Below, in pieces: positions 1 through 64,000 of a DNA stretch of 64,000 nucleotides. Position numbers and translations under genes: made by a program. The stretch lies in contig NC_134472.1 of the NCBI RefSeq assembly GCF_964194025.1, positions 66,464,001-66,528,000 on the forward strand, read 5' to 3'. Positions within the stretch are counted from its first letter, which is position 1. The number at the start of each line of letters is the position of its first letter. Source of the stretch: Convolutriloba macropyga (Eukaryota). The notes beneath the pieces are model-generated. The model was not told where the DNA came from. It made no database searches and saw nothing but the letters and a program-made list of their open reading frames with translations.

Positions 1-1958
1 TGCACAATATTTTTTTTCAAGTCTAATTTTCACTTTTTCGGTATTAATTTGAAATTTTAAATCCAAATTTAGTCGATTGCTATTTTTCTGCCGAAATGGC
101 AGTTTTTTTTCTATGAAATGGCAGTTTTTTTCTTTAATATTTTCATCATTTTTATATCACTTCCGACCATGTAAATTTGCCGATGAAGCTCCAATAGGCA
201 TGAAAGTCACCGATACAAAAAAAGATCTATTTAGGAAAAGTAGACACAATTAGTGCAGGAGCTTGCACAAAAAAATTTTCGAAAAATTGCCGATAGAAAT
301 ATGAACAAGTATTAGAATCTGCTTTACTGAAAATTTTCCTGATCTCTGTCAGATGAATTTCTCATATTGTGTAGTGAAATAAATATGAACAACAGTTATC
401 TAATTTTCTTTTTTCATCGCCGACTGAAGTAGCACTGACTCTGCAAGGGAAGTATTTATCGTATCTAGATATTTTTTATGTTACATAAAGACTTATGTTT
501 TAAATTATCAAGACTACCCGAGTTGAAAACAAGAGTTGATTTTCAAAATCTTGCAAGAATTTTTCAAGAATCTTCCAAGACGGTTAGTTCTTGAAAACTT
601 CTGGTAAAAACTTTAAGATTAAAGTTCGTTTTTGACTAAAATAGGATCTGTTGGAAATACACATGAACTTTTTTTTTAAAAAAAAAACATTTTTTATATT
701 TTTCGAACTGTTACAGAAGAAACAAATAACAAAACGACCCAACTTTTTCTTTTTTATCATTGCTCCTTTAGTTAGTTAACTTTAATAAAGATATTTTCAG
801 GCGCATCGGTTATCGCATAAATGAAATTGGAAAATCAATTAATTGTATTAACACAGGACCATGCACAGCAATAACTTCATATAATAGTTTATATAAAAAT
901 GGAATTGCCCAAATGCATGTACACTGAGGTCAATGCAGTTACCCGTGAAAAGTTCACGATGTCAATTTTGACGACCTCTTAAGGATTTATCACAAATACA
1001 AACAAAACTTTGTTTACTAAATTGATATAACTTCGCGATTGAACTGACTGACCCACTAACCTGAACTTGTTGACATTTTCATTTTGTGAATAAAACAAAC
1101 AAAATTTAGAGTTTATTATAACTATGAGCAAAGGTGTTAATAGTTTAAGATACTTGGTGAAATTTACTAATTATGAGGCAATATAACTTTGTATATATAT
1201 CTAGAATTTTTTTGTTGAAGATGTTTATTTCCAAAGATTGAAGCTAATTAGCCAAACAGAATGAAAAGCGGATGTTTTGATGGTGAAATGCTTATTGCTA
1301 TCAGTACGGACTCGTTTACCGGAGCGGAGAAAGAAGGGAATAAAATTGAAAACCAAGGAAAAGGGGGAAATTCTGTTGGGAAAAGAAGGTGCTGTTCCAA
1401 TTGGTCATAAACAATTCACGCTTGCCTGAACTGTTTTCTTTTCCTCAATTTTTTTTTGAATTCACACATTGGAGGCAAAAAATAGAGAAAGCAAATTTTC
1501 AAATATTGCTTTTTTCGGGTCATTTTGTGATAACCAAAAGTAAATAATCTTGTTATGACAAAATAATTACTTGAGACCTGACGTGACATTTCATATTACT
1601 TGATGCGAAAAGTTCAATTTTAGCAAAATAGTAAAATAACTAAGCGTGAAAAAAGACAAAACATGTGACACGTGACAACCTAGTTTGTTCATATTAGCTC
1701 AAATTGAGATACAATGACTGTCAACTCTCGAGAAAACCTTGAACACTCTCAAAACATTATAAAAAACCACAAATGGGCTTTGTATAGATTTGAGATGTCT
1801 GCCTTTTCAATTATAGATTAAATCACGATTGAACAAAGTTGGGTGTATTTGATTTTATCATATAAAGAACAATAAATATACCGGACAATTTCAAAAAAAT
1901 TTTCCGTATTAAAAAGGCATACCACATATTTGTAGCCAGTATTTTAGAACCAGAATGA

Positions 1959-4024
1959 AACAAGGAGGCTCAACTATGTGCGTTCGCAAAGAATAATCCG
2001 ACGCCGCTCATCCATATTTTCGGCCTAATCGTCTACCAAATGAGGAAGAGATAGAAAAGTTTCAGTAATTCAGGTATTTTTAGAAAATAACTGGTGTATG
2101 AATAAAAAATTGCGTCAAACTCAAATAACTCAGTGGAATTTTAAAAAAAACCACATTAGAGGGCCATGAAGATTTCTTTATTAAGAATACAAGACAAGAC
2201 GAACAACAAAATCAAATAACAACATCAAACATTAATAGCATCTGAAACTCGATTTCTATCTCGATTTCTATTTATAGAAAAAGAAAAACTTAACAACAAA
2301 GACTAAATAGAATTTAAAAACCTAAACCAAAAAAAAATTAGTTCATTGTTTATCACTAGAAACGACATGGAGCAGTTTTTAATGCGACTTGGTAACAAAC
2401 AGACAAAAAACGACAAACGCGGCTAACTTAAAAACTACCCCAATAACTTTTGAAACAAATGGTTCCAAAGTAATGAAAACCATTAGACATGAACTGAAAT
2501 CATTAATTTCGTTTGTAATACAAGTATTTATCACCTCATAAGATTAAACGTTGGTACTTGTCAATATTCAGATTTCATTCATACGACTACAAAAAAAACA
2601 AATACAAAAAAATAAAAAACTCAGAAAAATACAGAAAAATAAAAGGAAAAAATTATTCGAGAAAGCTGTGTCAAGGCCGTTTTGACCATGACCTTTGTTT
2701 TGCGAATGGGAAATCTTTGCTTGCGCGTTTTAACGTCAATAAAGTGAACCGTGAAAACTCATTAATGAGACTAACAGGCAGACAATGAAAGAGCAGTAGT
2801 TAAAAACAACGTTTGCATTTTTCGGAAAAAAAAATAATTTGAAGGTAATGAAAATCAATTGCTGTAAAATGAAAACAAAAGTTAGGTTTGTTTGTTCTTC
2901 TAATTAAAACCCTTAAACATTTTTTGACATGAATATGTCTTGCGTCTAGAAAAAGAACGTCAAAGAGACAAACGAATCAAAAAAATATTTTAAATGAAAA
3001 ACCAACGTCAAAGCCATTAAAAACATATTGAATTAAATCGTAAGAAATGTTCTATTTTGTCTTCCGTTTGTCAGCAGCGTGATTTGTGAACTGTGTTCAA
3101 CGTGTTTAGGTAACAAATATACAAAAAAGAGCAGAAGTTGCAAAACTAAAAATAAAATTGAAATTAACTCCTTTCAAAGTCATCAAAACTTTCATCGAAA
3201 AATTAAAACTATAAAACATGTTCATTTGTGTCTCAAGAAGAAGACTTGTTGACTTGTCATTAATCAGAAAATGTCATACGTTAAAAAAACGTCAAAAAAG
3301 ACAGAAACCAGAACAAAAAATTCGAATAAACTGTGTCATAACAGTTATAACCATTATCACTTCGCTGAAAAATTCAGATACGTTCATAATTATCACTTTC
3401 TTGTCAACAATAAAAGGATAAGTGACCAGTGAATAGTAACAATAGGTATTTAGTGAAAATGGCGAAAAAGAACAGGATGCAATGTCAAGAAATACTTCAA
3501 TTTTTTAAACAAAATTTTTCATGAAAACCATCAGTTATCAGTTCAACTCAATCAATAGGATCAAGTCGTGTCATCAGAATGTATCAAACATTTACGAAAG
3601 AACCTCAAAAATAGACAAAAATTGAAACTAAAATTAAATTTGTGCAAAAACAAGCGTCGGAGTCGTTAAAACCATAAATTCACTAAAAAAAAGCTTTCTT
3701 CAATTGCGCTATTTTTTTGATGCCAAAAGCGTAATATCTGACCGTTAATTTTTAACCTGGGTAATAAAAAGACAAATTAAAACAAAAAATGCAAAGTAGG
3801 AAATGCTCCCGTTTTAAAACATTTATATTCAAAGTCATGGAAATTTATCAGCTGAGAATTGAAACAATTAAATTTTTTCGTTCATTTTTCCCCGAGGAAA
3901 CTACTAAGCAGATTTTGTCATACGTTTAATAAAAGAATTTTAATTACCTAAGAAAATCAAAAAACAGTATAACTTTTTTTGCGAAAAACAGTGTTCGAAG
4001 CTATTAAAACCATAATCACTGCAT

Positions 4025-4074
<50 letters not shown>

Positions 4075-5316
4075 AATGTGCCTCCCTTTGACGCTAAAAT
4101 GTGATATGTGACATGTTATTAATTAGGCTACTGTGAGAAAAGCTTTAAAAACACCTTTCCTCCATTTTTCTGAATCTTCCGTTTTTCATGGTATAAATAA
4201 CTCTTTTTCTACTGTGGAATTGTGTTTTATTCTCTTCCATGTTTTCGATATTTAGAAAGTCAGTAGATAAGTGGCCAAAAACGCAAATTTTTCTGGGTTG
4301 TGACAATTTGTAGAGAAATCGGTACAAAAATTGTTAACTGCATTTTGACACGTTCTACCACTGTCCTTTTCCTACAATTGTTTGATAAATAGTGTATTTT
4401 CTGATAATTTTTGTTCGCTCTAATATTGTTGCTAGTAAAACACCATGCGTGCTGTCTGTTGAGCTTTGAAAATTTTAGTAAGCATTGTCAACATGATACA
4501 AAAGACAAAAAACATGAAAAATTCGAAACGATGACATATCTGTATCCTGATAATTTTTTAAACTTGAGTGAGTTTTCCCACTCTTGTCGTAGTTTTTGTT
4601 TCCTTAAGATGCACAATCAGTTATTTTTTTCAGAAAGACTTGATAGCAATTGAGCTAAAGATGCCTTTTCAAAACATTACAGAAAAAATGTTTTCAGACT
4701 GTTATATGTAATATTTAGAATGCAGGTATCATAAAAATCATCATTTGAATCGTCTGAAAACTATTCTCTGCATTTGTCCAAAGATAGAGAAAATACAAAA
4801 ACAACCAATGTAGATCAAAAGAGAACAAAGGCGAAAATTGATGTTAGTTAGTAAATACGGGCAGGAAACAGGCTAAGTTATCGGAAAGTTTTCAACATAT
4901 TTTAAAAAGAACGTTGCTTCAATTAGTTCAACAGCCCTTGATCAACTCGAAGCTTGAGAACAACCAAATTTTGCTTATAAAAAATTTCAGCGAAATAAAC
5001 CATAATTTAAATAAAAAGTTCTGAAAAAGTGAACAGAAATACTCAATATTTGCACAAAATTCACCAGAAAATTCACAAAATTCAACAGTTGAACCTTTGA
5101 GCTTTGAACCTGGACAACTCGTCAAAATGAGACACTGAGTTCAAAAGCATCGCAGTTAACAAATTGTGAGCTCGACGGGCTTTTCCAATTATTAAACTTG
5201 TGTCTTTCTACGCGAATTAAATCGGTCGACCAAAATTGACTGAAAAATGCCAGCTGAGTGTATAGATTCACAGCCCCCCCCCCCCCCCCCCCCCCCACAA
5301 GTGCGGTACAAACAAA
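1959..5316 (-). mobile_element. Non-autonomous Helentron/Helitron2-like element, family A, copy 1
   Basis: Homologous in reverse orientation to 18913-21100 and 30655-33512. The 3' end reads hairpin + GCCTCCTTGTT on the minus strand, and the 5' end has the G-tract (poly-C at about 5274-5296 on +). Boundaries are approximate. Confidence 0.55.
4028..4071. repeat. (TA)n microsatellite
   Basis: Pure TA run. Confidence 0.95.
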
Positions 5317-6086
5317 AATCCAAGGATTTTACTTTCGGCGGCTAGTTGCTTATTCTGGCAACCTATTTTTTGCTTCTTTTTGTTATTCTGCATCTTTTTG
5401 TCAGTAAAAACGAGGTGAACTTCCATTGTCATAATCTGAAAGACAAAATATACTAATTATTCATATCGACAGTGGGGGGGGGGGGGGGGGGGCATTTTTC
5501 AGAATTCATTGAAACTCAATTAGAGCCGTATCAATTATATCAATTAGAGTCAATTTATCAGTTTAATAAATGTAGTATAAAATTAGTCGATTGTTAAAAG
5601 CCGTGTATGAATGATGAGAAACAATACAGAGTTCTAACATATGTAAACTAATTTTTTTCGTCATTCAGTTTGTTCACTTGATTGAAGTACGACTTGATTC
5701 ATAAAACGTTGTCCTAATGTATTATTCGTTCATATATTGTTCTTCATTAAGAGCATCAGATTAAATAGTACAATATAGTAGAATTTCTTCATGTTCTGAT
5801 CTTTGCCGATGATACTTTTATTATTGTAATTTAATTATGAACATGTAAGTATGAACGTTTAACTATGAACTCAGCTTTTAAAAACATATTACTGCCAATT
5901 ACAAAACAGCCATTCAAAACTTTTAAGACATTCACTTTCTTGTAGTCACAGAAAAAATTGGGTTTATTTTTTTTTAGTTTGACTTATTTATAATTTGAAA
6001 AGAACGCAAATCTATCATATCATTGTTATCAGTTTTGTTACCATAAATCGATTTTTTTTGCATAGTTATTCTTCAAGCCGTAGAAC

Positions 6087-6591
6087 ATGCGTGTAAAAGC
6101 GATATTTTCTGCTTTCGTGGTAGTAATCGTTATTGCCGTTGGCATGAATGTTTCATATTATTCATTCAAGTCCAAATTTGGGTTTACTCCAGTTAAAGAT
6201 GTCCCAAAAGAAAGTATGTGCGGGAAAACAATTCAGCTTCAACCCATTCCAGCATCAAATCCAGACGAAAATAATCAGATGTTTTTTGTAGATGCTTCAC
6301 CGACACCAAAATTTAAAGGCTGGAACTGTTTCCTATGCCCCGGGGAAAATAGGACCATAGTTTGGGACTGGAAAATAATCTACGGTCACATTCTACTAGG
6401 AAATAAACATCCCAAGAATTAAACCCGGAGGAAAAAAACCCTCCTTTTACAGTCAAGTGGAGATTCAATTTTTTGGGCTTTTTCCTACATAAATTTGGGT
6501 GTGTTTTCTTTTCCGTTAGGTCTCCGATGTTATTGAAACTTAAAAATATCACACTTAATCATATATAATCACATATAAATATCACCCTATA

Positions 6592-6664
<73 letters not shown>

Positions 6665-9600
6665 GAATATATAAAAAGTTTGTGATTTTTTTCATTCAGT
6701 TAAGCTGACGAAAATTAACTTTTATTCACAGGGGTAAAAGGAAACAGATCCGAAGGTCGAGTTATGTGTGCGTTTGAGTCAGCTATAGTTCTTGGAAAAC
6801 TTCCCGTGAAAGTTATCGTGATAGCGAAAAATTTTACAATCGATCATCCAGCACTTTGTTCCTTGTTTGATAAGTTCTACCCAGAAAAGCTTAATTTTTA
6901 TTCCGTGGATTTTGACGAACTTTTCAGGGGAACCTCTTTGGAGGGAATTAAGGCTGATAGAAGGCAATCGAAGCCAGTGTTTACTAATATGAGTGATATG
7001 ATGCGAGCAGCGATACTTTATAAGTACGGTGGATTTTATTTCGATCAAGATGTAGTCACTCTCAATGACCTCAGAGGACTCCGTAACATCCTTGTCATGG
7101 ACAACATCCTTACGTAAGATATATCCATTTTGTAACTAAATCTTTTCACTTTATGAGTCTTAAAAGCAAATCAGCGGAAAGACTGCAATGCGAGAACCAT
7201 GCAACATCTGATCAGACACATTCAAACTCTGAACAGTCGTATTCAAACTCTGAACAGTCATATTCAAACTCTGAACAGTCATATTCAAACTCTGAACAGT
7301 CATATTCAAACTCTGAACAGTCATATTCAAACTCTGAACAGTCATATTCAAACTCTGAACAGTCATATTCAAACTCTGAACAGTCATATTCAAACTCTGA
7401 ACAGTCATATTCAAACTCTGAACAGTCATATTCAACCGGAGACCAAACATATATAAACTCTGATCCAGACATGTTCGTCAGACGTGTTGATGATAACTGG
7501 TCTGACAAATCTCAACTCTGACCAGACCCATGACCCTCAACCTTTATCAGACTTGTTCAATCTCTGTGAGACTTTTCATGTGGCAAAAAATCTTGGAATA
7601 ATTTGCGAGACAGTGGACTGATCTAACATAGGGTTAAAGGTCATTGTGCTCAAGGCACAGCGAACAAGTTTCTAGTAAACTAAATTCAGTGATATAAAGT
7701 CATATTCAGTCTCCCTTTAGCCGAGAATTACTGCTTTACACGTTTATTTGGCGGGAACATTCCCAATTTTGACGGGAAAATTTTCAAGTTTTATAATAAT
7801 TCGGGAAGAGTGAACCCATATTATAAATTAAAAAGGTGCAAATGATGTAACAGGCAAACCAGGGGGTAGCTCACAATGCCTAGAACAACTTTCCGAGAAA
7901 AAAAAACAGGCAAATAAAGGCTGAAGAGCAAGGTTTTTACCTTGAAAACTCGTACAGATCAAGTTTTCCAGGCAAATTGTCCAAAGTTTGTCCCAATTCC
8001 ATATCCCGGGTGGTATGAGCATCCACACCGGGTCCTTGACTTTCAACGAATTGCACTGTTTAGGGCAATTCTTTCGATTTGTCATGGTAGGATGATGCTA
8101 CTCCTTAACCAGAGGTTTTCAGATGTGGTTTACAAGCTGCTGTACATCACAACGTGAAGGAAGCTGGATGCTGGCATGTTTGAGGAAAAGTCACCTGTTA
8201 GCAGTGAACTGTAGGGTTTTTGTACCAGAAACTGTTTGGGTTAATTTTTTCTTCATTGTCTGGTACTTCGTTATCTGGTTCATTGTTAGCTACATGCGGA
8301 AGCATGCTTTGTGTTGATACAGAGAGAATAAACGCTGTTTATCATTCTAGGCTCAAGAATGACGCAATTGACGTTTTCTAAATAAGACTGGTAGAGATCA
8401 GAGCCAAATTAACTTCAGAGCCAAAAGGAGTGACAGCAATCCGTCGGCTCTTGTTGTTAATGACGCCGTCTGGAACCTGAATGATATGAGTCCTCGTCAT
8501 GTTTGGCCTCTGGAGCCTTTGTTAGGGGTGTATCCTGGAATAAATTGACCACAATGTGTGGTGAAGGTTAAAATGAAAAACGGTACGTCTGTTCGTCAGG
8601 TTTCCGAACTCGCATGCGTTCTGGCTGATTAAATCCTTCTTCCAATTTTTTCGGAACTGTTTCTTGGGTTACCCGCACTTCGACTATCTCTTCAAACAAC
8701 TTTCAGGTGTGTTTTGGAGCCTTCTCTTCCTGGAGCATGTTGCCATTAAAGTCGCAACATCAAGAAGCGTGAGAAGTTACTGCATTAAAAATTTTACTAA
8801 TAACCTCGAAAAGGTAAATCGGTTGCCCGCAAACATGCATTTTCACTTTATGAGTCTTAAATGTAGTCATCAGAAGATTTTAACAAAAATTTCTGCTGAC
8901 TAACATAAAAATCTGACCAAAATATTTGTTTTGCTTTATATACAGAACAAATAATTGTAATACAAAATATGCGCTAAATGCATAGATTTCATGTTTCTAG
9001 AGAGGTAGTTTCAGTGATTCAATCATGTTTGGTCTCTCTTAGTGGAGATTCACCGCTTTTCACGTTTACTTGGACAATGCCAAGTTTCTGTCTCTGGGAA
9101 GAGTTTCAATTAATTAAAAAAAGGCATCGGTCATCTGCAACTGATTCATCATCAACAGTCATGATAATGATCACCCATTGAAAACAATTTTATCTGTCGA
9201 TACTTAATTTAAAAGTTTTGATGAATGTAAAATTGAAGCTCTTTTTCTTATACTAAACTGCGTGCTTTTGAGTTTGCCGCCTCAGTTTTTTTACAGCAAT
9301 TTTTACAATTTAATGAAGAATGAAAAAACTACGAGAACATCTTTGAAACGATCAGTCAAGATCGATCTAATTAACACAAAATGTAAACCTTGTCGACATA
9401 TGTTTCAAGTATTTGGCATATTTTGACATTCATAGTCTTTGTGACTGAATATAATTCAGTCGATTTTTTTCTTTTGCCTCCGTTTCTGTAGAAATTTCAT
9501 ATCGAACTGAAAACATAATCTGTTGACTGAAAATAGGTATCTCGTAAAGAACTTTATTCACTTTTTTTTCCAATTTTTGACGACTTTACGAGAAAGTGCT

Positions 9601-12600
9601 ACAATTTTTTATCCTGCAAAAAAGTTCTGAAAAGGAAATTCTGGAATAAAAAAATCCCTTCTCTAATTTTTCTTGTATAAAGGAATTGAAATGAAAAGAA
9701 CTGTAGAACACATAAGCAATTATTTAAAATTTAAATTCATTTCAAAGAAAAATAACTGGAACGCGTAATTGTGTCATCTCTAAAAAATTTGGAACAATTC
9801 AATGAATTTGAGAGATTGTCACTTTATATTAAATGAACAACAGACACTGAACATGATTGGCTCACTACAAATCAGATATTTGAACAGTGGTTTTTTTCAA
9901 TTTCTCCATTAGAGCACGCGGAGCTGTATATCGGACAAATAAAACGAAAAACGATAATTTTTGCGTTAATGAGAACCAACGAGAGAAGAACTCGACCAGA
10001 ACAAAATCCCCAAAATAATGCAAGATAACGAGCCGTCTTGCAAAAGCAGATCTTGCACAGCAGTTAGCATTAATCTTGCAAGATCTTGCGAGTCATCCAT
10101 TCGTTTTACAAGATCAGATCCTGCAGGCTGGGCATTAATCTTACAAGACCTTAAAAGATAACCATTTGTTTTTCACCATCAGATCTGCACATTGTACTTT
10201 ATTCCTGCAAGATCTTGCATGAGAACCACTCATCTAGCAAAATCCATTTTACGGTGAGCATTAATCTTGCAAGATCTAGCAAGTTAACTCTTCGGCTTGG
10301 AAAATGATATTTTGCACGCTGAGTATTAATCTTACAGGATCTTGCAAGATCAGATCTTTCATGGCACGTATTAATCTTGCAAGATGGTCTTTCAATGTTA
10401 ACATTTGTCTTGCAAGATCAGATCTTGCGCGGTGGGCATTAATCTTGCGGGACGATCTTTCAATGTGACCGATTATCTATCAAGAGCAGATCTTGAACGG
10501 TGGGCATTTTTTGCGAGATCTTGAAATAGAGTTACCCGTCTCTCAATATCAGATTCTTGACGGTTAGCACTAATGTCGCACGCTCTAGCAAGTGCTAGTT
10601 AACTATTCGAGAATGTTCGTTGGAAAATGATATTTCTCATGCTGGGTTTTAGGCTTATAAGATCTTTTAAGATAATCACCCATCTTCCAAGATCAGATCT
10701 TGCACGGCACACATTAATCTTGCAAGATGATCTTTCATTGTTAACTTGAATTGCAAGATCAGATCTTGCACTGGGGGCGTTAAAGTTGAAAGAAAAAAAT
10801 ACTAGTCTTGCAAGCCAGGCTTTAATTTTTGAAGATATTGGACTGTATACATTGGTCCCATTAACTTTGCAAGATCTTGCAAGATAACCATTGGGCTAGC
10901 AAGATCAGATCATGACCAGTGGGCATTATTTTTGAAAGATATTTATTCGTAATGCAAGATCAGATCTTGCACAGTGGGCATTAACCTTGCAAGCTCTTGC
11001 AAAAATAACCATTTGTCTTGCAAGATCCGATTTTTTTACGGTGGGCATAAACCTTGCAAGATATTGCAAGGTAATTATTCATCATGCAAGATCAGATCTT
11101 GCACGGTAGGCATTAATTTTGCACACCTTGCAAGATAACCATTTGTCTAGCAAGATGATATCTTTCACGGTAGGCATTAACCTTGCATGATCTAGCAAGG
11201 CAACCATTTGGCTCGGAAAAAGGTATTTTGCACGCTGGCAATAATGTTAAAGATCTAGCAAGATAACCATAAGAACACATCTGGTACAGTGGGAATTAAT
11301 CTTGCAAGATATTCATTCTTCTTGCATGATCAGATCTTACACGCTGAGCTTTATTCTCACAAGATCCTACAAGATAATCAACCGTCTTGCAAGATCAGAT
11401 CTTGCACGGTGGGCATTAATCTTGCAAGAGCTTGCAAGATAAGCATTCGTCTTGCAACATCAGATCTTGCATGGTGGGCATTAATTCATTAATTGTGCAA
11501 GATCTAGCATTATTAAAATTATAGCTAGAGTCGTTCCTAATAATCATCGTGCCTTTACTATGTTGACTGCATTTGAATTTGAGATTGACTTTTACAGACG
11601 TATTTCAGGATCCATAAAATAACTTTTTTTCTGTATCCCGAATTAATAAATCACAGCAAGAAAATTACTATCCTCAATGCGCGAAATGACTAATATTCCA
11701 CAGTCATTCCCGGCTATTATGTGGATTTTAACGGCTTGGAATTATACTCATTTCCCATAATTGCACGTCGAGAACGTTCTGATTCCTTAAAAAACGTTCA
11801 TAGCTCCCATTTCTGAAAATTAAAAAAAACTTCGTCAATATTTATTGTCTAAGTTTGGAAAACGGAAAAAAAGCAATTTGACGGTTATTGGCCTTTTACG
11901 GTCATTGACGGTCATTTGACGGTCACCCTTAAACTACAGGTCAAAAATGATCGTTTTAATAAACATTGGGCAAAAATTTGACATGGCTTAAGTTACTGTG
12001 TTATTAAATGTTTCAGGTATCCGAATGAGAAATGCGAGGCGACATCGGTTGAGAAGTCGAACATGTTGAATCAAGGCACCATGCACTTTGAAAAGGGCAA
12101 CAAGTTTCTTGACTCCTATTTGAAAGTTCAAAATCACTCCTGGACAAAGCAATTCCACCCCGTTGGTCTTGGACCTGTTGCAATGCACACGGCAGCATCC
12201 CGGTTTTTCGGCTACGAAGGCAAACTATCTAGCCCAATGACCAGTAAGATATTTTTTCTTTTCCACGAGTCCGCAAATATGTTATTTTCTAAAATTTTGT
12301 TGCAAAAAGTTTTGTTTGTCCCATTAGGATAAAAACATTAATTTTCATTTTATAGAACAGCGTTTCAATTAAACACGTTGTTCGACGATAACTGTTTTCG
12401 TACTTAGCGCACTTAATTGAATCAAAGATTTCAAAATTTTTTCACCGCTTTAGAGAAAATTTAGAAATTTTTTATAAGAGTGTACTTTACACAAACATCA
12501 CCAAATTGCAACGGGCCATTCGTTCCGTTTCACCCATCATTTTCCAAAATGAATCTTAAAACGTACAAATTTGGCTTTAAATGCGAAATATGGTTACAAA

Positions 12601-15600
12601 GTAAATGTTTGAAAAATGCTTCATTTTTTTGTCACCATATGCCACAAAATAAGCCATTTTGTACAACTTCTGTCCACCTAGATCAAGTTCCGTTTTGTAG
12701 GAGCGCCATACTGTAATAAAATATTGGGGAAACCCTCTCCTGAAATGCGGAAGGGCTGCGGTTTTACCCTAATAATTGGTAATTTTCCTATATAAGACAC
12801 CAGAGCATTGCCCAGGCTATCACAGCGTCTCGAAATAATTTAATCATTTCGAAAAATAAAACAAAAGGTATTACTTTGAATTTTTGCGACTTCAAGAAAC
12901 TTTTTTTATCCGATGCAGTTTAACTTCCAATATAAAATTTACAGTTGTGTCGAGGGAACTAATTGATTAGGATAACGGAGAGCTTTTTTAGAAACTTGTT
13001 CATCACCATTTTAGGGGTAAAAGTTTTTGACTAAAAATTTGCTTAGAAAGACGAGTTTTTAGCTGACCTTATACTTTTTCGCATTTATTTTGTCCAATTA
13101 AGCTAAAAGAAATTTTTACCACTCACGAGTTGAATAATGTCATAACTGCTCGAAAAATTGAAATTTTTAATGACAATCTTGGTATTTTGATAATATTTAG
13201 CAAAACGATTTAATTAAGAAAAAAGAGAAAAAAATGGCTTCTGACAGTGACGAAAGTTTTAAAAGAGTTAACATTCCCTCTGTCTACGCAAAAAACACTT
13301 AAGTTAAATTGTCTAAATTTACCAGGAGACCACAACAAGATTGCTGCCTTTTTCAGGGCAACTAGGCAGCGATTTTTAATGGAGAAAAACGCAGATTGTA
13401 ATGTTTTGTAGTGCTGCTTTGATTTGATTAACCCACTAAGATTCATTGTTTGTAGAGTTGATCGAGACTTTTTTGTTTTCTTGAATTAAAAGAAACACTT
13501 GTAGGAAATTTTTTATCGCGGTGGTTACTGATACCGAATATTTGAAGCTTCTCATTTAATAATGGTCACTACTCTAACGACGGAAAACACCGATCAGTTC
13601 TGGATAATTGCTGAAACCGCCCAATTATTTGTTCTACTAACTTGCTGACTACTGAGACCGGGGAGAGGAAAAGGGACTTCTTCTTGGTGACGGTTGCAAC
13701 CGTGGAGAAAGAAAACGGAAATGGTTTTTAAGAGTGACTGAGGAGAAAAATTGACTGTTTTGCGTATTTTTTCTGGGGACTGTTTGATCTTTTACACAAA
13801 ACGTTTAAAAAACAAAAAATCTTGTCTGTTGACGATTTATTTTGTGTGCTTTTTTTATTACTTGATTTGTATTTGTTGAAGACTAGTATCAAGAAAAATA
13901 GATATCGATTTCGGTATTCTCAGGCTTCAAAGAGAGTTTTTTTGATACTCCTCGTTTTCCTAATACGAATGCAATATATCAAGCAAAAAAGTTTTGGGTA
14001 ACTTCAAAACTAACTCAAAAGACTAGCTGAACAGTTTGATTTTCAACACAAGTCGATGTGCTGTCAGAAAAACAAAATTGTTTTCCTAATTTTTATTATT
14101 TCAAACGCGTTCTCTAAAATTTCTCGTTTTTGAGATCCCACCAAGATACATCCAGCAAAATTGCTTTTTGGAAATTCCGCAACTAACTCAGTGGTTTTTT
14201 TATGAGTTGTATTTTTAATTCAAGACTTTTCGCAGTCAGAAAATCAGAACCAATTTCCTGATTTTTCTGATCTTAAAAAAGTGTTTCCAACGTTTCTAGT
14301 TTCTGATATTCCACTATACTATATCAAAATAAACTAGCTTTTTCGCAAAACTAACTGAAAAGGTTAGCTTTAAAGTTTATCGGGTAATTCAATAGGATAT
14401 GCAGTCGGAAAGCTGAAACTTTTCTATTTTTCTTATTTCAAAATTTTTTTTTACACTTTTTGTTTTTCAGATCCCAATATGATATATCGTCTAAATTGGC
14501 TTTCTGGCTACGTTATAACTAACTCGAAAGTGTCATTCACAGGTTTATTTTGTAATTTGATAGGATATGCAGCAAAAAAATCTGAATGGTTTTTGATTTT
14601 TTTATTTCAAAAATTTTTCCTGATAACTCTTGTTCGTAAGATCTCAATATAAAATATCGTCTAAAGCGGGTTTCGAGCTAGTGAGGTGCTAACTTCAAAA
14701 ACCTATCTTAAGCATTTTCCAAGTAATTTAAAAATTTATGCTCTCAGAAAAACAAATTGGGTTCTTTTTATTTTTCTGATTTGTGAACCGTTTTTCTTAC
14801 TTCTGTGTTTTTTTTTGGCTAATTTTTTCAGAGTAAATAAAATGTTTTCATTTGTTTTAAAAAGATAAAAACTAATAACTGTTTATAAATAGAAGTGATA
14901 TCGTAACGTCAAATTATTTGCACGAAAAACTTTAGTTTCTTGAAGATTTTTTTGTCGAAAAAAAAGAATTTTCGATGGACCAAACTGGGGAACAAGACGT
15001 CACAGGAAACCCAACCACGAAAAAATTGTCTTTCATGACGTCTGATACCACTAAATCCGTCTTCTCCTGTTGGGATGACAGAAGACCCGAGAGCGTGATC
15101 AGCTGCAGTTGTACATAATCTTTGACGTCTAAGTGCAACATCAGAAGGTTGCTTGCATGTCGGGTAGTCACCATTAATATCTAACAAAAACATATTTCTA
15201 GCATTGAAATTAAAATTTCTCGTTTTTTTGCTTCCATATTTTATGGACCAGCATCGTGGGACTTAAAGTCAATTTTTTTGCGGTAAACCATCTTTAACTT
15301 CTTTATTTTGCTATCTTGAGTTTGCATTGACAACAAAAACAGCTTAAATTTTTGATAAATTTCCTCATTCTGTAAAGAAATACTCTTTTTTTTTAAATAG
15401 AAAGTCAATATTTTAGCCCCTCTGCTTACAATTACACCCTCGTTCACATTCCGTCTGTTGGCCCACTGGTATAGGATTAAACCACCCCGCATGTTCAACG
15501 TCAATGTAAATGGCTCTTATTTCGACAATTTCATCAGATGCAGCCACTCACTTCACTTGACAGCTCCAGAGTCGAAAAGTGTCAAAATCAGCGGAGACCC

Positions 15601-15673
15601 GAGAAGAGATGTCTACTCCTATTTGGGTCCAAAAGTTTGCCCATTGTCGTTTGCTCATCTTCAGCAGTTCTAA
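6087..15673 (+). CDS. Alpha-1,4-glycosyltransferase (GT32; A4GALT/A4GNT family), 4 exons: 6087-6318, 6756-7113, 12017-12243, 15417-15673 (357 aa)
   Basis: N-terminal type II membrane anchor, then MFFVDAS...RVMCAFESA, SDMMRAAILYKYGGFYFDQDV (DxD motif), LNQGTMHFEKG, GLGP and a C-terminal CP, all typical of this family. Introns 2 (7114-12016) and 3 (12244-15416) are canonical GT-AG with matching phases. Intron 1 is modelled as GC-AG. The joined CDS is 1074 nt and open. Confidence 0.85.
6319..6755 (+). other. Non-canonical (GC-AG) intron bounded by terminal inverted repeats
   Basis: Starts GCTGGAACTGTTTCCTATGCCCC and ends GGGGTAAAAGGAAACAGATCCGAAG. Removing it gives FFVDASPTPKFKGRVMC, the same 17-residue FF-to-C spacing as human A4GALT (FFLETSDRTNPNFLFMC, from memory). 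Confidence 0.7.
6595..6655. repeat. (TA)n microsatellite inside glycosyltransferase intron 1
   Basis: Pure TA run. Confidence 0.95.
7220..7435 (+). repeat. 21-bp minisatellite, about 10.3 near-perfect copies (ATTCAAACTCTGAACAGTCAT)
   Basis: Directly visible tandem array with no spacers, inside glycosyltransferase intron 2. It explains the four overlapping repetitive ORFs in the track. Confidence 0.95.
7850..8632 (+). mobile_element. Degraded BEL/Pao LTR-retrotransposon pol fragment (integrase C-terminal, DUF5641-like)
   Basis: About 8414-8632 translates as FRAKRSDSNPSALVVNDAVWNLNDMSPRHVWPLEPLLGVYPGIN*PQCVVKVKMKNGTSVRQVSELACVL. This matches the BEL C-terminal pattern L.VGD.V......PR..WPLG.V..VYPG.DG.VRVV.VK...G...RPV.KL. 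The upstream part is heavily decayed, so the left boundary is approximate. Confidence 0.6.
10015..11510. repeat. Degenerate satellite (unit roughly 45-65 bp) built from TCTTGCAAGA/AGATCT palindromes
   Basis: Recurrent units like CTTGCAAGATCAGATCTTGCACGGTGGGCATTAATCTTGCAAGATCTTGCAAGATAACC. Related motif clusters occur at about 545-600 and 29050-29130. Confidence 0.85.
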
Positions 15674-15700
15674 CTAGACCTCCTATTTTATAAAAAGTCT

Positions 15701-18050
15701 TTTATTAATAGCCGCCCTCATCTTCTCAGCCGGCTATTATAGCGCTCCTATTTCTTTTACGACTCGAAGAGGAGTATTGGTTTTCTTAAGGTTTTTTTTT
15801 ACCGGAAGTACTATTCGTTCAGACCATGTTTTGACCTAAAATCGAAAGTGAGAAAAAGTGCCGTGTGAACTAATTTTTTCTGAGCGAGAGAAGTTTTTTG
15901 ATCACGCGCTGCGTTTAGTGAATGACTTTTTGACTTTGAAAAGTAGTTTTTGACTGAATGGCACATATAGATAACTGTTTTTAGCCGTTTTTTCGTCTAA
16001 GTGGCCCATTTTTTTGCTTGTAATTTGGTTTTTTGTATAAATGATTTTTAATCGATGCTATATTGAAATGTAAACCTTGGAAATTAATAGCACAGTGTTT
16101 TGCAGAGCCTGAAAACGCGTTTCAAGTTCAAAATTGGCATAAATTTCTTAATTTTTTAATTAATTTTTGGCTTTTTTCCTATTTTCTTCATTTTTGGATC
16201 TTCTAGCCGTCTTTTTGTCAAAAATCAGTCAGTATGACAACTTCCCGTTGACAATTCATATACTCGATGCCTCCTTTTACCTCGATGTAATTTTTTTTTA
16301 TAAAATTGTACATATGCTAATCCGATTTTGGTAGTTTTTTCCTATTTTTCTCAGTTTTTTGTCTGTATTTTGGTTTTAATTACTAGAAGTATTCTTTTTG
16401 TGCAACATGAGGGGCTCTAATTTTGTTTCAATAAAAACGTCAATAATTGTCTAGCGTTAAATATTTGAGAAGAAGTGAATTTTTTTTATAAATGCAGTCC
16501 TAAAAACTTTTTGACCTTTTTTTGCAAAATGTTTCATTGTTTCATATGTTTGATTTCTGCTTTTTCTTTTTTTTTGATCTGTTCAGGAGGATAGGTTTTT
16601 GTCTCGGATGTATCGTTGTATTTTCTATGTCTCGAAGTTGAAAAATGAAATGGTAATAGTTTTTCTTGTTTTTTTAAATTTGATTTTTAAACTTTCAAAA
16701 TTTTAATCTTTTATTTGAAGTTTGAAAAATCAAAAATTAGTCTTTGTTAGGGTGTTCCTTACATTGTGTCCATAATGTTCACATTCTAGCTTGTATCATT
16801 CTAGTTCTGTCCTGGCACCTACATTTATACTGGTTTTATTGATTTTTTTAGTTATTAACAAATTGAAAGATTTCGGCTATTTAGATTTTCGTCATTTCTT
16901 TGGGTTGCAATTGATTTCATTCAACATAAGGCAGTACTAAGAGTTTACTAAAAAACCTTTTCCACAATTGATACTTATTACTTTTTTTTCCGACCTCGGT
17001 ATTGTTCTTAAACATTTTCTTGCCTTTAAATATTACTCGGTTGCTTTTCTATGATTATTTTAATTTTTGAATTAGTTTGAAATCATGTTGTCTAGCATAT
17101 ATACAAGAAAAAAAAGTATATGTTGTTTTTGTCTTAATTGCAGTGAAGAGAAATCTAACTGTAGTAGTTTTCTAATTCTTAACTTTGAGCATTATTTTTT
17201 GAAAAATTTAATTTAGTTTCTAAGTTATTATTCTCTGCCGTTTGCTTTAGCGATCTTTTTGAGATTGGAATCATGAATTATTTGAGGGCAGTTGATAGCC
17301 CTGTCAGTTTTTTGAGACTATCAATGTTTCGACTATCCTAATTATTTTGCACTTATCCTTATCAAACGTTTTCAATATTAAATATTTTTGCAGGATTTTG
17401 TTTCTCTTGGTGACAGTGGTTTAATTTTCACCAATTTTTAGATCAGACCGGGGGGAGGGTAATGAGTTTATGGTTTATTAAAAAAGGTAATGGTTTCAGC
17501 TGCAATTAGGGTTTTTGTCAAGTTTTTACGCATGGAGTCGTTTCCGGAATTCTTCCGGCTGTTTTTTACTTCGTCGAGTAAAAAAATGTTTCGCTTTACC
17601 TCATTTTGCCGCTTTTTCAACATTTTGCGTGATATCTTTTTGAGTTCTCTAGGCTAGTTTCTCTCTTCTCTCATTCTGCAAAAAGTGATTTTGAACATCA
17701 GCTGCTCAGCAAAGCACAGTATAAAAAATTGAAGTCAGAAGTAGAAACGGGATAAGCCCATAAAGCCCAATTTTAGATGCCCGCTATTTGAACGTCGTTC
17801 CTATAAGTCTTAGTTACCATCTCTTATGCTTATTGGTATTGATAGTAGCCCCTGTAGCCTCTCTCTAACAAACAGAAGTACGTTATGTTCAACTACGAAA
17901 TGCCATCAAAAATATATCGGACTTAAAAAATGTTTTTGTACAAAAATCTTTTTTTTTCAATTTCTTCTATTCTTTCAATCCCAATCATGCTTAATGGAAT
18001 CAACGGCAGCTATTTTCCGGCAATCTGCCGGGTATGTTAATTGTTATTAT
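15701..18050 (+). mobile_element. Helentron-like element with family B-type ends, immediately 3' of the glycosyltransferase stop codon
   Basis: Starts TTTATTAATAGCCGCC and ends GGCAGCTATTTT + hairpin CCGGCAATCTGCCGG + GTATGTT. Part of the interior (about 17530) resembles the reverse complement of about 37140. Confidence 0.5.
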
Positions 18051-18912
18051 AAGGTCCAACACTAACATCAATTCATTCATGTGTCCCAGTCTAAGTTGGC
18101 CAGACGGAAGGCGCAATTATTTCCAGACCATTGAGTTGGGTCGCTCCGGACCTCCCTGTCCGCAACCCGGTCTGGCCAATGCCTGTCTTGGGACGCGGAC
18201 TTCATCCTGGATGGTAGCTACTTAAAATTGACTTTAATTGCCTTAATTTCATATTGCTCGATTTCATTACGTGAATATGGTGAAAGAGGCTTATAATCAT
18301 TTTCTGAACGAGTCAATGGCTATATCACGAGTCGAAGTGCATCAGAGAAATATTGTAAGATATCCGACGAATAGAGATGAAAATAACTATTTTTCACCGA
18401 AAAGCAACCACATCTTTTAGGGGTACAAGTGGTGAATATTTATGATACTTGCGGTGAATTTAGTCTTTAATTTTAGCAGTAAAATTTTATTAACGTTTTA
18501 TTGGCGGCGATGAACACTAAAAACGGCAATTCTTACATTTTTAATGCAATTTTAAGTGTTGACATCTCAACGCGAGAGGTAAAAAAACACCTGTAATAGA
18601 ACATAATTACTAAGTACTACATATTAATCTTTGAGCTTTTTCTACATAAATTTTATATTATCTAATTTTTGTAATATATATTGTATCTGGAACTGAGAAA
18701 ATTAATTAACCGTTCAACTTCAATTAATAATCTGATATAATATGACCTATCTCTTGTATTCGAAAGCAAGATCATTCTTTTGTTGTCGACAACCAGGCAA
18801 AAATCAGATTAAACACAAAATCACTGAAAATCTTGCATTTGTCTGAGTCCATAAAGTACAACTAAGCTAACGTGATACCCGGTAGGCGTAGAGTGCAGAA
18901 AATGGAACTTAC

Positions 18913-21100
18913 TGTTCCGACCCACTTTAGCGGGGGGGGACTATATACTCAAATGGTTTTTTTGTTCAGTCAATTCTGGCCGATCGATATATTCACCGTA
19001 GAGAGTTGTGAAAAGAATCATTGAAAAGCCCGACCAGCGTAGAATACATAACAAAAAAAAATTTTGTGAATTTTGAGTTATCGAGGCTCAAAGTTTTCTG
19101 AACATATGACTAATTTTTGTTGTTTTGTTCACATTTTACTTATTTTTGCGCAATTTTTCTAAATTAGCTCAAAAAATGCCAAAATTGTTAACGGTAGTCT
19201 TAACGACACCTCTAAAGATGGAAGAGTGTTGCTGAACTGTTTGATCTAATTTTTTAATCAAAATTTTTGCTAAATTTTACAATATTCAGAATTTTTTCGT
19301 CAAAAATGGCATGAAATAAGCTTCTTCGATCCATTGTTTAAACTTGCCGGAATAACAAACCTAAAACCTACTGACACAATCTTCGTTAACTTCACAAAAG
19401 TCTAGTTCACTTGCACTTCCTTTGGGTGCTCTTGAATTAAAAATTGGCCTGTTTTTTTACCAATTTAACTCGATAATTATCCAAAATGCAAATTATTTTT
19501 GATATAGTGCCTTTTTTCGGTCAAGTTATCCATATCCATAAGTGTTCTTAACAGAAAAAGGTCAATCGCAAAACTAATTTTGCACTAACTGTTGTTTTTA
19601 ATGCCCACAAACAATTCGGATTGAAATCAGCCGCTGTCATTTTAAAAAATATTCCTTCACTTATTGCTTTTATGATAATTACAATAAAGAACAATTCAAG
19701 TCAAGGAGTTCTAATGATAGGTCCAATTGGTTTCCTAAGGAGTTGCAAAAATACGTTTCTAGTTTTTCAGTTCAAAGCTTGTCGTTTTGACTTTGAAAAC
19801 ACTTGTTTTCAAAAAGAACAACAGATTATTGAGCTTTGCCATTTTTTTTCTTTTCTTGTCGGTAAACTTGTAGATTGCGTTCAAGTCAGCAAGGCAAGAC
19901 AGGTCGCATTGTCTTTATAATGAATTGGATTTTTACATTTATTGCTAATTTAGATTTTGAGAATTGGTTTTTCGGCTTTGATACTAAGAGCTTTCACAAA
20001 TAATTTTCCACTTCTGGCTTTTTTGCAGCTCCAAGATTCTTTTTCTTGACTGGTCACTCTATTGACAGTTCAGACTTCACATTACTCTCGTTTGTTTGAA
20101 AAGAAGGCTCATCTGGACGTATCGCTTTTTAGTGCAATGATTATGGTTTCAACGGCTTCGACACCGTCTTCCAGCAGAATTTTAATGGAATCATTTTTTT
20201 GTCTTTTTGTAGTCGTATGAAAAAACGTATGAAAGAAGCCTATTTAATGATTTTAGTTGATAGCTAAAATTTTTCATGACTTTGAAGTTAACTGTTTTTT
20301 AAGCATATTTTTTAAAATTGCATTTTGCTGTTCTTTTTTGTCTACTTTTTACCTAATTGCCACCAATTCTATACCAAATCTTAATTTTTGAATAATGAGA
20401 TTTTAATGGCTTTCTTTGAAATAAATGAACCTGTTTAAAGATTTCTATTGATAACAAATGTTTATATGAATTTGAAAAAAAGAATACAAATATACTGCTA
20501 ACTTTGCCCTTTGTGTTCCTTTATGTCATGTTACCTAATCTCATAATTCAGGGATCACATAACAGATTATAGGTATTCAAAATTAAGTTTCAAACTAATT
20601 GGTTGTTTTTCAATTGCATTTACCGTTTGTTTCTGTGGACGTACATCATTTGGGATAATAACATGTCTCAAGGTTTTCATATGGAGATATAAACATACTT
20701 TATCACTGTGCCGTCTTTGGTTTTTTGATTACTTGCTACCGAGTGTCATTAGGGACTGGTCCCATGTTTCTTCTAAAGTACAATGTGATTTGCCTAATTT
20801 AGGTTTTATTTGGCGCTATTTTGACTTTTTTATTAAGTTTTTTCTTGTTCAGAAAAGACAATGAGTTTTGGATGTAAATATTGTTTGTTGTTAATTGATT
20901 TTGTCAATTGGCAGTTCTCAACGTCCCCCTAATGTCGCATTATCAACTTTGCTAAATGATTTGAGCTTCAATCAATTTTTTATTCATACAAAATTATTTC
21001 TGTACAATAAATCTCTTCCTGATTTTGTAGACAATTAAGACCAAAATGTGGATGAGAGGGATTGGAACATTATGTGCGAAACCACGTTGCCGATTTTTCC
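18913..21100 (+). mobile_element. Helentron-like family A, copy 2
   Basis: Starts TGTTCCGACCC, then a G-tract and ACTATATACTCAAATG...GGCCGATCGATATATTCA, shared with 30661. Ends near GGGATTGGAACA-TTATGTGCGAAACCAC. Confidence 0.6.
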
Positions 21101-21967
21101 ATTTTTTTCTTCGATGTCACATGTAGAACAGAAATTACCAATCACTCAAAAACTAAACCGATTCAACTTTCTTAGAGAAGAGTATGCTGAGCACAGGTCA
21201 TGTGTAAGTCCCAGGGGCCGGTGAGGCATGGCCATGGTCTCTACGTATTATTATTGGTTTGAACTTATCTCGCGCTTGTTTTCTTGCTTTTATAGATAAT
21301 GGAATTTGAAATATCGCTATTAAGTGTATTGGTTCAAAAATTCTATCACTCACTTCAGTAAAAGTGATCAGGTTGCTGCTGAAAACTAACAATTAAAAAT
21401 CATTTTAAAAATGAGAATCGTAAAATTGTCAAAGCGATAAATCACTTCGCTGTCTTATAGTCAAAACTCAGTTCTCCAATTGTTCTCCATTTGATAAAAG
21501 ATCCAAAATTAGCCAGTCAAAACTAAATTTAGGGACCTAAAACATATTCAGGTTTCAAATAAATTATATTAGCGGAGCGTTTTCTATAATGGAGCGATAT
21601 AAAAACTATAGTTTCTATAGGGCAGTTTTATGAGCCCAGGCGAAAAGTTAATACCAAATACCGTCCACGTCATTTTAATCATGTCTTGCATTGATTCAAA
21701 TGAAAACTATCTTTAAAGGCATAAGACCGTTTGTAGAGCAGGATTTCAGATTAAATATGAGGTATTCAGTTAAAATTCTTTTCCTAAAAATGTAGAGCTT
21801 CAATTAATCAGTTTCCAGTTTTATCACTTTTGATTAAACAAATATTTCACCGAAAACACTATATTAATTCAAATGCTTTTCATTGACAATATCGTGCGGT
21901 TAGCAAAAAAGCGGTTTTTAGGTAATATATCAAACGTTTGGATAAAGCGCGATTGAATTATTTTAGT

Positions 21968-24372
21968 ACAAGGAGGCTCGTTAATGTGCGTTCTCAATTG
22001 ATGTTCCGACCCGAGCTCATCTACATTTTTGACCCAATTGTCAACCAATTGAGGAGATAACCAAAAATAGATGTTTGAGTTAAAAAAATTGTTACACAAC
22101 GAAACAACTAATTGAATTAATTAATTTCCATTAAAAAGACAACGAAAAACCAAATGAACAACAAAATAAGCAAAAACAAAAATTTCACGGCAAAAACTCA
22201 AAATCTAAAACTAAAAGCAGTAACAACAACGCATATTGTCCAAAAAACAAAACATCAGTACAAAACATAATATCAATAGAAACATAATAACAATCAATAA
22301 ACAATCTCAATAAACATGTTAATTTTTGATTTACAGGGAATTGGATGGGACCTCTCAATGATGTGAATAAGTTACTTGTTGACGAAAAGAACATAACTGA
22401 AAATCTTCGGAAACGAATATTATCACTAACTTCAAGATCATTCACTAAAAACTGACGGAATTGAGTAAAACCATTCATTCAATCCTCAATTAGAAACTGA
22501 TGAGACATGGCAGCATTTTACGGCTACATAAAGAAAAAAAACAACGAATTTACAAAACATAATAGCGAGAAGTGTCGAAGCCATTAAAAATGAGCTTTTC
22601 AGTAGAAGATTTACAAGCTTTAACCAATCTTTTAACAGCAATAGGATTCTTCTTTTGCAACAATATGACTTCAAAATATCAGAAATATTTACATATATAT
22701 TAGACACGAAATTTTTTAGAAAACCCGTAGTATCAACGCCACTAATTTCAATAACTTTCAACGGAAGTCAAAAATGCGCTAACTTATGCCTGGATGCGAA
22801 GACAAAGATGTTTGTCAATCAAATAGAGTCAGAATGGCATCACAATAAGTCCTATGACTCTGAAAACATCAAAAATACAGGCGAAAAAAAGAAAATCAGA
22901 AGAAAAGTGTAAGAAAGTGTTGAAGCCATTTAAACAATAAGTTTCTACACGAAAACTTTAAATATGATCCAATGAACGTCTTCCCTAAGCCAATTAGAAC
23001 TATCAATGTTACGGTAATGTGATAAGATTTCGAAAGGAACCAGAATCACGAAAAAATTATTCAAAATTTAAAAAAAAACTCGTGGTATTGAAGTAATAAA
23101 ACTAATAGTTAGAAAATAAAACAGCTAACGAGATTAATTATGGTTGCAGTAGAAAACAAGGTGTCCTGTCATTACAGAGACTGGCTTAAAAATCACAAAA
23201 TTAGGTTGAAGATCAGTTATTTTTCAAAAAAATATTCGAAAATTTATTTTTAAAATCTTAACAGCCATTAAGCTCAATAGCTTTCAACGGAAATCATAAA
23301 ATAAGCAAAGCTACGCCTTGATGGGAAATTAAGTATATTTTTCATTCATAAGTCATCAAGAATACATCACAAAAACTCATACGACTATAAAAACAACAAA
23401 TGAAGGCAAAAACAAAAAATTCAGTAAAAAAGTAAGAGAAGAATGTGTCGAAGCCATTTAAACACTAAATTTTTCTCATGAAAATTTATCTAGGATCCAT
23501 TTAACGTCTTCTCAAAAACAATGGAAACTATCACTTTTAGGATAACGTGAAAAGATTTCAAAAGGAACCTAAATAAGGAAAAAAAATATTCAAAAATTTT
23601 TAAAAATATGAAAACTCTTGGCATCAAAGACATAAAACTAACACTAAAAAAAACAATAAACTAGTTTAAGTTTGATTGCATTAGGAAGAAGTGGTTTCTG
23701 TCATTACTGACACTGACTTACAGTTCACGAAAAAAGTTCAAGACCGGTTAATGTTCAAAAAATTATTTTTAAGACTTAACAGCCATTAGTTGTCCACTCA
23801 AAGCACTAGATAGGTTCACTTAAAGCTGAATAGGAAGGCTATTGCACTTTAAGTCAACGATTCTTTGTCACAGTACTACAAAAATTTAGTAAAATCTCAA
23901 AAAGTGACTAACAAAAAATGAAAGTTTTCTAAAAAAACATCTCACAAATTGAATTCGAATTTATTTGATGGTAAACTTCCCTATAAGACCAGAACTAGCC
24001 TTTTCATCGCCTTTCGTCTATTGGCAACACAAAATTGTTTAATTTTGTAGCGTGACATGTAATTTTGAATTAATATTTTTTTTGGAAAAAAAATCTTAAC
24101 TTGAACACAAATTACGCTAAAAGTGAATAAAATCATGGCAAATATCCCGTGTCCACACAAATGTTTACACCTAGATAACTCCTCGAAAACAACGAAATTC
24201 AAAAAAAAACTTCTTTTTAATTCTGCATTCTAGGCTGGACGAGCTTTTTAATGATGCCACTGACATTTCTCTACGATGAATATATCAATCGGCCAAAAAT
24301 TGTCTGAACAAAAAAAACCATTTGAATATATAGTTCCTCCCACCCCCACACAAGTGGGGTCGGAACAAAAAT
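21968..24372 (-). mobile_element. Helentron-like family A, copy 3
   Basis: GGGGTCGGAACA at 24356-24367, internal inverted copy TGTTCCGACCCG at 22002-22013, terminal ACAAGGAGGC at 21968 (reverse complement of GCCTCCTTGT). Confidence 0.6.
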
Positions 24373-25574
24373 AATAGCTGCAAAACGTTCAAGTCTCAAA
24401 CTTCCTTAATTCCTTGCAAAAATTTTGATAGAACCTGACTTAAAGATTGTCATTGCTATTTTTATATAAATTATGCACAATAATAAGGAAAATTAACACA
24501 ATAGTGAACAAATTAGGGCTTTATTTTGACCTTTTGTGGCGTTGACAGCCATAAATCGTTAATTCTAAACAAACTGAAAAAAATTAACCGAAAATTGAGA
24601 AAAAACCCAGAGACAATTCGATTCCTGCTGCTAACAAATTGACACGCAAAAAGGAAATAAAATATTTTAACCCTTATCAGTGAAGGCAGAAGTCTTTTGG
24701 CGTGCCAATTGCTAGTGACGGCTTGTTTCAAATTTTTATTGTAAGTATAATTTTAGTTACTATATCATTCAGAATGAACACTTAATTTATGTGTAGGTCT
24801 TCAAATAGGACCGCTTGTGTTCTCCCAGCGTAATCGACGCTTCCAGATATTCAGAAACAGGCTTTCTTAAGTTGATTGAGATAACACCACAGTTTTTGTG
24901 AATCTTTAAGAACAACAGTTCTTATGAATCACTAAATTGTTTCGGTTTTCTAGAGTAAAAAACTTTCCTCTTTCATCAACAGCCCAAATATTATAGAAAA
25001 ATTTGAATACAATTTGAAAAAAATTTGTATTCGAGACATTATTTATATCTTCATGTGCACAACAAACATTCTTTGGCAGGCATTTGATAAACAGTTTTTA
25101 AAAGCATTTAATGCTAAGAAACGTATTAAAAATCAATCAAATAGTTTTCAAAAATCATCATTAAAAACAAATTACGTCCCATTACTGAGGATCACTTTAT
25201 GTCAATTGATCTGAATTATTAGTTTCCAAACTGTGAAATAATTCAGATAATTAGAATTGAAAGAATCCATACATAATTATATAATTTGCAAATCAAAATT
25301 TGAAAATCTTTACAAATCTTTAAAAATTATTGCTAAACAAATCATCAGTTAATTCAAATTTTTTACTTCTAAGAATGTATATTATTATTTATTAAAACAC
25401 AACCAATAAGTGATAAAATTTCATTAAAAAAATATGCACTATGCAAAATTTTATAAAAGTTTTAGTTTTATTAATAATTTCTTATGGCTCTGCTAGGGTA
25501 TATTGCTGAAAAAATAAAATTTAGGAAAATTAATTGATGAAAACGGATGGTCACAAATAGACGGCATTGACATA

Positions 25575-28500
25575 TTAATTATGTTCACTTTGTTCAATTG
25601 TTAGCGCTTCGCATCCATTTTTAGGTTCACCCCATGGTTGAATTTCACCAGAACCCAGTAACGTATAAAATACTCCACCAAGCACTGAACTGACTCCAAT
25701 AAAGTAGAAACAATGTAACCATAACTCGCTACTGTGAATGTTCTCTTTCGTAAACCCGTCTATAACTAAAGGCATAAACATTGCAACTAAAGCTGCAATT
25801 GTGGCCCCTACAGATTGAATAGTTCCTGCAAAATATGGTGCAATATCGAGACAACTGCAAAATCCACCTGCGTACAAGAAACCAAAGAAAAACGAAGCGG
25901 TTGATATGAGACCAAATGCTAATTTAGACTGGCACTCGGCATATCCGGCTAGTATTAGGAAAACTGCGGTAAAGACCGAACAAATAATTTGATTGATTTT
26001 CCGAATAGCTGTTTTTGGAACACTTTCCTTCTCATGTGATCAATATTATTTTCAAAACAAAACAGTTGCACCCTCTAATGCTGATAACTTTATTAGCTAC
26101 GAAGTACGCCAGTGATATAAAACAGAAACATTTGCAAAAGAATATATAACCTAAGATTACTGCAATGTCCTAATATTCACCAGATTTCAGAGGCTTTGAG
26201 ATTTCAAATTAACTTGAAAGATACCACAAGTCTTTCGCTAGTAAACGTCCATCAAAATTAAAAACAGCCTGAATAAAAATTTTAAATCAAAACAGTATGA
26301 ACGCAAGTCCAGTTTACGAGGGAGGTTTTTCAAATTCATTTGCAGTATTCCTGTTTCGAGGGCTGTTTCGAGCTGAGGGATGTCACGAAAACTTATCCAA
26401 TTCCATTTTATCCAATGCCATTATACCCAACCTGCCATTTTGCCCAATACCAACTTTAATTTACCCTTTTGTCAAAATTACCGGAACGAGAATTTAGCCG
26501 ACTATATATTATGGAACTATCACAACCGAACATGGGATTATATTGCCCACTTAAGTATGCTTAAACAACCTGGTAATAGCGACTGCTCATTTGTAATAAT
26601 TGAATAAAACTATCAGAGCATTGGGTAAAATCGCATTCGCTCAAATAGAATTGTTTAAATTGTCATCTAACCCAGCTGAGGGATTTCAGCAAATCGAGCT
26701 GCATGATTACCTATTCAGTTGAAGGATTTCCGGAGAGATGTAATTTTGCTGAAAAATTCTTTCATTTCTTTTGGGTTGCATGGTTTCATTTTTAGTAAAT
26801 TTGAAAGTTTTTTCCACCAACAACTTCAAGGTATCTAAGCAAAGTTCTTTCGAAAATTTAACAGCAATCTTCACTGAAAAAATTATTTCAATAATCCAAA
26901 ATCATATTCAAGATCCTTTGTAGCCTGAATTCCGAAAAAATAACTTTCCTAATACTGTTGAACTGCGTTAACGCAACACAATTCCAAAATTTGCTAACAA
27001 AATTCCACAATATTAAAATCCACAACAAGTGGCAATAAATGCCTCGGTTTAGTAGCTAATTACACAATTAATTGCACTGAATGGTCGTCAAATTAAACCG
27101 TCGCTAACACTGGTTATTAATAGCCGCAAAGCGATAGCTGAGGCTAATATTGGCCTTCTCCTGGTTTTTTAATTTCGTCGTCAAGATTTTTGTTAAGACC
27201 ATATGACGTCACAAACACTTCAAATCTGCAATTTGTTCATTCGTTCACGCAGTTTTAACTGAATTGCGTGCGTGACGTCATTTTTCACTCTTAGTGGAAC
27301 GAGTTTTTTTGTTCATTTTCGTGAAAGTTTTTGGTGACATCTGGCTTACTTCACTCTCAAAAATGACCTCCACACTCTGAAATTGATTTTTCCTTACTTC
27401 AATTCAAAGAGATAAGGTCAAGTGAGTGTGTGTCACTCTAATTGCAGATCATTTAAGAGCATCTAAAAGAAACAGAAAAACATTATGCAGATTCTTAATC
27501 AAAACATAACATCTCATCCTTTAATGAAAAGAATAATTTATTGGTCTGTCTTTTTTTACTATCTTTTTGAGACTGCAGATCTACGCAACTATCGGGGCTA
27601 TTTTCTGGCAATCTGCCAGCTATGTTTTCAAAATTTTAAGCTGACGGAATTTTCGCCAATCATTTTTTTAAAAGTAGGTCGGTAATTTTGATTAAAGAAA
27701 GGAAGTGCGTTAAGGTCAAAACCGCAATTCAAGCTACGGGCGTTGTAGACTGGATTTCATTATGCTTAGATTTTCTAATTTTGCGAAATTCGGTTACTAA
27801 TTTTCCTAAACAGCCCAGATTTTTAATTTAACCCAATTCTTAAAATTAACCCAATTAACCCAATTTAACCCGTAATTAAGTTACACTCTTAAAATTTGAT
27901 AGGTAAATTTTGACCAATTCAGGTCTGCCTTTGCGGAGTAATGCCTGATTTTCCTACACACAAGGCCAGATTTAAAAACTTGCAAAGTACATGTTCGGAG
28001 TACGGTTGCTTGACTTCTGCTAAAATCACTTCAAAATTCTGAATTAAATCTGAAACAACAACGCGGTTCTCGACGAATGTCCGATTTCCTCAGTGATTTC
28101 ATTAGAGTCACATAAAATACGCAACTTGAAACACTATGAATTAAATTATAAGGTTTTACCATGGGGAAAAGGAAACGGTTCCCTGTAGTTGATATAACTT
28201 TCCGCTCTCGTATTCGGTCAGTGACATAAGCAGGGAATATTGAACCCAACATATTGCAAAACCAGAGAAAAGCGCATAAATAGCCATCTAAGTCGGTGTC
28301 AAAATTCAATACATTCGAGAAATATAAAGGTAATCCTGTCAGCAGAGCGTAATCAACTACATGCAAAGAAATTAGAAGAATTACAAACGCGTGAAATGGA
28401 GGACTTTTTAACATTTCTTTCCAAGGAATATTGGATTGAACTTGGTCCTTTATTTGAGAGGATGCAAGTATGTATTCACGCTCACTTGTCGAAATCCTCG

Positions 28501-29790
28501 GATGACACTCGGGCGAATCTGCCGACGTATAATTCCATACAAAAAACCAAATAACTCCAAAGATTCCATTCATTAGGAACCCTAATGGCCACCCACCCAG
28601 GAAATCAAGAGTACACAGCAATCCTGCGCTCGAGTAGCAGAAAATTAGACCAAACGAGCATCCAGAAAGCGAGAGCCCATAAAATAATGTTCGTTCCATT
28701 TCGGGCGACCACCGGGCTGTTAGGTGACTAAATGCTGGGATAGTTATACCCTCAAACATACCCTCAATAACACGCAAGGTTATTAACCATGGCACCCCCA
28801 AATAGGCAAAAGGGGGGTTCAAAATAGACAAAAAGCTCTTGATTAGAACAGAGTAGCCCATTATGTTTTTGCCTCCATATTTGGACGCAAGATATCCAGC
28901 AGGTAATTGTGTGATAACGTAACCGTAAAAATGGGCAGCAAGAATGTTAGCTTGTTGGGTTGTGGTCCAGTTAAATGTTCCTCCGGTCAAACTGGCCTTT
29001 TGAGAAGGAATCTGTTACAAATTTTCCCTATCCCAATTGGACTATATTATTCTTGCAAGATGTACGCCCGGATCTTGGAAAATAAACGTTATCTTGCAAG
29101 ATAGGCGTTAAACGCAAGATAACTGCTAGATTTCCACTGGGGCCATGCTTTTATAATTAAAACTCTTAAAAATATTAATATAATCTTGTAAGGTTCTACA
29201 GACCTAGATCATGGATGAGCCTAGATCATGGATAGGGCGTTATATTTTATAATTTGAACGTATGAGTTGAAAATCAAGTAAAAACATTCAGCACTTTCAG
29301 CTCATATTTTATGTATGTTTTAGACCTCTCGAAAGCCCCCTTTCTTACCCGAAATGTCGCGCCTTTATAGTGATATTTTCTATAGATTTTAAAATTTGAG
29401 AAAGTCACTTTAAAATTCTGACTTACATCTCTAGCGGCTACAAAGTTTTCGTCGAATTTCTGATTATATCAGTGAACTCATTCGTGTCACGTGACCTATA
29501 CGTGAAAGTTTGTTGGACGTGAAAATCGGAACAGATCCCTGAGAAGTTTCAGACACTGGACAATTTTCGTCGTATGAGCCGTCTTTGGTCCCCTGATCGT
29601 AAACCATCTCCACAATTGCAATACTCATAATCACACGCATCGAAAACAAAGTCCCAAAGCCCAGAAACCCGAGAAGGGCAATTTTTAACCTCGTAGAACA
29701 CAATTTTTCACAGGTTGTCTCATGATAGTTATAATCGTCATTTCGGAGCATTAAGTTGTCCAGTTCAGAAGAATCACCAGCAACAGTCAT
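25575..29790 (-). CDS. SLC17-family MFS anion transporter (sialin/VGLUT-like), 3 exons: 29790-29539, 28996-28183, 26008-25575 (499 aa)
   Basis: Motifs STRLKIALLGFLG...RVIMSIAIVEM, FNW, FYGYVITQLPAGYLASKYGGK, LRVIEGMFEGITIPA...WSPEMER, GGWP, DSPECHPRISTSEREYI, IPWKEMLKS, STTAIRK, LDIAPYFAG and GSGEIQPW. The joined CDS is 1500 nt and open if both introns are read as GG-AG. Confidence 0.88.
26009..28182 (-). other. Non-canonical (GG-AG) intron bounded by terminal inverted repeats, SLC17 intron 2
   Basis: Minus strand: ACAG|GGAACCGTTTCCTTTTCCCCATGG ... CATGAGAAGGAAAGTGTTCCAAAAACAG|CT. Removal gives IRERKVISTTAIRKINQ, collinear with the SLC17/VGLUT motif LRSRRIMSTTNVRKLMN (from memory). Confidence 0.7.
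27114..27635 (+). mobile_element. Helentron-like family B, internally deleted copy (inside SLC17 intron 2)
   Basis: 5' TTATTAATAGCCGCAAAGCGATAGCTG; 3' GGGGCTATTTTT + hairpin CTGGCAATCTGCCAG (27605-27619). Matches the reverse complement of both ends of 60211-61143. Confidence 0.65.
28997..29538 (-). other. Non-canonical (GG-AG) intron bounded by terminal inverted repeats, SLC17 intron 1
   Basis: Minus strand: TCTCAG|GGATCTGTTCCGATTTTCACGTCCAA ... TTGGGATAGGGAAAATTTGTAACAGATTCCTTCTCAAAAG|GCC. The phase-0 join gives CPVSETSQ|ASLTGGTFNW. It lies in a variable loop, so the boundaries rest on the shared motif rather than on protein homology. Confidence 0.55.
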
Positions 29791-31483
29791 TTTTTGAGGT
29801 TCTCGAATAATGCTATAATTGTGGAAGGCTGTCGTTGGGAAGCAAACTAAGCCTAGAGTAACTGAGGTCGAGTTTTTTGTCCCAAAACCCAAAAATACTT
29901 TTACTTAATCACCGTTCGTTTTTAGTTTTGTTATCACTATACTTTTACTATCAGTATATTTTTATCATCAAAGAAAAATGGAGAAAAAGGAGAGGAAACG
30001 TAAATGCGCATGAACAAAAAATACAGTAGAAATTTTCCAGACTAGAATAACCTCGCATGATAGTAAAATCAGAGCTTTACTCCAATCGAAAGATCAGAAC
30101 ATTCTAGAAAATTTTCAACAAGATCACTACCAAATGTTAAGTAATTTTCAAATATATATTACGAACAAAACTACCGTTGAACATATACCTCATGTGCTCA
30201 CGTCGCAAAAGCCAACTTACTTCTTTTCGTTCATAACAAGCTTTAAAACCAGCGCCAAAGTTTAATTCGCAAACACTGAACTCGAAGAATCATTTTTTGC
30301 AATTAAATTGCTGATTACTCATGAATTATTTACTCCCTGGCTATGTAGTCATATATACGTGCTTTGGCATGCAAAAATTAGTGTACCTTAAGAAGTTCAA
30401 AGAGAATTATGTTCGTAAGATAACAAAAATTAATATCACAGTATTTTCGTAGACTGATACAACACGGTTAGATATTTCTCTTCGCTATTTCAACCTGTAA
30501 ATGCATATCTGATGTTGACTCTTTCAAATCTTCTTTGTATTGGAGTGGACTCACCACCCCGACTTGACCGATTTCCCTTTTAGTGGAGAGACACAAAAGC
30601 CAACTTATTCTTTTTGCTGAGCTTTTTGGCTTCCTTGCCAATTTGCTTCCTATCTTTATTTGTTCCGACCCCTCTTGAGGGGGGAGGAACTATATACTCA
30701 AATGAGTTTTTTTTGTTCAGACAATTTTGGCCGATCGATATATTCATCGTAGAGAGTTGAGACTGGCATCATTAGAAAGCTGTCCAGCGCAGAAGATGGA
30801 ATTAAAAAGATTTTTCTGATTTTCGTTTTTTACAGGGAGTTATCGAGGTTTAAACTTTTGAGCAAATAGAGTGAACTTTTTTAAAGAAAGTGTTGTTGAT
30901 TTCATTTTAAAGACAAAAATATTGCCGGCTATTTTTATTTAATTTTTTTTGTCAAAAACTCTGACTAAATATTTCAAAATTCAGACTTTTCCATCAAAAA
31001 CAGCACGAAATAAGTTTCTTTAGTCCACTCTGATAAAATTTGCAGGAAGTGCACACCCAAACACCACTAACACAATCTTTTTAGACTTAAAAGGGGGCTA
31101 ATTCCACTTCAACTTCCGTTGGGAGTGCTCTGTAAATAAAACTTTGCCGTTTTTTGCTAACTTTATTCGTTGATTATCAAAAACTCAGCATTTATTTTTG
31201 ATTTTTTTACCTAACAAAATATCTATATCTATATCGTTCGAAAAATTAAGTGTTCTTCAAGGACGAACAGCATTAGCAGAGCTAGTTTTGGACCAAACTT
31301 GGACTGTTACAATCCAAAATTAATTCGGGTTGTGATTAGTCGATCTTTTTATTGAAATCGATCTTTTTTTTATATAAATAACTATATATATAATAATAAC
31401 TATAAATAAACATACATAAACAACTTTTTATATATAACAATTAAACCACAGAACATTTCAAATCAAAGCTCACTAGTGATAGG

Positions 31484-31867
31484 TCCAAATCGATTCCTAA
31501 TGAGCTCCAAATTATTGTAACTAGTTTATTAATTGAAAGCTTATGGTCGTTTTGACTTCTAAAAATATTTGATTTTTAAATAAATAATGGCTTATTGAAC
31601 TTTGCCTCCATTTTTCTCTTAATTTGGTCAACTTGTAGATTAGTGTCAAAAACGAAAGAATGAATTTAAACTCAGTAGAAAGAAGAAGCATTCTTTCGTT
31701 TTTGACACTAATCTACAAGTTGACCAAATTAAGAGAAAAAATGAGGCAAAGTTCAATAAGCCATTATTTATTTAAAAATCAAATATTTTTAAAAGTCAAA
31801 ATGACCATAAGCTTTCAAGTAATAAACAAGTTAAAATAATTTGGAGCTAATTAGGAATCGATTTGGA
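31484..31867. repeat. Long near-perfect inverted repeat (179-bp arms, 26-nt spacer)
   Basis: Arms 31484-31662 and 31689-31867 are reverse complements with a few mismatches. Confidence 0.92.
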
Positions 31868-31887
31868 ATTGATATGAAGTTATAATA

Positions 31888-31944
31888 AAGGTTTAAAACC
31901 GCAATTAAGATTGAATTTAAATCTTAATTGCGGTTTTAAACCTT
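31888..31944. repeat. Perfect 25-bp-arm hairpin
   Basis: AAGGTTTAAAACCGCAATTAAGATT - 7 nt - AATCTTAATTGCGGTTTTAAACCTT. Confidence 0.95.
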
Positions 31945-33599
31945 AAGTTATGGTTTTTTGGCTTTGATACTACTAGATTTCACATTTTTTTTTTATTTTC
32001 AGGTATTTGCCCACTTTTCTTGTTTTCTAGTTTTGTCACCTTATCACGTTATTGACAGTTCATATATCAAATTATTGGCGTTCAAATAAGGTACAACCGA
32101 TAATATGAAAATCCTTAAGGATATAGACTCTGGTTTTAACGGCTTCGACAATATTTTTTCGAAGAATTTAAAGGAATTTTTCAATTTTGTCTTTAATGTC
32201 GTTTTTACTTTGTCTTTTTGGTCGTAAGAAATTTCCTGTACAATGACCCGGTTTCATTGGATTTCCATGGAAGAAGAGAAGGGCCAAAATTCTGATAATA
32301 GTAGATAGCTGAGGCTTTCATGACTTTGAAAACAATTGTTTTCCAAAATTAAAAAAGCACTGTTTAAAAAGCACTTTTATTGTCTGTTTGTTACCTAGTC
32401 TCGTTATACAAAGGCCAAATTTAACAATATTGATGTCAAGGGAAGGTGTTAAAGAAATTGGTGTTACAAAATCTAATTATTTTAAAGAATTCGTTATGAC
32501 TTTACTGGCTTCGACACGGATTTTTCACACACAAAAAAAGTAAATTAATTTTCGATTTTTGTCAAACTTTACGTCCTTTTTGTACACGTAAGATATATTC
32601 TGGATAATTGGGGGTCTCAAGGGCTTCATTTGGAAGAATATACGAATCTATTTAATTATTTCATTTTGTAATTAATGGCTTTCATGTCCTTGGAAATAAT
32701 TTTTTTTCGAAAAAAACAACTATTAATGAATTTTGCCTTTTTCTTCTTTTTTACTACTTGTTACCTGGTTTCATTGAGAAGTTATCAATGAGAGGTCACA
32801 TAATAGGTTGTCGTTGTTCGAAGAAAGAGCAATCGAACAAATTTTGAGGGCCAAAGTATGGCTTTACGCCTCCAAAAGCGTTTTCTGGCAAACCTAAACT
32901 GATTTTTTGTTTGTTGTCTATTTGTTGCTCTTTTTGTAAATTCTTAAAAAATCTTAATTCCCATCTTAAAAAACACTGGTAATCGTAAACCTATGGGATA
33001 TTTTAGTTGACTTCTAATGGTTTTCATTACTTTGAAATTAATTTTTTTTAAAAGGCAAATTTTTCAAATTTACTGTTTTTGTTCTTTATTGTGTAATTGT
33101 TACCAAGCCTTATTATGGACTGGTCCCATATATTTTCTTGTGAATTAAAAGTTGTTTTGTTTAGTTTCAGCTTTATCTGACGCTATTTTGACATTGTTAT
33201 TAAGTTTTGTTTTTTAAAACGGTCAAAAATTTTTGATGTAATTAACGTTTGTTGTTGTTGTTTGATTTTGCTGTTCCTCTTGACCCGCTTTCTTAATATT
33301 GGCATATCTCATGAATCTAATAAATCATTTTTTACTCCACTGAGTTGTTTGCTTTGGAGGCAATCTTTATTATGGTACACATTTTTTTTTAAAAAAACTT
33401 GAATTTGTGGGGTTTTCTATCTGTTCCTTATTTGGTAGACAATTATGCCAAAATGGTGGATGGGCGGGGTCAGAACCTTGTGTGCGATCGCACATTACCG
33501 ATCCTCCTTGTTATCATTCAAGATTCACTTCCCAATTCGTTATAACCACTATCCTTACATGCGGGGTACGCCATGTAAACTTCAATAACAAAAAGGATT

Positions 33600-34740
33600 A
33601 ATAATATAGCCGACAGATTACCAAAATAGCTGCAGAATAGGCTTTGGTTTTAGTCGCGATGTTTTGTTAGTGAAAACATTCACTGTAAAGGATTCCTGTG
33701 GTTAACCTTAGAAAGTTAACAATAACCTTAAGTCAACTCAACATTGGTCTTAAAAGTAACTCAAGAGGTCGAGGTAAGTCAGTTATGGTTTTTTTAACAA
33801 AAAATTTATCACGCAATTTAGCTATGCTGATGAGGGTAACAATTAACGTCATGCACATAAAAGCAGTTGGAGCGCCATGAAAAGATGAAAAAATTGCTGT
33901 TATTAGCTTTGCAGCGTGAAGAAAATAAGCGTCTGACGACGAAACAAAAAACATAGCAGGACAAGTCCTGAAATACAATTCAAAGAATTTTAATTGACTA
34001 AACACAAGACCTAGAACGGACTATGAGTGAATTGGGAAAACCATTTCTAAAGATATCAGATAGAAAAAAAACAAAAAACAGAAAATAAATGACAAAATGC
34101 CGCTAGCGAGAAAAAACCACTAGCGAGAAAGCGAACTTTTGTTCAAACACCGTTTTCTCACTCTACTTAAAAATTAGAGCGAACAAATTTGACGCCGCAA
34201 AACCACTCGCGCCACTTCCTGTTTCGGCGTGACCAAAATCACTGCTAAAATTTGACTTTAAAAAACATAAAAATGTGTGAACAGATCTTAAAAAAAAGAC
34301 AGCGCCCCAATACAATTCAAACTCTTTGAATTGTAAAAAATAGCACGGCATGTCCTGAACTAAAATTCAAAGAATTGTCATCGGCTAAGAAATAACCAGA
34401 ACAAGAAAAGGTAATAAACGGATTTGGAAAAACGATAAAAACTCAAAACGGAGTGACATCAAACCGCCTCACGTGAAAAAAAACCTACTATCGAGAAAGA
34501 AAAATCCACTTTCTGTTCAAATAGGTTTCTGACGTTCAAATAGGTTTCTGAAAGTAAGCCAATTTCAGTTCCAATAGGTTTCTGAAATCAGGGGAAAGAT
34601 TTTACGCCGTAAAATCGTTCGCATTTTTGCTCCACTTCCTGTTCCACCGTGACCATATTCACCAATTATGAAAATGTGGGAACATTTTACGAAATCAGCG
34701 CCTCACTACAATTCAAGTCTTTTCGAGTTGCAAAAAACTA
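33600..34740 (-). mobile_element. Partial, rearranged copies of the family B repeat
   Basis: Blocks such as AAAAACATAGCAGGACAAGTCCTG...CAATTCAAAGAATTTT and TTCAAACACCGTTTTCTCACTCTACTT are shared with 57940-58360, 60660-61080 and 63000-63370. Confidence 0.6.
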
Positions 34741-37700
34741 AGATCACCGCAATACAGCATTGCTCTAAAATATGAATTTTGAAATAGATGCTTCAACAAT
34801 CAAATTCTACAACAGACATCTGCAGTAGCAAAGATAATAACTTAACGTCAGAGGAATTAAAGGGCTTGATTCTTTCATATTGTTTTTAACGAGACCAATT
34901 TTGGCCCAGATTTCATTTAACCTTTAGTATCAGAACTTCCACCAAATGAGTTCAGCTGCTTAAACTTGAGTTAGAGAACAGCTTAGATCACCAGAATGTC
35001 AAGGGCGTAAAAATCAATTGAAAATTCAAAACTGTAGAGCAAACAAATAGTAAAAAAGACACGACTAAAGGAACTGCTTCACGCTTCATTCGAGAGAAAT
35101 TAAAAATACCATCGGCAATGATCAGATCACAACTTATATAGACCACAATGACATGTGTACGATAATAATTTGATTTTATAGGCTTTATCTCTACTAAGCT
35201 TGGGGGTCTATATTGTGAATGAACCCAGCCTGTAGATGCTGCCATCTGGAAGCCGTAAACAACAACAAAATTATATTGTTTCAAAGACGGATAAAGTCTA
35301 TCAAAACAACTTGGTGCCGGTTTTGATTGGCTTTTGCGAATGAAACGAATGAACTACTAATGGCATTGAAATACTCTAGTGACCAGTTGCTGACCCGTTG
35401 GATGCCCATAATATGACCACAGGCCAATCATCTCCAAGACTCTGGCTTTTAAGTAGCAACTTTTATTCCTTGAAAACATGCAGCTTTATACGGATGCTGC
35501 GCTATAAATATCAACAGACATTTGAAGCAAATCACTATCAGCCGGCTACTGTTGGTGTCGGTAACCTTTAGCAACAAAACTGTTCCCAATTAACATTTTA
35601 ATTAAATAATTTGTACAAATTATTGATTGCAATATGCAAAACAAGTTATATATCAAGTCAACAGATCAAACACTCATCAGCAACTTTTAAGAGTAGGTTT
35701 GTGTTACATAAAATCATTCAGCACCTTCAGATAGCGATGGCTAGGATGCACTTATTGATTCCCAAACTATTCAAGTTCGAGAAAAAAGCTTCTCAAAACA
35801 ATCGGCTTAAAAAAGTGGATCTATTCTGCAACCTCGAACTGCATTTATGACTTCCGTAATAAATTGAGTACTACCATATGCCAGGTTAAAGCCTAAAAGT
35901 AGCAGATGCGTTTTGAGAGCCTAAATTTTTGATGCCAACATATATAGCTGTGGGCTGAAACGAGTCCAGGTTGAGGTCCCTGTTCAAGACGTATTGATTC
36001 CCATTGATTCCCATAACCCCGATTGTCATTGAAAAATCAGAAAAAAAAATGCAAAATTGATAGTCTTACAAACAATAATTCAGAATTGCGTTCTACTTTG
36101 ATCGAACTTTTCGCAGTTAGGGAAGTTCCAGTTTCTTCATGAAAGGATACAGGACTAGTATCATTAGCAATAAGCATTAGGCATGGTAACAAAGTTTACC
36201 TTTGTTACCAGGCCTACAAACAACTTTCTGAAGAGCACTTTAAAACTTTCAGCGTGACAGAAACGGTCGCATTTCGCATTAAAGAACTGTGCATATCGTT
36301 TCTTTTGCTCAATGACAAGCCTCTGTACATAAGGCACAATAAACAACAATAAAATGGCATTCGCAACAAAAAGCAAAAACTCGCAAAAGCACAAAAATTT
36401 TAATTCGGTACGAAAAACATACTTCAGTATATAAAGAATAAAAAATTTGATTGTATCCTCTTAGCAACGATAGAATATTTTTAAGTACGTAATTGAATAA
36501 AAATATTATACAGGGATGCGCCCAAAAACAAGAATTTTTTAAAAAAGTTTAATTTATGCAATCCAGAAAATTATACGCTGTACATAAGCATGTCATATTG
36601 ACCTCATAAACAACTATAAATTTAAAAAAGAACCAAAAGTTGAGAAAAAAATATCTCAAAATTGATTTCTCAAATTTCACATGAAATTATTTGTACAAAA
36701 TTTTATTCAGTTCTTAATAACAAATGATCGCCTGCCAATTCACGTAACACTAAATGCAGTAAAACAAGGTAAAAAACCCAAAATAGCGAAGAAACCTCCA
36801 AAAATGTGTAAAAACGTTTAGATTAGCGTAAAACATCCACTAATTACAAAAAGGCATCAGGACGTCAAAATAAGCTGAATAAGATTACTTTAATGTACAA
36901 TAACTTTTTAGACAGCATAAACGCTCTGATGAAAAAGGAACAGGTTCAAAAGGCTGCACATTAACAAAATTAACTGACAACTTACCGAAATTTCTTCACA
37001 CGTAATTTCTCGCTCTATTCCAAAGGCTAAAAGAAACTCTTTACAGTTTGCTCGCTCTGTTCAGCGAAACAACTTTTACAAACTTTATTTACTCCCTGAA
37101 CTTCCGGTTTTTTTCTGCGCACTTAAAGAAAAACAGAGGCGGAGAACTCCGGAACCGACTCCAAGTGAAAATTCACTTAAACTGAAGGTAAACTGCTAGT
37201 TAAACGAAATCAAGTAATCAATCGTTTCATGAAAAAAACTATCTCGCCGTCTGTTGCAACAGACGGCTAGATACAGTTAACTTTTCCTTCAAGAAATGAC
37301 TTTTTAAAAAACCGAATGAATCAATGAAAACAAAACAGCTTCAAAAATTTGCAAAAAAATTGCTTCAAAAAGCGTCTACACCAAAATAATATAAATAGCT
37401 CCAAAATACGACACCAAAATAACATAAACTCCAAAATAACATTACTAAAATTCCATCAAAGAGTCCAAAACAATTACTTGCAACAGACAGTGAGATACAG
37501 ATGGTTTTTGCTCAAAAAACAATTTCCAAAAATAGATATAAACAATAAAAATGATACATGTGCGAAGCGAGGAAAAGTAGAAAGAACCAGCAACTAAAAA
37601 CATTAAATTTTGTTAACCATATTCCCTATTAATTGCTTCGTCCCAATAGTTGTTCAATAGAGAAACCTAAACAATGTTTCTGTTCAGTCAGTGACCACCT

Positions 37701-38003
37701 AACAACCAACACACAAACTTTACAAATAAAGCAAAAACGCGAAAAAAGTGAGAAAAATCGTTTTATTTGTTACGGTAAGAACTGGCCTATCAAATATTAC
37801 AATGTATCCTCGTAGTAAGAAAACCCGCATAAATGTTGTTAATAAAGAGTTCCGCGCGACACATTATTCCAGAAAAGCATAAAAACGGAAAAGGCCATAT
37901 TTATATTAGAGTAATTTGAAATAACTTATTTAAAATGCCCGAAAAACTGTCAACAATTCTATACTACTTTGTCAACCGACATCACAATCTTAATTTTCCT
38001 TGG

Positions 38004-38319
38004 AGTCATGTCGTTAGACCTTGAACAAACTTTTGATTATCGATTGGAATTTAACAAACTTGTGAAATAACTCAATATTGACTTAAAGTTTTAATATTTG
38101 TTTAACAAGCCTCATCATCACTCGAGAAAATTGTTTCTTTATAATCAGTTGAATTAAAGCATTGGAAAATTTACTTATAATAGATTTAACAGTAGATTGA
38201 AGAAGATTGTCGCCCAGCTCTGAAGATCCGCTCGAAGATGCTGAAACCTGAATAAAATGTTTTAAGGGGTGCAAAAACACATAAGCATGCACCAATATTA
38301 TTTTATTAAATACGTTAGT
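38004..38319 (+). repeat. 5' LTR (316 bp)
   Basis: AGTCATGTCG...TACGTTAGT. Differs from the 3' LTR by 9 substitutions and 3 small indels (manual count). AATAAA at 38251-38256. Confidence 0.96.
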
Positions 38320-38337
38320 TGGTGACAGAAAACGGAA
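38320..38337 (+). promoter_or_regulatory. Putative primer-binding site (TGGTGACAGAAAACGGAA)
   Basis: Begins with TGG (complement of tRNA CCA) directly after the 5' LTR. The priming tRNA is not identified. Confidence 0.65.
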
Positions 38338-38853
38338 AGACAATCTCATCTTCACGAACTTGATTGTGAATTATTGATGACATGGAGCTGTTTTCCATCC
38401 GAAGCACATAGACGAAGAAGAGCTGAAAAACAAATCGCCGGCAGAACCTGTTCGACAAGTCAGCACTTAGAAGACAACTTAAGCTACTATCCCGCTCATC
38501 AAACAAAAGACGAAATCACACAATTTTCTGCACATCATTAATGCCTCAGGGTCACTTCTTCAAGGGTTCGTTAAAACTTTCAAATTTTCTGCAGTAAATT
38601 TTAAAATGCCTTATATTTGATGAACGCTCAATCAAACAATCATTATGAATTTGATATCAATTTTAACTGAAATCATTTTGAATGGAGCGCAATGAATGAT
38701 GAATTTTATATTGAAGTCTTAGATCTTTGCTCATTTTCTAGTTCATCTTATCATCAATTGCAACTTAACGTTTTTAGAGTTAATCACTCGTAACTGCAAA
38801 AATCCTTACGTAAATTTTATCTGAACCTCCTTCAAAAATTCTAAAACTTAAGA

Positions 38854-40036
38854 ATGGCACAACCGAACATTAGTCTCAAAGCTTATGGCGGAACTGAGAA
38901 AGAAAGTTTTCATGAGTTTGAGAGACTTCTAAGAAGCATTATAGGCGTCGCAGCCATTGACGCAGGACAGCAAGCCAACTTCTTATATTTACATTTGAAA
39001 GAAGCAGCACTTAGATATTTTCAGACTTTAGATGCAGCAACGAGAGCAGATTTAGACTTAAGCTTAACAGCACTGAGGAATCATTTTTGTAATCCTCAAT
39101 TACAAGAATTACATGTCATTAAGCTTGAAAGCATCAAGTTTGATACTAAAACTGACACACCTGAGAATTTCTTAGTTATCTTGGAAAATATCGCGCTGAG
39201 AGCGTATCCGGATCCAACACCAGCTGTTGTTCCTCTAGCCAATCCAGCACTTGATGCAGATGATGAGAGAGATCGAGTAGAAGCAGCGAATGCCGAGAAT
39301 GCACAAAACTTACTTTTTGCACAAAGAGAACGTGAGCATCAAATTAAGCGCTACTTCAAAAAATGTATGCCGAGTTGACTCAGAGCCAAGTTGCTAGAAC
39401 AACCTGAAACTACAACTGTTGAAGAATTATGTCTATTAGCTCGAAAACAGCTAACTATTCACAATCTCTGTAAAATTGACGATAATGGAGGGAGTTTTCA
39501 GCGAAATGAGTAGCACCATTTCTGAAAACCTAGTTACAGCACTCTCAAAGCTAACACAAACTCAGGAGTCGATGGAAAACAAAGCAAATGCCCTAACAAA
39601 GCAGTTTGAGGAGCAGATACAAGTAAGAGAGCAACAGAGTTCAGGTTCAGGTAGCTCATATAATAACAGAGGTTCAAGAGGTAGATACAGAGGAAATTGA
39701 GGTTATAGAGGAAGATATAACTATCGAGGTAAAAATAATAGAGGACAAGGAAGCTATAATTATCAGAATAACTACCCCACACAACAGTTTGTCCCAGCAC
39801 AGTTCCAGAGTGACGAAAACAGTCAAAACTATAACGCGCAGGCTGAAACACAACCCTCCATACAAATTACTCCACCCGAACCTCAAAACCATATTGTTAC
39901 AACACAGTATGCACAGGTGTTTTGCTATAAGTGTGGTTATCCTAATCATCTTGCCAGTCAATGTTCACTAGGAAGAGGAGGTAGACGTCGAGGCGGAAGT
40001 AATTTCCCATTTCAAAAAGCGCCAAAAAACTATTAA
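38854..40036 (+). pseudogene. gag: gag (disrupted) with RG-rich region and CCHC zinc knuckle
   Basis: ATG at 38854; premature TGA at 39376 and 39698; frameshift near 39475; CYKCGYPNHLASQC (CX2CX4HX4C) at 39923-39964; stop TAA at 40034-40036. Confidence 0.9.
40024..40030 (+). promoter_or_regulatory. -1 ribosomal frameshift slippery heptamer A AAA AAC (gag-pol)
   Basis: In gag phase, just before the gag stop. The -1 frame is open from here into the protease ORF. Confidence 0.8.
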
Positions 40037-43000
40037 AGCCACAAGTTCCGCAAAAGTCCAATTATCATTGTAATAGCTTAGAAAATTCATTTTTAGAATC
40101 TAGAAAAAATTTCATTAATGAACAATTAACTGTAGAAGAAAATCAAGGTGAAGACGCTGAATTTTGCGCAGTTATACCTCTCGAAGGAGATGTCTTGAGT
40201 TACATTAAGTTAGATTTTGGCAAAAATTACAAAAGAAGAGCTCTCATTGATACTGGCTCTTGCGCAAATGCGATTCCTAAAAGTCTGTTAGATGATCTTG
40301 AAAACAAGCAGATAAAAGTTGAATTTGAAAATCCTGATTACACAGTTGTTAAACTTGCCTCAGGGGCAGCAGTTAGAGTGAACCAACAAGCTAAAATAGA
40401 GTTTAGTTTAGGAGATCATCATTTCAATGATTCATTCATTATTTTGCCAAAAATGAATAAAATTATACTGGGCAACTCCTTTTTTCGAAAGCACTCTATT
40501 GATATAAACCCGTCAAACAATCTGATTAAATTGCCCAACATGACGTATCATCTAAATGAAATAAAGCCGAAAAACAAACCCCGGAAAATTTTGAAAAAAC
40601 TGAAAAAATTATCTGTTTTTGCAAATAAAAAACAAGTTTTGAAAGCAAAAACACAGTCAATAATTGAGTGCTACATTCCTGATCAAAATGACCTAAGCCT
40701 TACTAACTGTAGTGGTGTAGTTATTCCTAACAAAAAGTTTGAAGAGAGAACAGAAATAGTTCTCTCATCATCATTGAGTACAGTTGACGAAACAAGAAAA
40801 ATTTATATTTCAGCCGTTAACCCTACGGATCATCAAATCATTGTTTCATACAATACAATAATAGCCAGTTTTGAAATTCTCAACCCAACTCAAGCTGAAA
40901 AACTGATTCAAATTGATCCGCAGCTTTTAGCTCTTGCGAAAATGAGAGATCATGAAAACATAGAAGCTGAACTAAATCAATTGATTCAGGATAAAAATTT
41001 CAATCAATCGAATGAACGTCCAAAACCAGAATACGAAAAACTATGGTTTCCAACTCCTGAAACCTGTCCTAACCCTGAAATGTTGTCCCCACTTGAACGT
41101 GAAATTTTTGATCAAATCCAAAATTTTCAAATGTTAGAAAAAATTGATCCTAAAGCAAGCAGTGAATACAGAGCACAATTCCTTCAACAATTCTCCTGGG
41201 AAAACTCCGTCCTTGAAAAGGGCCAAAAATTGCAAGTTGAGGAGTTATTAGTGGAATTTTCTGACATATTTGCGAAACATCGATTTGATGTTGGTTTTAA
41301 CACCGAACTCAAGATAAGGTTGACACCAGAACATGAACTTCCTGTTTACGTCCAAAGTCCACAAACGCCCATTCATTTGCGTGATGAACTTCTCGTTGAA
41401 CTTGATTTAATGCATTATTATAATTTAATAACAACCTTGTCACATTCAAAATACAGTAGTCCAATATTTGCTCAACGAAAGGAATCTGGTAGATTGCGAA
41501 TTTTAATTGACTTAAGGCGTATAAACCATCTATTAAGAAATGATTACATAAATAGTAATTTTCCAATTTCAAATATGAGTGATGCATCAAACCATTTTGC
41601 TTGCAAAACACTGATAAACAAATTTGATTGCTCACAAGCATACCATTGTGTACAAATGGCAGATGATCGCTCAGTTCAATTATTGGCATTTAACTATGCC
41701 TCTCGCACTTATGCCTATAAATGTCTAGCTCAAGGTCTAAGCAAATCAGTGACAGGATTTAGTGCCTTCATTACCCACTATTTAGATCCATGCTTAGCAG
41801 CTAACAATTGTACGCAGTACATGGATGACAAAGGCAGTGCCGTGAAAAACTTCGATGCGCTCATACCAAACCTAAGAAAAATTTTTGAGTGCATAAGGAG
41901 ATCAGGATTGAAACTATCTCCCGGTAAATGCGAAATTGGCACACAAAAAATCAAATTCCTTGGAAAGTACATCACACCCGATGGAGTATCAACTGAAAAT
42001 TCAAAAAAAGAAAAATTCCTTAAAAACTTGAAAATGCCTCAAACAGTCAAACAAGTAAAGCGTCTGGTAGGATTCCTTCAACTTTGGCGTGACTTTATTC
42101 AAACCTAGCTCAAAAACTGATGCCTTTCTACGAATTACTACGAAAAGACCAACAAGAGATGATAACTGAAAGACATGAAAAAAATCTTGAAATTTTGAAA
42201 AATGATTTGGTGAAAGCAACTAGCCTGACATTACGCTTAGCGAAACCTGGTCTACAGTATGTCTTGCTGTGCGATGCAAGCTACTATGGAACTGGTTTTG
42301 TTCTTATGATTGAAGATTACATCAAAACTCAAAACAAACAAAAGAAAAGTTATGCCCCGGTTGCTTTTGGCTCCAGACTATTTAATGCATCACAATTAAA
42401 ATTTTCAGTTTATTATAAGGAGTTTCTTGGACTATATTTTGCTCAAGATCATTTCTCTCATTTTATTTGGGGAACAGAAAAACCAGTTATCGTTCTTACA
42501 GATAACAAAAGCTAAACTCAATTTTTCCAAGCAAAAACTATTCCACCATCGGTTTGGAATTGCTTGGACCGGCTAATGTCATATAACTTGGTAATTGCTC
42601 ATATACCAGGTCGTGCAAACTACGCAGCTGATTTTTTATCACGTATACAAAGTGATCTGTCAACAACCCTGCAGTTAAAATTGACAGATAGAATTGCAGT
42701 ACGTGAGATTGAAATAGAATCAATAGCTAAAACACCGGATGCATCGCTAAGCTCAGTTGACTATATTGACAAATGTTTGATCAGCAAATATCTGCAATTG
42801 ATGAAAACACAATCACCAAATTAAAACAAAGTGGACTCAGCATTGACATTTTAGAACAAATAGAAAATCACAGATATTTGAACAATGCAAACAATGATGA
42901 AGTTCATGGACTAATACGCCTAATAAACAAAACTTGTCAAATAAATGAAAATTTGATGTTAGACCCAAAAGATCATTTGATCGACCTTGTGGAAAGAACC

Positions 43001-45597
43001 GATCATTTAGGTTTAAAAGACGAACAACAAAAGGATGAGACAATAAAAAGAGTAATTTCATGGAAAACTCGGGAACGAGTTGAAGATCTAACCTATGCAT
43101 CGTTTCAACTGAAAAAGTATTGAAAGCAATTTAATAGGTTGGTACTTCAAAACGGAGTTCTTTTCAGAAAATTTTTTGACGACACAGGAAAAATCAAAAC
43201 TCTGCAATTTTGTCTACCAAAACATCTATGGAGAGAAGTAGTTTATAGGCTGCATAATTCAAAGCTAGCAAACATGTGGGCATTGCAAAAACAGTGCAAG
43301 AGTTCAGAAAAAGATTTTACTTTCCCGGCTTCACAGAATATTTGATCACGATGATAAAAAACTGTCTTACATGTATTCAAACAAAAGCAATTTCAAACAG
43401 AGCACTTAGAACTTTTCTCCAGCCAGTTTCATCTCTGCAGTCTTTTCCTGGAGATATGATGCAAATCGATTTCGTGGGACCATTTAAGTCACCAGTTTAC
43501 AAGTACGCGTTAACAGGCATTGATGTGTTTTCTAAATATTTATTTCAAAACCACTAACAAGAGCAAGTGCACAAAAGGTAGCAACTGAATTAGCAACGAT
43601 TTTCTTCACACATAGTTACATTCCACATACGATTGTTTCAGATCTCGGAACAAATTTTGTGTCTGAATTAATGCATGAACTTTGCAAATTGTTAGAAATC
43701 AAGATAAACATGCTACATTAAAACACGCTAAAACAGTAGGGGTTGTGGAAAGATCACATGCAGCACTAAAAAGAATTTTAAAGTTAAACACAGATGAACA
43801 ATGGTCAAACTGGCATCTCAACGTACCATTAGCCACATTTATTCACAACACATATTACTTGTCAATAGGATGCACACCAACTGCTATTTTTCATGGACGA
43901 GAGCCCATCAAACCACTTGACATCCGATTTAATAAAAAAAACATCCAACTAATGGATCCAAAATCCAATTTTGTGACAGAGTTGCAAGATGCCACGCAAA
44001 TATTATTTTCACAAAACAAATGCAAACTAGTGGAAGCTTATCACAAGTTCAGAAAGTACTATGATGAAAAAGCGTACGCAAATCCTTTGCAGGAACACAG
44101 TTACTGTCTTTTACTCAACCCAAAATTTTCTCATCAGTCAGACTTTGGAAGCAAATCAATGCAGATATGGTTACCGTTGTATCGAGTTGAAAGAGGTTTA
44201 ACCAATTGGAACTATCTGATCAGAAAAATCGGCACGAATTTTACACAATGTGTACATAGAGTTCGACTACGAACCTATGAACCAAGCGAACCACCCATTG
44301 ACATTCAGGACGTGAGTGAGGCAAAATTTACACAAGATCCTCGTTTAGGAAAATACAGACAGGAACCCGAACTATTCGACAACAAAATACCAAACTTGTT
44401 GAATCATAACTTCATGGATGAAGCGCATCAATCAGACATATCCCCTATTTCAGAAGACCCAGTTACCGTAACATATCAATTTCCAGTTGCTGCAAGATTG
44501 GCACCGCAACCTAGACCAGCTCCAGTTGCACCTGCAGCAGCCCCAATTGAAATAGAACTTCAGGAACCAATTGAAGTTGTGGAACACCCACAGCCAGTCC
44601 AAAATGACCAAGTACACGAACCAGAGAACATTTTACCCAACGTAGTCTTTCCCTTTATTGAGTTTCCGGAAATTGAAAGGCAGAGACCAAATAGAGACAA
44701 TACAAACAATATGGCATTTAATGACAACGCTAAAGAACAGACAAATATTTTTCCCAATGAAACTAGAGAAAACCGCTCTTACGCCAAGACGTTCTCAAAA
44801 CAAACATGTCCAGTTTAGCCCGACATCTCATATACCTGCTCCTGAAAAACAAACAAGAGCTAAACCTAGACAGTTCGTAACGATAGATGGAAAAATCCTT
44901 ACTCCAATTAACTTAAGCCCAGGAGCTAAGAAAGACAACATTAAAAAATCCTATAGAAGCGACATGGAGAGAACCATTTTTCACCCAGGACCAAGACCAT
45001 CTAGAGCCACTAAAATGGATCAAAAACGAAGTGAAGAAGTTAAAAACACCAGGCAAGATACTGAGAAAGATCAAGCCCAAAGTTCAAGCACAGTAAAACC
45101 AATCGCACAAGTTGTATCTAGATTGAGAGGCAAGAAAGGCGGTGTTAATACAATAGAAAATCAAAAGCTTAGAGTTTTCTTTAGCCAGTCTAGCATCTCC
45201 AGTTTTGAGAACTCAATAGTACAATTGTTCGATAATCACGTTAAGGATTTGAGCTTTGAAAAACTTGGAATCCTAATAAGTGAGAAAGAGAGAGAGAGAG
45301 AGAGAATTAATTAGGAAAACTGACATGCCCAACGGTACAGTTGTATCAATTTGGGACTCAATTCGCAATCGTTATATCTACATTTTCAATGTAGATACTC
45401 TTGAATCGAGACCAATTTACCAGTCTATTAGGATGTGTTTCGATAACCTGAAAAAAGTAGTAGAGAAAAACAATGATGAAGTTATAGCAATCCCAAAATC
45501 AGAAATAAACTCAAAAGAATTTAGTTGGCCTACTCTGCTTAGAGTAGTAGTTAATGTTTTTTACCTCAGCAAATTGGATCTAATTTTCTTCGTTTAA
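40030..45597 (+). pseudogene. pol: pol (protease, RT, RNase H, integrase, C-terminal extension and macrodomain), disrupted
   Basis: ALIDTGS (DTG at 40249-40257); RT motifs SKYSSPIF, LRILIDLRRIN and YMDD (41818-41829); RNase H LCDAS; integrase HHCC plus QIDFVGP, IDVFSKY, IVSDLGTNF and VERSH. Split over several ORFs by stops and frameshifts. Confidence 0.93.
45160..45597 (+). pseudogene. TARG1/OARD1-like macrodomain at the Pol C-terminus
   Basis: GTVVSIWDSIRNRYIYIFNVDTLESRPIYQSIRMCFDNLKKVVEKNNDEVIAIPKSEINSKEFSWPTLLRVVVNVFYLSKLDLIFFV follows the OARD1 pattern GEVAVL..DGRYIYYLITK.....KPTYENLQKSLEAMK.HC.KNGV..LSMPRIGCGLDRLQWENV...IEEVF....I.I.VY (from memory). Frameshift in an (AG)n tract at 45287-45305. 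Confidence 0.7.
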
Positions 45598-46466
45598 AAA
45601 AATACAGAAAAACAAAAAATATATTATTGCACTAGAAACTCATCAAAATCACTTCATTCAATTACTCTATCAAATCGACAGTAGCAACTCTAGCTATCCA
45701 AAATAGATTGAATCGATGATCACAAAAATAACAACAGAAAAGCAATCGAATGTCATAAATTACATGTATTAAGATAAGTTATAGACTCAATGTGCCACAA
45801 AAAAAAATTGTAAAAGACTTTCTACAATTTTTAGCTAGCGATTGCCACCTCCTTTGACAAGAAAGCCACTCAAGAATTTTGCTCACCCAATTCGCAAATT
45901 TGAAAGAAGAACAGGTACAAAATGTTTCCTCCAATTTATTAAGATTATGAATAAACATAATTTTAATCACTTTTCCATAGTTTGAAAAATTATCAAGAAC
46001 CAGTCCTCATCAAGGCATTAGGCAACTCAGCACGAGTACACATGCCAATTTTGCTCACCCAATTATCAAAATTTAAAGATATACAAGCAAAAAAAATTTT
46101 CCCCATGTATTAATATAGGCTATAGACATGTAAATTATAACTTTTTTGTGATAACTATACCTGATGAAAAAATTATTAGCTCAGTGGATACATCTTAATA
46201 CCGGCCCATTATGAGCCAAATTTTATTAGTTAACAATGAATGCTCAGGAAATTACAAAAAAAAACATTTTTTAGCCAAATTTGAAACATTCGAAAACAAT
46301 AAAACTGCAAAAAACTATTAAAAGAAACACAATACTTTAAGAAAAACAAAGAAGAACACGAATCCCATATCACAGAAAACGAAATCAGAACACGAATCAC
46401 CATAGCAACTGTGTTACACATTTTCAACTTAAAAAAACGCAAAATTTTCAAAATATTTCACTAATT

Positions 46467-47083
46467 TTACGGACCACTTACCGGTTGTTTCATATTACGT
46501 TCCTTACAATCACCATCAATAGCAATTACACTCGTCATCGGGTTCCATACATTATTTTTCCTCTTCTCTTGAATTTTCATACCGACTGATAGAAGTGAAG
46601 CACAGCCATTATATAACTTCACCGTTATAACGCAATGTAACCAGCCGTATAGCAGGTATACTGTGTCACCCACACACATTGCCGACAGTAAAAAATCTTG
46701 CCGTCATAACGTTCTAAGCATTCCATGAAAGTGCTCGCCCGAACGAATTTTCTTTCAAGCACTCCAAATTCAGCAGATGGTGGGAAGAAAAACCAGTGTT
46801 TTTCACCCGAACCGTACAAAGTGATCAAACAATCAGTAGCCTCCATGAAGTCGCTATGCCATCTCGTAAAGTTCGGCTTATCGACAGTCAATAAGTACCC
46901 TCTGGACAGCGTTGAAATCTCAGAACCATTGGGAATAGTGTACCTCAAAAAATCAGGTTTTGTTATTTCGTCAAATGAAAATAAACCCATATAAACATTT
47001 GCACCGGAGTCAGTTAGTCGTTTTCCAGAAACCATGAACCGGTTTTCAAAGTTTTCGATTTTTACTAACCGATCAATGCAGCG
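46467..47083 (-). pseudogene. JmjC-domain (Fe(II)/2-oxoglutarate dioxygenase) cargo gene, antisense within the LTR element; one 2-nt frameshift
   Basis: ORFs 47035-46625 and 46679-46467 join when one dinucleotide is removed from the (CA)4 tract at 46671-46678. The result is YLLTVDKPNFTRWHSDF...GSGEKHWFFFPPS...FYCRQCVGDTVYLLYGWLHCVIT, with the HxD...H triad and the 2OG-binding Thr and Lys present. Confidence 0.85.
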
Positions 47084-47583
47084 CTAAAACAAATTTTTTT
47101 ACAAAAACAAATTTTTCTACAAGGAAATGTAGGTCTGATGATTTTTAAAAGACAACAGTTAACATGATTATCAAAAACGTGAATTGAGAAACTATCACCT
47201 AATGATTTTTGTCCTTGTATTGAACAGCTTTGCAACCAGCGACCAACGCAGGAACGGTTCTTTCAATATCATGCACTGAACCGTAACTAGTGACAGCTTT
47301 GGTGAGAGAAGCAGCATTATCGCAAATGGTTAATAGAACATCGGAATTTTGATTAGATCGCGTTGATCTCTTCACACTTTTCTCTGGAAAAATCGAAACC
47401 TCTTGTTAATAATTTTTTAGAAAAATCATTGAACTTTAGATTGAGCGTCCATCAAGACCTAGTAGAAACAAAATTAAAGAGTACAAAAGTCAATTAGCCT
47501 TAAAAAGTGGAAGAGCAAAACACTAAAACAACTCTACAAGTTTAAAGAAGTTCTACAAGTTCAAAGTCCAAGTTCACTTAAAA

Positions 47584-47868
47584 CTAGTATCCTAGCTCAG
47601 TCAGTTTGTAGACTGCAAAAATGAAGCAGAATTGAATCTGCTTACAGCAGCAACAAACGCTGAGGAGTACAACAATTAGTCCCAGCCAATTGAAGTCGTC
47701 CTCAGCTGGCCCACATACAATAGGTCGAGCCTCCGACCACACCCTTCGTCCATTGAATTCGTAATAAGTGGCATTAACACAGCAGTTGAGAACATGGCCA
47801 CGCCAAATCACACTTGTGCAACAATAGGCAGCACTCACAAAAGCAAGAAGCAAAACAATTTTCAACAT
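47584..47868 (-). CDS. Small Cys-rich predicted type I membrane protein (94 aa), antisense cargo of the LTR element
   Basis: Intact ATG-to-stop ORF: signal peptide MLKIVLLLAFVSAAYC, Cys-containing ectodomain with N-glycosylation sequon NAT, hydrophobic segment WLGLIVVLLSV followed by CCCC. It lies just downstream of a TATA+Inr. Confidence 0.65.
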   Translation of the reverse strand: MLKIVLLLAFVSAAYCCTSVIWRGHVLNCCVNATYYEFNGRRVWSEARPIVCGPAEDDFNWLGLIVVLLSVCCCCKQIQFCFIFAVYKLTELGY

Positions 47869-47888
47869 GTTTCAACTGAAAATGGGTA

Positions 47889-47934
47889 ACTTACCAAGTA
47901 ACTGAACTCAACACAATCACATTACCTGTTTATA
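47889..47934 (-). promoter_or_regulatory. Internal antisense Pol II core promoter (TATAAA at -31, Inr TCAGTT) followed by a consensus splice donor
   Basis: Minus strand: TATAAA at 47934-47929, TCAGTT at 47905-47900 (A+1 = 47903), G|GTAAGT with GT starting at 47894. Confidence 0.6.
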
Positions 47935-48018
47935 CTCACAGAAAACTAATTGTTTTGAAGATTTGAATCTGAAACACAAAAAGTGTAAGTTAGCACGTAA
48001 AACAAAATTTTATTTAGA

Positions 48019-50251
48019 ATGAAGACGAGGCTTATACCCTTACTTATTCTACTTCTCCCCCCAATCAATATGAACTCATTCTATCAAAAAGACGATTATG
48101 ACGACATTCTCGAGAAAGGAATCATCTTTAACGAGGAAACCAAAATTTTATTGGCCGAAAAGTTTGTTCCAGTCCAGTTTCTGATACCATTCCCTTCATT
48201 CAATTTCTCAATGAAATCAGATGTCGAGAAAATGTTATCAAAGCTACAAGCGATGTGGAATCTTCCAGCTGTGTCATGCAAACTGGATTTCTCAACAAGC
48301 TTTAACACGAACTCGACACCATATAATATAAATTGGATTTTGAATCAAACAACACATCAAATTGAAAAATCACGACAAGCAGTATCTCTCATGCGAAACG
48401 AAACGGCAACATTCTTACAAACCGAATCAGATGAACAGAAAAGAGTCAAAAGAGGAGCCCATGTAGGAGCTCTGGCTATGGCCGGAATTGGTCCATTTGG
48501 TAGCGGAATCGTTACGGGGAGTGCAGGCGGATGCGGTGCAACAGGAATATTTGGAAGTTGCCAGGACGAAGCAAAAGCAAACGCTCAAAACATTGAACAG
48601 CTAAACATCTATACAGAAGCGTTGACAGAGTACGTTGTACAAATAAAAGAAGAGACAAAAAATAAATTTTTTATGATCAGCAACGAATTGGCAGACATCC
48701 GCACTACACAAAAACAAATGAGCGAGACGCAGAATAAAATTTGGAGAATAATTGAGCAGCAGTTTCAAGTAATTGAAGACAACCTTCACATACTCAGAGA
48801 CTGTAATCAAATGCTGTTCTCGAATCAGCAGATCAACTTTAACTTTGACACCGCTGCTTATTGCTAACACTCCTATACGCCGACGTAAAAAGCTACAGGT
48901 CAGCTCTGTACGCTTACCGACTGAATTTGCTGAACTCGATTCCAACTCTCCTTCAAAAACATCTTCCAATGTCTCTAGTGCCACGCGCTTCTCTGATGGC
49001 AATACTAGAAAGCGTTGTTCGCGAACAGTATAAAGCAGCAGACAGACTATCGTTAGCCATTACGACTAGTGACCTTATGTCATATTATGATGCAAAACTA
49101 CTCCGGGACGTGATAACAGTCGAACAAGGTCTAATTGTGACCTTAGCGATACCACTTGCATCACGTCAAACAGTATTTACAGTTTATAATGCGCAGACAG
49201 TACCATTGCCTCAGCCAGAGCCTCAGATGGCAGTTAAATGGAGCATCGAAGCACCAAATCTTGCAATATCTGAGGATCAGATGGAATCCATCCCGTTGAC
49301 TGTAAGCCAATTTGAACAATGCTTAGGGTCATCAAAATATAGAATTTGTCACCAAGCTGTAGCAACTCAGCCAAGTCATGGATCGTGCTTCGCGACACTG
49401 TTTTTCAGATTATTCCTAGAAGCGATTCGTGAATGCGAAATGGAAGTCATATACCTACCTAATCAAGTTCAAGCTCAGAACTTAGGCTATGGAATTTGGT
49501 TGTTGACATCAGCTACAGAAAATTACAATTTGCGCAAAACATCTATAGATTCAGTTCACCCGACTCGTAGTGAACTAATACGCGGCTGTAAGATCTGCAT
49601 CATGACTATAGACTGTGGATACCAGCTATTAGGCCATATGATAAAGATCAGAGCCGATCTTTGGAGTTGTGAGAAGATACCAGCAAAGAAAATTCAGGTC
49701 AAACTAGCCGACCCCTTGCAGTTTTTACTTGGTGAACTACCATCCATAGAAAACTTACCATATTTTGAAACAAAAACTGTAGCAGGTGTAAATCTAATGC
49801 GAAAAGTTCGAGAAAAACTGCTGATGAATCCAGTGATAGCTGATAATAACCATCTCGCAGAAATAGCAAAGCCGATCGCACAAGAAATGAAAATGTTCAA
49901 ACCATCCCTTATCAAGGAATTCAGATCTTACGTCCCTATCAAAATATCACTTACATTGACTGTTATTGTTTTTATCTTGAATGTTTTTCTTCACGTTCTC
50001 TGTCTCTGGCTTTATCATAGATTTCGAATCATTCGAAAATTTGTCCCATTTTTCTTATGAGCAAAAACGAAAAAATGGAATGTAAACATGTATTAGGAGT
50101 TAACTCTGATGATCAATCAGTTATTCAAAATCTCCCATCAAAAATGAAAGACCGCTATCATATCATGCTTCAATCTGAACTGAACGAAATGTCTAGTGAT
50201 ACTCAATCAGAGATTGATATTCAAAAAAACTCAAAAAACACCTTTGCCTAA
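48019..50251 (+). pseudogene. env: env, class I fusion glycoprotein (F-type architecture), frameshifted at about 48860 and 50050
   Basis: Signal peptide; furin site RVKR (48442-48453) followed directly by a Gly/Ala-rich fusion peptide GAHVGALAMAGIGPFGSGIVTG; long heptad-like helix; Cys-rich region; C-terminal TM ISLTLTVIVFILNVFLHVLCLWLY. Splice-acceptor-like TTTTATTTAG ends at 48017, just before the ATG. Confidence 0.88.
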
Positions 50252-50617
50252 ATCAATTTCTCGGATACCATCTCGACCAACAATGATATCAGCTTCCAAA
50301 TCACATCCTCATTTGAGCTCAGCTACAAGTGCAGTTGATTTGTAAAATTAAATGTACTGGCAAAATTTGAAAAACGACCCAAAACACGGACAATCTATTC
50401 AACTATTATTTGGAACGAAGGCAACAATTAAACGATGCCAACTACAATGATGTCATCATTGTTAACTAAGGAGCCTTTTTCGCTCAATATTTTTTACTCA
50501 ATTATTTATCATGGACTGGAACAATGAGGCCTGCTGTAGTTTCATCGAGTTCAATCCTTACTTCATGACACAAATGAAGGACAAGCCAAAAATTATGGAG
50601 TCCGGAAAGATTTCCTC

Positions 50618-50629
50618 AAAGGAGGGGAG
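50618..50629 (+). promoter_or_regulatory. Polypurine tract AAAGGAGGGGAG
   Basis: Abuts the 3' LTR start at 50630. Confidence 0.9.
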
Positions 50630-50946
50630 AGTCATGTCGTTAGACCTTGAACAAACTTTTGATTATCGATTGGAATTTAACAAATTTGTGAAATAACTCA
50701 ATATTGACTTCTAAAGTTCTAATATTTGTTTAATAAGCCTCATCATCACTCGAGAAAATTGTTTCTTTATAATCAATTGAATTAAAGCATTGGAAAACTT
50801 ACTTATAATAGATTTAACAGTAGATTGAAGAAGATTGTCGCCCAGCTCTGAAGATCCGCTCGAAGCTCCTGAAACCTTAATAAAATGTTTTAAGGGGTGC
50901 AAAAACACAAGCATGCAACAATATTAATTTTATTAAATACGTTAGT
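50630..50946 (+). repeat. 3' LTR (317 bp)
   Basis: Direct repeat of 38004-38319, followed by the TSD CTTGG. Confidence 0.96.
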
Positions 50947-51803
50947 CTTGGCGAGATCTAACTTTGTTGCGAGTAACGATTCATTCTCCAGTACCAACAT
51001 CTGCAGCAAACGATTCGGCGGATAAGATGACATCGCGTTCAAAATGCTTTACAAAATTCAAAAAGCAAGCTAATAAAGATTATAATGTTTGGAAACTAAA
51101 TTTATTTTTCAGAATCTGACTGTTTTCTCGAGGAGTTCTAGTTGATTGTTTTTTATGATACTCCAGTTTTGGTTCTGAATTTTTGGATGATGCACCCTGT
51201 TCAGTTCTCCCAGCTGTTGAGATTAGATAAAACTTGTCATGTTTATAATTGAAATTGAACGACTTAGTTCGGATAACTAAACTCAGCTTGCGGGCTGACT
51301 CTTTGTCTCCTTTATTCCCAAATTTTTTGTCAAGGTCCAAAAAATTGACGCAAGATCTGAAGGGAAGACACAATTTCTTCTCTTAAATCAGCTGCTAAAA
51401 TTCTTCTTAAGTTAGCAGCTTACATTCAGAATGAGAGATATTTAGATAACGCAAAAATCAAGAAGTCAAGCGTGCTAAAAAGTCACTAGAAGAGTCAGAC
51501 GAACAAATCCCTAAAGGACCAATAGGACTAATACAATGGCTGCAAACGTAGTTTGAGAGCAATAATTAATCAGTTTATAACGAGATATTTCATGAAACAG
51601 GAAATAAGCACTTTGTAATCTTCCAAGTCACAAAATATCAAAACATATGATGTATTTTCTGTTTCAGTTTAGTTCGAATGTGGTCTTTAGTTCACTTGAT
51701 CTTAGTTACAATAGCTAATATATATCTTCTTCGCAAATTCTATTTTGATATGATAAGCAATGTCACACATCGTTAAATGATCAGTTTATATCCGAAATAA
51801 TGC

Positions 51804-53879
51804 TCAAACATCACTGATTCCCGTATCGTCGGTTCCCGATTGTGCCGACGAATGGGCCCTGTTCCTCAATTTCAAATTCTTGCTCAGGTTCGAGTTAAAA
51901 TCCGGGTTTCTAATGTAAGCCGGGGTCTTTTTCTTAATAACTAAATCCGGGTTGTCCATCATTTCACAGAGCAAAGTCTGGTGATCTTGTTCCAGAGGGG
52001 CTATGCTAATGTCTCGTGTTGCTCTGAATTCTCCACAGTTGTTCAAATGTTCGTTTTCAAGTCGGAAATAATTCCAAAAGAACCTCCGAAAAACGGTCAA
52101 AATCGCCCGAATTGTGCTCAAGTATAAACCATCCATAAATGGTGCCAGAAAGTTGACAACCTTAGGTACCCACGAAAATCTTAAAATGAAGTCCTGAACT
52201 ATAGCGAAGTAGTAGAAGGCCCGATTTGGGTAAACCATTTCGTCCCGTAGACAGGGCGCATCTTTATTACAGCTGAACAAACCCCAATCGTGTTTTATAT
52301 CCCAATATAAGGAATAAATACTGGAACATGTTTTAACAACAGAGTAAGAACATATCCAAGCTATGCTATAATACCCATACTGCTCCTTATATATTTTAAT
52401 ACCGCCATAAAGGCCGTAAGCTACCATACGTATGGCATATTTTCCCGAGTTTGCGATGTGTGGAAAACATTTCTTAGTTGAGTGGTACCTTCGAAGACAT
52501 TGAGCGAACCGGAACCATGCAGGAAGCATGCTGACTACAACACGCAACCCATACGAATATCTTGCGCACATTTCGTTCTCATAATTCCCAGAATATCCAT
52601 CACTTTTCCAATCCAGTTCGAAAGCGTAAAAACAAATGAAAAACTCAAAATCCATGAACACTTTGTTCAAACTGTTTAACTGGTCAGCGAGCCAGAAGTC
52701 AGGGAAAGTTACGAAGAAATAGGGAGCGGCAAAAACCCGAAATAGGTACTTAATAAACCAAAATCGGGCATTCTTTTTAAACACTGGGAGTGGCAAAAAC
52801 AATAGAAGCAGAAATAAACAAACACAAATTAAAGGACTAATATATGCTTTCATCCCTATAACTGGTGAAAACAAGAAGAACAAAATACTTATACACCACA
52901 AAGTGCCCAGAGCGAACGCAACCTCTAATAAATCAGGATACGATATATGTTTTCTAGGATCAATGCCAAAAATCAAAACATGATTAACTCCATATTTACT
53001 CCACCCGTAAACATTCGCTCCCAATAAACCAACAAATAACACAACCAAAAACAATCCTCGGTAAATCGTTACGTAAGCATGCAAATGAATTTTGTGATAT
53101 TTTAACAATTGCACTGCTGACAAAATGATTGCAACAAAAAGTGTGACGAAAATGCCCAAAAACAGCCCGACCAGGAATGTTTTCTTTGGCGCTTGTTTCT
53201 CGGTAAGCGGCGGAACGCGTAATCTCTTCATGGCGCGGGTTCGATCCCCGCCCTCTAACTCTTGTATATAAGTTTCTTCACAATCTCGGATGAGCAAATC
53301 AATTTGCTTATTTGTACCGAACGGCGCTTTTTCAACTTCGCGAGCACGAAAATCGGCTCCACTTGCAGAGTCGCAAATTTTATCATGTTTCTTTAAAATT
53401 TTTCGAAATGCCGTTGAATTCAAACTTTGATAATTTTGAAGCAGAACCAGGCTCAAGTAAAACTCGCTGAATGCGACTTTTAAGTCTGATATTTTGGGTC
53501 GCGTGTCTTTAGCTATCCCCGGCTGCAACTTTGTACTCAAATTTCGAGTCGAATTTTTCTTTTTCACCTCGCTGTTGTTTCGATCATGTTGCTGCTTAGC
53601 CATTCGCAACTCGGCCTGTAAAGTTGCACTTTTTCTATGAGCCTCCGCCAACTTTTCGGTAAAAAACATGTTGACTTTATTCAATTCTAGCTGGCATCTT
53701 GCAAAGAACTTCTGATCAAACTTGGCGTAATATTTTTTAATTGTTTCTTCATCCGAAATATCAGCCGGTGGTGAATTTTCTTGGGCCGAGTAAAGAAGAT
53801 CTTTCAAGTCTTCATAAGCAACATACTGAGTTCTCCACTCAGGTGTTATGTGGGCATTCAAATGGGCAGCAAACTTCAT
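51804..53879 (-). CDS. XPR1: XPR1/SYG1 SPX-EXS phosphate exporter (691 aa, intronless CDS)
   Basis: MKFAAHLNAHITPEWRTQYVAYEDLK (SPX), LLQNYQSLNSTAFRKILKKHDK, AMKRLRVPPL, GVNHVLIF, DFWLADQLNSL, RFAQCLRRY, RRFFWNYFRLENEHLNNCGEFRA. Confidence 0.97.
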   Translation of the reverse strand: MKFAAHLNAHITPEWRTQYVAYEDLKDLLYSAQENSPPADISDEETIKKYYAKFDQKFFARCQLELNKVNMFFTEKLAEAHRKSATLQAELRMAKQQHDRNNSEVKKKNSTRNLSTKLQPGIAKDTRPKISDLKVAFSEFYLSLVLLQNYQSLNSTAFRKILKKHDKICDSASGADFRAREVEKAPFGTNKQIDLLIRDCEETYIQELEGGDRTRAMKRLRVPPLTEKQAPKKTFLVGLFLGIFVTLFVAIILSAVQLLKYHKIHLHAYVTIYRGLFLVVLFVGLLGANVYGWSKYGVNHVLIFGIDPRKHISYPDLLEVAFALGTLWCISILFFLFSPVIGMKAYISPLICVCLFLLLLFLPLPVFKKNARFWFIKYLFRVFAAPYFFVTFPDFWLADQLNSLNKVFMDFEFFICFYAFELDWKSDGYSGNYENEMCARYSYGLRVVVSMLPAWFRFAQCLRRYHSTKKCFPHIANSGKYAIRMVAYGLYGGIKIYKEQYGYYSIAWICSYSVVKTCSSIYSLYWDIKHDWGLFSCNKDAPCLRDEMVYPNRAFYYFAIVQDFILRFSWVPKVVNFLAPFMDGLYLSTIRAILTVFRRFFWNYFRLENEHLNNCGEFRATRDISIAPLEQDHQTLLCEMMDNPDLVIKKKTPAYIRNPDFNSNLSKNLKLRNRAHSSAQSGTDDTGISDV

Positions 53880-54984
53880 GTCACAATCTTAAAGAATCAA
53901 TAACGTCGTTTCACAAAATCTAGTCTCAATTTTCAAAGAAGTTATTGGGTAATCGGACAGTGATCTGAATAACTCCGATCTTTCTATTAAACAAAAAGGC
54001 AATAAAGGGAGGATTGAACACCGTTTCCGATGTTGTTAGGGTCAGAAAATTGGTCTTTAAACATCTGTCAAGTGATAGACATTTTGCAACGGCGTTGCTG
54101 AAGCAAGCTTCCAAAATATTTTGTTAAACAGTTCAAAGATAATAGAACAAATATACTTCACCCGAGCATATTTACTTTTCATCGATACTTTTGACCTTTA
54201 GCTGACTCAAAAGAGGATAGCTTCCGATTTATTGAAGAATTTAGAAGCAAAGATTGATCTTGGTTTTCCAACAGGCAAGCAGCCCTCAACAGCCACCTCA
54301 AATTGACTTGAAATGACGCACATCGACATAGCATCAATGCAACTCAAAACATAAGCTTCTAAACTGAGACGAAGTGCTCTTGAAATTGAATTTCCAGTCT
54401 CAATTGTACGTCGAGTGACCGGGGGGAGCTTTTGCATGGGATAAGTATATTGTGAGGTTTCAAATGACGTCATCAGAGGTTACACAACTATAATGAAAGT
54501 GAGAAAAGAAACCAATTTCGACGCATTTTTCAACTGATTTTAGTAGTACACAATCCCCAATTAATTTGAACTGCTTAAAATTGTGAAATAGAAACCAATT
54601 TAGATTTTACAAAACGCAAAAAAAACTCAAAAGACACAGGTCACTTGATAAGTCAAAACCCGTTTAAGCAATTTTTTGCATTAAAAAACACAGAGCTACA
54701 ATAATTGCATCAAAGCGCTCTTTTTGCGTCGTTTACAACAAAAATGCTGGCTTCTAAAGCATACTTAAAAAGTTTTAATGCCTAATCAATGAGACACACT
54801 TTTCGAAATCCTTCCTTTCGTTCAAAATAAGTTTGTCAATAAATTGAAGTTCATAAAACAAAAAAAAACAGTTCGTGGTATTCTACATTGCTTTCTCTAA
54901 GCACAAGAAAAACATAATCGACTAAACGTCGGAAGAATTGCTCTCGAACGACTAGTGCGAGCTCTAATCATTTCAATTTTGTAT

Positions 54985-55888
54985 TCAATTGCCGCCAATT
55001 GAGTGCAGCTGCTTAAAGTTGTGATTGAGAGAGAATTTTAGATCACTTGAAACGCAAAAAGTCAAGGGCGTAAAAGTCACTCGAAAAGTCAAAACGGTCA
55101 AGCAAAAAAATTTGGCATAAAAAAGACACGCTTACAATAATTGCTTTGAACTTCGTTCGAGAGCAATTGATATGCTGCAGTGATATTTGCTACAATTGCT
55201 CGCCAGGAAATTTTATTTGTCACCTGCTAATGTTGCTCCCCTCATTTTCACGTGACGTAACCCTAACTAAAGAGCTAATAATCCTTTATAATCTGGATAT
55301 TTATTTCTTTATTTCTTTAGTTTCAAGGCCATATTTGGTTCATATTTAAATCTAAGACCATAGCCCTTATTTTGTAGATAAATGTCCCAGCCCCAATTTG
55401 ACAGGGGTTGAAAGATAAAATTCAATTTTTCTCACTGAAACAGAAGCTTGCAGTTAAAATTGATAGCCTAAATACCGCAATATTGTACAATAATTATTTC
55501 TGATCGTGCTATTTATTTCTCATTAAAATTAAAGGCATGGCGAAACTGCTAACAGTAGGAGTCTTGAATAGAGTTTTTTGAAAAGAAAGCTAATATTTTA
55601 CCAATTAATGCAACTATTGATTACCATTCTGAGCAAATTAAAAAGAGTTTACTACTATTTATTTTGAGCGGTTTTTTACATCTCTTGGTTCCACCACAAA
55701 AGACTCGTTTTAACAAGTTTTGTAATTTTCATAGCAGTTAACCTTGCGAAGCCCCAAATAATTGCTTATTTTGTTTGAGAACAATTAAAAGAAAAAGACA
55801 AGATGATTAGGAAACACTGACGAATTGCTCATACACGACGGCGACAGTCAGCTTAAGATTCCAGCATTTTTAATTAAACGATGGAGAT

Positions 55889-55926
<38 letters not shown>

Positions 55927-55960
55927 AGATTTGAGCCTTTCTCATGTTCTCATCTCCAGT
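54985..55960 (+). repeat. Dispersed repeat family C
   Basis: Blocks GCCGCCA(A/C)TTGAGT.CAGCTGCT, GTCAAGGGCGTAAAAGTC.CTCGA.AAGTCAAAACGGTCAAGCAAAAA and ACACGACGGC.AC.GT.AGCTTAAGATT...G-tract TAGATTTGAGC recur at about 59790-60175. Fragments occur near 34950-35010 and 51400-51590. Confidence 0.6.
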
Positions 55961-58900
55961 AGCAGACACAAAAAATAGAGATGAATGAGATATCCTTGGG
56001 CAACTATTGATTACAATTCTGAGTAAATTTAAAAAATTTTAAATACTTTATTTTGAGCGTTTTTTATCTCCTCTTGGTTTACCTTGCGAACAGTTAACCT
56101 TGCGAAGTTCTAGAATACGAGCAAGTGAGACGTGTCTAACCGAAGCATCTCAAAGTTAACGACTTCCTACTTCCGACTACCTTCCCCTTGTGCAATTATC
56201 AGTGATCAAAAGAAAGAACTATCAAACTCATCAAAATTTGAATCATTGCTTTCATTTAGAAAACCGGACAACCTTTCATTTTTGGACGCTCCGCGTAAAA
56301 TGTTCCATATCATACCAAATAGCTTAAAAAGCTGTATTGTTTGCGGCTAAGCTTGCCAAAAATAGAAGTGCTTCCTTACAACTCAGAAAATCAAAAAATC
56401 TCTCACTTCGTTCTATTGAAGCGTAATGTTGAACTATTCATTTTTCTAGTCAACAAAGTTGTCCAGTAAATTTTTCGACCAAATAAGATTTTGATCAGAA
56501 AGAAACTTTGGTATTTCACGGCTTGGAAATGGGAAGAAATCCCAGAACATCAAACTTCATCCCAGTGTCAAACTCATCCATCAAACGGTGGTTGACAGAG
56601 CATTTTACTCAGCAAAATCAACTCAGCAAGTTCAACTTTGACTAAATTAAAATGATTTGAATTCATTTTGAACAAACTGAATTAACGCCGAGTTTCTCGG
56701 AAACTATGTTAGTTGAGAAACTTCTTTTGGAGCTTTTTTCTGCTATTTTATTTGTTAATTCATGATCTGTAATTGAATAAATTCATATTGAGGGTCAATT
56801 TATTCCGAAAATTCAATTTCAAAAGAAAGCGCTCCCTGATCTTGAAATGCAATTGTGTGAAAATTGAAAGCTTGTAGTCTATTCAGGTTGCCCAAAAGAT
56901 CTTTACACGAGTTCTCAATAATTGGTTTAGACCAGTTACGTGCGATTAAAAAATTTCCTTAAAAAACCACCAGTTTTCTCGCGTAAAATAACCTCATCAA
57001 ACAGTAGGGCCTTATAGCAGTTCCCGTTCATCGACCTTCACTGATTAGCTCACTTCCAATTGAGGCTAGAAATACGACAATTGCGCTGCATGCTCGTTGT
57101 TCCGCGTCAGAACTATTCAAGAGCATATCAACTGATTCCATTCATGCACACCAATTGAACTTATCAAAAAAATTTGTTTCTTTGTTTTTGTTTCTTTCAA
57201 AAGTATATTATCCATAGTACTTAAGGCTTATACAAACTGATAAATTTTCACAAACCTGTACTGCATTTATTAGGAGTTGAAATAGTGGCAAAGGACGCTT
57301 GGATTTTTTCCACTTACCGTAAACCACAGAGGAACGGAGAGTAAACCTCGGAACAGTGTTCTTGCCAAGTATTCAAAATCTTATGCGACGCGTCCTCTCA
57401 ACGATTAGAAATTGGCGTATTGAACGACGTTTGTGAACAAACAGTTGCAACGGATTTTGCGATGTCGAAATCAAGAACAACTAAGAAAGACACTAGAAAC
57501 TACCCAAAGGTTAGTTCTATTAATCAAATGTAGACCTATAAACCTCCCTATAATCTCAATATAAATCCCGCTCTCCTCTCCCTATAAATGCCACAATTTC
57601 TGCTACACAACAAGAAAGACTGCAGCTAATGGAACCAAAGACGCGCATATGAAATCTTTACCTATATTAATGAACATGATAAGTTATCGTTAAAACTATG
57701 TCGGTGTAATTTTATTTCTCGAAAAAATTTCTTTCGCCCTTACCGAGCAATTGCCATTTCTGCAACTTACAAGGGAAACGCTACGCTGCTTCTGCAACTG
57801 AAATTTTTGAAAAATATCAAACAAGTAAAAGTTAAGCTAGGAAAAGTTAACCAACCGAAACATTTTTTTCAATGTCTGAAATTGCCTTGTCGAAAAACTT
57901 TTCAAGGTGATTATAAGCTATGGAGAAAAAATAAAAAAAACACTTCCGGACAAGTCCTGGCCTACAGTTCAAAGAATTTTCATTGACCATACAAAAAAAC
58001 TAGACCTAGAATAGACTATGACTGGATTGGGAAAACCATTTAGAATATTGTATAAAAAAATTGACAGTAAAAATCAAAGCGAAAATGCCGCATGCAAACA
58101 AAAAAAACCACTAGCCAAAAAGTGGATTTTTGTTCATACACCGTTTTCTCGCTCTACTTAAAAATTAGAATGAAAAAAGTTCACGCCGCAAAAGCACTCA
58201 CCTTTTCGCTCCATTTCCTCTTTGGACGTGACCAAAATGATCACTCCAATTTGACTTCAAAAATCATGAAACTGTGTGAAGAGATCATTAAAAAAAGACA
58301 GCGAACATCAAATGTGTGAACAACAAAGATTCAAAAAATTCTTTTAATTGTAAAAAAAACTTTTAGTTTCTTCTTACATCGAAACCGATACAGTGAATTC
58401 CAAAAACTTCGCAAAAAAGTTTTTTTAACACCTTGAGAGAAAAAATGCTCCAACACACCCAACGTTGTTTCTGAAATGTATTAAAAACATACTGTAAACT
58501 ATTTCCGAAGAATTTCATTAAAGCTGGAAAAATCGCGAGAATTAGTGTCGCGTGAGAGCGCAGATAGACTCCTTTCAAATCAACCAATCAAAGCTATGGT
58601 ATTCCGGTGTACCGAGGGGCTCCGAGGAAAACTACGAAAACTCAGTCAGTATACATTCTAGAGATAAGAGTCGGCAAGAAACAGGCTTAAAAACTATTAT
58701 AAAGCAAAAAACAGTGGCATCACAAACCCAAAATATCGATGCCGCATAGAAGTTTTTGCACTTCTTTCAAACAATATACCCGAGGTTAGAAAAAGTAACG
58801 TCCAGAGCTCGATAACACTAAAATATAAATTCAAAAATTCAACCATTACCTGCAAAGCATAGTACAATTTGACAGCTCACTGAGTCAATATGTTTAGAGT

Positions 58901-60210
58901 TCACCTAGAAACGCACGTTAAAGATCGCCAAGCTGCTCTCGTTTGCTAATTGTTTTAAAGTACTAATTGTATTAAAATTATAAACGAATCGCCATTAATC
59001 AGCTAGAGGAAACACTCCACAGAGAAATTAATTTAAAATATTGCAAAAAAATAGGTTGCCTCAGTTTTGTGTCGAATGTTTGCTTTTAAAGCCAAGTCCT
59101 ACAATTTGATATGGTTTCTTGAGCTATGTCAAGCTCCCGGAGACCATTATTTTATTCATTTTGATTTCTAGGGTTCGAAATAGAAGTAATGGTGTACAAC
59201 AATGGTGTACTACAGGCAAGAATTGAACCCGCAATTTTTAACACAACTAAGAGCAGCACAGCGAAAATTATGTTTAATATGTAGAATGAAACGGTTTATT
59301 GTAGAAAGTCGGGAAAAACAAAAAAAAATTATGATCTCTAGTGGTGCAAATGAGAACTTGTACTGAATAAATCTGAACAAAATAAAATATGTAAGTTGGA
59401 AAAATATGGAGTTGAATGGCTACAGATCATATACAAGGACAATAAAATTGCTGTAAGCGGCTCAAAAATAGTGCTTTTAGAGGTTATTTTAGACTACTAC
59501 TGAGATTTAAAGCAAAAATAGTAACAAATATTGGCAAACTTTGTAACTTGACACCAACCCCGTTCAACTGCTTTAAACTTTCAGAAGACGCAAATATCGA
59601 TTACGACTAGTGAGAGCTGGAATCTATTGCAGCGTATTTCAGTTGGGGAGGGGGGTAACTAAATTCACGAAGGGGCCTTCCAATGACGTTACTTGAGGTT
59701 ATTATTTATCACTATAATCACTAATAAAATTTAAAAAGAAAAAAATTACAAACTTTTGCGCACTTTTTATTTGACTTTTAGCAGTGAACTGCCGCCACTT
59801 GAGTTCAGCTGCTGACACGTGTGAAAGAGAAAGAGATTTAGATCACACAAAATGAAAGCGTCAAGGGCGTAAAAGTCGCTCGAGAAGTCAAAACGGTCAA
59901 GCAAAAATTTGGTATAAAAAACAGACGCCTTTACAATAATTGTTTCACACTTCGTTCAAGAGCAATTGAGAAGAGCACCATATTCCACATAATTGAATCA
60001 AACTTTGCTGGAGAGCAATTAAAAGAAACAGGATTAACACGAAACGCAGCCTGCTGACGTTTTACCAATTGCTCGCACACGACGGCAACGGTAAGCTTAA
60101 GATTATGCCTCTTTAATTAAACTGAGAGGAGGGGGGTAGATTTGAGCATCTCGAGTTCCGACATCCATTAGCAGTAGGCCTAGTAAAATTGAGAATTTGA
60201 AAATGCAAAC

Positions 60211-61143
60211 AAATTTGAGAACATAGCTGGCAGATTGCGAGAAAATAGCCGCAATAGATTCGTAGATCGGCAGTCTCAGAAAAAACAGTAAAAAACACAG
60301 ACCAAAAAAATTTGTCTTTAAGGCTGATCTGTTATATTTTGATTAAAAATCTGTATAAGTTATTGCTGCCTCTATTAGCTGATCTCAAATAACCTTCATT
60401 TAGAGTAACACACACCCATTTGACCTTATCTCTTTGAATTAAAATAAATAAAAGTCAATTTCAAAGTGAGGAAGTCATTTTTGAGAGTGAGGTAAGTCAA
60501 GTGTGACCGAAAATTTAATCACGCGAATGAGCAAAAAAAAAACTCGCTCCACTAAGAGCGAAAAATAACGTCACGCATGCAATTCAGTTGAAATTACATG
60601 AACGAATGAACAAAAAGTGGCCGTGACGTCATATGGTCGTAACAAAAATCATGACGACGAAATAAAAAACATAGCAGGACAAGTCCTGACGTACAATTCA
60701 AAGAATTTTCATTGACTAAACAGAAAATTAGACCTAGAACGGACAATGAATGGATTGGGAAAACAATTTAGAAAAAAAATCCAATCCAAAAACTCGAAAA
60801 AACAGTAAAAATCAAAATGAAATTGCCGCATGTGAACAAAAAACCACTAGCGAGAAAGCGAATTTTTGTTCAAACACTGTTTTCTCACTCTACTTTAGAT
60901 TTAGAGCGAAAAAATTCACGCCGCAAAATCACTCGTTTTTTCGCTCCACTTCCTGTTTCGGCGTGACCAAAATCACTACTCCAATTTGACTTCAAAAATC
61001 ATGAAAATGTGTTAACAGATCTTAAAAAAAAGACAGCACCCCAATATAATTCAAATTCTTTGAATTGCAAAAATTCTTTGAATTGTAAAAAACCAAGAGA
61101 AGGCCAATAATAGCCCCAGCTATCGCTGTGCGGCTATTAATAA
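60211..61143 (-). mobile_element. Helentron-like family B, longest copy
   Basis: On +, the ends are ACATAGCTGGCAGATTGCGAGAAAATAGCCGC and GCTATCGCTGTGCGGCTATTAATAA, matching the ends of 27114-27635 in reverse complement. Confidence 0.65.
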
Positions 61144-61466
61144 AATAATATAGTTATCAAAAAACAACTGAACTGATTTCCAAAATTGATTCCTTGGTTT
61201 CGAAAAAAAACAAGAACAGGACAAATAGTCAACGTCGCAAACTTGCTCTCTAACTAATGGTTGCTCATATGTAGTCTTTGACAGTAGCTAGCCCAAATTG
61301 GCTTTGGTCCCACCCTAATCAGGCTTTGTAAACCATTGTTACTGCTAATAAGCGCAGTCGTTTGTTCACATATGGTTATCAAAACCTAAATTTTCTTTCC
61401 AGGGGTATAATAACACGCACACAGTTCTCGAAACCCTTTCAAAAAAGATTTGACGATATATATTTC

Positions 61467-62567
61467 TCAAAGATATGCACCAAACATAACTGACATGAAA
61501 AGAGCAACTGCAACTTTAGTGTTGTCTATGAACTTTTTCATACAGTCCTCATTGTTTTCAGGCTTTAACGTTTGCACTTGTTTAATTAAGTAGAGTGAAA
61601 TCATCCCCACGCCGAAATAGTAACTTGGACCTAGGTCAGCCAGTTTTCCGGATAGAAATAAGCCGGAACTCGTCACAGCTGCAAACCCGTACAAATATTT
61701 GTCAACATCCGGCCCAAATTTAATGGCTGTAGACTTGACTCCTATCAGCATATCGTCTTTCTTGTCTTGTAGAGCGTATATCGTGTCATAGAAAATTGTC
61801 CATGACATAAGCGAGGCATACATAGCACATACAGGGACACTTAAACTTCCGGTTGTAGCTGTGACGCCCATTAAGAGGCCATAATTCATGCACAACCCCA
61901 AAAATGCTTGCGGATAATAAGTTATTCTTTTCATGTACGGGTAGGTTGCCACTAAAGGCAATGCTAAGAATCCAAGCCCGATTGTTGCGCTGTTTAAACT
62001 GAGAAGTATACCCAATGCTGCAACGCTTTGGACACCCCCAAAAATGACCGCTTGTAGGATTTTAAGGTCGCCAGAAGCTAAAGGTCGTGACATAGTTCTT
62101 TGAACACTCTTATCAAGTTCACTGTCCCAAATATCATTGATAGTACACCCAATGCTTCTCATTAGAATAGCACCCAAGCAAAATTTAGCCGAGATCCAAA
62201 ATCCAGGAATCCCACCGCATCCCAAAGCCAGACCTGTTAGCCCTGGCCACATCAAAAGCCAGAATCCGACTGGTTTGTCAACTCTGGCCAACTTCAAGTA
62301 CGGCTGTGCATATCTAGGAGCAGAGTCGACTAATTTAGCACCAGCTTGAGATATTGAAGTACTCTGAACTTTTTCTAAATATTTTGGAATAATTTGAATC
62401 GCTTTCGAGTATGATTTCAAATATGACTTTTGGTCAGCAAGTAATCGTTTAGGTCTATAAGACGTGCTAACGACGCTGCACACTCTAACAGCATCATGTT
62501 TGCTGCAGGACAATTGCCAATACAGTCCTAATTTACTTCTTAGATAAGCTCTCTGAATTAACACCAT
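61467..62567 (-). CDS. COQ2: 4-hydroxybenzoate polyprenyltransferase, mitochondrial (UbiA family; 366 aa, intronless CDS)
   Basis: PYLKLARVDKPVGFWLLMWP, MRSIGCTINDIWDSELDKSVQRTMSRPLASG, YPYMKRITYYPQAFLG and WTIFYDTIYALQDKKDD..IGVKSTA. The Arg/Ser-rich N-terminus is consistent with a transit peptide. Confidence 0.96.
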   Translation of the reverse strand: MVLIQRAYLRSKLGLYWQLSCSKHDAVRVCSVVSTSYRPKRLLADQKSYLKSYSKAIQIIPKYLEKVQSTSISQAGAKLVDSAPRYAQPYLKLARVDKPVGFWLLMWPGLTGLALGCGGIPGFWISAKFCLGAILMRSIGCTINDIWDSELDKSVQRTMSRPLASGDLKILQAVIFGGVQSVAALGILLSLNSATIGLGFLALPLVATYPYMKRITYYPQAFLGLCMNYGLLMGVTATTGSLSVPVCAMYASLMSWTIFYDTIYALQDKKDDMLIGVKSTAIKFGPDVDKYLYGFAAVTSSGLFLSGKLADLGPSYYFGVGMISLYLIKQVQTLKPENNEDCMKKFIDNTKVAVALFMSVMFGAYL

Positions 62568-62611
62568 AACTTCTGCAATTATAGAATAATTAGTAAATAT
62601 GCAAACTGATT

Positions 62612-63417
62612 AGAATTTGGAACAAAGCAGGAAGGTTGCCAGAAACTAACCACGACAGCTTTGCAGATCTGCAGTTTCATAAAGATAGTAAAAGAAACAT
62701 ACAAAAAATTTTTATCAAATGTTGAGATGGTATAAACATTGCTGCTTCAAATGGCTGCACTCGAATAACTTTCAATTAGAGTGACGAACTCAAGTGACCG
62801 TGTCTTGGAATTAAATTAAAGAAGAGTCGCCCTCAGAGTAAGGAAGTCATTTTTGAGAGTGATTTAAGTCACACGTACGATCAAAAACACATTCACGTGA
62901 AAAAAAGATGTCCCGCACGCAATTCAGTTGAAATTGCATAAAGATTGAACAGAAAAGATATGACGTGATTGTGACGCCATATGGCTGTACAAAAACAACA
63001 AAAATCAAGACCTAGAATGGACTATGAATCAATTGTGACAATCAATTAGAAAACAATCAGATTAGAAAATCGAAAACACTGTAAAAATCGATGTCCAGGT
63101 ACCGCATGTGAAAAACAAGTAGCGGGAAAACAAATTTCTGTTCAAACTCCAATTTTTCACTACTTTAATATAATAGCGAAAAAATTTCGCGTCCCAAGAT
63201 TGCTTGCTTTTTCGCTTCACTTCCTGCTTCGGCGTGAACAAAGTCATCAGCTAAATTTGACTTACAAAATGAAAATGTAAAGACAGAGCCCCAACAGCTA
63301 AATTTGACTTACAACATGAAAATGTAAAGACAGAGCCCCAACACAGTTCAAATTCTTTGATTTGCAAAAAAAACAAAAGAAGGTCAATAATAGGCTATCG
63401 CTTTGCAGCTATTAAAA
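62612..63417 (-). mobile_element. Helentron-like family B, diverged copy directly upstream of COQ2
   Basis: Collinear with 60211-61143; ends GGCTATCGCTTTGCAGCTATTAAA. Confidence 0.6.
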
Positions 63418-64000
63418 ACATTCAATAAAGCAAGGCAGGTAGCCGGATAAAAGATTGAAAACAGAAAACTTGGGCAAATAGATAGAAAATTTCTCTATTC
63501 TCATTGGCTGAAATTAAGCGTTATTTGCAAGCTGCAAGAAAAATATAGCATCTAGTCATCTCTCGCGAGCCATGGCCATATCTTAGCAGCCTGTGGGACT
63601 TGATATGAATCCATCACAACCGAAGAAAATATCAAGACCGAATGTTATGCGCTGTAATATAAGTCAGCGCTTAAGTCTCCTGACCAATATGCCATTTGAG
63701 TAATATAATTTTCGATCGTTTGCCCAAATTTTTGCTTTGGATCTGTTGCCTTTCGATCTATTGTCCTAGCACCAGCAATGCACTGCTCAATAGTTTCAAA
63801 TCAACTTCCAACTTTGGTATGCTGCGGCAGCTTTGGGCAACCTTTTCATTAATATTTCTGAAGAAAATGAACTTATGATGAGGACAATTTTCCTTTTTCA
63901 TTTTTTTAAAATTGTCCTTTGTGACATTAACGCCTTTAGGAACTATTACAAAATGGAATTTTATTAACTTAAATGCTAAGTATTTCAGTGCTCTACGAAA

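What the first reader, a model, noticed from the sequence alone, without database searches (positions are those of the whole stretch)
6319..29538. Candidate class of non-GT introns defined by a shared terminal inverted repeat (3 of 5 introns in the window)
SEEN: three introns in two unrelated, otherwise intact genes share related ends. A (6319-6755, +): GCT-GGAACTGTTTCCTATGCCCC...GGGGTAAAAGGAAACAGATCC-GAAG. B (29538-28997, -): GGATCTGTTCCGATTTTC...GAAAATTTGTAACAGATTCC-TTCTCAAAAG. C (28182-26009, -): GGAACCGTTTCCTTTTC...GAGAAGGAAAGTGTTCC-AAAAACAG. In each, the 5' end can base-pair with a segment ending 4-10 nt before the intron's 3' end, and the upstream exon ends in AG. Sliding the junction across the short direct repeat never yields GT-AG. 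The interiors (437, 542 and 2174 nt) look unrelated, and the two canonical introns lack the motif. KNOWN: intron-generating TIR transposons (Introners) and non-canonical introns occur in the larvacean Fritillaria and in Amoebophrya, and euglenid nonconventional introns have base-paired ends. GG-AG introns are otherwise very rare in animals. INFERENCE: these derive from one TIR transposon family, and the ends may be kept because a terminal stem positions the splice sites. That would imply a relaxed or modified 5' splice-site recognition system in this organism.
Basis: partly seen in the sequence, partly recalled or inferred. Interest (0 to 1): 0.92.

Follow-up and report, generated by a model that had tools for sequence, protein, structure and literature searches.

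The report
Transposon-derived non-GT introns in an acoel
Three inserts that interrupt two otherwise intact genes of the acoel worm Convolutriloba macropyga are copies of one small DNA transposon family, and RNA data show they are cut out of the messenger exactly even though none begins with the usual GT, which has been described in very few animals.

Summary
The core observation holds and now has RNA support. The window is Convolutriloba macropyga (acoel). One public run (X4) behaves as RNA. A single contig skips insert A (437 nt) and also the 4.9-kb GT-AG intron of the same gene. Another contig skips B (539 nt) and C (2174 nt). DNA runs and a second haplotype assembly keep all three inserts.

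B is removed as 539 nt, not 542. The expressed allele most likely splices ...CTTCTCGG|AAGGCC.

GT dinucleotides inside the inverted repeats offer in-frame GT-AG alternatives. The assembled transcripts do not use them.

The inserts have about 20-nt terminal inverted repeats (GGAWCYGTTTCCTTTT.CCC) and 7-8-bp target duplications that end in or contain AG. B and C also share about 180 nt of subterminal homology. Four sialin-like paralogues are intronless. Two glycosyltransferase paralogues lack intron A but share the canonical intron positions.

Best reading: recent transposon insertions spliced as G[C/G]..AG introns, with the duplicated target supplying the AG. This is the same kind of thing as in Fritillaria, Amoebophrya and introners, but new for acoels. 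A role for the stem is untested. The scan had flagged this class on other DNA of this genome (s1-250063), without RNA evidence.

The parts
6087..15673 (+). Gene A: alpha-1,4-glycosyltransferase-like (A4GALT family), 357 aa, 4 exons (6087-6318, 6756-7113, 12017-12243, 15417-15673)
   Evidence: The spliced ORF is intact. Pfam Gly_transf_sug hits exon 2. C. macropyga paralogues P0034, P0035, P0037 and P0039 match it. RNA contig X4 record 10 joins exons 1-2-3.
6319..6755 (+). Intron A, 437 nt, non-GT. The register is ambiguous over 4 nt (start 6316-6320); GC..AG is the only register ending in AG.
   Evidence: X4 shows joint 6315->6753 at depth 159.5, with no such joint in the DNA-like runs X3, X5 and X8. 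Registers are listed. Paralogues P0035 and P0034 are continuous across this site.
6321..6341 (+). A, 5' TIR arm (GGAACTGTTTCCTATGCCCC)
6731..6752 (+). A, 3' TIR arm (GGGGTAAAAGGAAACAGATCC). It contains the AGs at 6730-31 and 6746-47, which are skipped.
7114..12016 (+). Canonical GT-AG intron 2 of gene A (GTAAGA...TTTCAG). It is skipped in the same RNA contig as A, and its position is shared with paralogue P0035.
   Evidence: The duplex energy of its ends is ordinary at -7.0.
8650..8675 (+). Solo TIR-like copy (TTCGGAACTGTTTCTTGGGTTACCC) inside canonical intron 2. No partner arm was found within 8 kb.
12244..15416 (+). Canonical GT-AG intron 3 of gene A (GTAAGA...TTTTAG). Its position is shared with paralogue P0035.
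   Evidence: homology only; no RNA was laid here
25575..29790 (-). Gene BC: sialin-like SLC17/MFS transporter, 500 aa, 3 exons (29790-29539, 28999-28183, 26008-25575)
   Evidence: The spliced ORF is intact. Pfam MFS_1 hits it. Its paralogues are named sialin-like [Convolutriloba macropyga]. RNA contig X4 record 25 joins the three exons.
29000..29538 (-). Intron B, 539 nt (element 29538-29008 plus the 3' target-duplication copy 29007-29000). Pieces were laid as ...29001 | 29541.... The 5' end is GG. The 3' end is AA in the window allele and AG in the L009 allele.
   Evidence: The register was inferred from piece ends, mismatch counts and a simulation.
29521..29540 (-). B, 5' TIR arm (GGGATCTGTTCCGATTTTC)
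29006..29026 (-). B, 3' TIR arm (GAAAATTTGTAACAGATTCC)
29539..29546 (-). B, 5' copy of the 8-bp target duplication (CTTCTCAG; CTTCTCGG in L009 and X3). The 3' copy at 29000-29007 is CTTCTCAA (CTTCTCAG in L009).
26009..28182 (-). Intron C, 2174 nt (element 28182-26017 plus the 3' duplication copy AAAAACAG at 26016-26009). GG..AG is the only AG-ending register.
   Evidence: X4 pieces end at 26008 | 28183. The junction VISTT|AIRK matches the intronless paralogues. Nested high-copy repeats lie at 26264-26686 and 27110-27673.
28158..28182 (-). C, 5' TIR arm (GGAACCGTTTCCTTTTCCCC)
26017..26040 (-). C, 3' TIR arm (GAGAAGGAAAGTGTTCC)
28183..28190 (-). C, 5' copy of the 8-bp target duplication (AACTACAG, against AAAAACAG at 26009-26016)
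28022..28111 (-). Subterminal region of C that is homologous to B 29401-29490. The alignment extends to about 180 nt from the 5' ends.

Best explanation
A, B and C are non-autonomous copies of one cut-and-paste DNA transposon family. The family has about 20-nt terminal inverted repeats (GGAWCYGTTTCCTTTT.CCC) and a 7-8-bp target duplication. The copies inserted into coding exons of two C. macropyga genes.

Shown: the inserts are still in the DNA of every sample and of both haplotypes. They are removed from the RNA exactly as 'element plus one copy of the target duplication', which restores the pre-insertion reading frame. None of the possible junction registers is GT-AG. The GTs inside the repeats are not used in the assembled transcripts.

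Inferred: removal is by the ordinary U2-type spliceosome, which in this animal tolerates C or G at intron position +2. The duplicated target ends in or contains AG. Its upstream copy therefore gives an exon end ...AG|G and its downstream copy gives the 3' splice site ...AG|. The first G of the element, or of the duplication in A, serves as +1.

Also inferred: the paired repeat arms bring the two sites together and bury the internal GT and AG dinucleotides. That would explain why the first accessible AG beyond the stem is chosen. This helper role of the stem is plausible but untested.
For: RNA evidence:
- X4 record 10 joins 6132-6315 | 6753-7113 | 12017-12091. It skips A and the GT..AG intron in one contig at depth 159.5, with zero depth inside both.
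- X4 record 25 joins 25700-26008 | 28183-29001 | 29541-29900.

DNA evidence:
- Contigs of X1, X2, X3, X5 and X8 cross the insert borders at flat depth and show no empty-site joint for A.
- The second haplotype L009 carries B and C at 93-96% identity.

Transposon signature:
- Motif enrichment.
- TIR alignment.
- Target duplications CTTCTCAG and AACTACAG/AAAAACAG.
- B/C subterminal homology.
- No transposase ORF in C.

Recent gain:
- Paralogues P0001, P0002, P0004 and P0008 are single-exon genes.
- P0035 and P0034 are continuous at site A but share intron 2, and P0035 also shares intron 3.

Registers and stems:
- AG-ending registers exist for A (GC..AG), for C (GG..AG) and for B in the L009-type allele (GG..AG).
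- In-frame GT..AG alternatives that start in the TIR exist for all three and are not the assembled form.
- Stem energies and folds.

Precedent: the U2 spliceosome removes TIR/TSD-bearing non-canonical introns in Fritillaria (PMC11282704, PMC13326754).
Against: - Only one RNA data set was available, and only as assembled contigs. Minor isoforms and the actual letters at the joints were not visible.
- The register of B rests on piece ends, mismatch bookkeeping and a simulated alignment.
- If the expressed allele carries AA like the window and X3, then B ends in AA, not AG.
- There is no lariat, branch-point or inhibitor evidence, so the spliceosome is assumed rather than shown.
- Between haplotypes the arms are no better conserved than the interior, so selection on the stem is not shown.
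- The family looks low-copy. The motif is absent from about 95 kb elsewhere, and the interiors of A and B are single-copy by depth.
Confidence: 0.75

Rival explanations
1. The inserts are removed by a structure-guided pathway that is not the standard spliceosome, as proposed for euglenid nonconventional introns. The terminal hairpin defines the cuts, and the end dinucleotides are irrelevant.
For: - Strong terminal stems are present in all three inserts.
- What is removed is always the element plus one duplication copy.
- In the window and X3 alleles, B has no AG at the end of the duplication.
- Registers that place both cuts 3-4 nt outside the stem exist for all three.
- Euglenid introns have paired ends and TSD-like repeats (PMC11282704).
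Against: - AG-ending registers with an ...AG|G exon end exist for A, for C and for the L009-type allele of B. Chance would not readily give this three times.
- Ordinary GT-AG introns are spliced in the same transcript.
- The euglenid pairing positions (+4..+6 with -8..-6) and the pyrimidine|purine borders are not met for A and C.
Confidence: 0.15
2. The mRNA comes from alleles that lack the insertions (polymorphic transposons, empty sites in DNA). No unusual splicing would then be needed.
For: Removal of the element plus one duplication copy is exactly what an empty site looks like. The genome is highly heterozygous at 3.65% (PMC13650328).
Against: - Two assemblies, representing diverged haplotypes, and the contigs of five DNA-like runs from at least three samples all carry the inserts.
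- SNP-bearing contigs also span the borders of A.
- No empty-site joint for A appears in X3, X5 or X8.
- X4 itself holds unique pieces of B and C at low depth, as pre-mRNA would.
- Three independent sites would all have to be empty in the RNA donor.
Confidence: 0.04
3. The junctions are artefacts: reverse-transcriptase template switching across a hairpin between short direct repeats, or mis-assembly.
For: Direct repeats of 4-8 nt and stable stems at non-canonical junctions are the classic signature of such artefacts (discussed in PMC7072748).
Against: - The joined form is the only assembled form of A (depth 159.5 against 0 inside) and the dominant form for B and C.
- The jump would span up to 2.2 kb.
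- A k=31 assembly cannot jump across repeats of 8 nt or less.
- All three removals restore conserved ORFs that would otherwise be broken, because each insert length is 2 mod 3.
Confidence: 0.03
4. Ordinary GT-AG splicing uses the GT inside the 5' repeat (GGAACT|GTTTCC and the like). This would leave a few extra codons in the mRNA.
For: In-frame GT..AG alternatives exist for all three: A 6328-6755 (+9 nt), B 29532-28997 (+3 nt) and C 28176-26009 (+6 nt).
Against: The RNA contigs show skips of exactly 437, 539 and 2174 nt. The paralogue alignments fit without extra residues.
Confidence: 0.02

Closest known systems
Non-canonical, MITE-derived introns of the larvacean Fritillaria borealis (Henriet et al. 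2019; PMC13326754; review PMC11282704)
   Same: - It is an animal.
- The introns carry TIRs and target duplications.
- Non-canonical introns sit at lineage-specific positions, while GT-AG introns sit at conserved ones.
- Part of a splice site comes from the duplicated target.
- Canonical and non-canonical introns occur in the same genes.
   Different: - Fritillaria ends are mostly AG-AC or AG-AT, preceded by exonic TAC. Here they are G[C/G]..AG after exonic AG.
- The transposon family is different and the target duplication is longer (7-8 bp).
- Prevalence in the acoel is unknown.
- Use of the U2 spliceosome and divergent U2AF paralogues are shown there and untested here.
Introner elements of Amoebophrya (PMC7789003)
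   Same: Both have 8-20-nt inverted repeats at the two intron ends that form a hairpin, direct repeats overlapping the exon/intron borders, no transposase inside, and splice position variable relative to the hairpin.
   Different: It is a dinoflagellate. Its direct repeats are 3-5 nt. Its ends are very diverse, and U1 snRNA was not found. Here the repeats are 7-8 nt and AG-ending registers exist.
Introners of Micromonas, Aureococcus and free-living dinoflagellates (PMC11282704; Gozashti et al. 2022)
   Same: A DNA transposon supplies one splice site and the target duplication supplies the other (3' AG). GC-AG is frequent in the dinoflagellate families.
   Different: Those families have hundreds to thousands of near-identical copies and mostly GT/GC-AG ends. 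Here the family looks low-copy, and two of three copies start with GG.
Nonconventional introns of euglenids (PMC11282704, PMC12501133)
   Same: Paired intron ends bring the borders together, TSD-like repeats sit at the junctions, lengths are very variable, and they coexist with conventional introns.
   Different: The euglenid pairing register (+4..+6 with -8..-6), the pyrimidine|purine borders and the circular excised form are not seen or not testable here. Euglenids are protists.
G*-AG introns of Oikopleura dioica and Eurytemora affinis (PMC7072748)
   Same: These are animals that splice many introns with a non-T at position +2, after a conserved exonic AG.
   Different: Those are mainly GA-AG with a downstream A. 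The cited paper does not describe terminal inverted repeats or a transposon origin for them.

Membership tests
Transposon-derived non-canonical introns (Fritillaria type) | Junctions without GT-AG, supported by transcripts | tested here: met
   RNA contigs skip 437, 539 and 2174 nt, and no register is GT-AG.
Transposon-derived non-canonical introns (Fritillaria type) | Terminal inverted repeats plus target-site duplication at the borders | tested here: met
   TIRs are about 20 nt. The TSDs are CTTCTCAG, AACTACAG/AAAAACAG and AAAGGCT/GAAGGTC.
Transposon-derived non-canonical introns (Fritillaria type) | Non-canonical introns at lineage-specific positions, canonical ones at conserved positions | tested here: met
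   The test was within-genome paralogues only. Four sialin-like paralogues are intronless. P0035 lacks A but shares introns 2 and 3.
Transposon-derived non-canonical introns (Fritillaria type) | AG-AC / AG-AT ends preceded by exonic TAC | tested here: not met
   AG-AC is one possible register of C only. None follows TAC, and A and B cannot be AG-AC or AG-AT.
Transposon-derived non-canonical introns (Fritillaria type) | Removal by the U2-type spliceosome | not testable with these tools
   No lariat, branch-point or inhibitor data were available.
Introner elements (Micromonas / dinoflagellate sense) | Many near-identical intronic copies genome-wide | tested here: inconclusive
   There are three copies plus one solo end within 23 kb. 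None is found in about 95 kb of other loci. The interiors of A and B are single-copy by depth. The genome itself could not be scanned.
Introner elements (Micromonas / dinoflagellate sense) | One splice site carried by the element, the other co-opted from the target duplication | tested here: met
   The AG of the downstream duplication copy is the 3' end in the AG registers of A, C and B (L009 allele).
Amoebophrya-type introners | 8-20-nt inverted repeats at both intron ends with direct repeats overlapping the borders | tested here: met
   The direct repeats here are longer (7-8 nt against 3-5 nt).
Euglenid nonconventional introns | Pairing of +4..+6 with -8..-6 and pyrimidine|purine borders | tested here: not met
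   The stems start at +1 to +4 and end at -4 to -9. No Y|R register exists for A.
Euglenid nonconventional introns | Excised as a full-length circle, no lariat | not testable with these tools
   Read-level RNA data were not available.
U12-type (minor) introns | 5' consensus RTATCCTT and a matching branch site | tested here: not met
   The 5' ends are GCTGGAAC, GGATCTGT and GGAACCGT.
Standard GC-AG U2 introns | GC at +1,+2 compensated by a strong consensus (AG|GCAAGT) | tested here: not met
   A has AAG|GCTGGA. B and C start with GG.
hAT / P / Merlin-type DNA transposons (8-bp duplication) | Cognate transposase with matching TIRs | not testable with these tools
   C has no transposase ORF and the genome could not be searched. 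Only the 7-8-bp duplication length fits.

The most novel reading that the evidence does not exclude
Acoels may have evolved their own way of neutralising DNA-transposon insertions in exons. Any insert closed by a terminal hairpin would be excised from RNA at the stem base, irrespective of GT (and possibly of AG, as in the AA allele of B). This could be done by a modified spliceosome or by a separate machinery, and such hairpin-closed introns could make up a sizeable share of the genes of C. macropyga. That would be a second, independent animal case after Fritillaria, in a lineage central to debates on early bilaterian genomes. It would also explain the poor automatic annotation of acoel genomes.
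Probability: 0.3. Interest if true: 0.9.

Novelty: new variant of a known kind. Interest (0 to 1): 0.78.

Why it matters
Why almost all introns start with GT, and how new introns arise, are old open questions. Organisms that break the rule are rare, and in animals they are so far essentially tunicates and one copepod.

Here an acoel shows, with transcript support, recent transposon insertions in coding exons that behave as precise non-GT introns. Alongside them sit old GT-AG introns in the same gene, allelic variation at a splice site (CAG against CAA at the end of B), and intronless paralogues as controls. This makes the origin of introns from transposons and the tolerance of the 5' splice site directly testable in a culturable animal.

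There is also a practical consequence. Neither gene has a full-length protein in the searched collection. The ENA model of gene BC stops at both inserts (P0003). Standard annotation of this genome, and probably of other acoel genomes, is therefore likely to truncate many genes.

Tried and rejected
- **GT donors inside the repeats.** In-frame options exist but the contigs contradict them.
- **Empty-allele and somatic DNA-excision readings.** All DNA runs and both assemblies keep the inserts.
- **RT or assembly artefact.** Rejected on dominance of the joined form, the distance spanned and ORF restoration.
Not what was laid.
- **'No AG at all' for B.** I first read B this way from the window letters. 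I revised it after finding the second haplotype and simulating the alignment. Only ...CTCGG|AAGG reproduces the pieces 29001|29541 and the mismatch counts. This remains an inference.
- **ADAR editing of AA to AI at B.** Does not fit the inferred mRNA letters.
- **U12 type.** No consensus.
- **Rfam scan of the window.** No hit, so no snRNA here.
- **Transposase inside C.** None found.
- **Partner arm for the solo TIR at 8653 and for the weak motif at 63739.** None found.
- **Compensatory changes between haplotypes.** At one stem position of B both arms differ (C.U in the window, U.G in L009). This is not convincing, and the arms are not specially conserved.
- **Truncated paralogue P0011 (L007).** Only the N-terminal half is present, beside a Pao retroelement. 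It is not another example.
- **Literature search.** I searched for non-canonical introns or introners in acoels and found nothing relevant.
- **Tool caps.** A second RNA run could not be found.

Full report
**Organism and genes**

The window is from the acoel Convolutriloba macropyga. An earlier scan note said so. I confirmed it because the closest database proteins are NCBI entries named for this species and lie on assembly GCA_964194025.3.

Gene A (6087-15673, + strand) encodes a 357-aa A4GALT-like glycosyltransferase. Gene BC (29790-25575, - strand) encodes a 500-aa sialin-like SLC17 transporter. Both ORFs are intact once the inserts are removed.

**The observation**

- The shared motif is far above chance: 6 hits against 1.0 expected, and none of 100 shuffles reaches 6.
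- Four of the five exact 11-mers in the window lie at ends of the three inserts.
- There is no copy in about 95 kb of other loci from this genome.
- The two ends of each insert pair strongly: -30.7, -21.3 and -22.4 kcal/mol, against -7.5 +/- 3.3 for 5000 random end pairs and -7.0 for the canonical intron 2.
- The terminal stems survive in whole-insert MFE and centroid folds.
- Sliding each junction over its direct repeat never gives GT-AG.

**RNA evidence**

Run X4 (2016, 159 Mb of contigs) was labelled 'DNA?' but behaves as RNA. Its contig 10 (depth 159.5) lies on 6132-6315 | 6753-7113 | 12017-12091. One molecule therefore lacks both the 437-nt insert A and the 4903-nt GT..AG intron, and depth inside both is zero.

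Its contig 25 (1828 nt, depth 17.2) lies on 25700-26008 | 28183-29001 | 29541-29900. It lacks C (2174 nt) and B (539 nt). Unique pieces of B and C are present at depth 1.5-7.5, as unspliced precursor would be.

Runs X1, X2, X3, X5 and X8 have flat depth and contigs that cross the insert borders. None shows the A joint. These are contigs, not reads, so minor isoforms and the letters at the joints were not visible.

**Junctions**

A: the joint is 6315->6753 with 4 ambiguous letters. The registers are AA..CG, AG..GA, GG..AA, GC..AG and CT..GG.

C: the joint is 26008|28183 with ACAG ambiguous. GG..AG is the only AG-ending register. The protein junction VISTT|AIRK matches the paralogues without extra residues.

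With the window's own letters, no register ends in AG.

A second assembly of the same locus (L009, ENA ERZ25071359) is 93-96% identical within the inserts and carries both B and C. It shows that the flanks of B are allelic.
- The 5' copy is CTTCTCAG in the window and CTTCTCGG in L009 and X3.
- The 3' copy is CTTCTCAA in the window and X3, and CTTCTCAG in L009.
- The ancestral target duplication was therefore the 8-mer CTTCTCAG.

The X4 transcript carries L009-type SNPs in all three exons. I simulated the three possible mRNAs against the window. Only ...CTTCTCGG|AAGGCC... gives local alignments that end at 29541 and, after the leftmost-overlap rule seen for A and C, at 29001. That version also accounts for two unlisted mismatches next to the joint. 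Only two table rows were hidden, and they are best assigned to 29846 and 25952.

B is thus most likely 'element plus downstream duplication copy', starting with GG. It ends in AG if the expressed allele is L009-like at 29000, and in AA if it is window-like. This step is inference, not a read-out.

**Transposon origin**

- The six arms and a solo copy at 8650-8675, inside the canonical intron 2, align to GGAWCYGTTTCCTTTT.CCC.
- The duplications are 8 bp for B and C and 7-8 bp (degenerate, core AAGG) for A.
- B and C share about 180 nt of 5' subterminal sequence at 75% column identity, with a BLAST core of 90 nt at E=2e-11. The statement that the interiors are unrelated therefore needs correcting.
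- C holds nested high-copy repeats and no transposase ORF.
- The superfamily is unresolved. A 7-8-bp duplication fits hAT, P or Merlin types, from general knowledge.
- Three copies plus a solo end within 23 kb, and none in about 95 kb elsewhere, would fit local hopping. That is speculation.

**Age and gain**

The four closest sialin-like paralogues (P0001, P0002, P0004, P0008) are single-exon genes. B and C therefore interrupted a continuous ORF.

Glycosyltransferase paralogues P0035 and P0034 run straight through site A. P0035 has introns at the same places as the two GTAAGA...AG introns of gene A. New introns are non-GT and transposon-borne, while old introns are canonical. This is the Fritillaria pattern (PMC11282704).

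The insertions predate the split of the two haplotypes. Exons differ by about 1% and inserts by 4-7%.

**Mechanism**

Shown: the inserts are removed at the RNA level, precisely, at non-GT sites.

Inferred: the U2 spliceosome does this with relaxed +2 recognition. In the AG registers, all three have an exon end ...AG|G (CGG|G in the L009-type allele of B) and a 3' end ...AG| supplied by the duplication. Internal GT and AG dinucleotides lie within the paired arms and are skipped. In-frame GT..AG alternatives exist but are not the assembled form. A has a CTGAC branch-like motif about 45 nt upstream of its 3' end.

The stem may bring the sites together and mask cryptic sites. However, the arms are not better conserved than the interiors between haplotypes, and I found no clean compensatory change.

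A non-spliceosomal, structure-guided pathway as in euglenids is the main rival. The AA allele of B is the observation that best keeps it alive.

**Comparison and novelty**

Introns with TIR/TSD borders and non-canonical ends are known from:
- Fritillaria borealis (AG-AC/AG-AT, U2 spliceosome, divergent U2AF; PMC13326754);
- Amoebophrya (8-20-nt inverted repeats, 3-5-nt direct repeats, hairpin; PMC7789003);
- dinoflagellate and algal introners;
- euglenids (PMC11282704).

G*-AG introns are common in Oikopleura and Eurytemora (PMC7072748).

I found no description of anything similar in acoels. The C. macropyga genome note does not mention introns or splicing. The S. roscoffensis genome paper reports only an average intron count and length and SL trans-splicing, with no mention of non-canonical splice sites. 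No acoel paper in the library describes introners or non-canonical introns; the one paper holding both 'introner' and 'acoel' is about Copia retrotransposons.

The scan itself has noted many hairpin-closed GA/GC/GG-AG introns elsewhere in this genome. One follow-up (s1-250063) reached the same reading without RNA. Those notes are leads, not evidence. This report adds transcript support, the transposon anatomy, the allelic splice-site variant and the paralogue controls.

**Side effect on annotation**

Neither gene has a full-length protein in the searched collection; the best hits were 58-60% identical paralogues. The ENA model of gene BC (P0003) starts inside B and reads into C.

Noticed in passing
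window 29000 and 29540; L009 4016 and 3489: The two copies of B's target duplication are allelic. At 29540 the alleles are CTTCTCAG (window) and CTTCTCGG. At 29000 they are CTTCTCAA (window) and CTTCTCAG. At least three combinations occur: window, L009 and X3. This is a natural experiment on whether the 3' AG is needed.
   Followed up: partly
window 28167 (run X4, loose ends): One X4 contig shares the end of exon 2 plus the outer 16 nt of C's 5' arm, then continues into unrelated sequence. Depth in that bin is about 3 times that of the exon. It could be a structural allele, a paralogue or another transcript form.
   Followed up: no
window 27110-27673 and 26264-26686: Very high-copy repeats are nested inside insert C, with word depth up to 10^5 in the DNA runs. 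Related copies lie at 60211-60686, 61086-61143, 62610-62995 and 63367-63419.
   Followed up: partly
window 10067-11485; also 29045-29125 inside B: Arrays of a roughly 65-nt unit built from the palindrome TCTTGCAAGA fill part of canonical intron 2. Fragments of the same palindrome lie inside B.
   Followed up: no
window 7207-7435: A 21-nt tandem repeat (TCTGAACAGTCATATTCAAAC, 10.9 copies, 97% matches) lies in intron 2 of gene A. It produces long spurious ORFs in three frames.
   Followed up: no
window 6595-6673: An (AT)n microsatellite of about 40 units lies inside insert A. Contigs of all runs break there.
   Followed up: no
L009 4001-4972 (protein P0003): The public gene model for gene BC covers only the middle exon. 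It starts inside B and reads on into C. No full-length protein for either window gene is in the searched collection.
   Followed up: partly
L007 8001-8888 and 10685-16036: A sialin-like paralogue has only its N-terminal half (P0011). It lies next to a 1783-aa Pao/BEL-type retrotransposon ORF and is probably a disrupted gene.
   Followed up: partly
L006 5134-5274 and 24370-24510: The multi-exon sialin-like gene P0010 spans 55 kb. Its first coding exon is present twice, about 19 kb apart.
   Followed up: no

What the first reader, a model, noticed from the sequence alone, without database searches (positions are those of the whole stretch)
26009..28182. GG-AG intron whose boundaries are pinned by a conserved protein motif
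This is the best single test case. Of the joins I examined, only ACA G|CT restores the SLC17 STT.[VI]RK motif (ISTTAIRK) at family spacing. The in-phase GT alternatives either delete STT or add about 14 residues. ACAG is repeated at both junctions like a target-site duplication, and its second copy supplies the acceptor AG. There is no polypyrimidine tract before the AG (the region is purine-rich), so ordinary 3' splice-site signals are also missing. The intron has since gained a Helentron-like insert (27114-27635), yet its terminal stem persists.
Basis: partly seen in the sequence, partly recalled or inferred. Interest (0 to 1): 0.75.

Follow-up and report, generated by a model that had tools for sequence, protein, structure and literature searches.

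The report
Transposon-born GG-AG intron, acoel transporter gene
A 2.2-kb jumping-gene insertion splits a formerly intron-less sialin-like transporter gene of the acoel worm Convolutriloba macropyga; it is probably cut out of the RNA as an intron that starts with GG instead of GT, but no RNA data could be reached to show the cut.

Summary
The sequence facts hold. On the minus strand, a sialin-like (SLC17) gene is interrupted at 28182-26009. The interrupting piece starts with GG and ends with AG, and ACAG stands at both junctions. Its ends pair (-23 kcal/mol, top 0.1-0.2% of background), its 3' end is purine-rich, and it carries a very high-copy nested repeat.

It is a transposon insertion. It has an 8-bp target duplication (AACTACAG/AAAAACAG) and inverted ends of a family (GGAWCTGTTTCCTTTTCCCC). 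The same family bounds intron 1 of this gene, a GC-AG intron at 6319-6755 and a GT-AG intron in a paralog. Three RefSeq paralogs have single-exon coding sequences, and five paralogs read straight through this site.

Between two haplotypes, the exons, exon C included, differ 4.5 times less than the introns. So the gene is probably alive and the insert is probably spliced out.

The conserved motif pins only the insertion site, not the splice site. RefSeq XP_075247158.1 uses the GT at 28159 and skips exon C. No RNA run holds this gene.

I give the exact GG-AG cut about 0.5. The scan has already noted such introns elsewhere in this genome, two reportedly with RNA support. This is another member of a known kind, not the best test case.

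The parts
29539..29790 (-). Exon A of the sialin-like gene (ATG at 29790-29788; ends ...ACT TCT CAG)
   Evidence: ORF and tblastn. Identical to the N-terminus of RefSeq XP_075247158.1.
29000..29538 (-). Intron 1, an insertion of the same kind. It has an 8-bp duplication, CTTCTCAG (29546-29539) and CTTCTCAA (29007-29000), and inverted ends GGATCTGTTCC.. / ..AACAGATTCC. Exact removal is GG..AA in this haplotype and GG..AG in L001; an in-frame AG lies 3 nt further on at 28998-28997. RefSeq instead uses GT 29490 .. AG 29012.
   Evidence: end duplex -20.9 kcal/mol, 0.5% of background. Paralog P0002 and the three RefSeq paralogs read straight through here.
28183..28999 (-). Exon B (TM2-TM8 region; ends ...RERKVISTT + G)
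   Evidence: Pfam MFS_1 at 2.6e-33. Sialin at 8e-51. 99.4% identical between haplotypes.
26009..28182 (-). The finding: a 2174-nt insertion, proposed as a GG..AG intron (phase 1)
28183..28190 (-). 5' copy of the 8-bp target-site duplication (AACTACAG); its last G is the exon's last base
   Evidence: Sequence. The uninterrupted paralog L005 has ACAACAG only once at this site.
26009..26016 (-). 3' copy of the target-site duplication (AAAAACAG, 6 of 8 identical); it supplies the acceptor CAG
   Evidence: Sequence.
28163..28182 (-). 5' terminal inverted repeat GGAACCGTTTCCTTTTCCCC, with 0 mismatches to the family consensus
   Evidence: Identical in the first 20 of 21 nt to the 3' end (reverse complement) of L003 intron a.
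26017..26035 (-). 3' terminal inverted repeat (decayed); it pairs with the 5' end and contains three cryptic AGs (G at 26031, 26028, 26023)
27114..27635 (.). Nested, very high-copy non-autonomous repeat (ends 27114 and 27628-27635)
   Evidence: Depth and loose ends. Other copies at window 60211-61143 and 62610-63419 and in L001.
26324..26631 (.). Second nested, moderately repeated segment
   Evidence: Depth about 10^3 times the flanks. 44-nt inverted repeat at 26387-26430 / 26621-26664.
25578..26008 (-). Exon C (TM9-TM12 and stop at 25580-25578)
   Evidence: Sialin at 3.6e-15. 3 substitutions in 377 nt between haplotypes, against 4.9% in the introns, p = 5e-5.
28158..28159 (-). Rival canonical donor (CATG|GTAAAA), used by the RefSeq model
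28175..28176 (-).
21471..21536 (-). 22-codon terminal exon of the RefSeq model; it has no similarity to the transporter family

Best explanation
A DNA transposon with inverted ends (family consensus GGAWCTGTTTCCTTTTCCCC, 8-bp target duplication) landed in the once intron-less coding sequence of a sialin-like SLC17 gene of Convolutriloba macropyga. It landed inside the conserved loop between TM8 and TM9.

The gene survived because the insert plus one copy of the duplication is removed from the pre-mRNA as a phase-1 intron. The duplication ends in CAG. Its 5' copy, followed by the element's first bases, therefore makes CAG|GGAACC, which matches the usual donor CAG|GTAAGT except at position +2 and at +5/+6. 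Its 3' copy makes the acceptor CAG|CT.

The paired ends bring the two sites together and bury three cryptic AGs, so the CAG after the helix is the first free AG.

Shown: the insertion origin, the shared element family, the empty sites in paralogs, the end pairing, and the constraint on the exons.

Inferred: that the piece is spliced at all, that the cut is exactly GG..AG, and any role of the stem.
For: - Organism and gene. RefSeq XP_075247158.1, 'sialin-like [Convolutriloba macropyga]', matches the window's exons A and B over their length.
- Insertion. There is an 8-bp duplication and inverted ends.
- Element family. The same end sequence bounds window 6322/6751 (a GC-AG intron), L003 intron a (a GT-AG intron) and, more decayed, intron 1 of this gene. 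Shuffled copies of the window gave no matches to it.
- Empty site. Three RefSeq paralogs have a single-exon CDS. All five paralogs examined (these three plus P0002 and P0007) are uninterrupted at this site.
- The gene is alive. All three exons keep open frames. Exons show 16 differences in 1463 nt between haplotypes, introns 87 in 1780 (p = 1e-10). Exon C alone gives p = 5e-5.
- Pattern across the family. In all four elements the exon ends AG, the intron starts G, and an AG sits at the matching place in the 3' duplication: ACAG|GG, TCAG|GG, GAAG|GT, AAAG|GC. Where the duplication happens to contain AGGT or AGGC, the whole element is removed by GT-AG or GC-AG sites lying outside the inverted ends.
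- A second non-GT case. The intron in paralog L002 has GA-AG as its only in-frame solution.
- Divergence of the rival-route segments. The pieces that the canonical routes would keep as coding differ between haplotypes like introns do: 4 in 107 nt, p = 0.03 against the exon rate.
- End pairing is in the top 0.1-0.5% of background for both introns of this gene.
- Leads only. Earlier scan notes report RNA-verified GG-AG hairpin introns in this genome, one of which RefSeq also misses.
Against: - There is no RNA evidence for this gene. The only runs that hold it are DNA. No transcript-derived protein covers either exon.
- RefSeq's model uses the stronger canonical donor at 28159 and skips exon C.
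- Three GT-AG routes stay in frame.
- dN/dS between haplotypes is about 0.5, from 10 non-synonymous and 6 synonymous changes, which is not clearly below 1.
- One haplotype has a 1-bp insertion that trims the last 15 residues.
- The GG donor lies inside the helix.
- Intron 1's matching AG is mutated to AA in the window's haplotype.
- The stem may be no more than inheritance from the transposon.
Confidence: 0.5

Rival explanations
1. The insert is spliced, but at canonical GT-AG sites inside or next to the inverted ends. One route is GT 28159 to AG 26031 or 26028, which keeps 13-14 extra residues (GNRFLFPM + (K)ESVPKT). Another is GT 28176 to AG 26009 (+2 residues, ISTTGNPIRK). A third is GT 28198, which replaces VISTT. 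The transporter tolerates the altered TM8-TM9 loop.
For: - All these routes are in frame and free of stops.
- CATG|GTAAAA is the best match to a standard donor nearby, and RefSeq chose it.
- A T-rich tract and a possible branch site lie upstream of the 26031/26028 AGs.
- The first 46 nt of the intron are identical between the two haplotypes.
Against: - All eight relatives compared have no gap in this loop motif.
- The AGs at 26031/26028 are GAG and AAG, and they lie inside the helix.
- AACC|GTTTCC matches the donor consensus only at GT.
- Other members of the family are removed whole, by sites outside their inverted ends.
- The would-be coding pieces diverge like introns (weak).
- This route would not explain why both duplications in this gene end in CAG.
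Confidence: 0.22
2. The copy is a dying or dead paralog. Two transposon insertions broke it and exon C is no longer joined to exon B. What is transcribed ends early or runs on to the 21536 exon, as in the RefSeq model.
For: - There are at least seven paralogs, so one could be lost.
- No RNA run holds the gene.
- The RefSeq product is truncated.
- dN/dS is about 0.5, with 5 non-synonymous against 1 synonymous change in exon A.
- One haplotype has a frameshift near the 3' end.
Against: - All three exons are open.
- The exons are 4.5 times less diverged than the introns; exon C on its own gives p = 5e-5.
- The insertion is old enough to carry two nested repeats and decayed ends, yet exon C's 143 codons are intact in both haplotypes apart from the tail.
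Confidence: 0.2
3. The piece is removed by something other than the ordinary spliceosome. Candidates are a hairpin-guided RNA cut and ligation, as proposed for euglenid nonconventional introns, or exact excision from somatic DNA.
For: The piece has inverted ends plus a direct repeat, non-GT borders and no pyrimidine tract. This is the same outline as euglenid nonconventional introns (PMC11282704).
Against: - DNA contigs of four runs cross both junctions at the depth of the flanks, and no listed joint removes the piece.
- The borders keep G at +1 and AG at the end, with a CAG| exon context, which is what a U2-type spliceosome with a relaxed +2 position would use.
- The euglenid +4..+6 / -8..-6 pairing rule is not met.
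- Members of the same element family have plain GT-AG and GC-AG borders.
Confidence: 0.04

Closest known systems
Introners / MITE-derived introns (Micromonas, Aureococcus, dinoflagellates; reviewed in PMC11282704; PMC9860276; PMC12130899)
   Same: A short DNA transposon with inverted ends and a target duplication lands in an exon. One or both splice sites come from the duplication, and the same element family bounds introns at unrelated positions.
   Different: - Only the ~20-nt ends are shared between copies here; the interiors do not align.
- The intron ends are single-copy at read depth.
- The donor is GG.
- The host is an acoel. Neither introner paper I searched mentions acoels.
GV-AG introns (GA, GC or GG donors) of the larvacean Oikopleura dioica and other tunicates (PMC13326754). 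From my own recall, also the copepod Eurytemora affinis (Robertson 2017); I did not read that paper here.
   Same: G at +1, any base at +2, and a normal AG acceptor. These introns are presumably removed by the U2-type spliceosome.
   Different: - The lineage is different.
- Here the non-GT donor is the first two bases of a transposon end.
- The intron ends pair, which is not described for those introns in the text I read.
Fritillaria borealis AG/AC and AG/AT introns derived from MITEs (PMC13326754; Henriet 2019, cited there)
   Same: Non-canonical introns born from MITEs. Because of the ACAG repeat, this intron can also be written as AG..AC.
   Different: The rule of a YAY triplet at the intron's last three bases is not met (AAC here). 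Intron 1 and the L002 intron do not fit either. The G[N]..AG reading with a CAG| exon end fits all of them.
Euglenid nonconventional introns (PMC11282704, PMC12501133)
   Same: Non-GT borders, no pyrimidine tract, ends paired by inverted repeats, duplication-like repeats at the junctions.
   Different: The euglenid consensus positions are not present. G..AG is kept here. The host is an animal. The removal mechanism here is untested.

Membership tests
Transposon-derived (introner-like) intron | Terminal inverted repeats at the ends of the intervening piece | tested here: met
   28182-28166 pairs with 26033-26017, 15 of 17. The duplex is -23.1 kcal/mol, matched by 0.12% of 5000 background pairs.
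Transposon-derived (introner-like) intron | Target-site duplication flanking the element | tested here: met
   AACTACAG / AAAAACAG, 6 of 8, with the last four exact. Paralog L005 has ACAACAG only once at this site.
Transposon-derived (introner-like) intron | Related copies at unrelated intron positions in the same genome | tested here: met
   The ~20-nt end is shared with window 6322/6751, L003 intron a and intron 1 of this gene. Shuffled windows gave 0 hits. The interiors are not similar.
Transposon-derived (introner-like) intron | Empty site in relatives | tested here: met
   Five same-genome paralogs are uninterrupted at this site. Three RefSeq paralogs have a single-exon CDS. No ortholog from another species was available.
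Transposon-derived (introner-like) intron | Removed from the mRNA | not testable with these tools
   The only runs holding the stretch are DNA. No transcript-derived protein was found.
U2-type GV-AG non-canonical intron | G at +1, AG at the end, and a junction shown in cDNA | tested here: inconclusive
   The sequence fits (CAG|GGAACC ... AACAG|CT). No cDNA was available, and in-frame GT alternatives exist.
U12-type (minor) intron | 5' consensus RTATCCTT and branch site TCCTTAAC near the 3' end | tested here: not met
   The intron starts GGAACCGT, and no TCCTTAAC occurs in the last 60 nt.
Fritillaria-type AG/AC intron | YAY triplet before the 5' site and as the last three bases of the intron | tested here: not met
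   In the AG..AC reading the upstream triplet is TAC (fits), but the intron's last three bases are AAC (does not fit). The rule is from PMC13326754.
Euglenid nonconventional intron | Pairing of +4..+6 (CAG) with -8..-6 (CTG) | tested here: not met
   +4..+6 is ACC and -8..-6 is AAA. The rule is from PMC11282704.
Helentron-type non-autonomous element (the nested insert) | Family termini and insertion into T-rich sites, or similarity to a known Helentron | tested here: inconclusive
   The insert has subterminal inverted repeats, a hairpin near one end and T-rich flanks. No transposon library was on hand.

The most novel reading that the evidence does not exclude
Acoels may have a second working class of spliceosomal introns, in which a helix inherited from transposon ends is part of the splicing signal. 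It would juxtapose the sites, hide cryptic AGs, and so allow GG, GA or GC donors and acceptors without a pyrimidine tract. The same element family would then give GT-AG, GC-AG or GG-AG introns, depending only on the 8 bases it duplicated on landing.
Probability: 0.25. Interest if true: 0.8.

Novelty: new member of a known kind. Interest (0 to 1): 0.5.

Why it matters
If the cut is confirmed, this locus shows two things.

First, it shows intron birth in an animal gene family that was intron-less. Two elements of one transposon family sit in the same gene, and uninterrupted paralogs serve as before-insertion controls.

Second, one element family would give GT-AG, GC-AG and GG-AG introns according to its target duplication. 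That would tie the relaxed donor use seen in this acoel genome directly to transposon-driven intron gain.

I found no paper on this for acoels.

Tried and rejected
- RNA evidence. The look-up of sequencing runs (kind rna) returned only four DNA-like runs. Read laying showed contigs running unbroken across both junctions.
- Transcript-derived proteins. Three word searches gave only genomic ORF calls, the RefSeq model and paralogs. The queries were exon B, exon B within its longer ORF to admit full-length proteins, and exon C. The exon C search found nothing.
- Fritillaria-type AG..AC reading: rejected on the YAY rule.
- U12-type and euglenid consensus: not met.
- RNA genes inside the intron: an Rfam scan of 20000-31000 found nothing at E <= 0.1.
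- Similarity of intron interiors between family members: only the 21-nt end matches.
- Compensatory change in the stem between haplotypes. One A>G keeps a pair as G.U and one U>G adds a pair in L001. These are too few to count, and the window's haplotype looks like the decayed state.
- dN/dS between haplotypes has too few changes to decide.
- I did not look up my own spliced protein by exact sequence, because that would have meant typing a long sequence.

Full report
**What is there.** The window is AT-rich animal DNA.

On the minus strand lies a three-exon gene of the SLC17 / sialin family:
- Exon A runs from the ATG at 29790 to 29539.
- Exon B runs from about 28999 to 28183. It scores Pfam MFS_1 2.6e-33 and human sialin 8e-51.
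- Exon C runs from 26008 to the stop at 25578. It scores sialin 3.6e-15.

RefSeq XP_075247158.1, 'sialin-like [Convolutriloba macropyga]', belongs to the same 90% cluster. It matches the window's exons A and B over their length. So the organism is the acoel C. macropyga. Earlier scan notes had suggested this, and I could check it this way.

**The observation.**
- Exon B ends ...ATA TCA ACT ACA G and exon C begins CT ATT CGG AAA.
- The 2174 nt between them (28182..26009) start GG and end AG.
- ACAG stands at both junctions.
- The join gives ISTTAIRK. Residue for residue, without a gap, this matches sialin (FSTLCVRR) and VGLUT2. It also matches five paralogs of the same genome.
- The last 30 nt before the AG are 30% pyrimidine.
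- The ends pair over 17 positions, 15 of them paired. The duplex is -23.1 kcal/mol, -25.0 in the other haplotype. Only 0.12-0.2% of random pairs of window segments do as well.
- Bases 27114-27628 are a very abundant repeat, with about 10^4 times the depth of the flanks, sharp loose ends and other copies in the window.
- A second, less abundant repeat lies at 26324-26631.

**What it is: a transposon insertion.** Four lines of evidence agree.
- Target duplication. The ACAG repeat is the exact part of an 8-bp duplication, AACTACAG / AAAAACAG, that directly flanks the inverted ends.
- Shared end sequence. The 5' end, GGAACCGTTTCCTTTTCCCC, is not private to this intron. It also forms one end of a 2.9-kb GT-AG intron in a paralog (L003 intron a, 20 of 21 identical). 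In decayed form it forms both ends of intron 1 of this same gene, which has its own clean 8-bp duplication, CTTCTCAG / CTTCTCAA. Shuffled windows give no such matches. The interiors of the elements do not align.
- Ancestral state. Three RefSeq paralogs (508, 516 and 511 aa) are encoded by single uninterrupted exons. The closest of them has ACAACAG only once at this site. The family was therefore intron-less, and every intron I found in it is an insertion: two in the window gene, one in L002 and two in L003. Five of the six have paired ends in the top 1% of background.
- Presence in both haplotypes. The insert, with both nested repeats, is also present in a second haplotype about 93% identical (L001, from ENA assembly ERZ25071359). 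It is not a recent event.

**Is the gene alive?** All three exons are open.

Between the two haplotypes:
- The exons show 16 substitutions in 1463 nt. The non-repeat intron parts show 87 in 1780 (p = 1.3e-10).
- Exon C alone has 3 in 377 (p = 5e-5).

A copy dead since the insertion should not show this, so I take the gene as probably functional. Exon C must then be joined in frame to exon B.

There are caveats:
- The split is 10 non-synonymous to 6 synonymous, so dN/dS is about 0.5 and not decisive.
- L001 has a 1-bp insertion that trims the last 15 residues.
- No RNA run holds the gene.

Exact removal of any insertion plus one copy of its duplication restores the old protein. The motif therefore marks the landing site, not the splice site.

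A full enumeration gives several in-frame, stop-free routes:

| Donor | Acceptor (last intron base) | Result |
|---|---|---|
| GG 28182 | AG 26009 | 0 extra residues |
| GT 28159 | AG 26031 or 26028 | +14 or +13 |
| GT 28198 | AG 26031 or 26028 | replaces VISTT (+2 or +1) |

The RefSeq model uses GT 28159, but then jumps to an unrelated 22-codon exon at 21536-21471. It drops exon C and with it the last four membrane helices. That looks like a pipeline working around a non-allowed donor.

Arguments for the GG-AG cut:
- CAG|GGAACC matches the standard donor at six of nine positions. AACC|GTTTCC matches only at GT.
- In all four elements of the family the exon ends AG, the intron starts G, and an AG stands at the same place in the 3' duplication. 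Where the duplication happens to hold AGGT or AGGC, the whole element is bounded by ordinary GT-AG or GC-AG sites outside the inverted ends. Both insertions in this gene have duplications ending in CAG. That is expected if survival required an AG|G junction. It is not required by the canonical routes.
- The L002 paralog's intron has GA-AG as its only in-frame solution.
- The pieces that the canonical routes would keep as coding differ between haplotypes at the intron rate (4 in 107, p = 0.03 against the exon rate).
- The three cryptic AGs lie inside the helix. The CAG at 26011-26009 is the first AG after it.
- Earlier scan notes report RNA-verified GG-AG hairpin introns in INTS4 and an HSP70 gene of this genome, the latter also missed by RefSeq. 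I could not check these and use them only as priors.

Arguments against:
- GTAAAA at 28159 is the better conventional donor.
- The GG sits in the helix.
- There is no RNA for this gene.

I put the exact GG-AG cut at about 0.5, a canonical in-frame cut at about 0.22, and a dead or exon-C-skipping copy at about 0.2. Removal from DNA is unlikely, because contigs of four DNA runs cross both junctions at flank depth.

**The stem.** It is real, but it descends from the transposon's inverted ends. The 5' arm equals the family consensus. The 3' arm has decayed, more so in the window's haplotype than in L001. Whether it acts in splicing, by bringing the sites together and masking AGs, is inference.

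**Compared with what is known.**
- Transposon-born introns whose duplication supplies splice sites are established in algae and dinoflagellates, and are proposed widely (PMC11282704, PMC9860276, PMC12130899).
- GV-AG donors are known in larvacean tunicates (PMC13326754).
- MITE-derived non-canonical introns are known in Fritillaria, whose YAY rule this intron fails.
- U12 and euglenid signatures are absent.
- I found no paper describing such introns in acoels.
- The scan has already noted the same class several times in this genome.

This locus is therefore a further member. Its added points are two insertions in one formerly intron-less gene, and a shared end sequence linking GT-AG, GC-AG and GG-AG introns. 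As a 'best test case' it is weak, because expression is unproven and canonical alternatives exist.

Noticed in passing
window 1383-1446 (+): A 3'-type end and a 5'-type end of the same GGAWCTGTTTCC family face each other, 28 nt apart. This could be two abutting elements around a tiny piece, or one collapsed element.
   Followed up: no
Its ends pair at -31.5 kcal/mol, matched by 0 of 5000 background pairs.
   Followed up: partly
window 21471-21536 (-) and 28159: RefSeq XP_075247158.1 joins the GT at 28159 to an unrelated 22-codon exon 6.6 kb downstream. It omits the conserved exon C, giving a transporter without its last four helices.
   Followed up: partly
L002:7256-9814: The single intron of paralog P0002 has GA-AG as its only in-frame solution (CCAG|GAAAG ... 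TGCAG|GAATT). It has a CAGGAA direct repeat and a different inverted end (GATTTTGTTAAC); its end pairing is not significant.
   Followed up: partly
L003:6150-7951: The last exon of this paralog is tandemly duplicated together with about 60 nt upstream. The first copy (6211-6834) ends early and the second (7112-7951) is complete. This could be a partial duplication or alternative exons.
   Followed up: no
L003:5692-6211: A GT-AG intron whose ends are a third kind of inverted repeat (GTCACAATGAAACGAAACTTG / CAAGTTTTGTTTCACTGAG). Its end duplex is -23.4 kcal/mol.
   Followed up: no
L001:~9358 (window ~25626): The second haplotype carries a 1-bp insertion that puts a stop 15 codons before the normal end of the transporter.
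   Followed up: partly
window 26324-26631: A second nested repeat inside the intron, at about 10^3 times flank depth, lying next to a 44-nt inverted repeat (26387-26430 / 26621-26664).
   Followed up: no
L002:1-46: A 1207-residue DNA_pol_B_2 gene (Polinton/Maverick-type polymerase) lies next to the paralog.
   Followed up: no

Follow-up and report, generated by a model that had tools for sequence, protein, structure and literature searches.

An env-bearing LTR retroelement of Convolutriloba macropyga carries a spliced gene for a JmjC protein on its antisense strand, and this element-borne gene is real. It was found in a 64,000-nt stretch of DNA, which is called the window throughout. The JmjC gene of the window copy is broken, and this copy is dead. 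In the fuller explanation, which we favour with some reservation, the gene is an accessory gene of an env-bearing Ty3/gypsy lineage that counteracts silencing, and retention of its first intron yields an additional product, a membrane protein of 94 amino acids.

Host element and intron-exon structure of the antisense gene

The host is a decayed 12.9-kb env-bearing Ty3/gypsy-type LTR element. Its LTRs are identical in 305 of 319 alignment columns, and the LTR pair, target-site duplication, PBS and PPT are all present; the duplication is 5 bp long (CTTGG, at 37999-38003 and 50947-50951) and the PBS-like sequence starts with TGG at 38320. Pfam matches follow each other in the order zf-CCHC (zinc knuckle), Asp_protease_2, RVT_1 and RT_RNaseH; the piece after RNase H looks integrase-like by position and inspection and gave no Pfam match. 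Behind pol lies a piece whose top match in the ESM Atlas is Macro (0.92, 194 of 256 features in common) and for which no sequence match was obtained in Pfam or PDB. The env gene, with its ATG at 48019, is preceded by a plus-strand acceptor-like site that ends at 48017. It was classified as F-type through the homologue P0155 (59% identity to the window env), the one of four scanned env homologues in which Baculo_F scored above the cut-off (E 3.6e-7); the env pieces of the window itself gave no Baculo_F match in the Pfam scan. The element agrees with the Ty3/gypsy elements with env that the available part of PMC13524379 surveys.

Table 1. Features of the element and of its antisense gene, in window coordinates
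Feature	Positions	Strand	Basis
5' LTR	38004..38319	+	LTR pair, target-site duplication
gag-pol, split into many frames	38854..45314	+	Pfam and ORF list
Macro-domain-like piece behind pol	45280..45597	+	ESM Atlas
Candidate poly(A) signal AATAAA of the antisense unit	46222..46227	-	hexamer; weak alone
Third consensus donor CG/GTAAGT at 46481	46476..46481	-	near end of JmjC frame
Exon 3, JmjC core with H-x-D, K, distal H	46482..47083	-	profile, model; GC 40.5%
Intron 2, 116 nt, phase 0, GT-AG, donor GTGATA (weak)	47084..47199	-	GC, read-through relatives
Exon 2, beginning at 47458 or 47383	47200..47458	-	P0006 homology, GC
Intron 1, donor 47894, acceptor 47459 or 47384	47459..47894	-	splice motifs
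94-aa ORF inside intron 1	47584..47868	-	ORF list, simulations, GC
Exon 1, 9-nt leader from predicted +1	47895..47903	-	motif positions
Core promoter: TATAAA 47934-47929, Inr TCAGTT 47905-47900	47900..47934	-	motif positions
24-nt stretch upstream of TATA, candidate regulatory site	47953..47976	.	kept in diverged contig
F-type env, two frames	48019..50060	+	homologue P0155 vs Baculo_F
3' LTR	50630..50946	+	preceded by polypurine tract

A preliminary description of this region had proposed an antisense unit with a TATAAA box, an Inr, a donor, a 94-aa ORF, acceptors and AATAAA, facing the env ATG, and every one of these motifs was found where it had been placed. Its proposal that a JmjC protein is produced through splicing is supported by profile matches (E 2e-7) and by echoes of intron 2 in relatives. 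The donor at 47199, the coding exon before it, the acceptor at 47384 and the donor at 46481 are additions to that description.

On sequence grounds, intron 2 (47199-47084) and the coding exon 2 are very probably genuine. The minus-strand acceptor TTTGTTTTAG ends at 47084, and the GC content is 25.9% in the intron (47199-47084) versus 40.5% on either side. In the read-through relatives P0006, P0064/67/150 and P0149, an exon-2-like block is followed by 24-27 unrelated residues and then by the exon-3 frame. These inserts start with V in all three groups, like an in-frame GT donor. Q, corresponding to an in-frame CAG acceptor, occupies position -1 of exon 3 in five of the seven groups reaching upstream (one of the other two has Y and one is not alignable), and the residues before Q form a mostly hydrophobic stretch coded by T-rich sequence. 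The nominal probability of the Q pattern is 6e-6, a value inflated by shared descent. Because of the V...Q inserts, the GT and AG ends and the drop in GC, we regard 47084 as the acceptor of a conserved phase-0 intron; the acceptor named in the preliminary description is thus conserved across the family.

The N-terminal part of the JmjC protein is predicted to be coded by exon 2 from about 47375. When the frame 47405-47202 is aligned with the N-terminal end of P0006, 59 aa are covered at 41% identity (E 2e-9), and the GC content is 40.5% in 47384-47200 versus 29.7% in 47458-47385. Two acceptors are candidates for the upstream border: the minus-strand acceptor-like site TTTCTACTAG, which ends at 47459 and is followed by an ATG at 47452, and a second site at 47384. 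Among the matches listed, a diverged contig of the family keeps a piece at about 47439-47494, around the first of them. In the window copy exon 2 ends in an in-frame stop and has no identifiable start codon.

It had also been proposed that the 9-nt leader is spliced straight to 47083 to give the JmjC message. Both splice sites are good, and many predicted relatives start just past the acceptor 47084; we take these starts for artefacts of a prokaryotic gene caller, which would read the acceptor as a stop and begin a frame behind it. However, such splicing would skip the coding exon that is conserved in P0006, P0064 and P0149, and the leader contains no ATG, nor is there an in-frame one before 47035. 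The direct junction is very improbable, and it was rejected as the main form because exon 2 would be lost.

Exon 3 is frameshifted near 46675 in the window copy, and the same frame stays open in sibling copies. In several clusters the similarity between homologues stops at G-P-V-S or L-V-S and gives way to unrelated tails; other clusters are without this motif. Since the similarity ends where the window has the donor CG/GTAAGT, a third intron is suggested, which probably begins at 46481 and for which candidate acceptors end at 46428 and 46305.

JmjC protein and its association with env

For searches, the JmjC frame of the window was read with X at the frameshift. It gave weak matches to JmjC and PHF2/PHF8 and 10 homologues with 42-92% identity in ENA contigs. 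A profile of seven homologues matched PHF2, PHF8 and KDM7A (E 2e-7 to 7e-6), and the same profile retrieved 90 representatives at E up to 0.001, including compact proteins of 235-301 aa with about 20-25% identity. When an alignment containing exon 2 was compared by hhalign with 12 such distant 235-301-aa JmjC proteins, only the core matched. Pfam JmjC scores of the family members are below the cut-off, and P0149 alone had no match in PDB.

A model of a sibling JmjC protein, based on an alignment of 58 sequences, reached a pLDDT of 88.8 (44 for the earlier fold from 7 sequences), and its top fold matches are PHF8, KDM7A, PHF2 and KDM2A. The similarity to this group is remote, with a TM of about 0.45-0.58. 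The human enzymes PHF8, PHF2, KDM7A and KDM2A share the H-x-D...H ligands and the 2OG lysine with the JmjC product; they differ from it by an identity of only 13-18%, and the product is without any PHD or CXXC seen. Among 33 aligned relatives, which were hand-picked, mostly long and did not include fragments, 32 conserve H-x-D and 32 the 2OG lysine; the distal His is present in 29, and the H-D-H triad is complete in 28. No PHD or CXXC readers were found in exons 2-3 or in the scanned relatives. As judged from profiles and the structural model, the protein encoded by the antisense region is a JmjC protein, belongs to the KDM7/PHF8/KDM2 type and keeps the metal ligands; an Fe(II)/2-oxoglutarate enzyme of about 260 aa, compact and reader-less, is the expected product.

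The substrate of this enzyme may not be a histone, because the KDM7 similarity is remote, hydroxylases are close and no reader was seen: FIH, TYW5, JMJD5 and JMJD6 also match the JmjC model and trail the KDM7-type fold matches by no more than about two orders of magnitude in E. The same spliced antisense cargo could then act in hydroxylation of protein or RNA, in repair of the RNA or proteins of the element, or in a non-catalytic role, in line with the many functions of JmjC domains noted in the available text of PMC11244446. On the other hand, KDM7, PHF8, PHF2 and KDM2 headed the rankings of two sequence-profile searches as well as that of the fold search, the ligands are conserved, and the KDM4-like enzymes of giant viruses are reader-less too, as far as the same source describes them (PMC11244446). 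A non-histone role is, in our opinion, unlikely, and a histone-directed enzyme remains the preferred reading.

The association with env was studied by pairing members of JmjC clusters with members of env clusters on equal-sized contigs. On the env side, 10 clusters from 179 homologues were looked up, three of them being counted as having at least 15 members. The pairing is block-diagonal, with four cluster pairs (5/6, 6/10, 3/6 and 4/5), a result to be read with the proviso that contigs of equal size prove neither that the contig is the same nor that JmjC and env are adjacent. Outside the diagonal there are two cross-matches, on contigs that apparently have two elements; the remaining 85 cells are empty. 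For three of the four env clusters, an existing match of the representative had been the reason for choosing them, so that the real test consists of their further members (4/4, 2/5 and 3/14) and of the fourth cluster. One contig common to JmjC and env clusters is only 6846 bp long. For five of the nine JmjC clusters there was no match in any of the 10 env clusters examined, and scans of viral contigs and of metagenome contigs yielded no relatives.

The identities of JmjC and env to the subfamily of the window drop in parallel (64/71, 51/53 and 32/52%). The diverged contig, which was read as one contig with joints of equal depth in all four runs, keeps in order, among the matches listed, the piece around the first acceptor, the 3' end of the 94-aa ORF, the site upstream of TATA and env. 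Since each of four JmjC clusters pairs with an env cluster of its own, the gene appears to be inherited cargo rather than a one-off insertion. From these comparisons JmjC is very probably linked to env in four subfamilies, and the data, though indirect, are consistent with long vertical inheritance of the two genes together.

These results bear on another explanation, in which the region is a fragment of a host gene or a nested element that landed recently and decays as a passenger. The window copy is indeed broken, and introns are typical of host genes. Against this stand the pairing with env, which was seen in four subfamilies and reaches to JmjC identities of about 30%, the preserved ligands and open exon-3 frames of siblings, and the failure to find convincing terminal inverted repeats around the cassette. 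A recent passenger is very hard to credit. A nested DNA transposon was rejected on account of the absence of convincing terminal repeats at the cassette.

Antisense promoter and the 94-aa open reading frame

Transcription of the minus strand likely proceeds from the TATA/Inr promoter predicted from sequence motifs. The TATAAA at 47934 is the sole minus-strand copy within 45600-48100, the A of the Inr TCAGTT (47903) lies 31 nt from the T of TATA, and the consensus donor G/GTAAGT at 47894 directly follows the 9-nt leader. In 300 Markov simulations TATAAA with an Inr at +28..+34 was expected 0.093 times per element-length strand, and none of the 300 simulations gave such a pair with a donor within 60 nt; these odds are somewhat flattered, because the pattern was fitted after the site had been seen. 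On both strands of the whole window there are two TATA-Inr pairs, and only the pair at 47934 has a donor. When metagenomes were scanned for the TATA-Inr-donor pattern, none of the 118 loci matched JmjC, env, the 94-aa ORF or the DNA of the region.

The promoter motifs are situated 2.7 kb within the element and not in the 3' LTR, and the predicted promoter is 85 nt from the env start. The claim of an LTR-independent antisense unit set back-to-back with env is supported as far as the positions of the motifs are concerned. Within the 24-nt stretch upstream of TATA there is an inverted repeat (AGATT-N2-AATCT), and an almost identical copy of a 13-mer is found again at 47628-47640. AATAAA by itself carries little weight: three copies occur on the minus strand in 45600-48100 and 16 on the plus strand of the element.

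Intron 1 contains an ORF of 94 codons, the ATG of which is the first on the putative transcript, 35 nt after +1. When the 436-nt intron was simulated 5000 times, 0.4% of the simulations contained an ORF that starts with ATG and runs for 94 codons or more (p about 0.004), and the GC content of the ORF is 44.6% versus 30-35% in the flanks. The predicted protein has, in order, a signal-peptide-like N-terminus, a short ectodomain containing Cys, a single TM stretch and a cluster of Cys residues; besides the N-terminal peak, the hydropathy peaks at residues 57-80. Hydrophobic ORFs arise easily on T-rich strands, which is a caveat for this one. A possible 33-nt GT-AG mini-intron (47645-47613) was observed inside the ORF.

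A search among proteins of 51-165 aa gave no homologue of the 94-aa ORF; this empty result is a weak argument, because the gene caller missed the ORF on the window's own contig too. In the ESM Atlas, DUF2650 (0.77) can serve as a lead only, recognition being low (1728). No AATAAA occurs in intron 1, and RNA retaining this intron would carry an early stop. As the ORF lies wholly within intron 1, a switch based on retention of the intron is plausible, and we tentatively suggest, at somewhat less than even confidence and from sequence features, that the 94-aa protein is made in this way.

Alternatively, JmjC may be the sole gene, the ORF being an intronic by-product, or the two may be separate genes or RNAs, with no splice switch in either case. 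The missing homologues and low Atlas recognition favour this, as does the piece of the ORF kept in the diverged contig, which shares the 13-mer with the upstream site, so that its conservation may be regulatory. The length of the ORF, its position as the first ATG, its GC content, the ordered architecture of its product and the weakness of the homologue search speak against it. We consider such an arrangement possible, if less probable than production of the membrane protein by intron retention.

Proposed role and known systems

Repressive histone methylation holds retrotransposons down, and to our knowledge counter-measures encoded by the elements themselves are poorly known in animals. According to the proposed mechanism, the internal TATA/Inr promoter near the env start would read the minus strand, and removal of intron 1, intron 2 and probably the third intron would give the JmjC mRNA. 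The enzyme may then strip repressive methyl-lysine marks and so counter silencing of the element by its host; by analogy, we consider the chances of this anti-silencing role of histone demethylation to be evenly balanced. If intron 1 were retained, the membrane protein would be translated from the first ATG.

Sense-strand introns are lost when an element copies itself through RNA, a process that passes over introns and poly(A) sites in antisense. The introns and the poly(A) site of the antisense gene would be unseen in the processing of plus-strand genomic RNA and could remain intact through each retrotransposition. Both the antisense orientation and the conserved intron would be explained, because antisense introns should escape removal. 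The most specific version, a two-product gene back-to-back with env in which the spliced form gives an active histone demethylase that clears the element of silencing marks and the intron-retained form a small Cys-rich surface protein, with the orientation allowing introns to persist, is rather unlikely in all its parts.

As a heritable gene of an env-bearing lineage, the JmjC gene is a concrete and assayable candidate for counter-silencing. Its antisense placement suggests how an intron-rich gene can be maintained by an element that passes through reverse transcription. Surveys limited to gag, pol and env may miss spliced antisense genes in the gap between pol and env. DNMT and MBD are also reportedly carried by retrotransposons.

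Antisense ORFs with their own promoter (plants), an internal env promoter (Tor) and epigenetic enzymes in DNA transposons or giant viruses are already known from the available parts of the literature. Additional antisense ORFs of plant gypsy elements include maize Grande gene23, RIRE2 and Retand TRP28, and Grande gene23, the product of which is nuclear, is equipped with a promoter of its own (PMC7264820, PMC11963269, available parts). Like the JmjC gene, whose orientation was read in the window copy, the plant ORFs described there are antisense, internal, situated after pol and present in many copies. Their place is between pol and the 3' LTR, and their products are TRP28 or unknown proteins, whereas the JmjC gene stands between pol and an F-type env, belongs to an animal element, has introns and encodes a recognisable enzyme. 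The TRP28 domain gave no Pfam match in the antisense region or its relatives, and 'jmj' is absent from the main texts of both papers. In the literature searched, with most subscription papers outside its scope, no retrotransposon-encoded JmjC gene was found.

The preliminary description had likened the unit to the accessory genes of complex retroviruses. Antisense genes of the HTLV type use an antisense promoter inside the 3' LTR (PMC7264820, PMC11963269, available parts); the promoter motifs described here lie outside that LTR, and plant antisense ORFs and chromatin enzymes borne by transposons or viruses are closer. As a functional precedent, the KDM4-like JmjC genes of endogenized giant viruses in Amoebidium, proposed to oppose silencing by the host, appear by analogy to be the best (PMC11244446, available text). 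As described there, these genes resemble the JmjC gene in being reader-less, multi-exon and carried by a genomic parasite, and differ in belonging to a DNA virus, in their KDM4 type and in the absence of an intron-stripping step of reverse transcription. Fungal DNA transposons carry TET/JBP, and the available part of the corresponding study mentions that no retrotransposon with TET/JBP was found (PMC12730594). As far as the available descriptions go, TET/JBP, DNMT and MBD are, like the JmjC cargo, element-borne epigenetic enzymes and probably self-serving; they differ in acting on or reading DNA methylation.

The small protein has a parallel in the sORF2/FAST-like proteins of Drosophila MDG1 elements, which measure 63-107 aa and span the membrane once (PMC11952523, available part). 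Both are short single-pass proteins encoded by gypsy elements, and the 94-aa ORF differs in its signal-peptide-like start, its antisense orientation and its env-bearing element. A FAST-type fusogen was rejected for the 94-aa ORF, which has neither an MG myristoylation motif nor a polybasic patch.

F-type errantiviruses have the layout LTR-gag-pol-env with an F-type env (PMC13524379, available part); the main text of this paper contains neither 'jmj' nor 'antisense', and its seven text supplements do not contain 'jmj'. In Oikopleura Tor3b/4b an internal LTR-independent promoter lies upstream of env (PMC4402516, available part). This promoter is a sense one and drives env, whereas the promoter predicted here is antisense. 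A GT-AG stretch just upstream of env, on the plus strand, may be a mini-intron.

Short sequence features around env and the antisense gene

Two stretches of exactly 33 nt that begin with GT and end with AG, one of them immediately upstream of the env ATG and the other within the 94-aa putative membrane-protein ORF (table), may both be mini-introns; the only plus-strand GTAAGT of the whole element falls in the former. By analogy with the Oikopleura elements Tor3b/4b, which carry an internal, LTR-independent promoter upstream of env, an internal promoter might also serve env here. A 13-mer is present in two near-identical copies (47959-47971 and 47628-47640), each with an internal inverted repeat and each lying within one of the two short pieces kept in the diverged contig, and it is regarded as a candidate regulatory site. 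The LTRs (38004-38319 and 50630-50946) have AGT at start and end rather than TG...CA, if the CTTGG duplication sets their bounds.

The macro-like piece and wider relatives

Downstream of pol, a macro-domain-like piece, matched with high confidence to Macro in the ESM Atlas, is separated at a GA repeat from the frame upstream of it. It is possibly a second counter-defence module in the same element as the antisense JmjC gene. The interval from this piece to where the antisense unit ends holds a degenerate repeat (three copies, period about 170 nt).

The wider set of JmjC relatives (P0073-P0133; Logan, ENA and NCBI records) is made up of compact proteins, 235-301 aa long, that have a JmjC domain alone and keep its ligands intact. 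Other mobile elements may carry these proteins as cargo; one of the set, P0090, has nine members, mostly on long contigs. The search for env homologues gave 179 relatives, those listed coming almost entirely from ENA contigs and many belonging to clusters with several members; elements with an F-type env have radiated very extensively.

Remainder of the window

Directly past the element lies an intronless SPX-EXS (XPR1-like) gene, and farther on an intronless prenyltransferase gene, COQ2-like by inspection. Three repeats complete the table.

Positions of features in the window
Feature	Position	Strand	Remark
GT-AG stretch	47985-48017	+	
GT-AG stretch	47645-47613	-	
Macro-like piece	45280-45597	+	
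Degenerate repeat	45764-46132		
SPX-EXS gene	51804-53879	-	
Prenyltransferase gene	61467-62609	-	
Tandem array	7157-7492		21-nt unit
Degenerate satellite	10011-11532		unit about 65 nt
Inverted repeat	31484-31867		179 nt, 96%, MITE-like

Follow-up and report, generated by a model that had tools for sequence, protein, structure and literature searches.

A JmjC oxygenase gene antisense between pol and env of env-bearing Ty3/gypsy retrotransposons in Convolutriloba macropyga: a candidate counter-silencing enzyme

Many env-bearing Ty3/gypsy elements of Convolutriloba macropyga carry, between pol and env and on the opposite strand, a gene for a JmjC 2-oxoglutarate/Fe(II) oxygenase domain. It would form a second transcription unit of these elements, predicted to be bicistronic and to encode a small membrane-type protein and a spliced, stand-alone JmjC dioxygenase of ~260 residues. 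The explanation that we prefer, with a probability of roughly 45%, is that the product is an accessory enzyme selected on the element, which may counteract silencing by erasing repressive marks.

The window element and its antisense gene

The window is the whole stretch of 64,000 nucleotides that was analysed (NC_134472.1, positions 66,464,001 to 66,528,000). It contains a 12.9 kb env-bearing Ty3/gypsy element with an LTR pair, a 5-bp target-site duplication and a polypurine tract, the features of which are the following.

37999-38003, no strand: 5' target-site duplication, 5 bp, identical to 50947-50951
38004-38319, plus: 5' LTR, 95.6% alike to the 3' LTR over 320 columns
38845-40036, plus: broken gag with a CCHC zinc knuckle (Pfam zf-CCHC; ORFs)
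40003-45279, plus: pol with protease, RT, RNase H and integrase, containing stops and frameshifts (Pfam Asp_protease_2, RVT_1, RT_RNaseH)
45280-45597, plus: Macro-domain-like C-terminal tail of pol (sibling alignment)
46467-47083, minus: JmjC exon 2, double-stranded beta-helix core with HxD...K...H and a basic tail (residues, profile, fold model)
47084-47198, minus: predicted phase-0 GT-AG intron of 115 nt, at a position common to the families (sequence)
47199-47375, minus: JmjC exon 1, ~59 codons (sibling conservation)
47384-47392, minus: pyrimidine tract and AG, a putative 3' splice-site-like acceptor 8 nt before the start position (sibling loci)
47584-47868, minus: small ORF of 94 aa with a CC motif, a hydrophobic N-terminus and a membrane-like C-terminal stretch (ORFs; sibling conservation)
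48019-50060 (end not mapped), plus: env, frameshifted near 48860 (ORFs)
50618-50629, plus: polypurine tract (sequence)
50630-50946, plus: 3' LTR (LTR pairing)
50947-50951, no strand: 3' target-site duplication, identical to the 5' copy

The carriers are built like errantivirus-type elements, with LTRs, a target-site duplication and gag followed by protease, RT, RNase H and integrase, and in the window a primer-binding-like site starting with TGG directly follows the 5' LTR. The integrase core of the window matches its siblings, whose open pol contains rve and Integrase_H2C2. The conserved env ORF of ~780 aa has a signal-like start, a basic cleavage site, a hydrophobic peptide and a membrane anchor, and its frames are open in siblings (746-789 aa). 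It had no match in Pfam; the cleavage site and the fusion-peptide-like stretch are, in our estimation, suggestive of the F type. Because both pol and env are interrupted, the window copy is dead.

The pol tail of the sibling L002 aligns with the Pfam Macro domain of the L152 pol (E 5e-9), and the Macro-like tail had no direct match in Pfam. Macro-like domains were seen at the pol C-terminus of the window element, at L152:6214-9999 and at L162:2630-4999, which is the place where chromoviruses carry a chromodomain.

Outside the element, an intact, intronless XPR1/SLC53A1 gene with SPX and EXS domains (51807-53888, minus strand; E 1e-204 to the human protein) ends 860 nt from the 3' LTR, and since the host KDM5-like gene is likewise intronless, it is probably an ordinary host gene. 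The window also holds a degenerate array of ~65-nt units (10019-11532), a 21-nt tandem repeat (7157-7492), a hairpin-like 179-nt inverted repeat (31484-31867) and a dispersed repeat with several copies in both orientations (33934-35061 with 54548-63370).

The original prediction had placed an antisense JmjC core between pol and env, inside LTRs bounded by the target-site duplication, and this is where it lies. The codons that it named (His 46858-46856, Asp 46852-46850 and His 46637-46635) are present on the minus strand, together with that of the 2-oxoglutarate lysine (46801-46799). The single dinucleotide slip that it described is a frame break in a TG run near 46678-46671, which shifts the final third of the domain to a different frame. 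Its suggestion that the decayed upstream stretch may be the N-terminal part was right in one half: DIERTVPALVAGC belongs to exon 1 (47375-47199), which in the window has lost its start codon and has an in-frame stop at its end. The second half is intronic rather than decayed in two frames, and LGDSFSIHVFDN, which had been read as N-terminal protein, corresponds to the donor site and first bases of the predicted 115-nt GT-AG intron (47198-47084). This intron, the upstream small membrane-protein ORF and the exchange of different enzyme genes in the slot had been overlooked.

The small ORF also lies behind an acceptor-like site and is kept in the class-1 families, which have the JmjC type of the window, and in the JmjC-less L162. 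It had no Pfam or family match, and is possibly a membrane accessory protein. The arrangement of both genes suggests one antisense unit, which would be resolved by alternative or trans-splicing.

Occurrence, splicing and selection across the families

Ten matches to the JmjC stretch came from a DNA search of the genome. A protein search scored 120 candidates, of which 101 were matches, and at least 14 of these are nearly full length without a stop. Eighteen places were fetched from the genome matches, chosen to span 100% to 27% identity. The JmjC gene is antisense to the same kind of env in all of them, and lies between integrase and env in 16, the other two being rearranged remains. The gene is thus a lasting part of the elements with intact ORFs in siblings, and not a one-off insertion. 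Among 14 class-1 places, the LTR pairs are 97.3-100% alike in ten and 93.8% alike in one, and three gave no pair; the high values indicate recent movement of several carrier families. Tandem arrays of decayed JmjC segments with a period of 1.06-1.34 kb were seen at G000 C2:27097985-27109893, C11:25440912-25459589 and C15:20722229-20728801, and all three are decayed duplications inside element remains.

Across loci, a conserved upstream exon of ~46-62 codons is followed by a predicted phase-0 intron of 76-115 nt, the position of which is constant among the sampled places down to 27% identity. An AG precedes exon 2 in 19 of 20 loci, and for 12 of 20 a scripted search detected a GTRAGT donor in frame; in-frame GT donors are visible in the sequence of the window, L050, L041, L051 and L053. 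The joint between the exons is independently supported by unbroken distant proteins (P0054, P0060, P0045, P0048), which keep an exon-1 motif of the REP-x-I-x-Y type, as in distant families, at an equal distance before the core. Since an antisense intron is not spliced from the genomic RNA, which is established retrotransposition logic, it can survive; it would stay in this RNA and be copied in each round of retrotransposition.

In 14 of 15 loci, the start position is preceded at a distance of 5-9 nt by a pyrimidine-AG site, and an acceptor-like site also precedes the class-2 ORFs (a second JmjC class, described below) and two host genes checked. Such sites, a few bases before ATG in the host genes of L081 and L083 and in antisense element ORFs, hint at leader trans-splicing in this animal.

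Selection was estimated by NG86 counting in frames that are naturally open. Between families B and C, exon 2 gave dN/dS values of 0.073 and 0.086, and between A and B a value of 0.107; more distant family pairs are saturated at silent sites. The corresponding B-C values are 0.057 for env, 0.051 for integrase and 0.093 for RT, while exon 1 gave 0.28 and the small antisense ORF 0.22. The sense frames over exon 2 contain 4-17 stops in all eight copies checked. The expectation of a ratio below 1 is thus borne out between families (0.07-0.11, comparable to pol and env). Within families, changes are few and mostly replacements, with neutral-looking ratios of 0.15-1.45 from small counts. Selection acts on the replicating lineages, and decay follows insertion. 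Three outcomes had been named in advance as counting against the prediction, namely no JmjC profile, an insertion in a single copy and neutral evolution, and none of them came true.

Silent divergence between B and C is 1.6-1.7 in exon 2 versus 0.37-0.47 in pol and env, a difference of ~4x (L005, L046, L047), which hints at cassette exchange even between close families.

The same data bear on the idea that the gene is a captured host sequence that rides along, or is kept for the benefit of the host. Close relatives thrive without JmjC and tandem JmjC arrays occur at three places, as such a passenger would allow; however, the arrays are the remains of decayed elements, all class-1 places examined are inside elements, and purifying selection is found between and not within element families; of 134 codons compared between the window copy and L002, 5 differ silently and 10 by replacement. 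Placement and selection largely refute this reading, which we consider very improbable.

The JmjC protein and its possible substrates

The broken JmjC frame of the window had no Pfam match on its own. Naturally open siblings match Cupin_8 (E 2.6e-5) and JmjC (E 2.3e-3), both below the curated cut-off; exon 2 alone reaches 18.8 bits for JmjC (cut-off 24) and 24.7 for Cupin_8 (cut-off 27.4), and the JmjC cut-off is passed by 4 of 12 distant relatives. Profile and structure searches bore out the assignment: a 12-row profile matches PHF8, PHF2 and KDM7A at 7e-8 to 2e-7, and the predicted model has the JmjC-type double-stranded beta-helix. Aligned with PHF8, H76, D78 and K95 are invariant in 12 of 12 rows and H149 is kept in 11 of 12, and the metal triad and the lysine are the best-kept columns down to 27% identity and in distant relatives. 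The protein is a JmjC 2-oxoglutarate/Fe(II) oxygenase domain.

Kinship with the KDM2/KDM7 and JMJD6 groups had been suggested, of which the first stands, as KDM2/KDM7 are the closest cellular sequences, whereas JMJD6 was not singled out. Sequence matches among solved structures are confined to the KDM7 group. In the fold ranking of class 1, PHF8, PHF2 and KDM7A come first, with KDM6, JMJD7, JMJD5 and FIH within 1 Z, which amounts to a tie; for class 2, JMJD5 is on top (14.9). In quick trees of 114-117 columns, the KDM2/7 clade holds at a support of 94-95 without the element JmjCs, which fall on one side of the tree (support 45 with 64 rows, 97 with 39 rows); constraining class 1 with KDM2/7 is not rejected in such trees (p-AU 0.28). 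The best host match is a conventional KDM7-like gene. The capture first envisaged is not borne out for this host, given the separate side of the tree (support 97) and the differing intron positions of the host gene.

In the explanation that we prefer, the enzyme would be maintained by selection on the element and not on the host, and would strip integrated copies by oxidation of the repressive methyl-lysine (H3K9, H3K27 or H4K20 type) on their chromatin, thereby keeping them transcribed. Catalysis, nuclear action, a histone substrate and a benefit for the element are proposed by analogy. The removal of histone marks is favoured because the nearest relatives act on methyl groups of H3K9, H3K27 and H4K20, because the tails are basic and because the excess of CpG transitions is low: between copies these are only 1.6x other transitions, which speaks against silencing chiefly by dense DNA methylation.

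Several observations speak against this explanation. The class-1 protein has a stand-alone size of ~260 aa and lacks PHD, JmjN and JHD domains and any reader domain, and stand-alone JmjC proteins of such size, for example JMJD5 and JMJD7, are mostly hydroxylases. Specifically, no PHD, CXXC, F-box or JmjN domain was found in the class-1 frames (exon 1, exon 2), nor a JHD match in Pfam; the gene ends ~55 residues past the last His, and the model shows one helix and a disordered tail after JmjC. The fold ties with KDM6, JMJD7, JMJD5 and FIH, JMJD5 heading the class-2 list, and the element JmjCs are not nested in KDM2/7. Furthermore, a PHF8 tyrosine that presumably contacts 2-oxoglutarate aligns with leucine, the threonine before the first His is replaced by valine in 4 of 12 rows, and the protein has no DNA-binding domain with which to find its own copies. 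The gene is also dispensable at clade level, as JmjC-less sisters succeed.

The small size without reader domains, and the fold tie of JMJD5, JMJD7, FIH and TYW5 with demethylases, would equally suit an accessory hydroxylase or demethylase of a non-histone protein, be it a host defence, piRNA-pathway, splicing or ribosomal protein or Gag, that counters defence and leaves chromatin untouched. The OTU-like alternative cargo (a lead only) and the Macro-like pol end point the same way, OTU and Macro being typical viral counter-defence enzymes that act on proteins. We nevertheless regard a non-histone target as unlikely, since the sequence matches among solved structures and the best host match are of the KDM7 type, and a helical region preserved in class 2, which had no match in Pfam, can be aligned with KDM2A and ceKDM7A. 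An oxygenase that modifies the element's genomic RNA or primer tRNA, comparable to the AlkB domains of plant RNA viruses or the JmjC protein TYW5, seems improbable.

A non-catalytic role has a slimmer chance still. The protein would then bind, or act as a decoy for, methylated tails or a host demethylase complex; alternatively, it would be incidental to antisense transcription, whose RNA would regulate the element. Some 2-oxoglutarate contacts differ from PHF8, one family has a motif-poor cupin-like ORF beside class 2, and for the antisense ORFs of plant elements an action via RNA besides protein has been suggested (PMC7264820). On the other hand, the metal triad and lysine are the columns best preserved across 27% identity, and a dN/dS near 0.08 indicates selection on the protein.

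The pol-env slot and its known counterparts

The slot between pol and env is a cassette, in which related lineages hold a second JmjC class or an OTU-like gene (the latter as a lead only). JmjC is not universal in the clade: 31 of the 35 env matches at 65-70% identity have no JmjC among the listed matches within 4.5 kb, and one JmjC-less family has ten equal-scoring env frames of 788 aa. In JmjC-less sister families, the slot contains a multi-intron antisense candidate with an H2C2-like start (L162:653-1790, L163:403-1630), whose Cys and His boxes in separate exons we take to be OTU-like; its single exons had no Pfam or PDB match, and an Atlas OTU cluster at 0.85 provides a lead only.

Two 16-18 kb elements with LTRs 99.2-99.8% alike (L121+L122 and L123+L124; G000 C15:21455332-21473291 and C2:75378532-75394965) have their pol-env slot filled by a pair of antisense ORFs. 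One, of 497 aa, is a class-2 JmjC; the other, of 252 aa, is cupin-like and shows no clear metal triad. A third JmjC type with an HVD motif and probably one intron lies antisense downstream of env (L115/L116, L117/L118, L119), at G000 C3:14852683 and at least six more places. On a contig from elsewhere (L111, JAAUXW010302280.1), BEL/Pao pol fragments are accompanied by an antisense JmjC-like ORF just past integrase.

A SUV4-20-like SET gene (L155:901-2556 and L151:8717-10000, G000 C5:69761217 onward; SUV420H1 E 1e-16) is followed by an ORF with tyrosine-recombinase-like motifs and is divergent from a class-2 JmjC. A search with it gave at least 150 matches (150 of 150 scored, among 2103 candidates), many being multi-copy open frames of 500-1000 aa. 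This repeat family is predicted to carry an H4K20 writer, and the literature searched contained no paper on it.

A wider proposal, which we hold to be rather doubtful, is that the slot is an exchangeable antisense cassette of mark-erasing enzymes, with at least three JmjC classes, an OTU-like protease and the Macro domain of pol; that its JmjCs form an old mobile-element family common to Ty3/gypsy, BEL/Pao and tyrosine-recombinase elements; and that they are true histone demethylases stripping heterochromatin. If so, then together with the hundreds of repeat-borne SUV4-20-like writers, histone methylation would be a direct battleground between transposons and host.

To our knowledge, it is largely open by what means retrotransposons of animals withstand silencing by chromatin, and the clear cases of anti-silencing proteins come from plants. 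A chromatin-type enzyme as a selected, recurring accessory gene of env-bearing animal elements is of interest here, and the idea of an arms race is testable because open copies, JmjC-bearing and JmjC-less sister families and young insertions occur in one genome. With ~260 residues, the element protein would also offer a minimal JmjC scaffold. In addition, its antisense intron shows how a retroelement can retain a spliced gene and why ORF-based annotation overlooks such genes. The literature searched, mostly outside subscription journals, contained no JmjC gene in an LTR retrotransposon.

With KDM2 and the KDM7/PHF proteins (PHF8, PHF2, KDM7A, ceKDM7A), the element JmjC shares the double-stranded beta-helix, HxD...H and the 2-oxoglutarate lysine, as well as the best sequence matches and top fold rows. 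Unlike them, it is encoded by mobile elements, has ~260 aa and is 12-20% identical in structure alignments, and class 1 lacks PHD, CXXC and JHD and stands outside the KDM2/7 clade.

The carriers resemble the metazoan errantiviruses of a recent survey (PMC13524379, main text as available) in their gag-pol-env order, LTRs, several near-identical copies and probable F-type env, but differ by the antisense cassette between pol and env, which is predicted to be spliced; the available main text contains no JmjC/jumonji, demethylase, oxygenase, Macro or antisense. Bdelloid LTR retrotransposons, according to the portions consulted of PMC5408684, have enzymatic ORF3s in env's place, namely DEDDy nucleases and GDSL esterases. 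Like the genes described here, these encode an additional enzyme downstream of pol, have moved between retroelements of unrelated types and are more closely related to one another than to genes of the host; within the genome they show no clear departure from neutrality. Here, in contrast, env is kept, and the gene is antisense, contains an intron, encodes a chromatin-type oxygenase and is under purifying selection. The plant LTR elements Grande, RIRE2 and Retand, in the part of PMC7264820 that could be accessed, carry, downstream of pol, ORFs on the opposite strand that are transcribed on their own. The encoded proteins lack clear homologues and are of no known function, and there is neither an adjoining env nor JmjC.

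Another virus-type carrier of JmjC genes is the wasp DNA virus LbFV, for which an alteration of host chromatin has been proposed in the sections seen of PMC5381508; the fold match is weak (E 4.9e-4). LbFV is a large dsDNA virus with proteins of 577-780 aa nested among wasp genes, whereas here the carrier is a retroelement and no donor is traceable. VANC of Arabidopsis VANDAL transposons is transposon-encoded and counters epigenetic silencing, as described in the accessible parts of PMC5735166 and PMC10398659. It differs in belonging to plant DNA transposons and in comprising sequence-specific DNA-binding proteins that act on DNA methylation, not JmjC enzymes; as an element-encoded anti-silencing factor, however, it would be the functional model for the role that we propose here.
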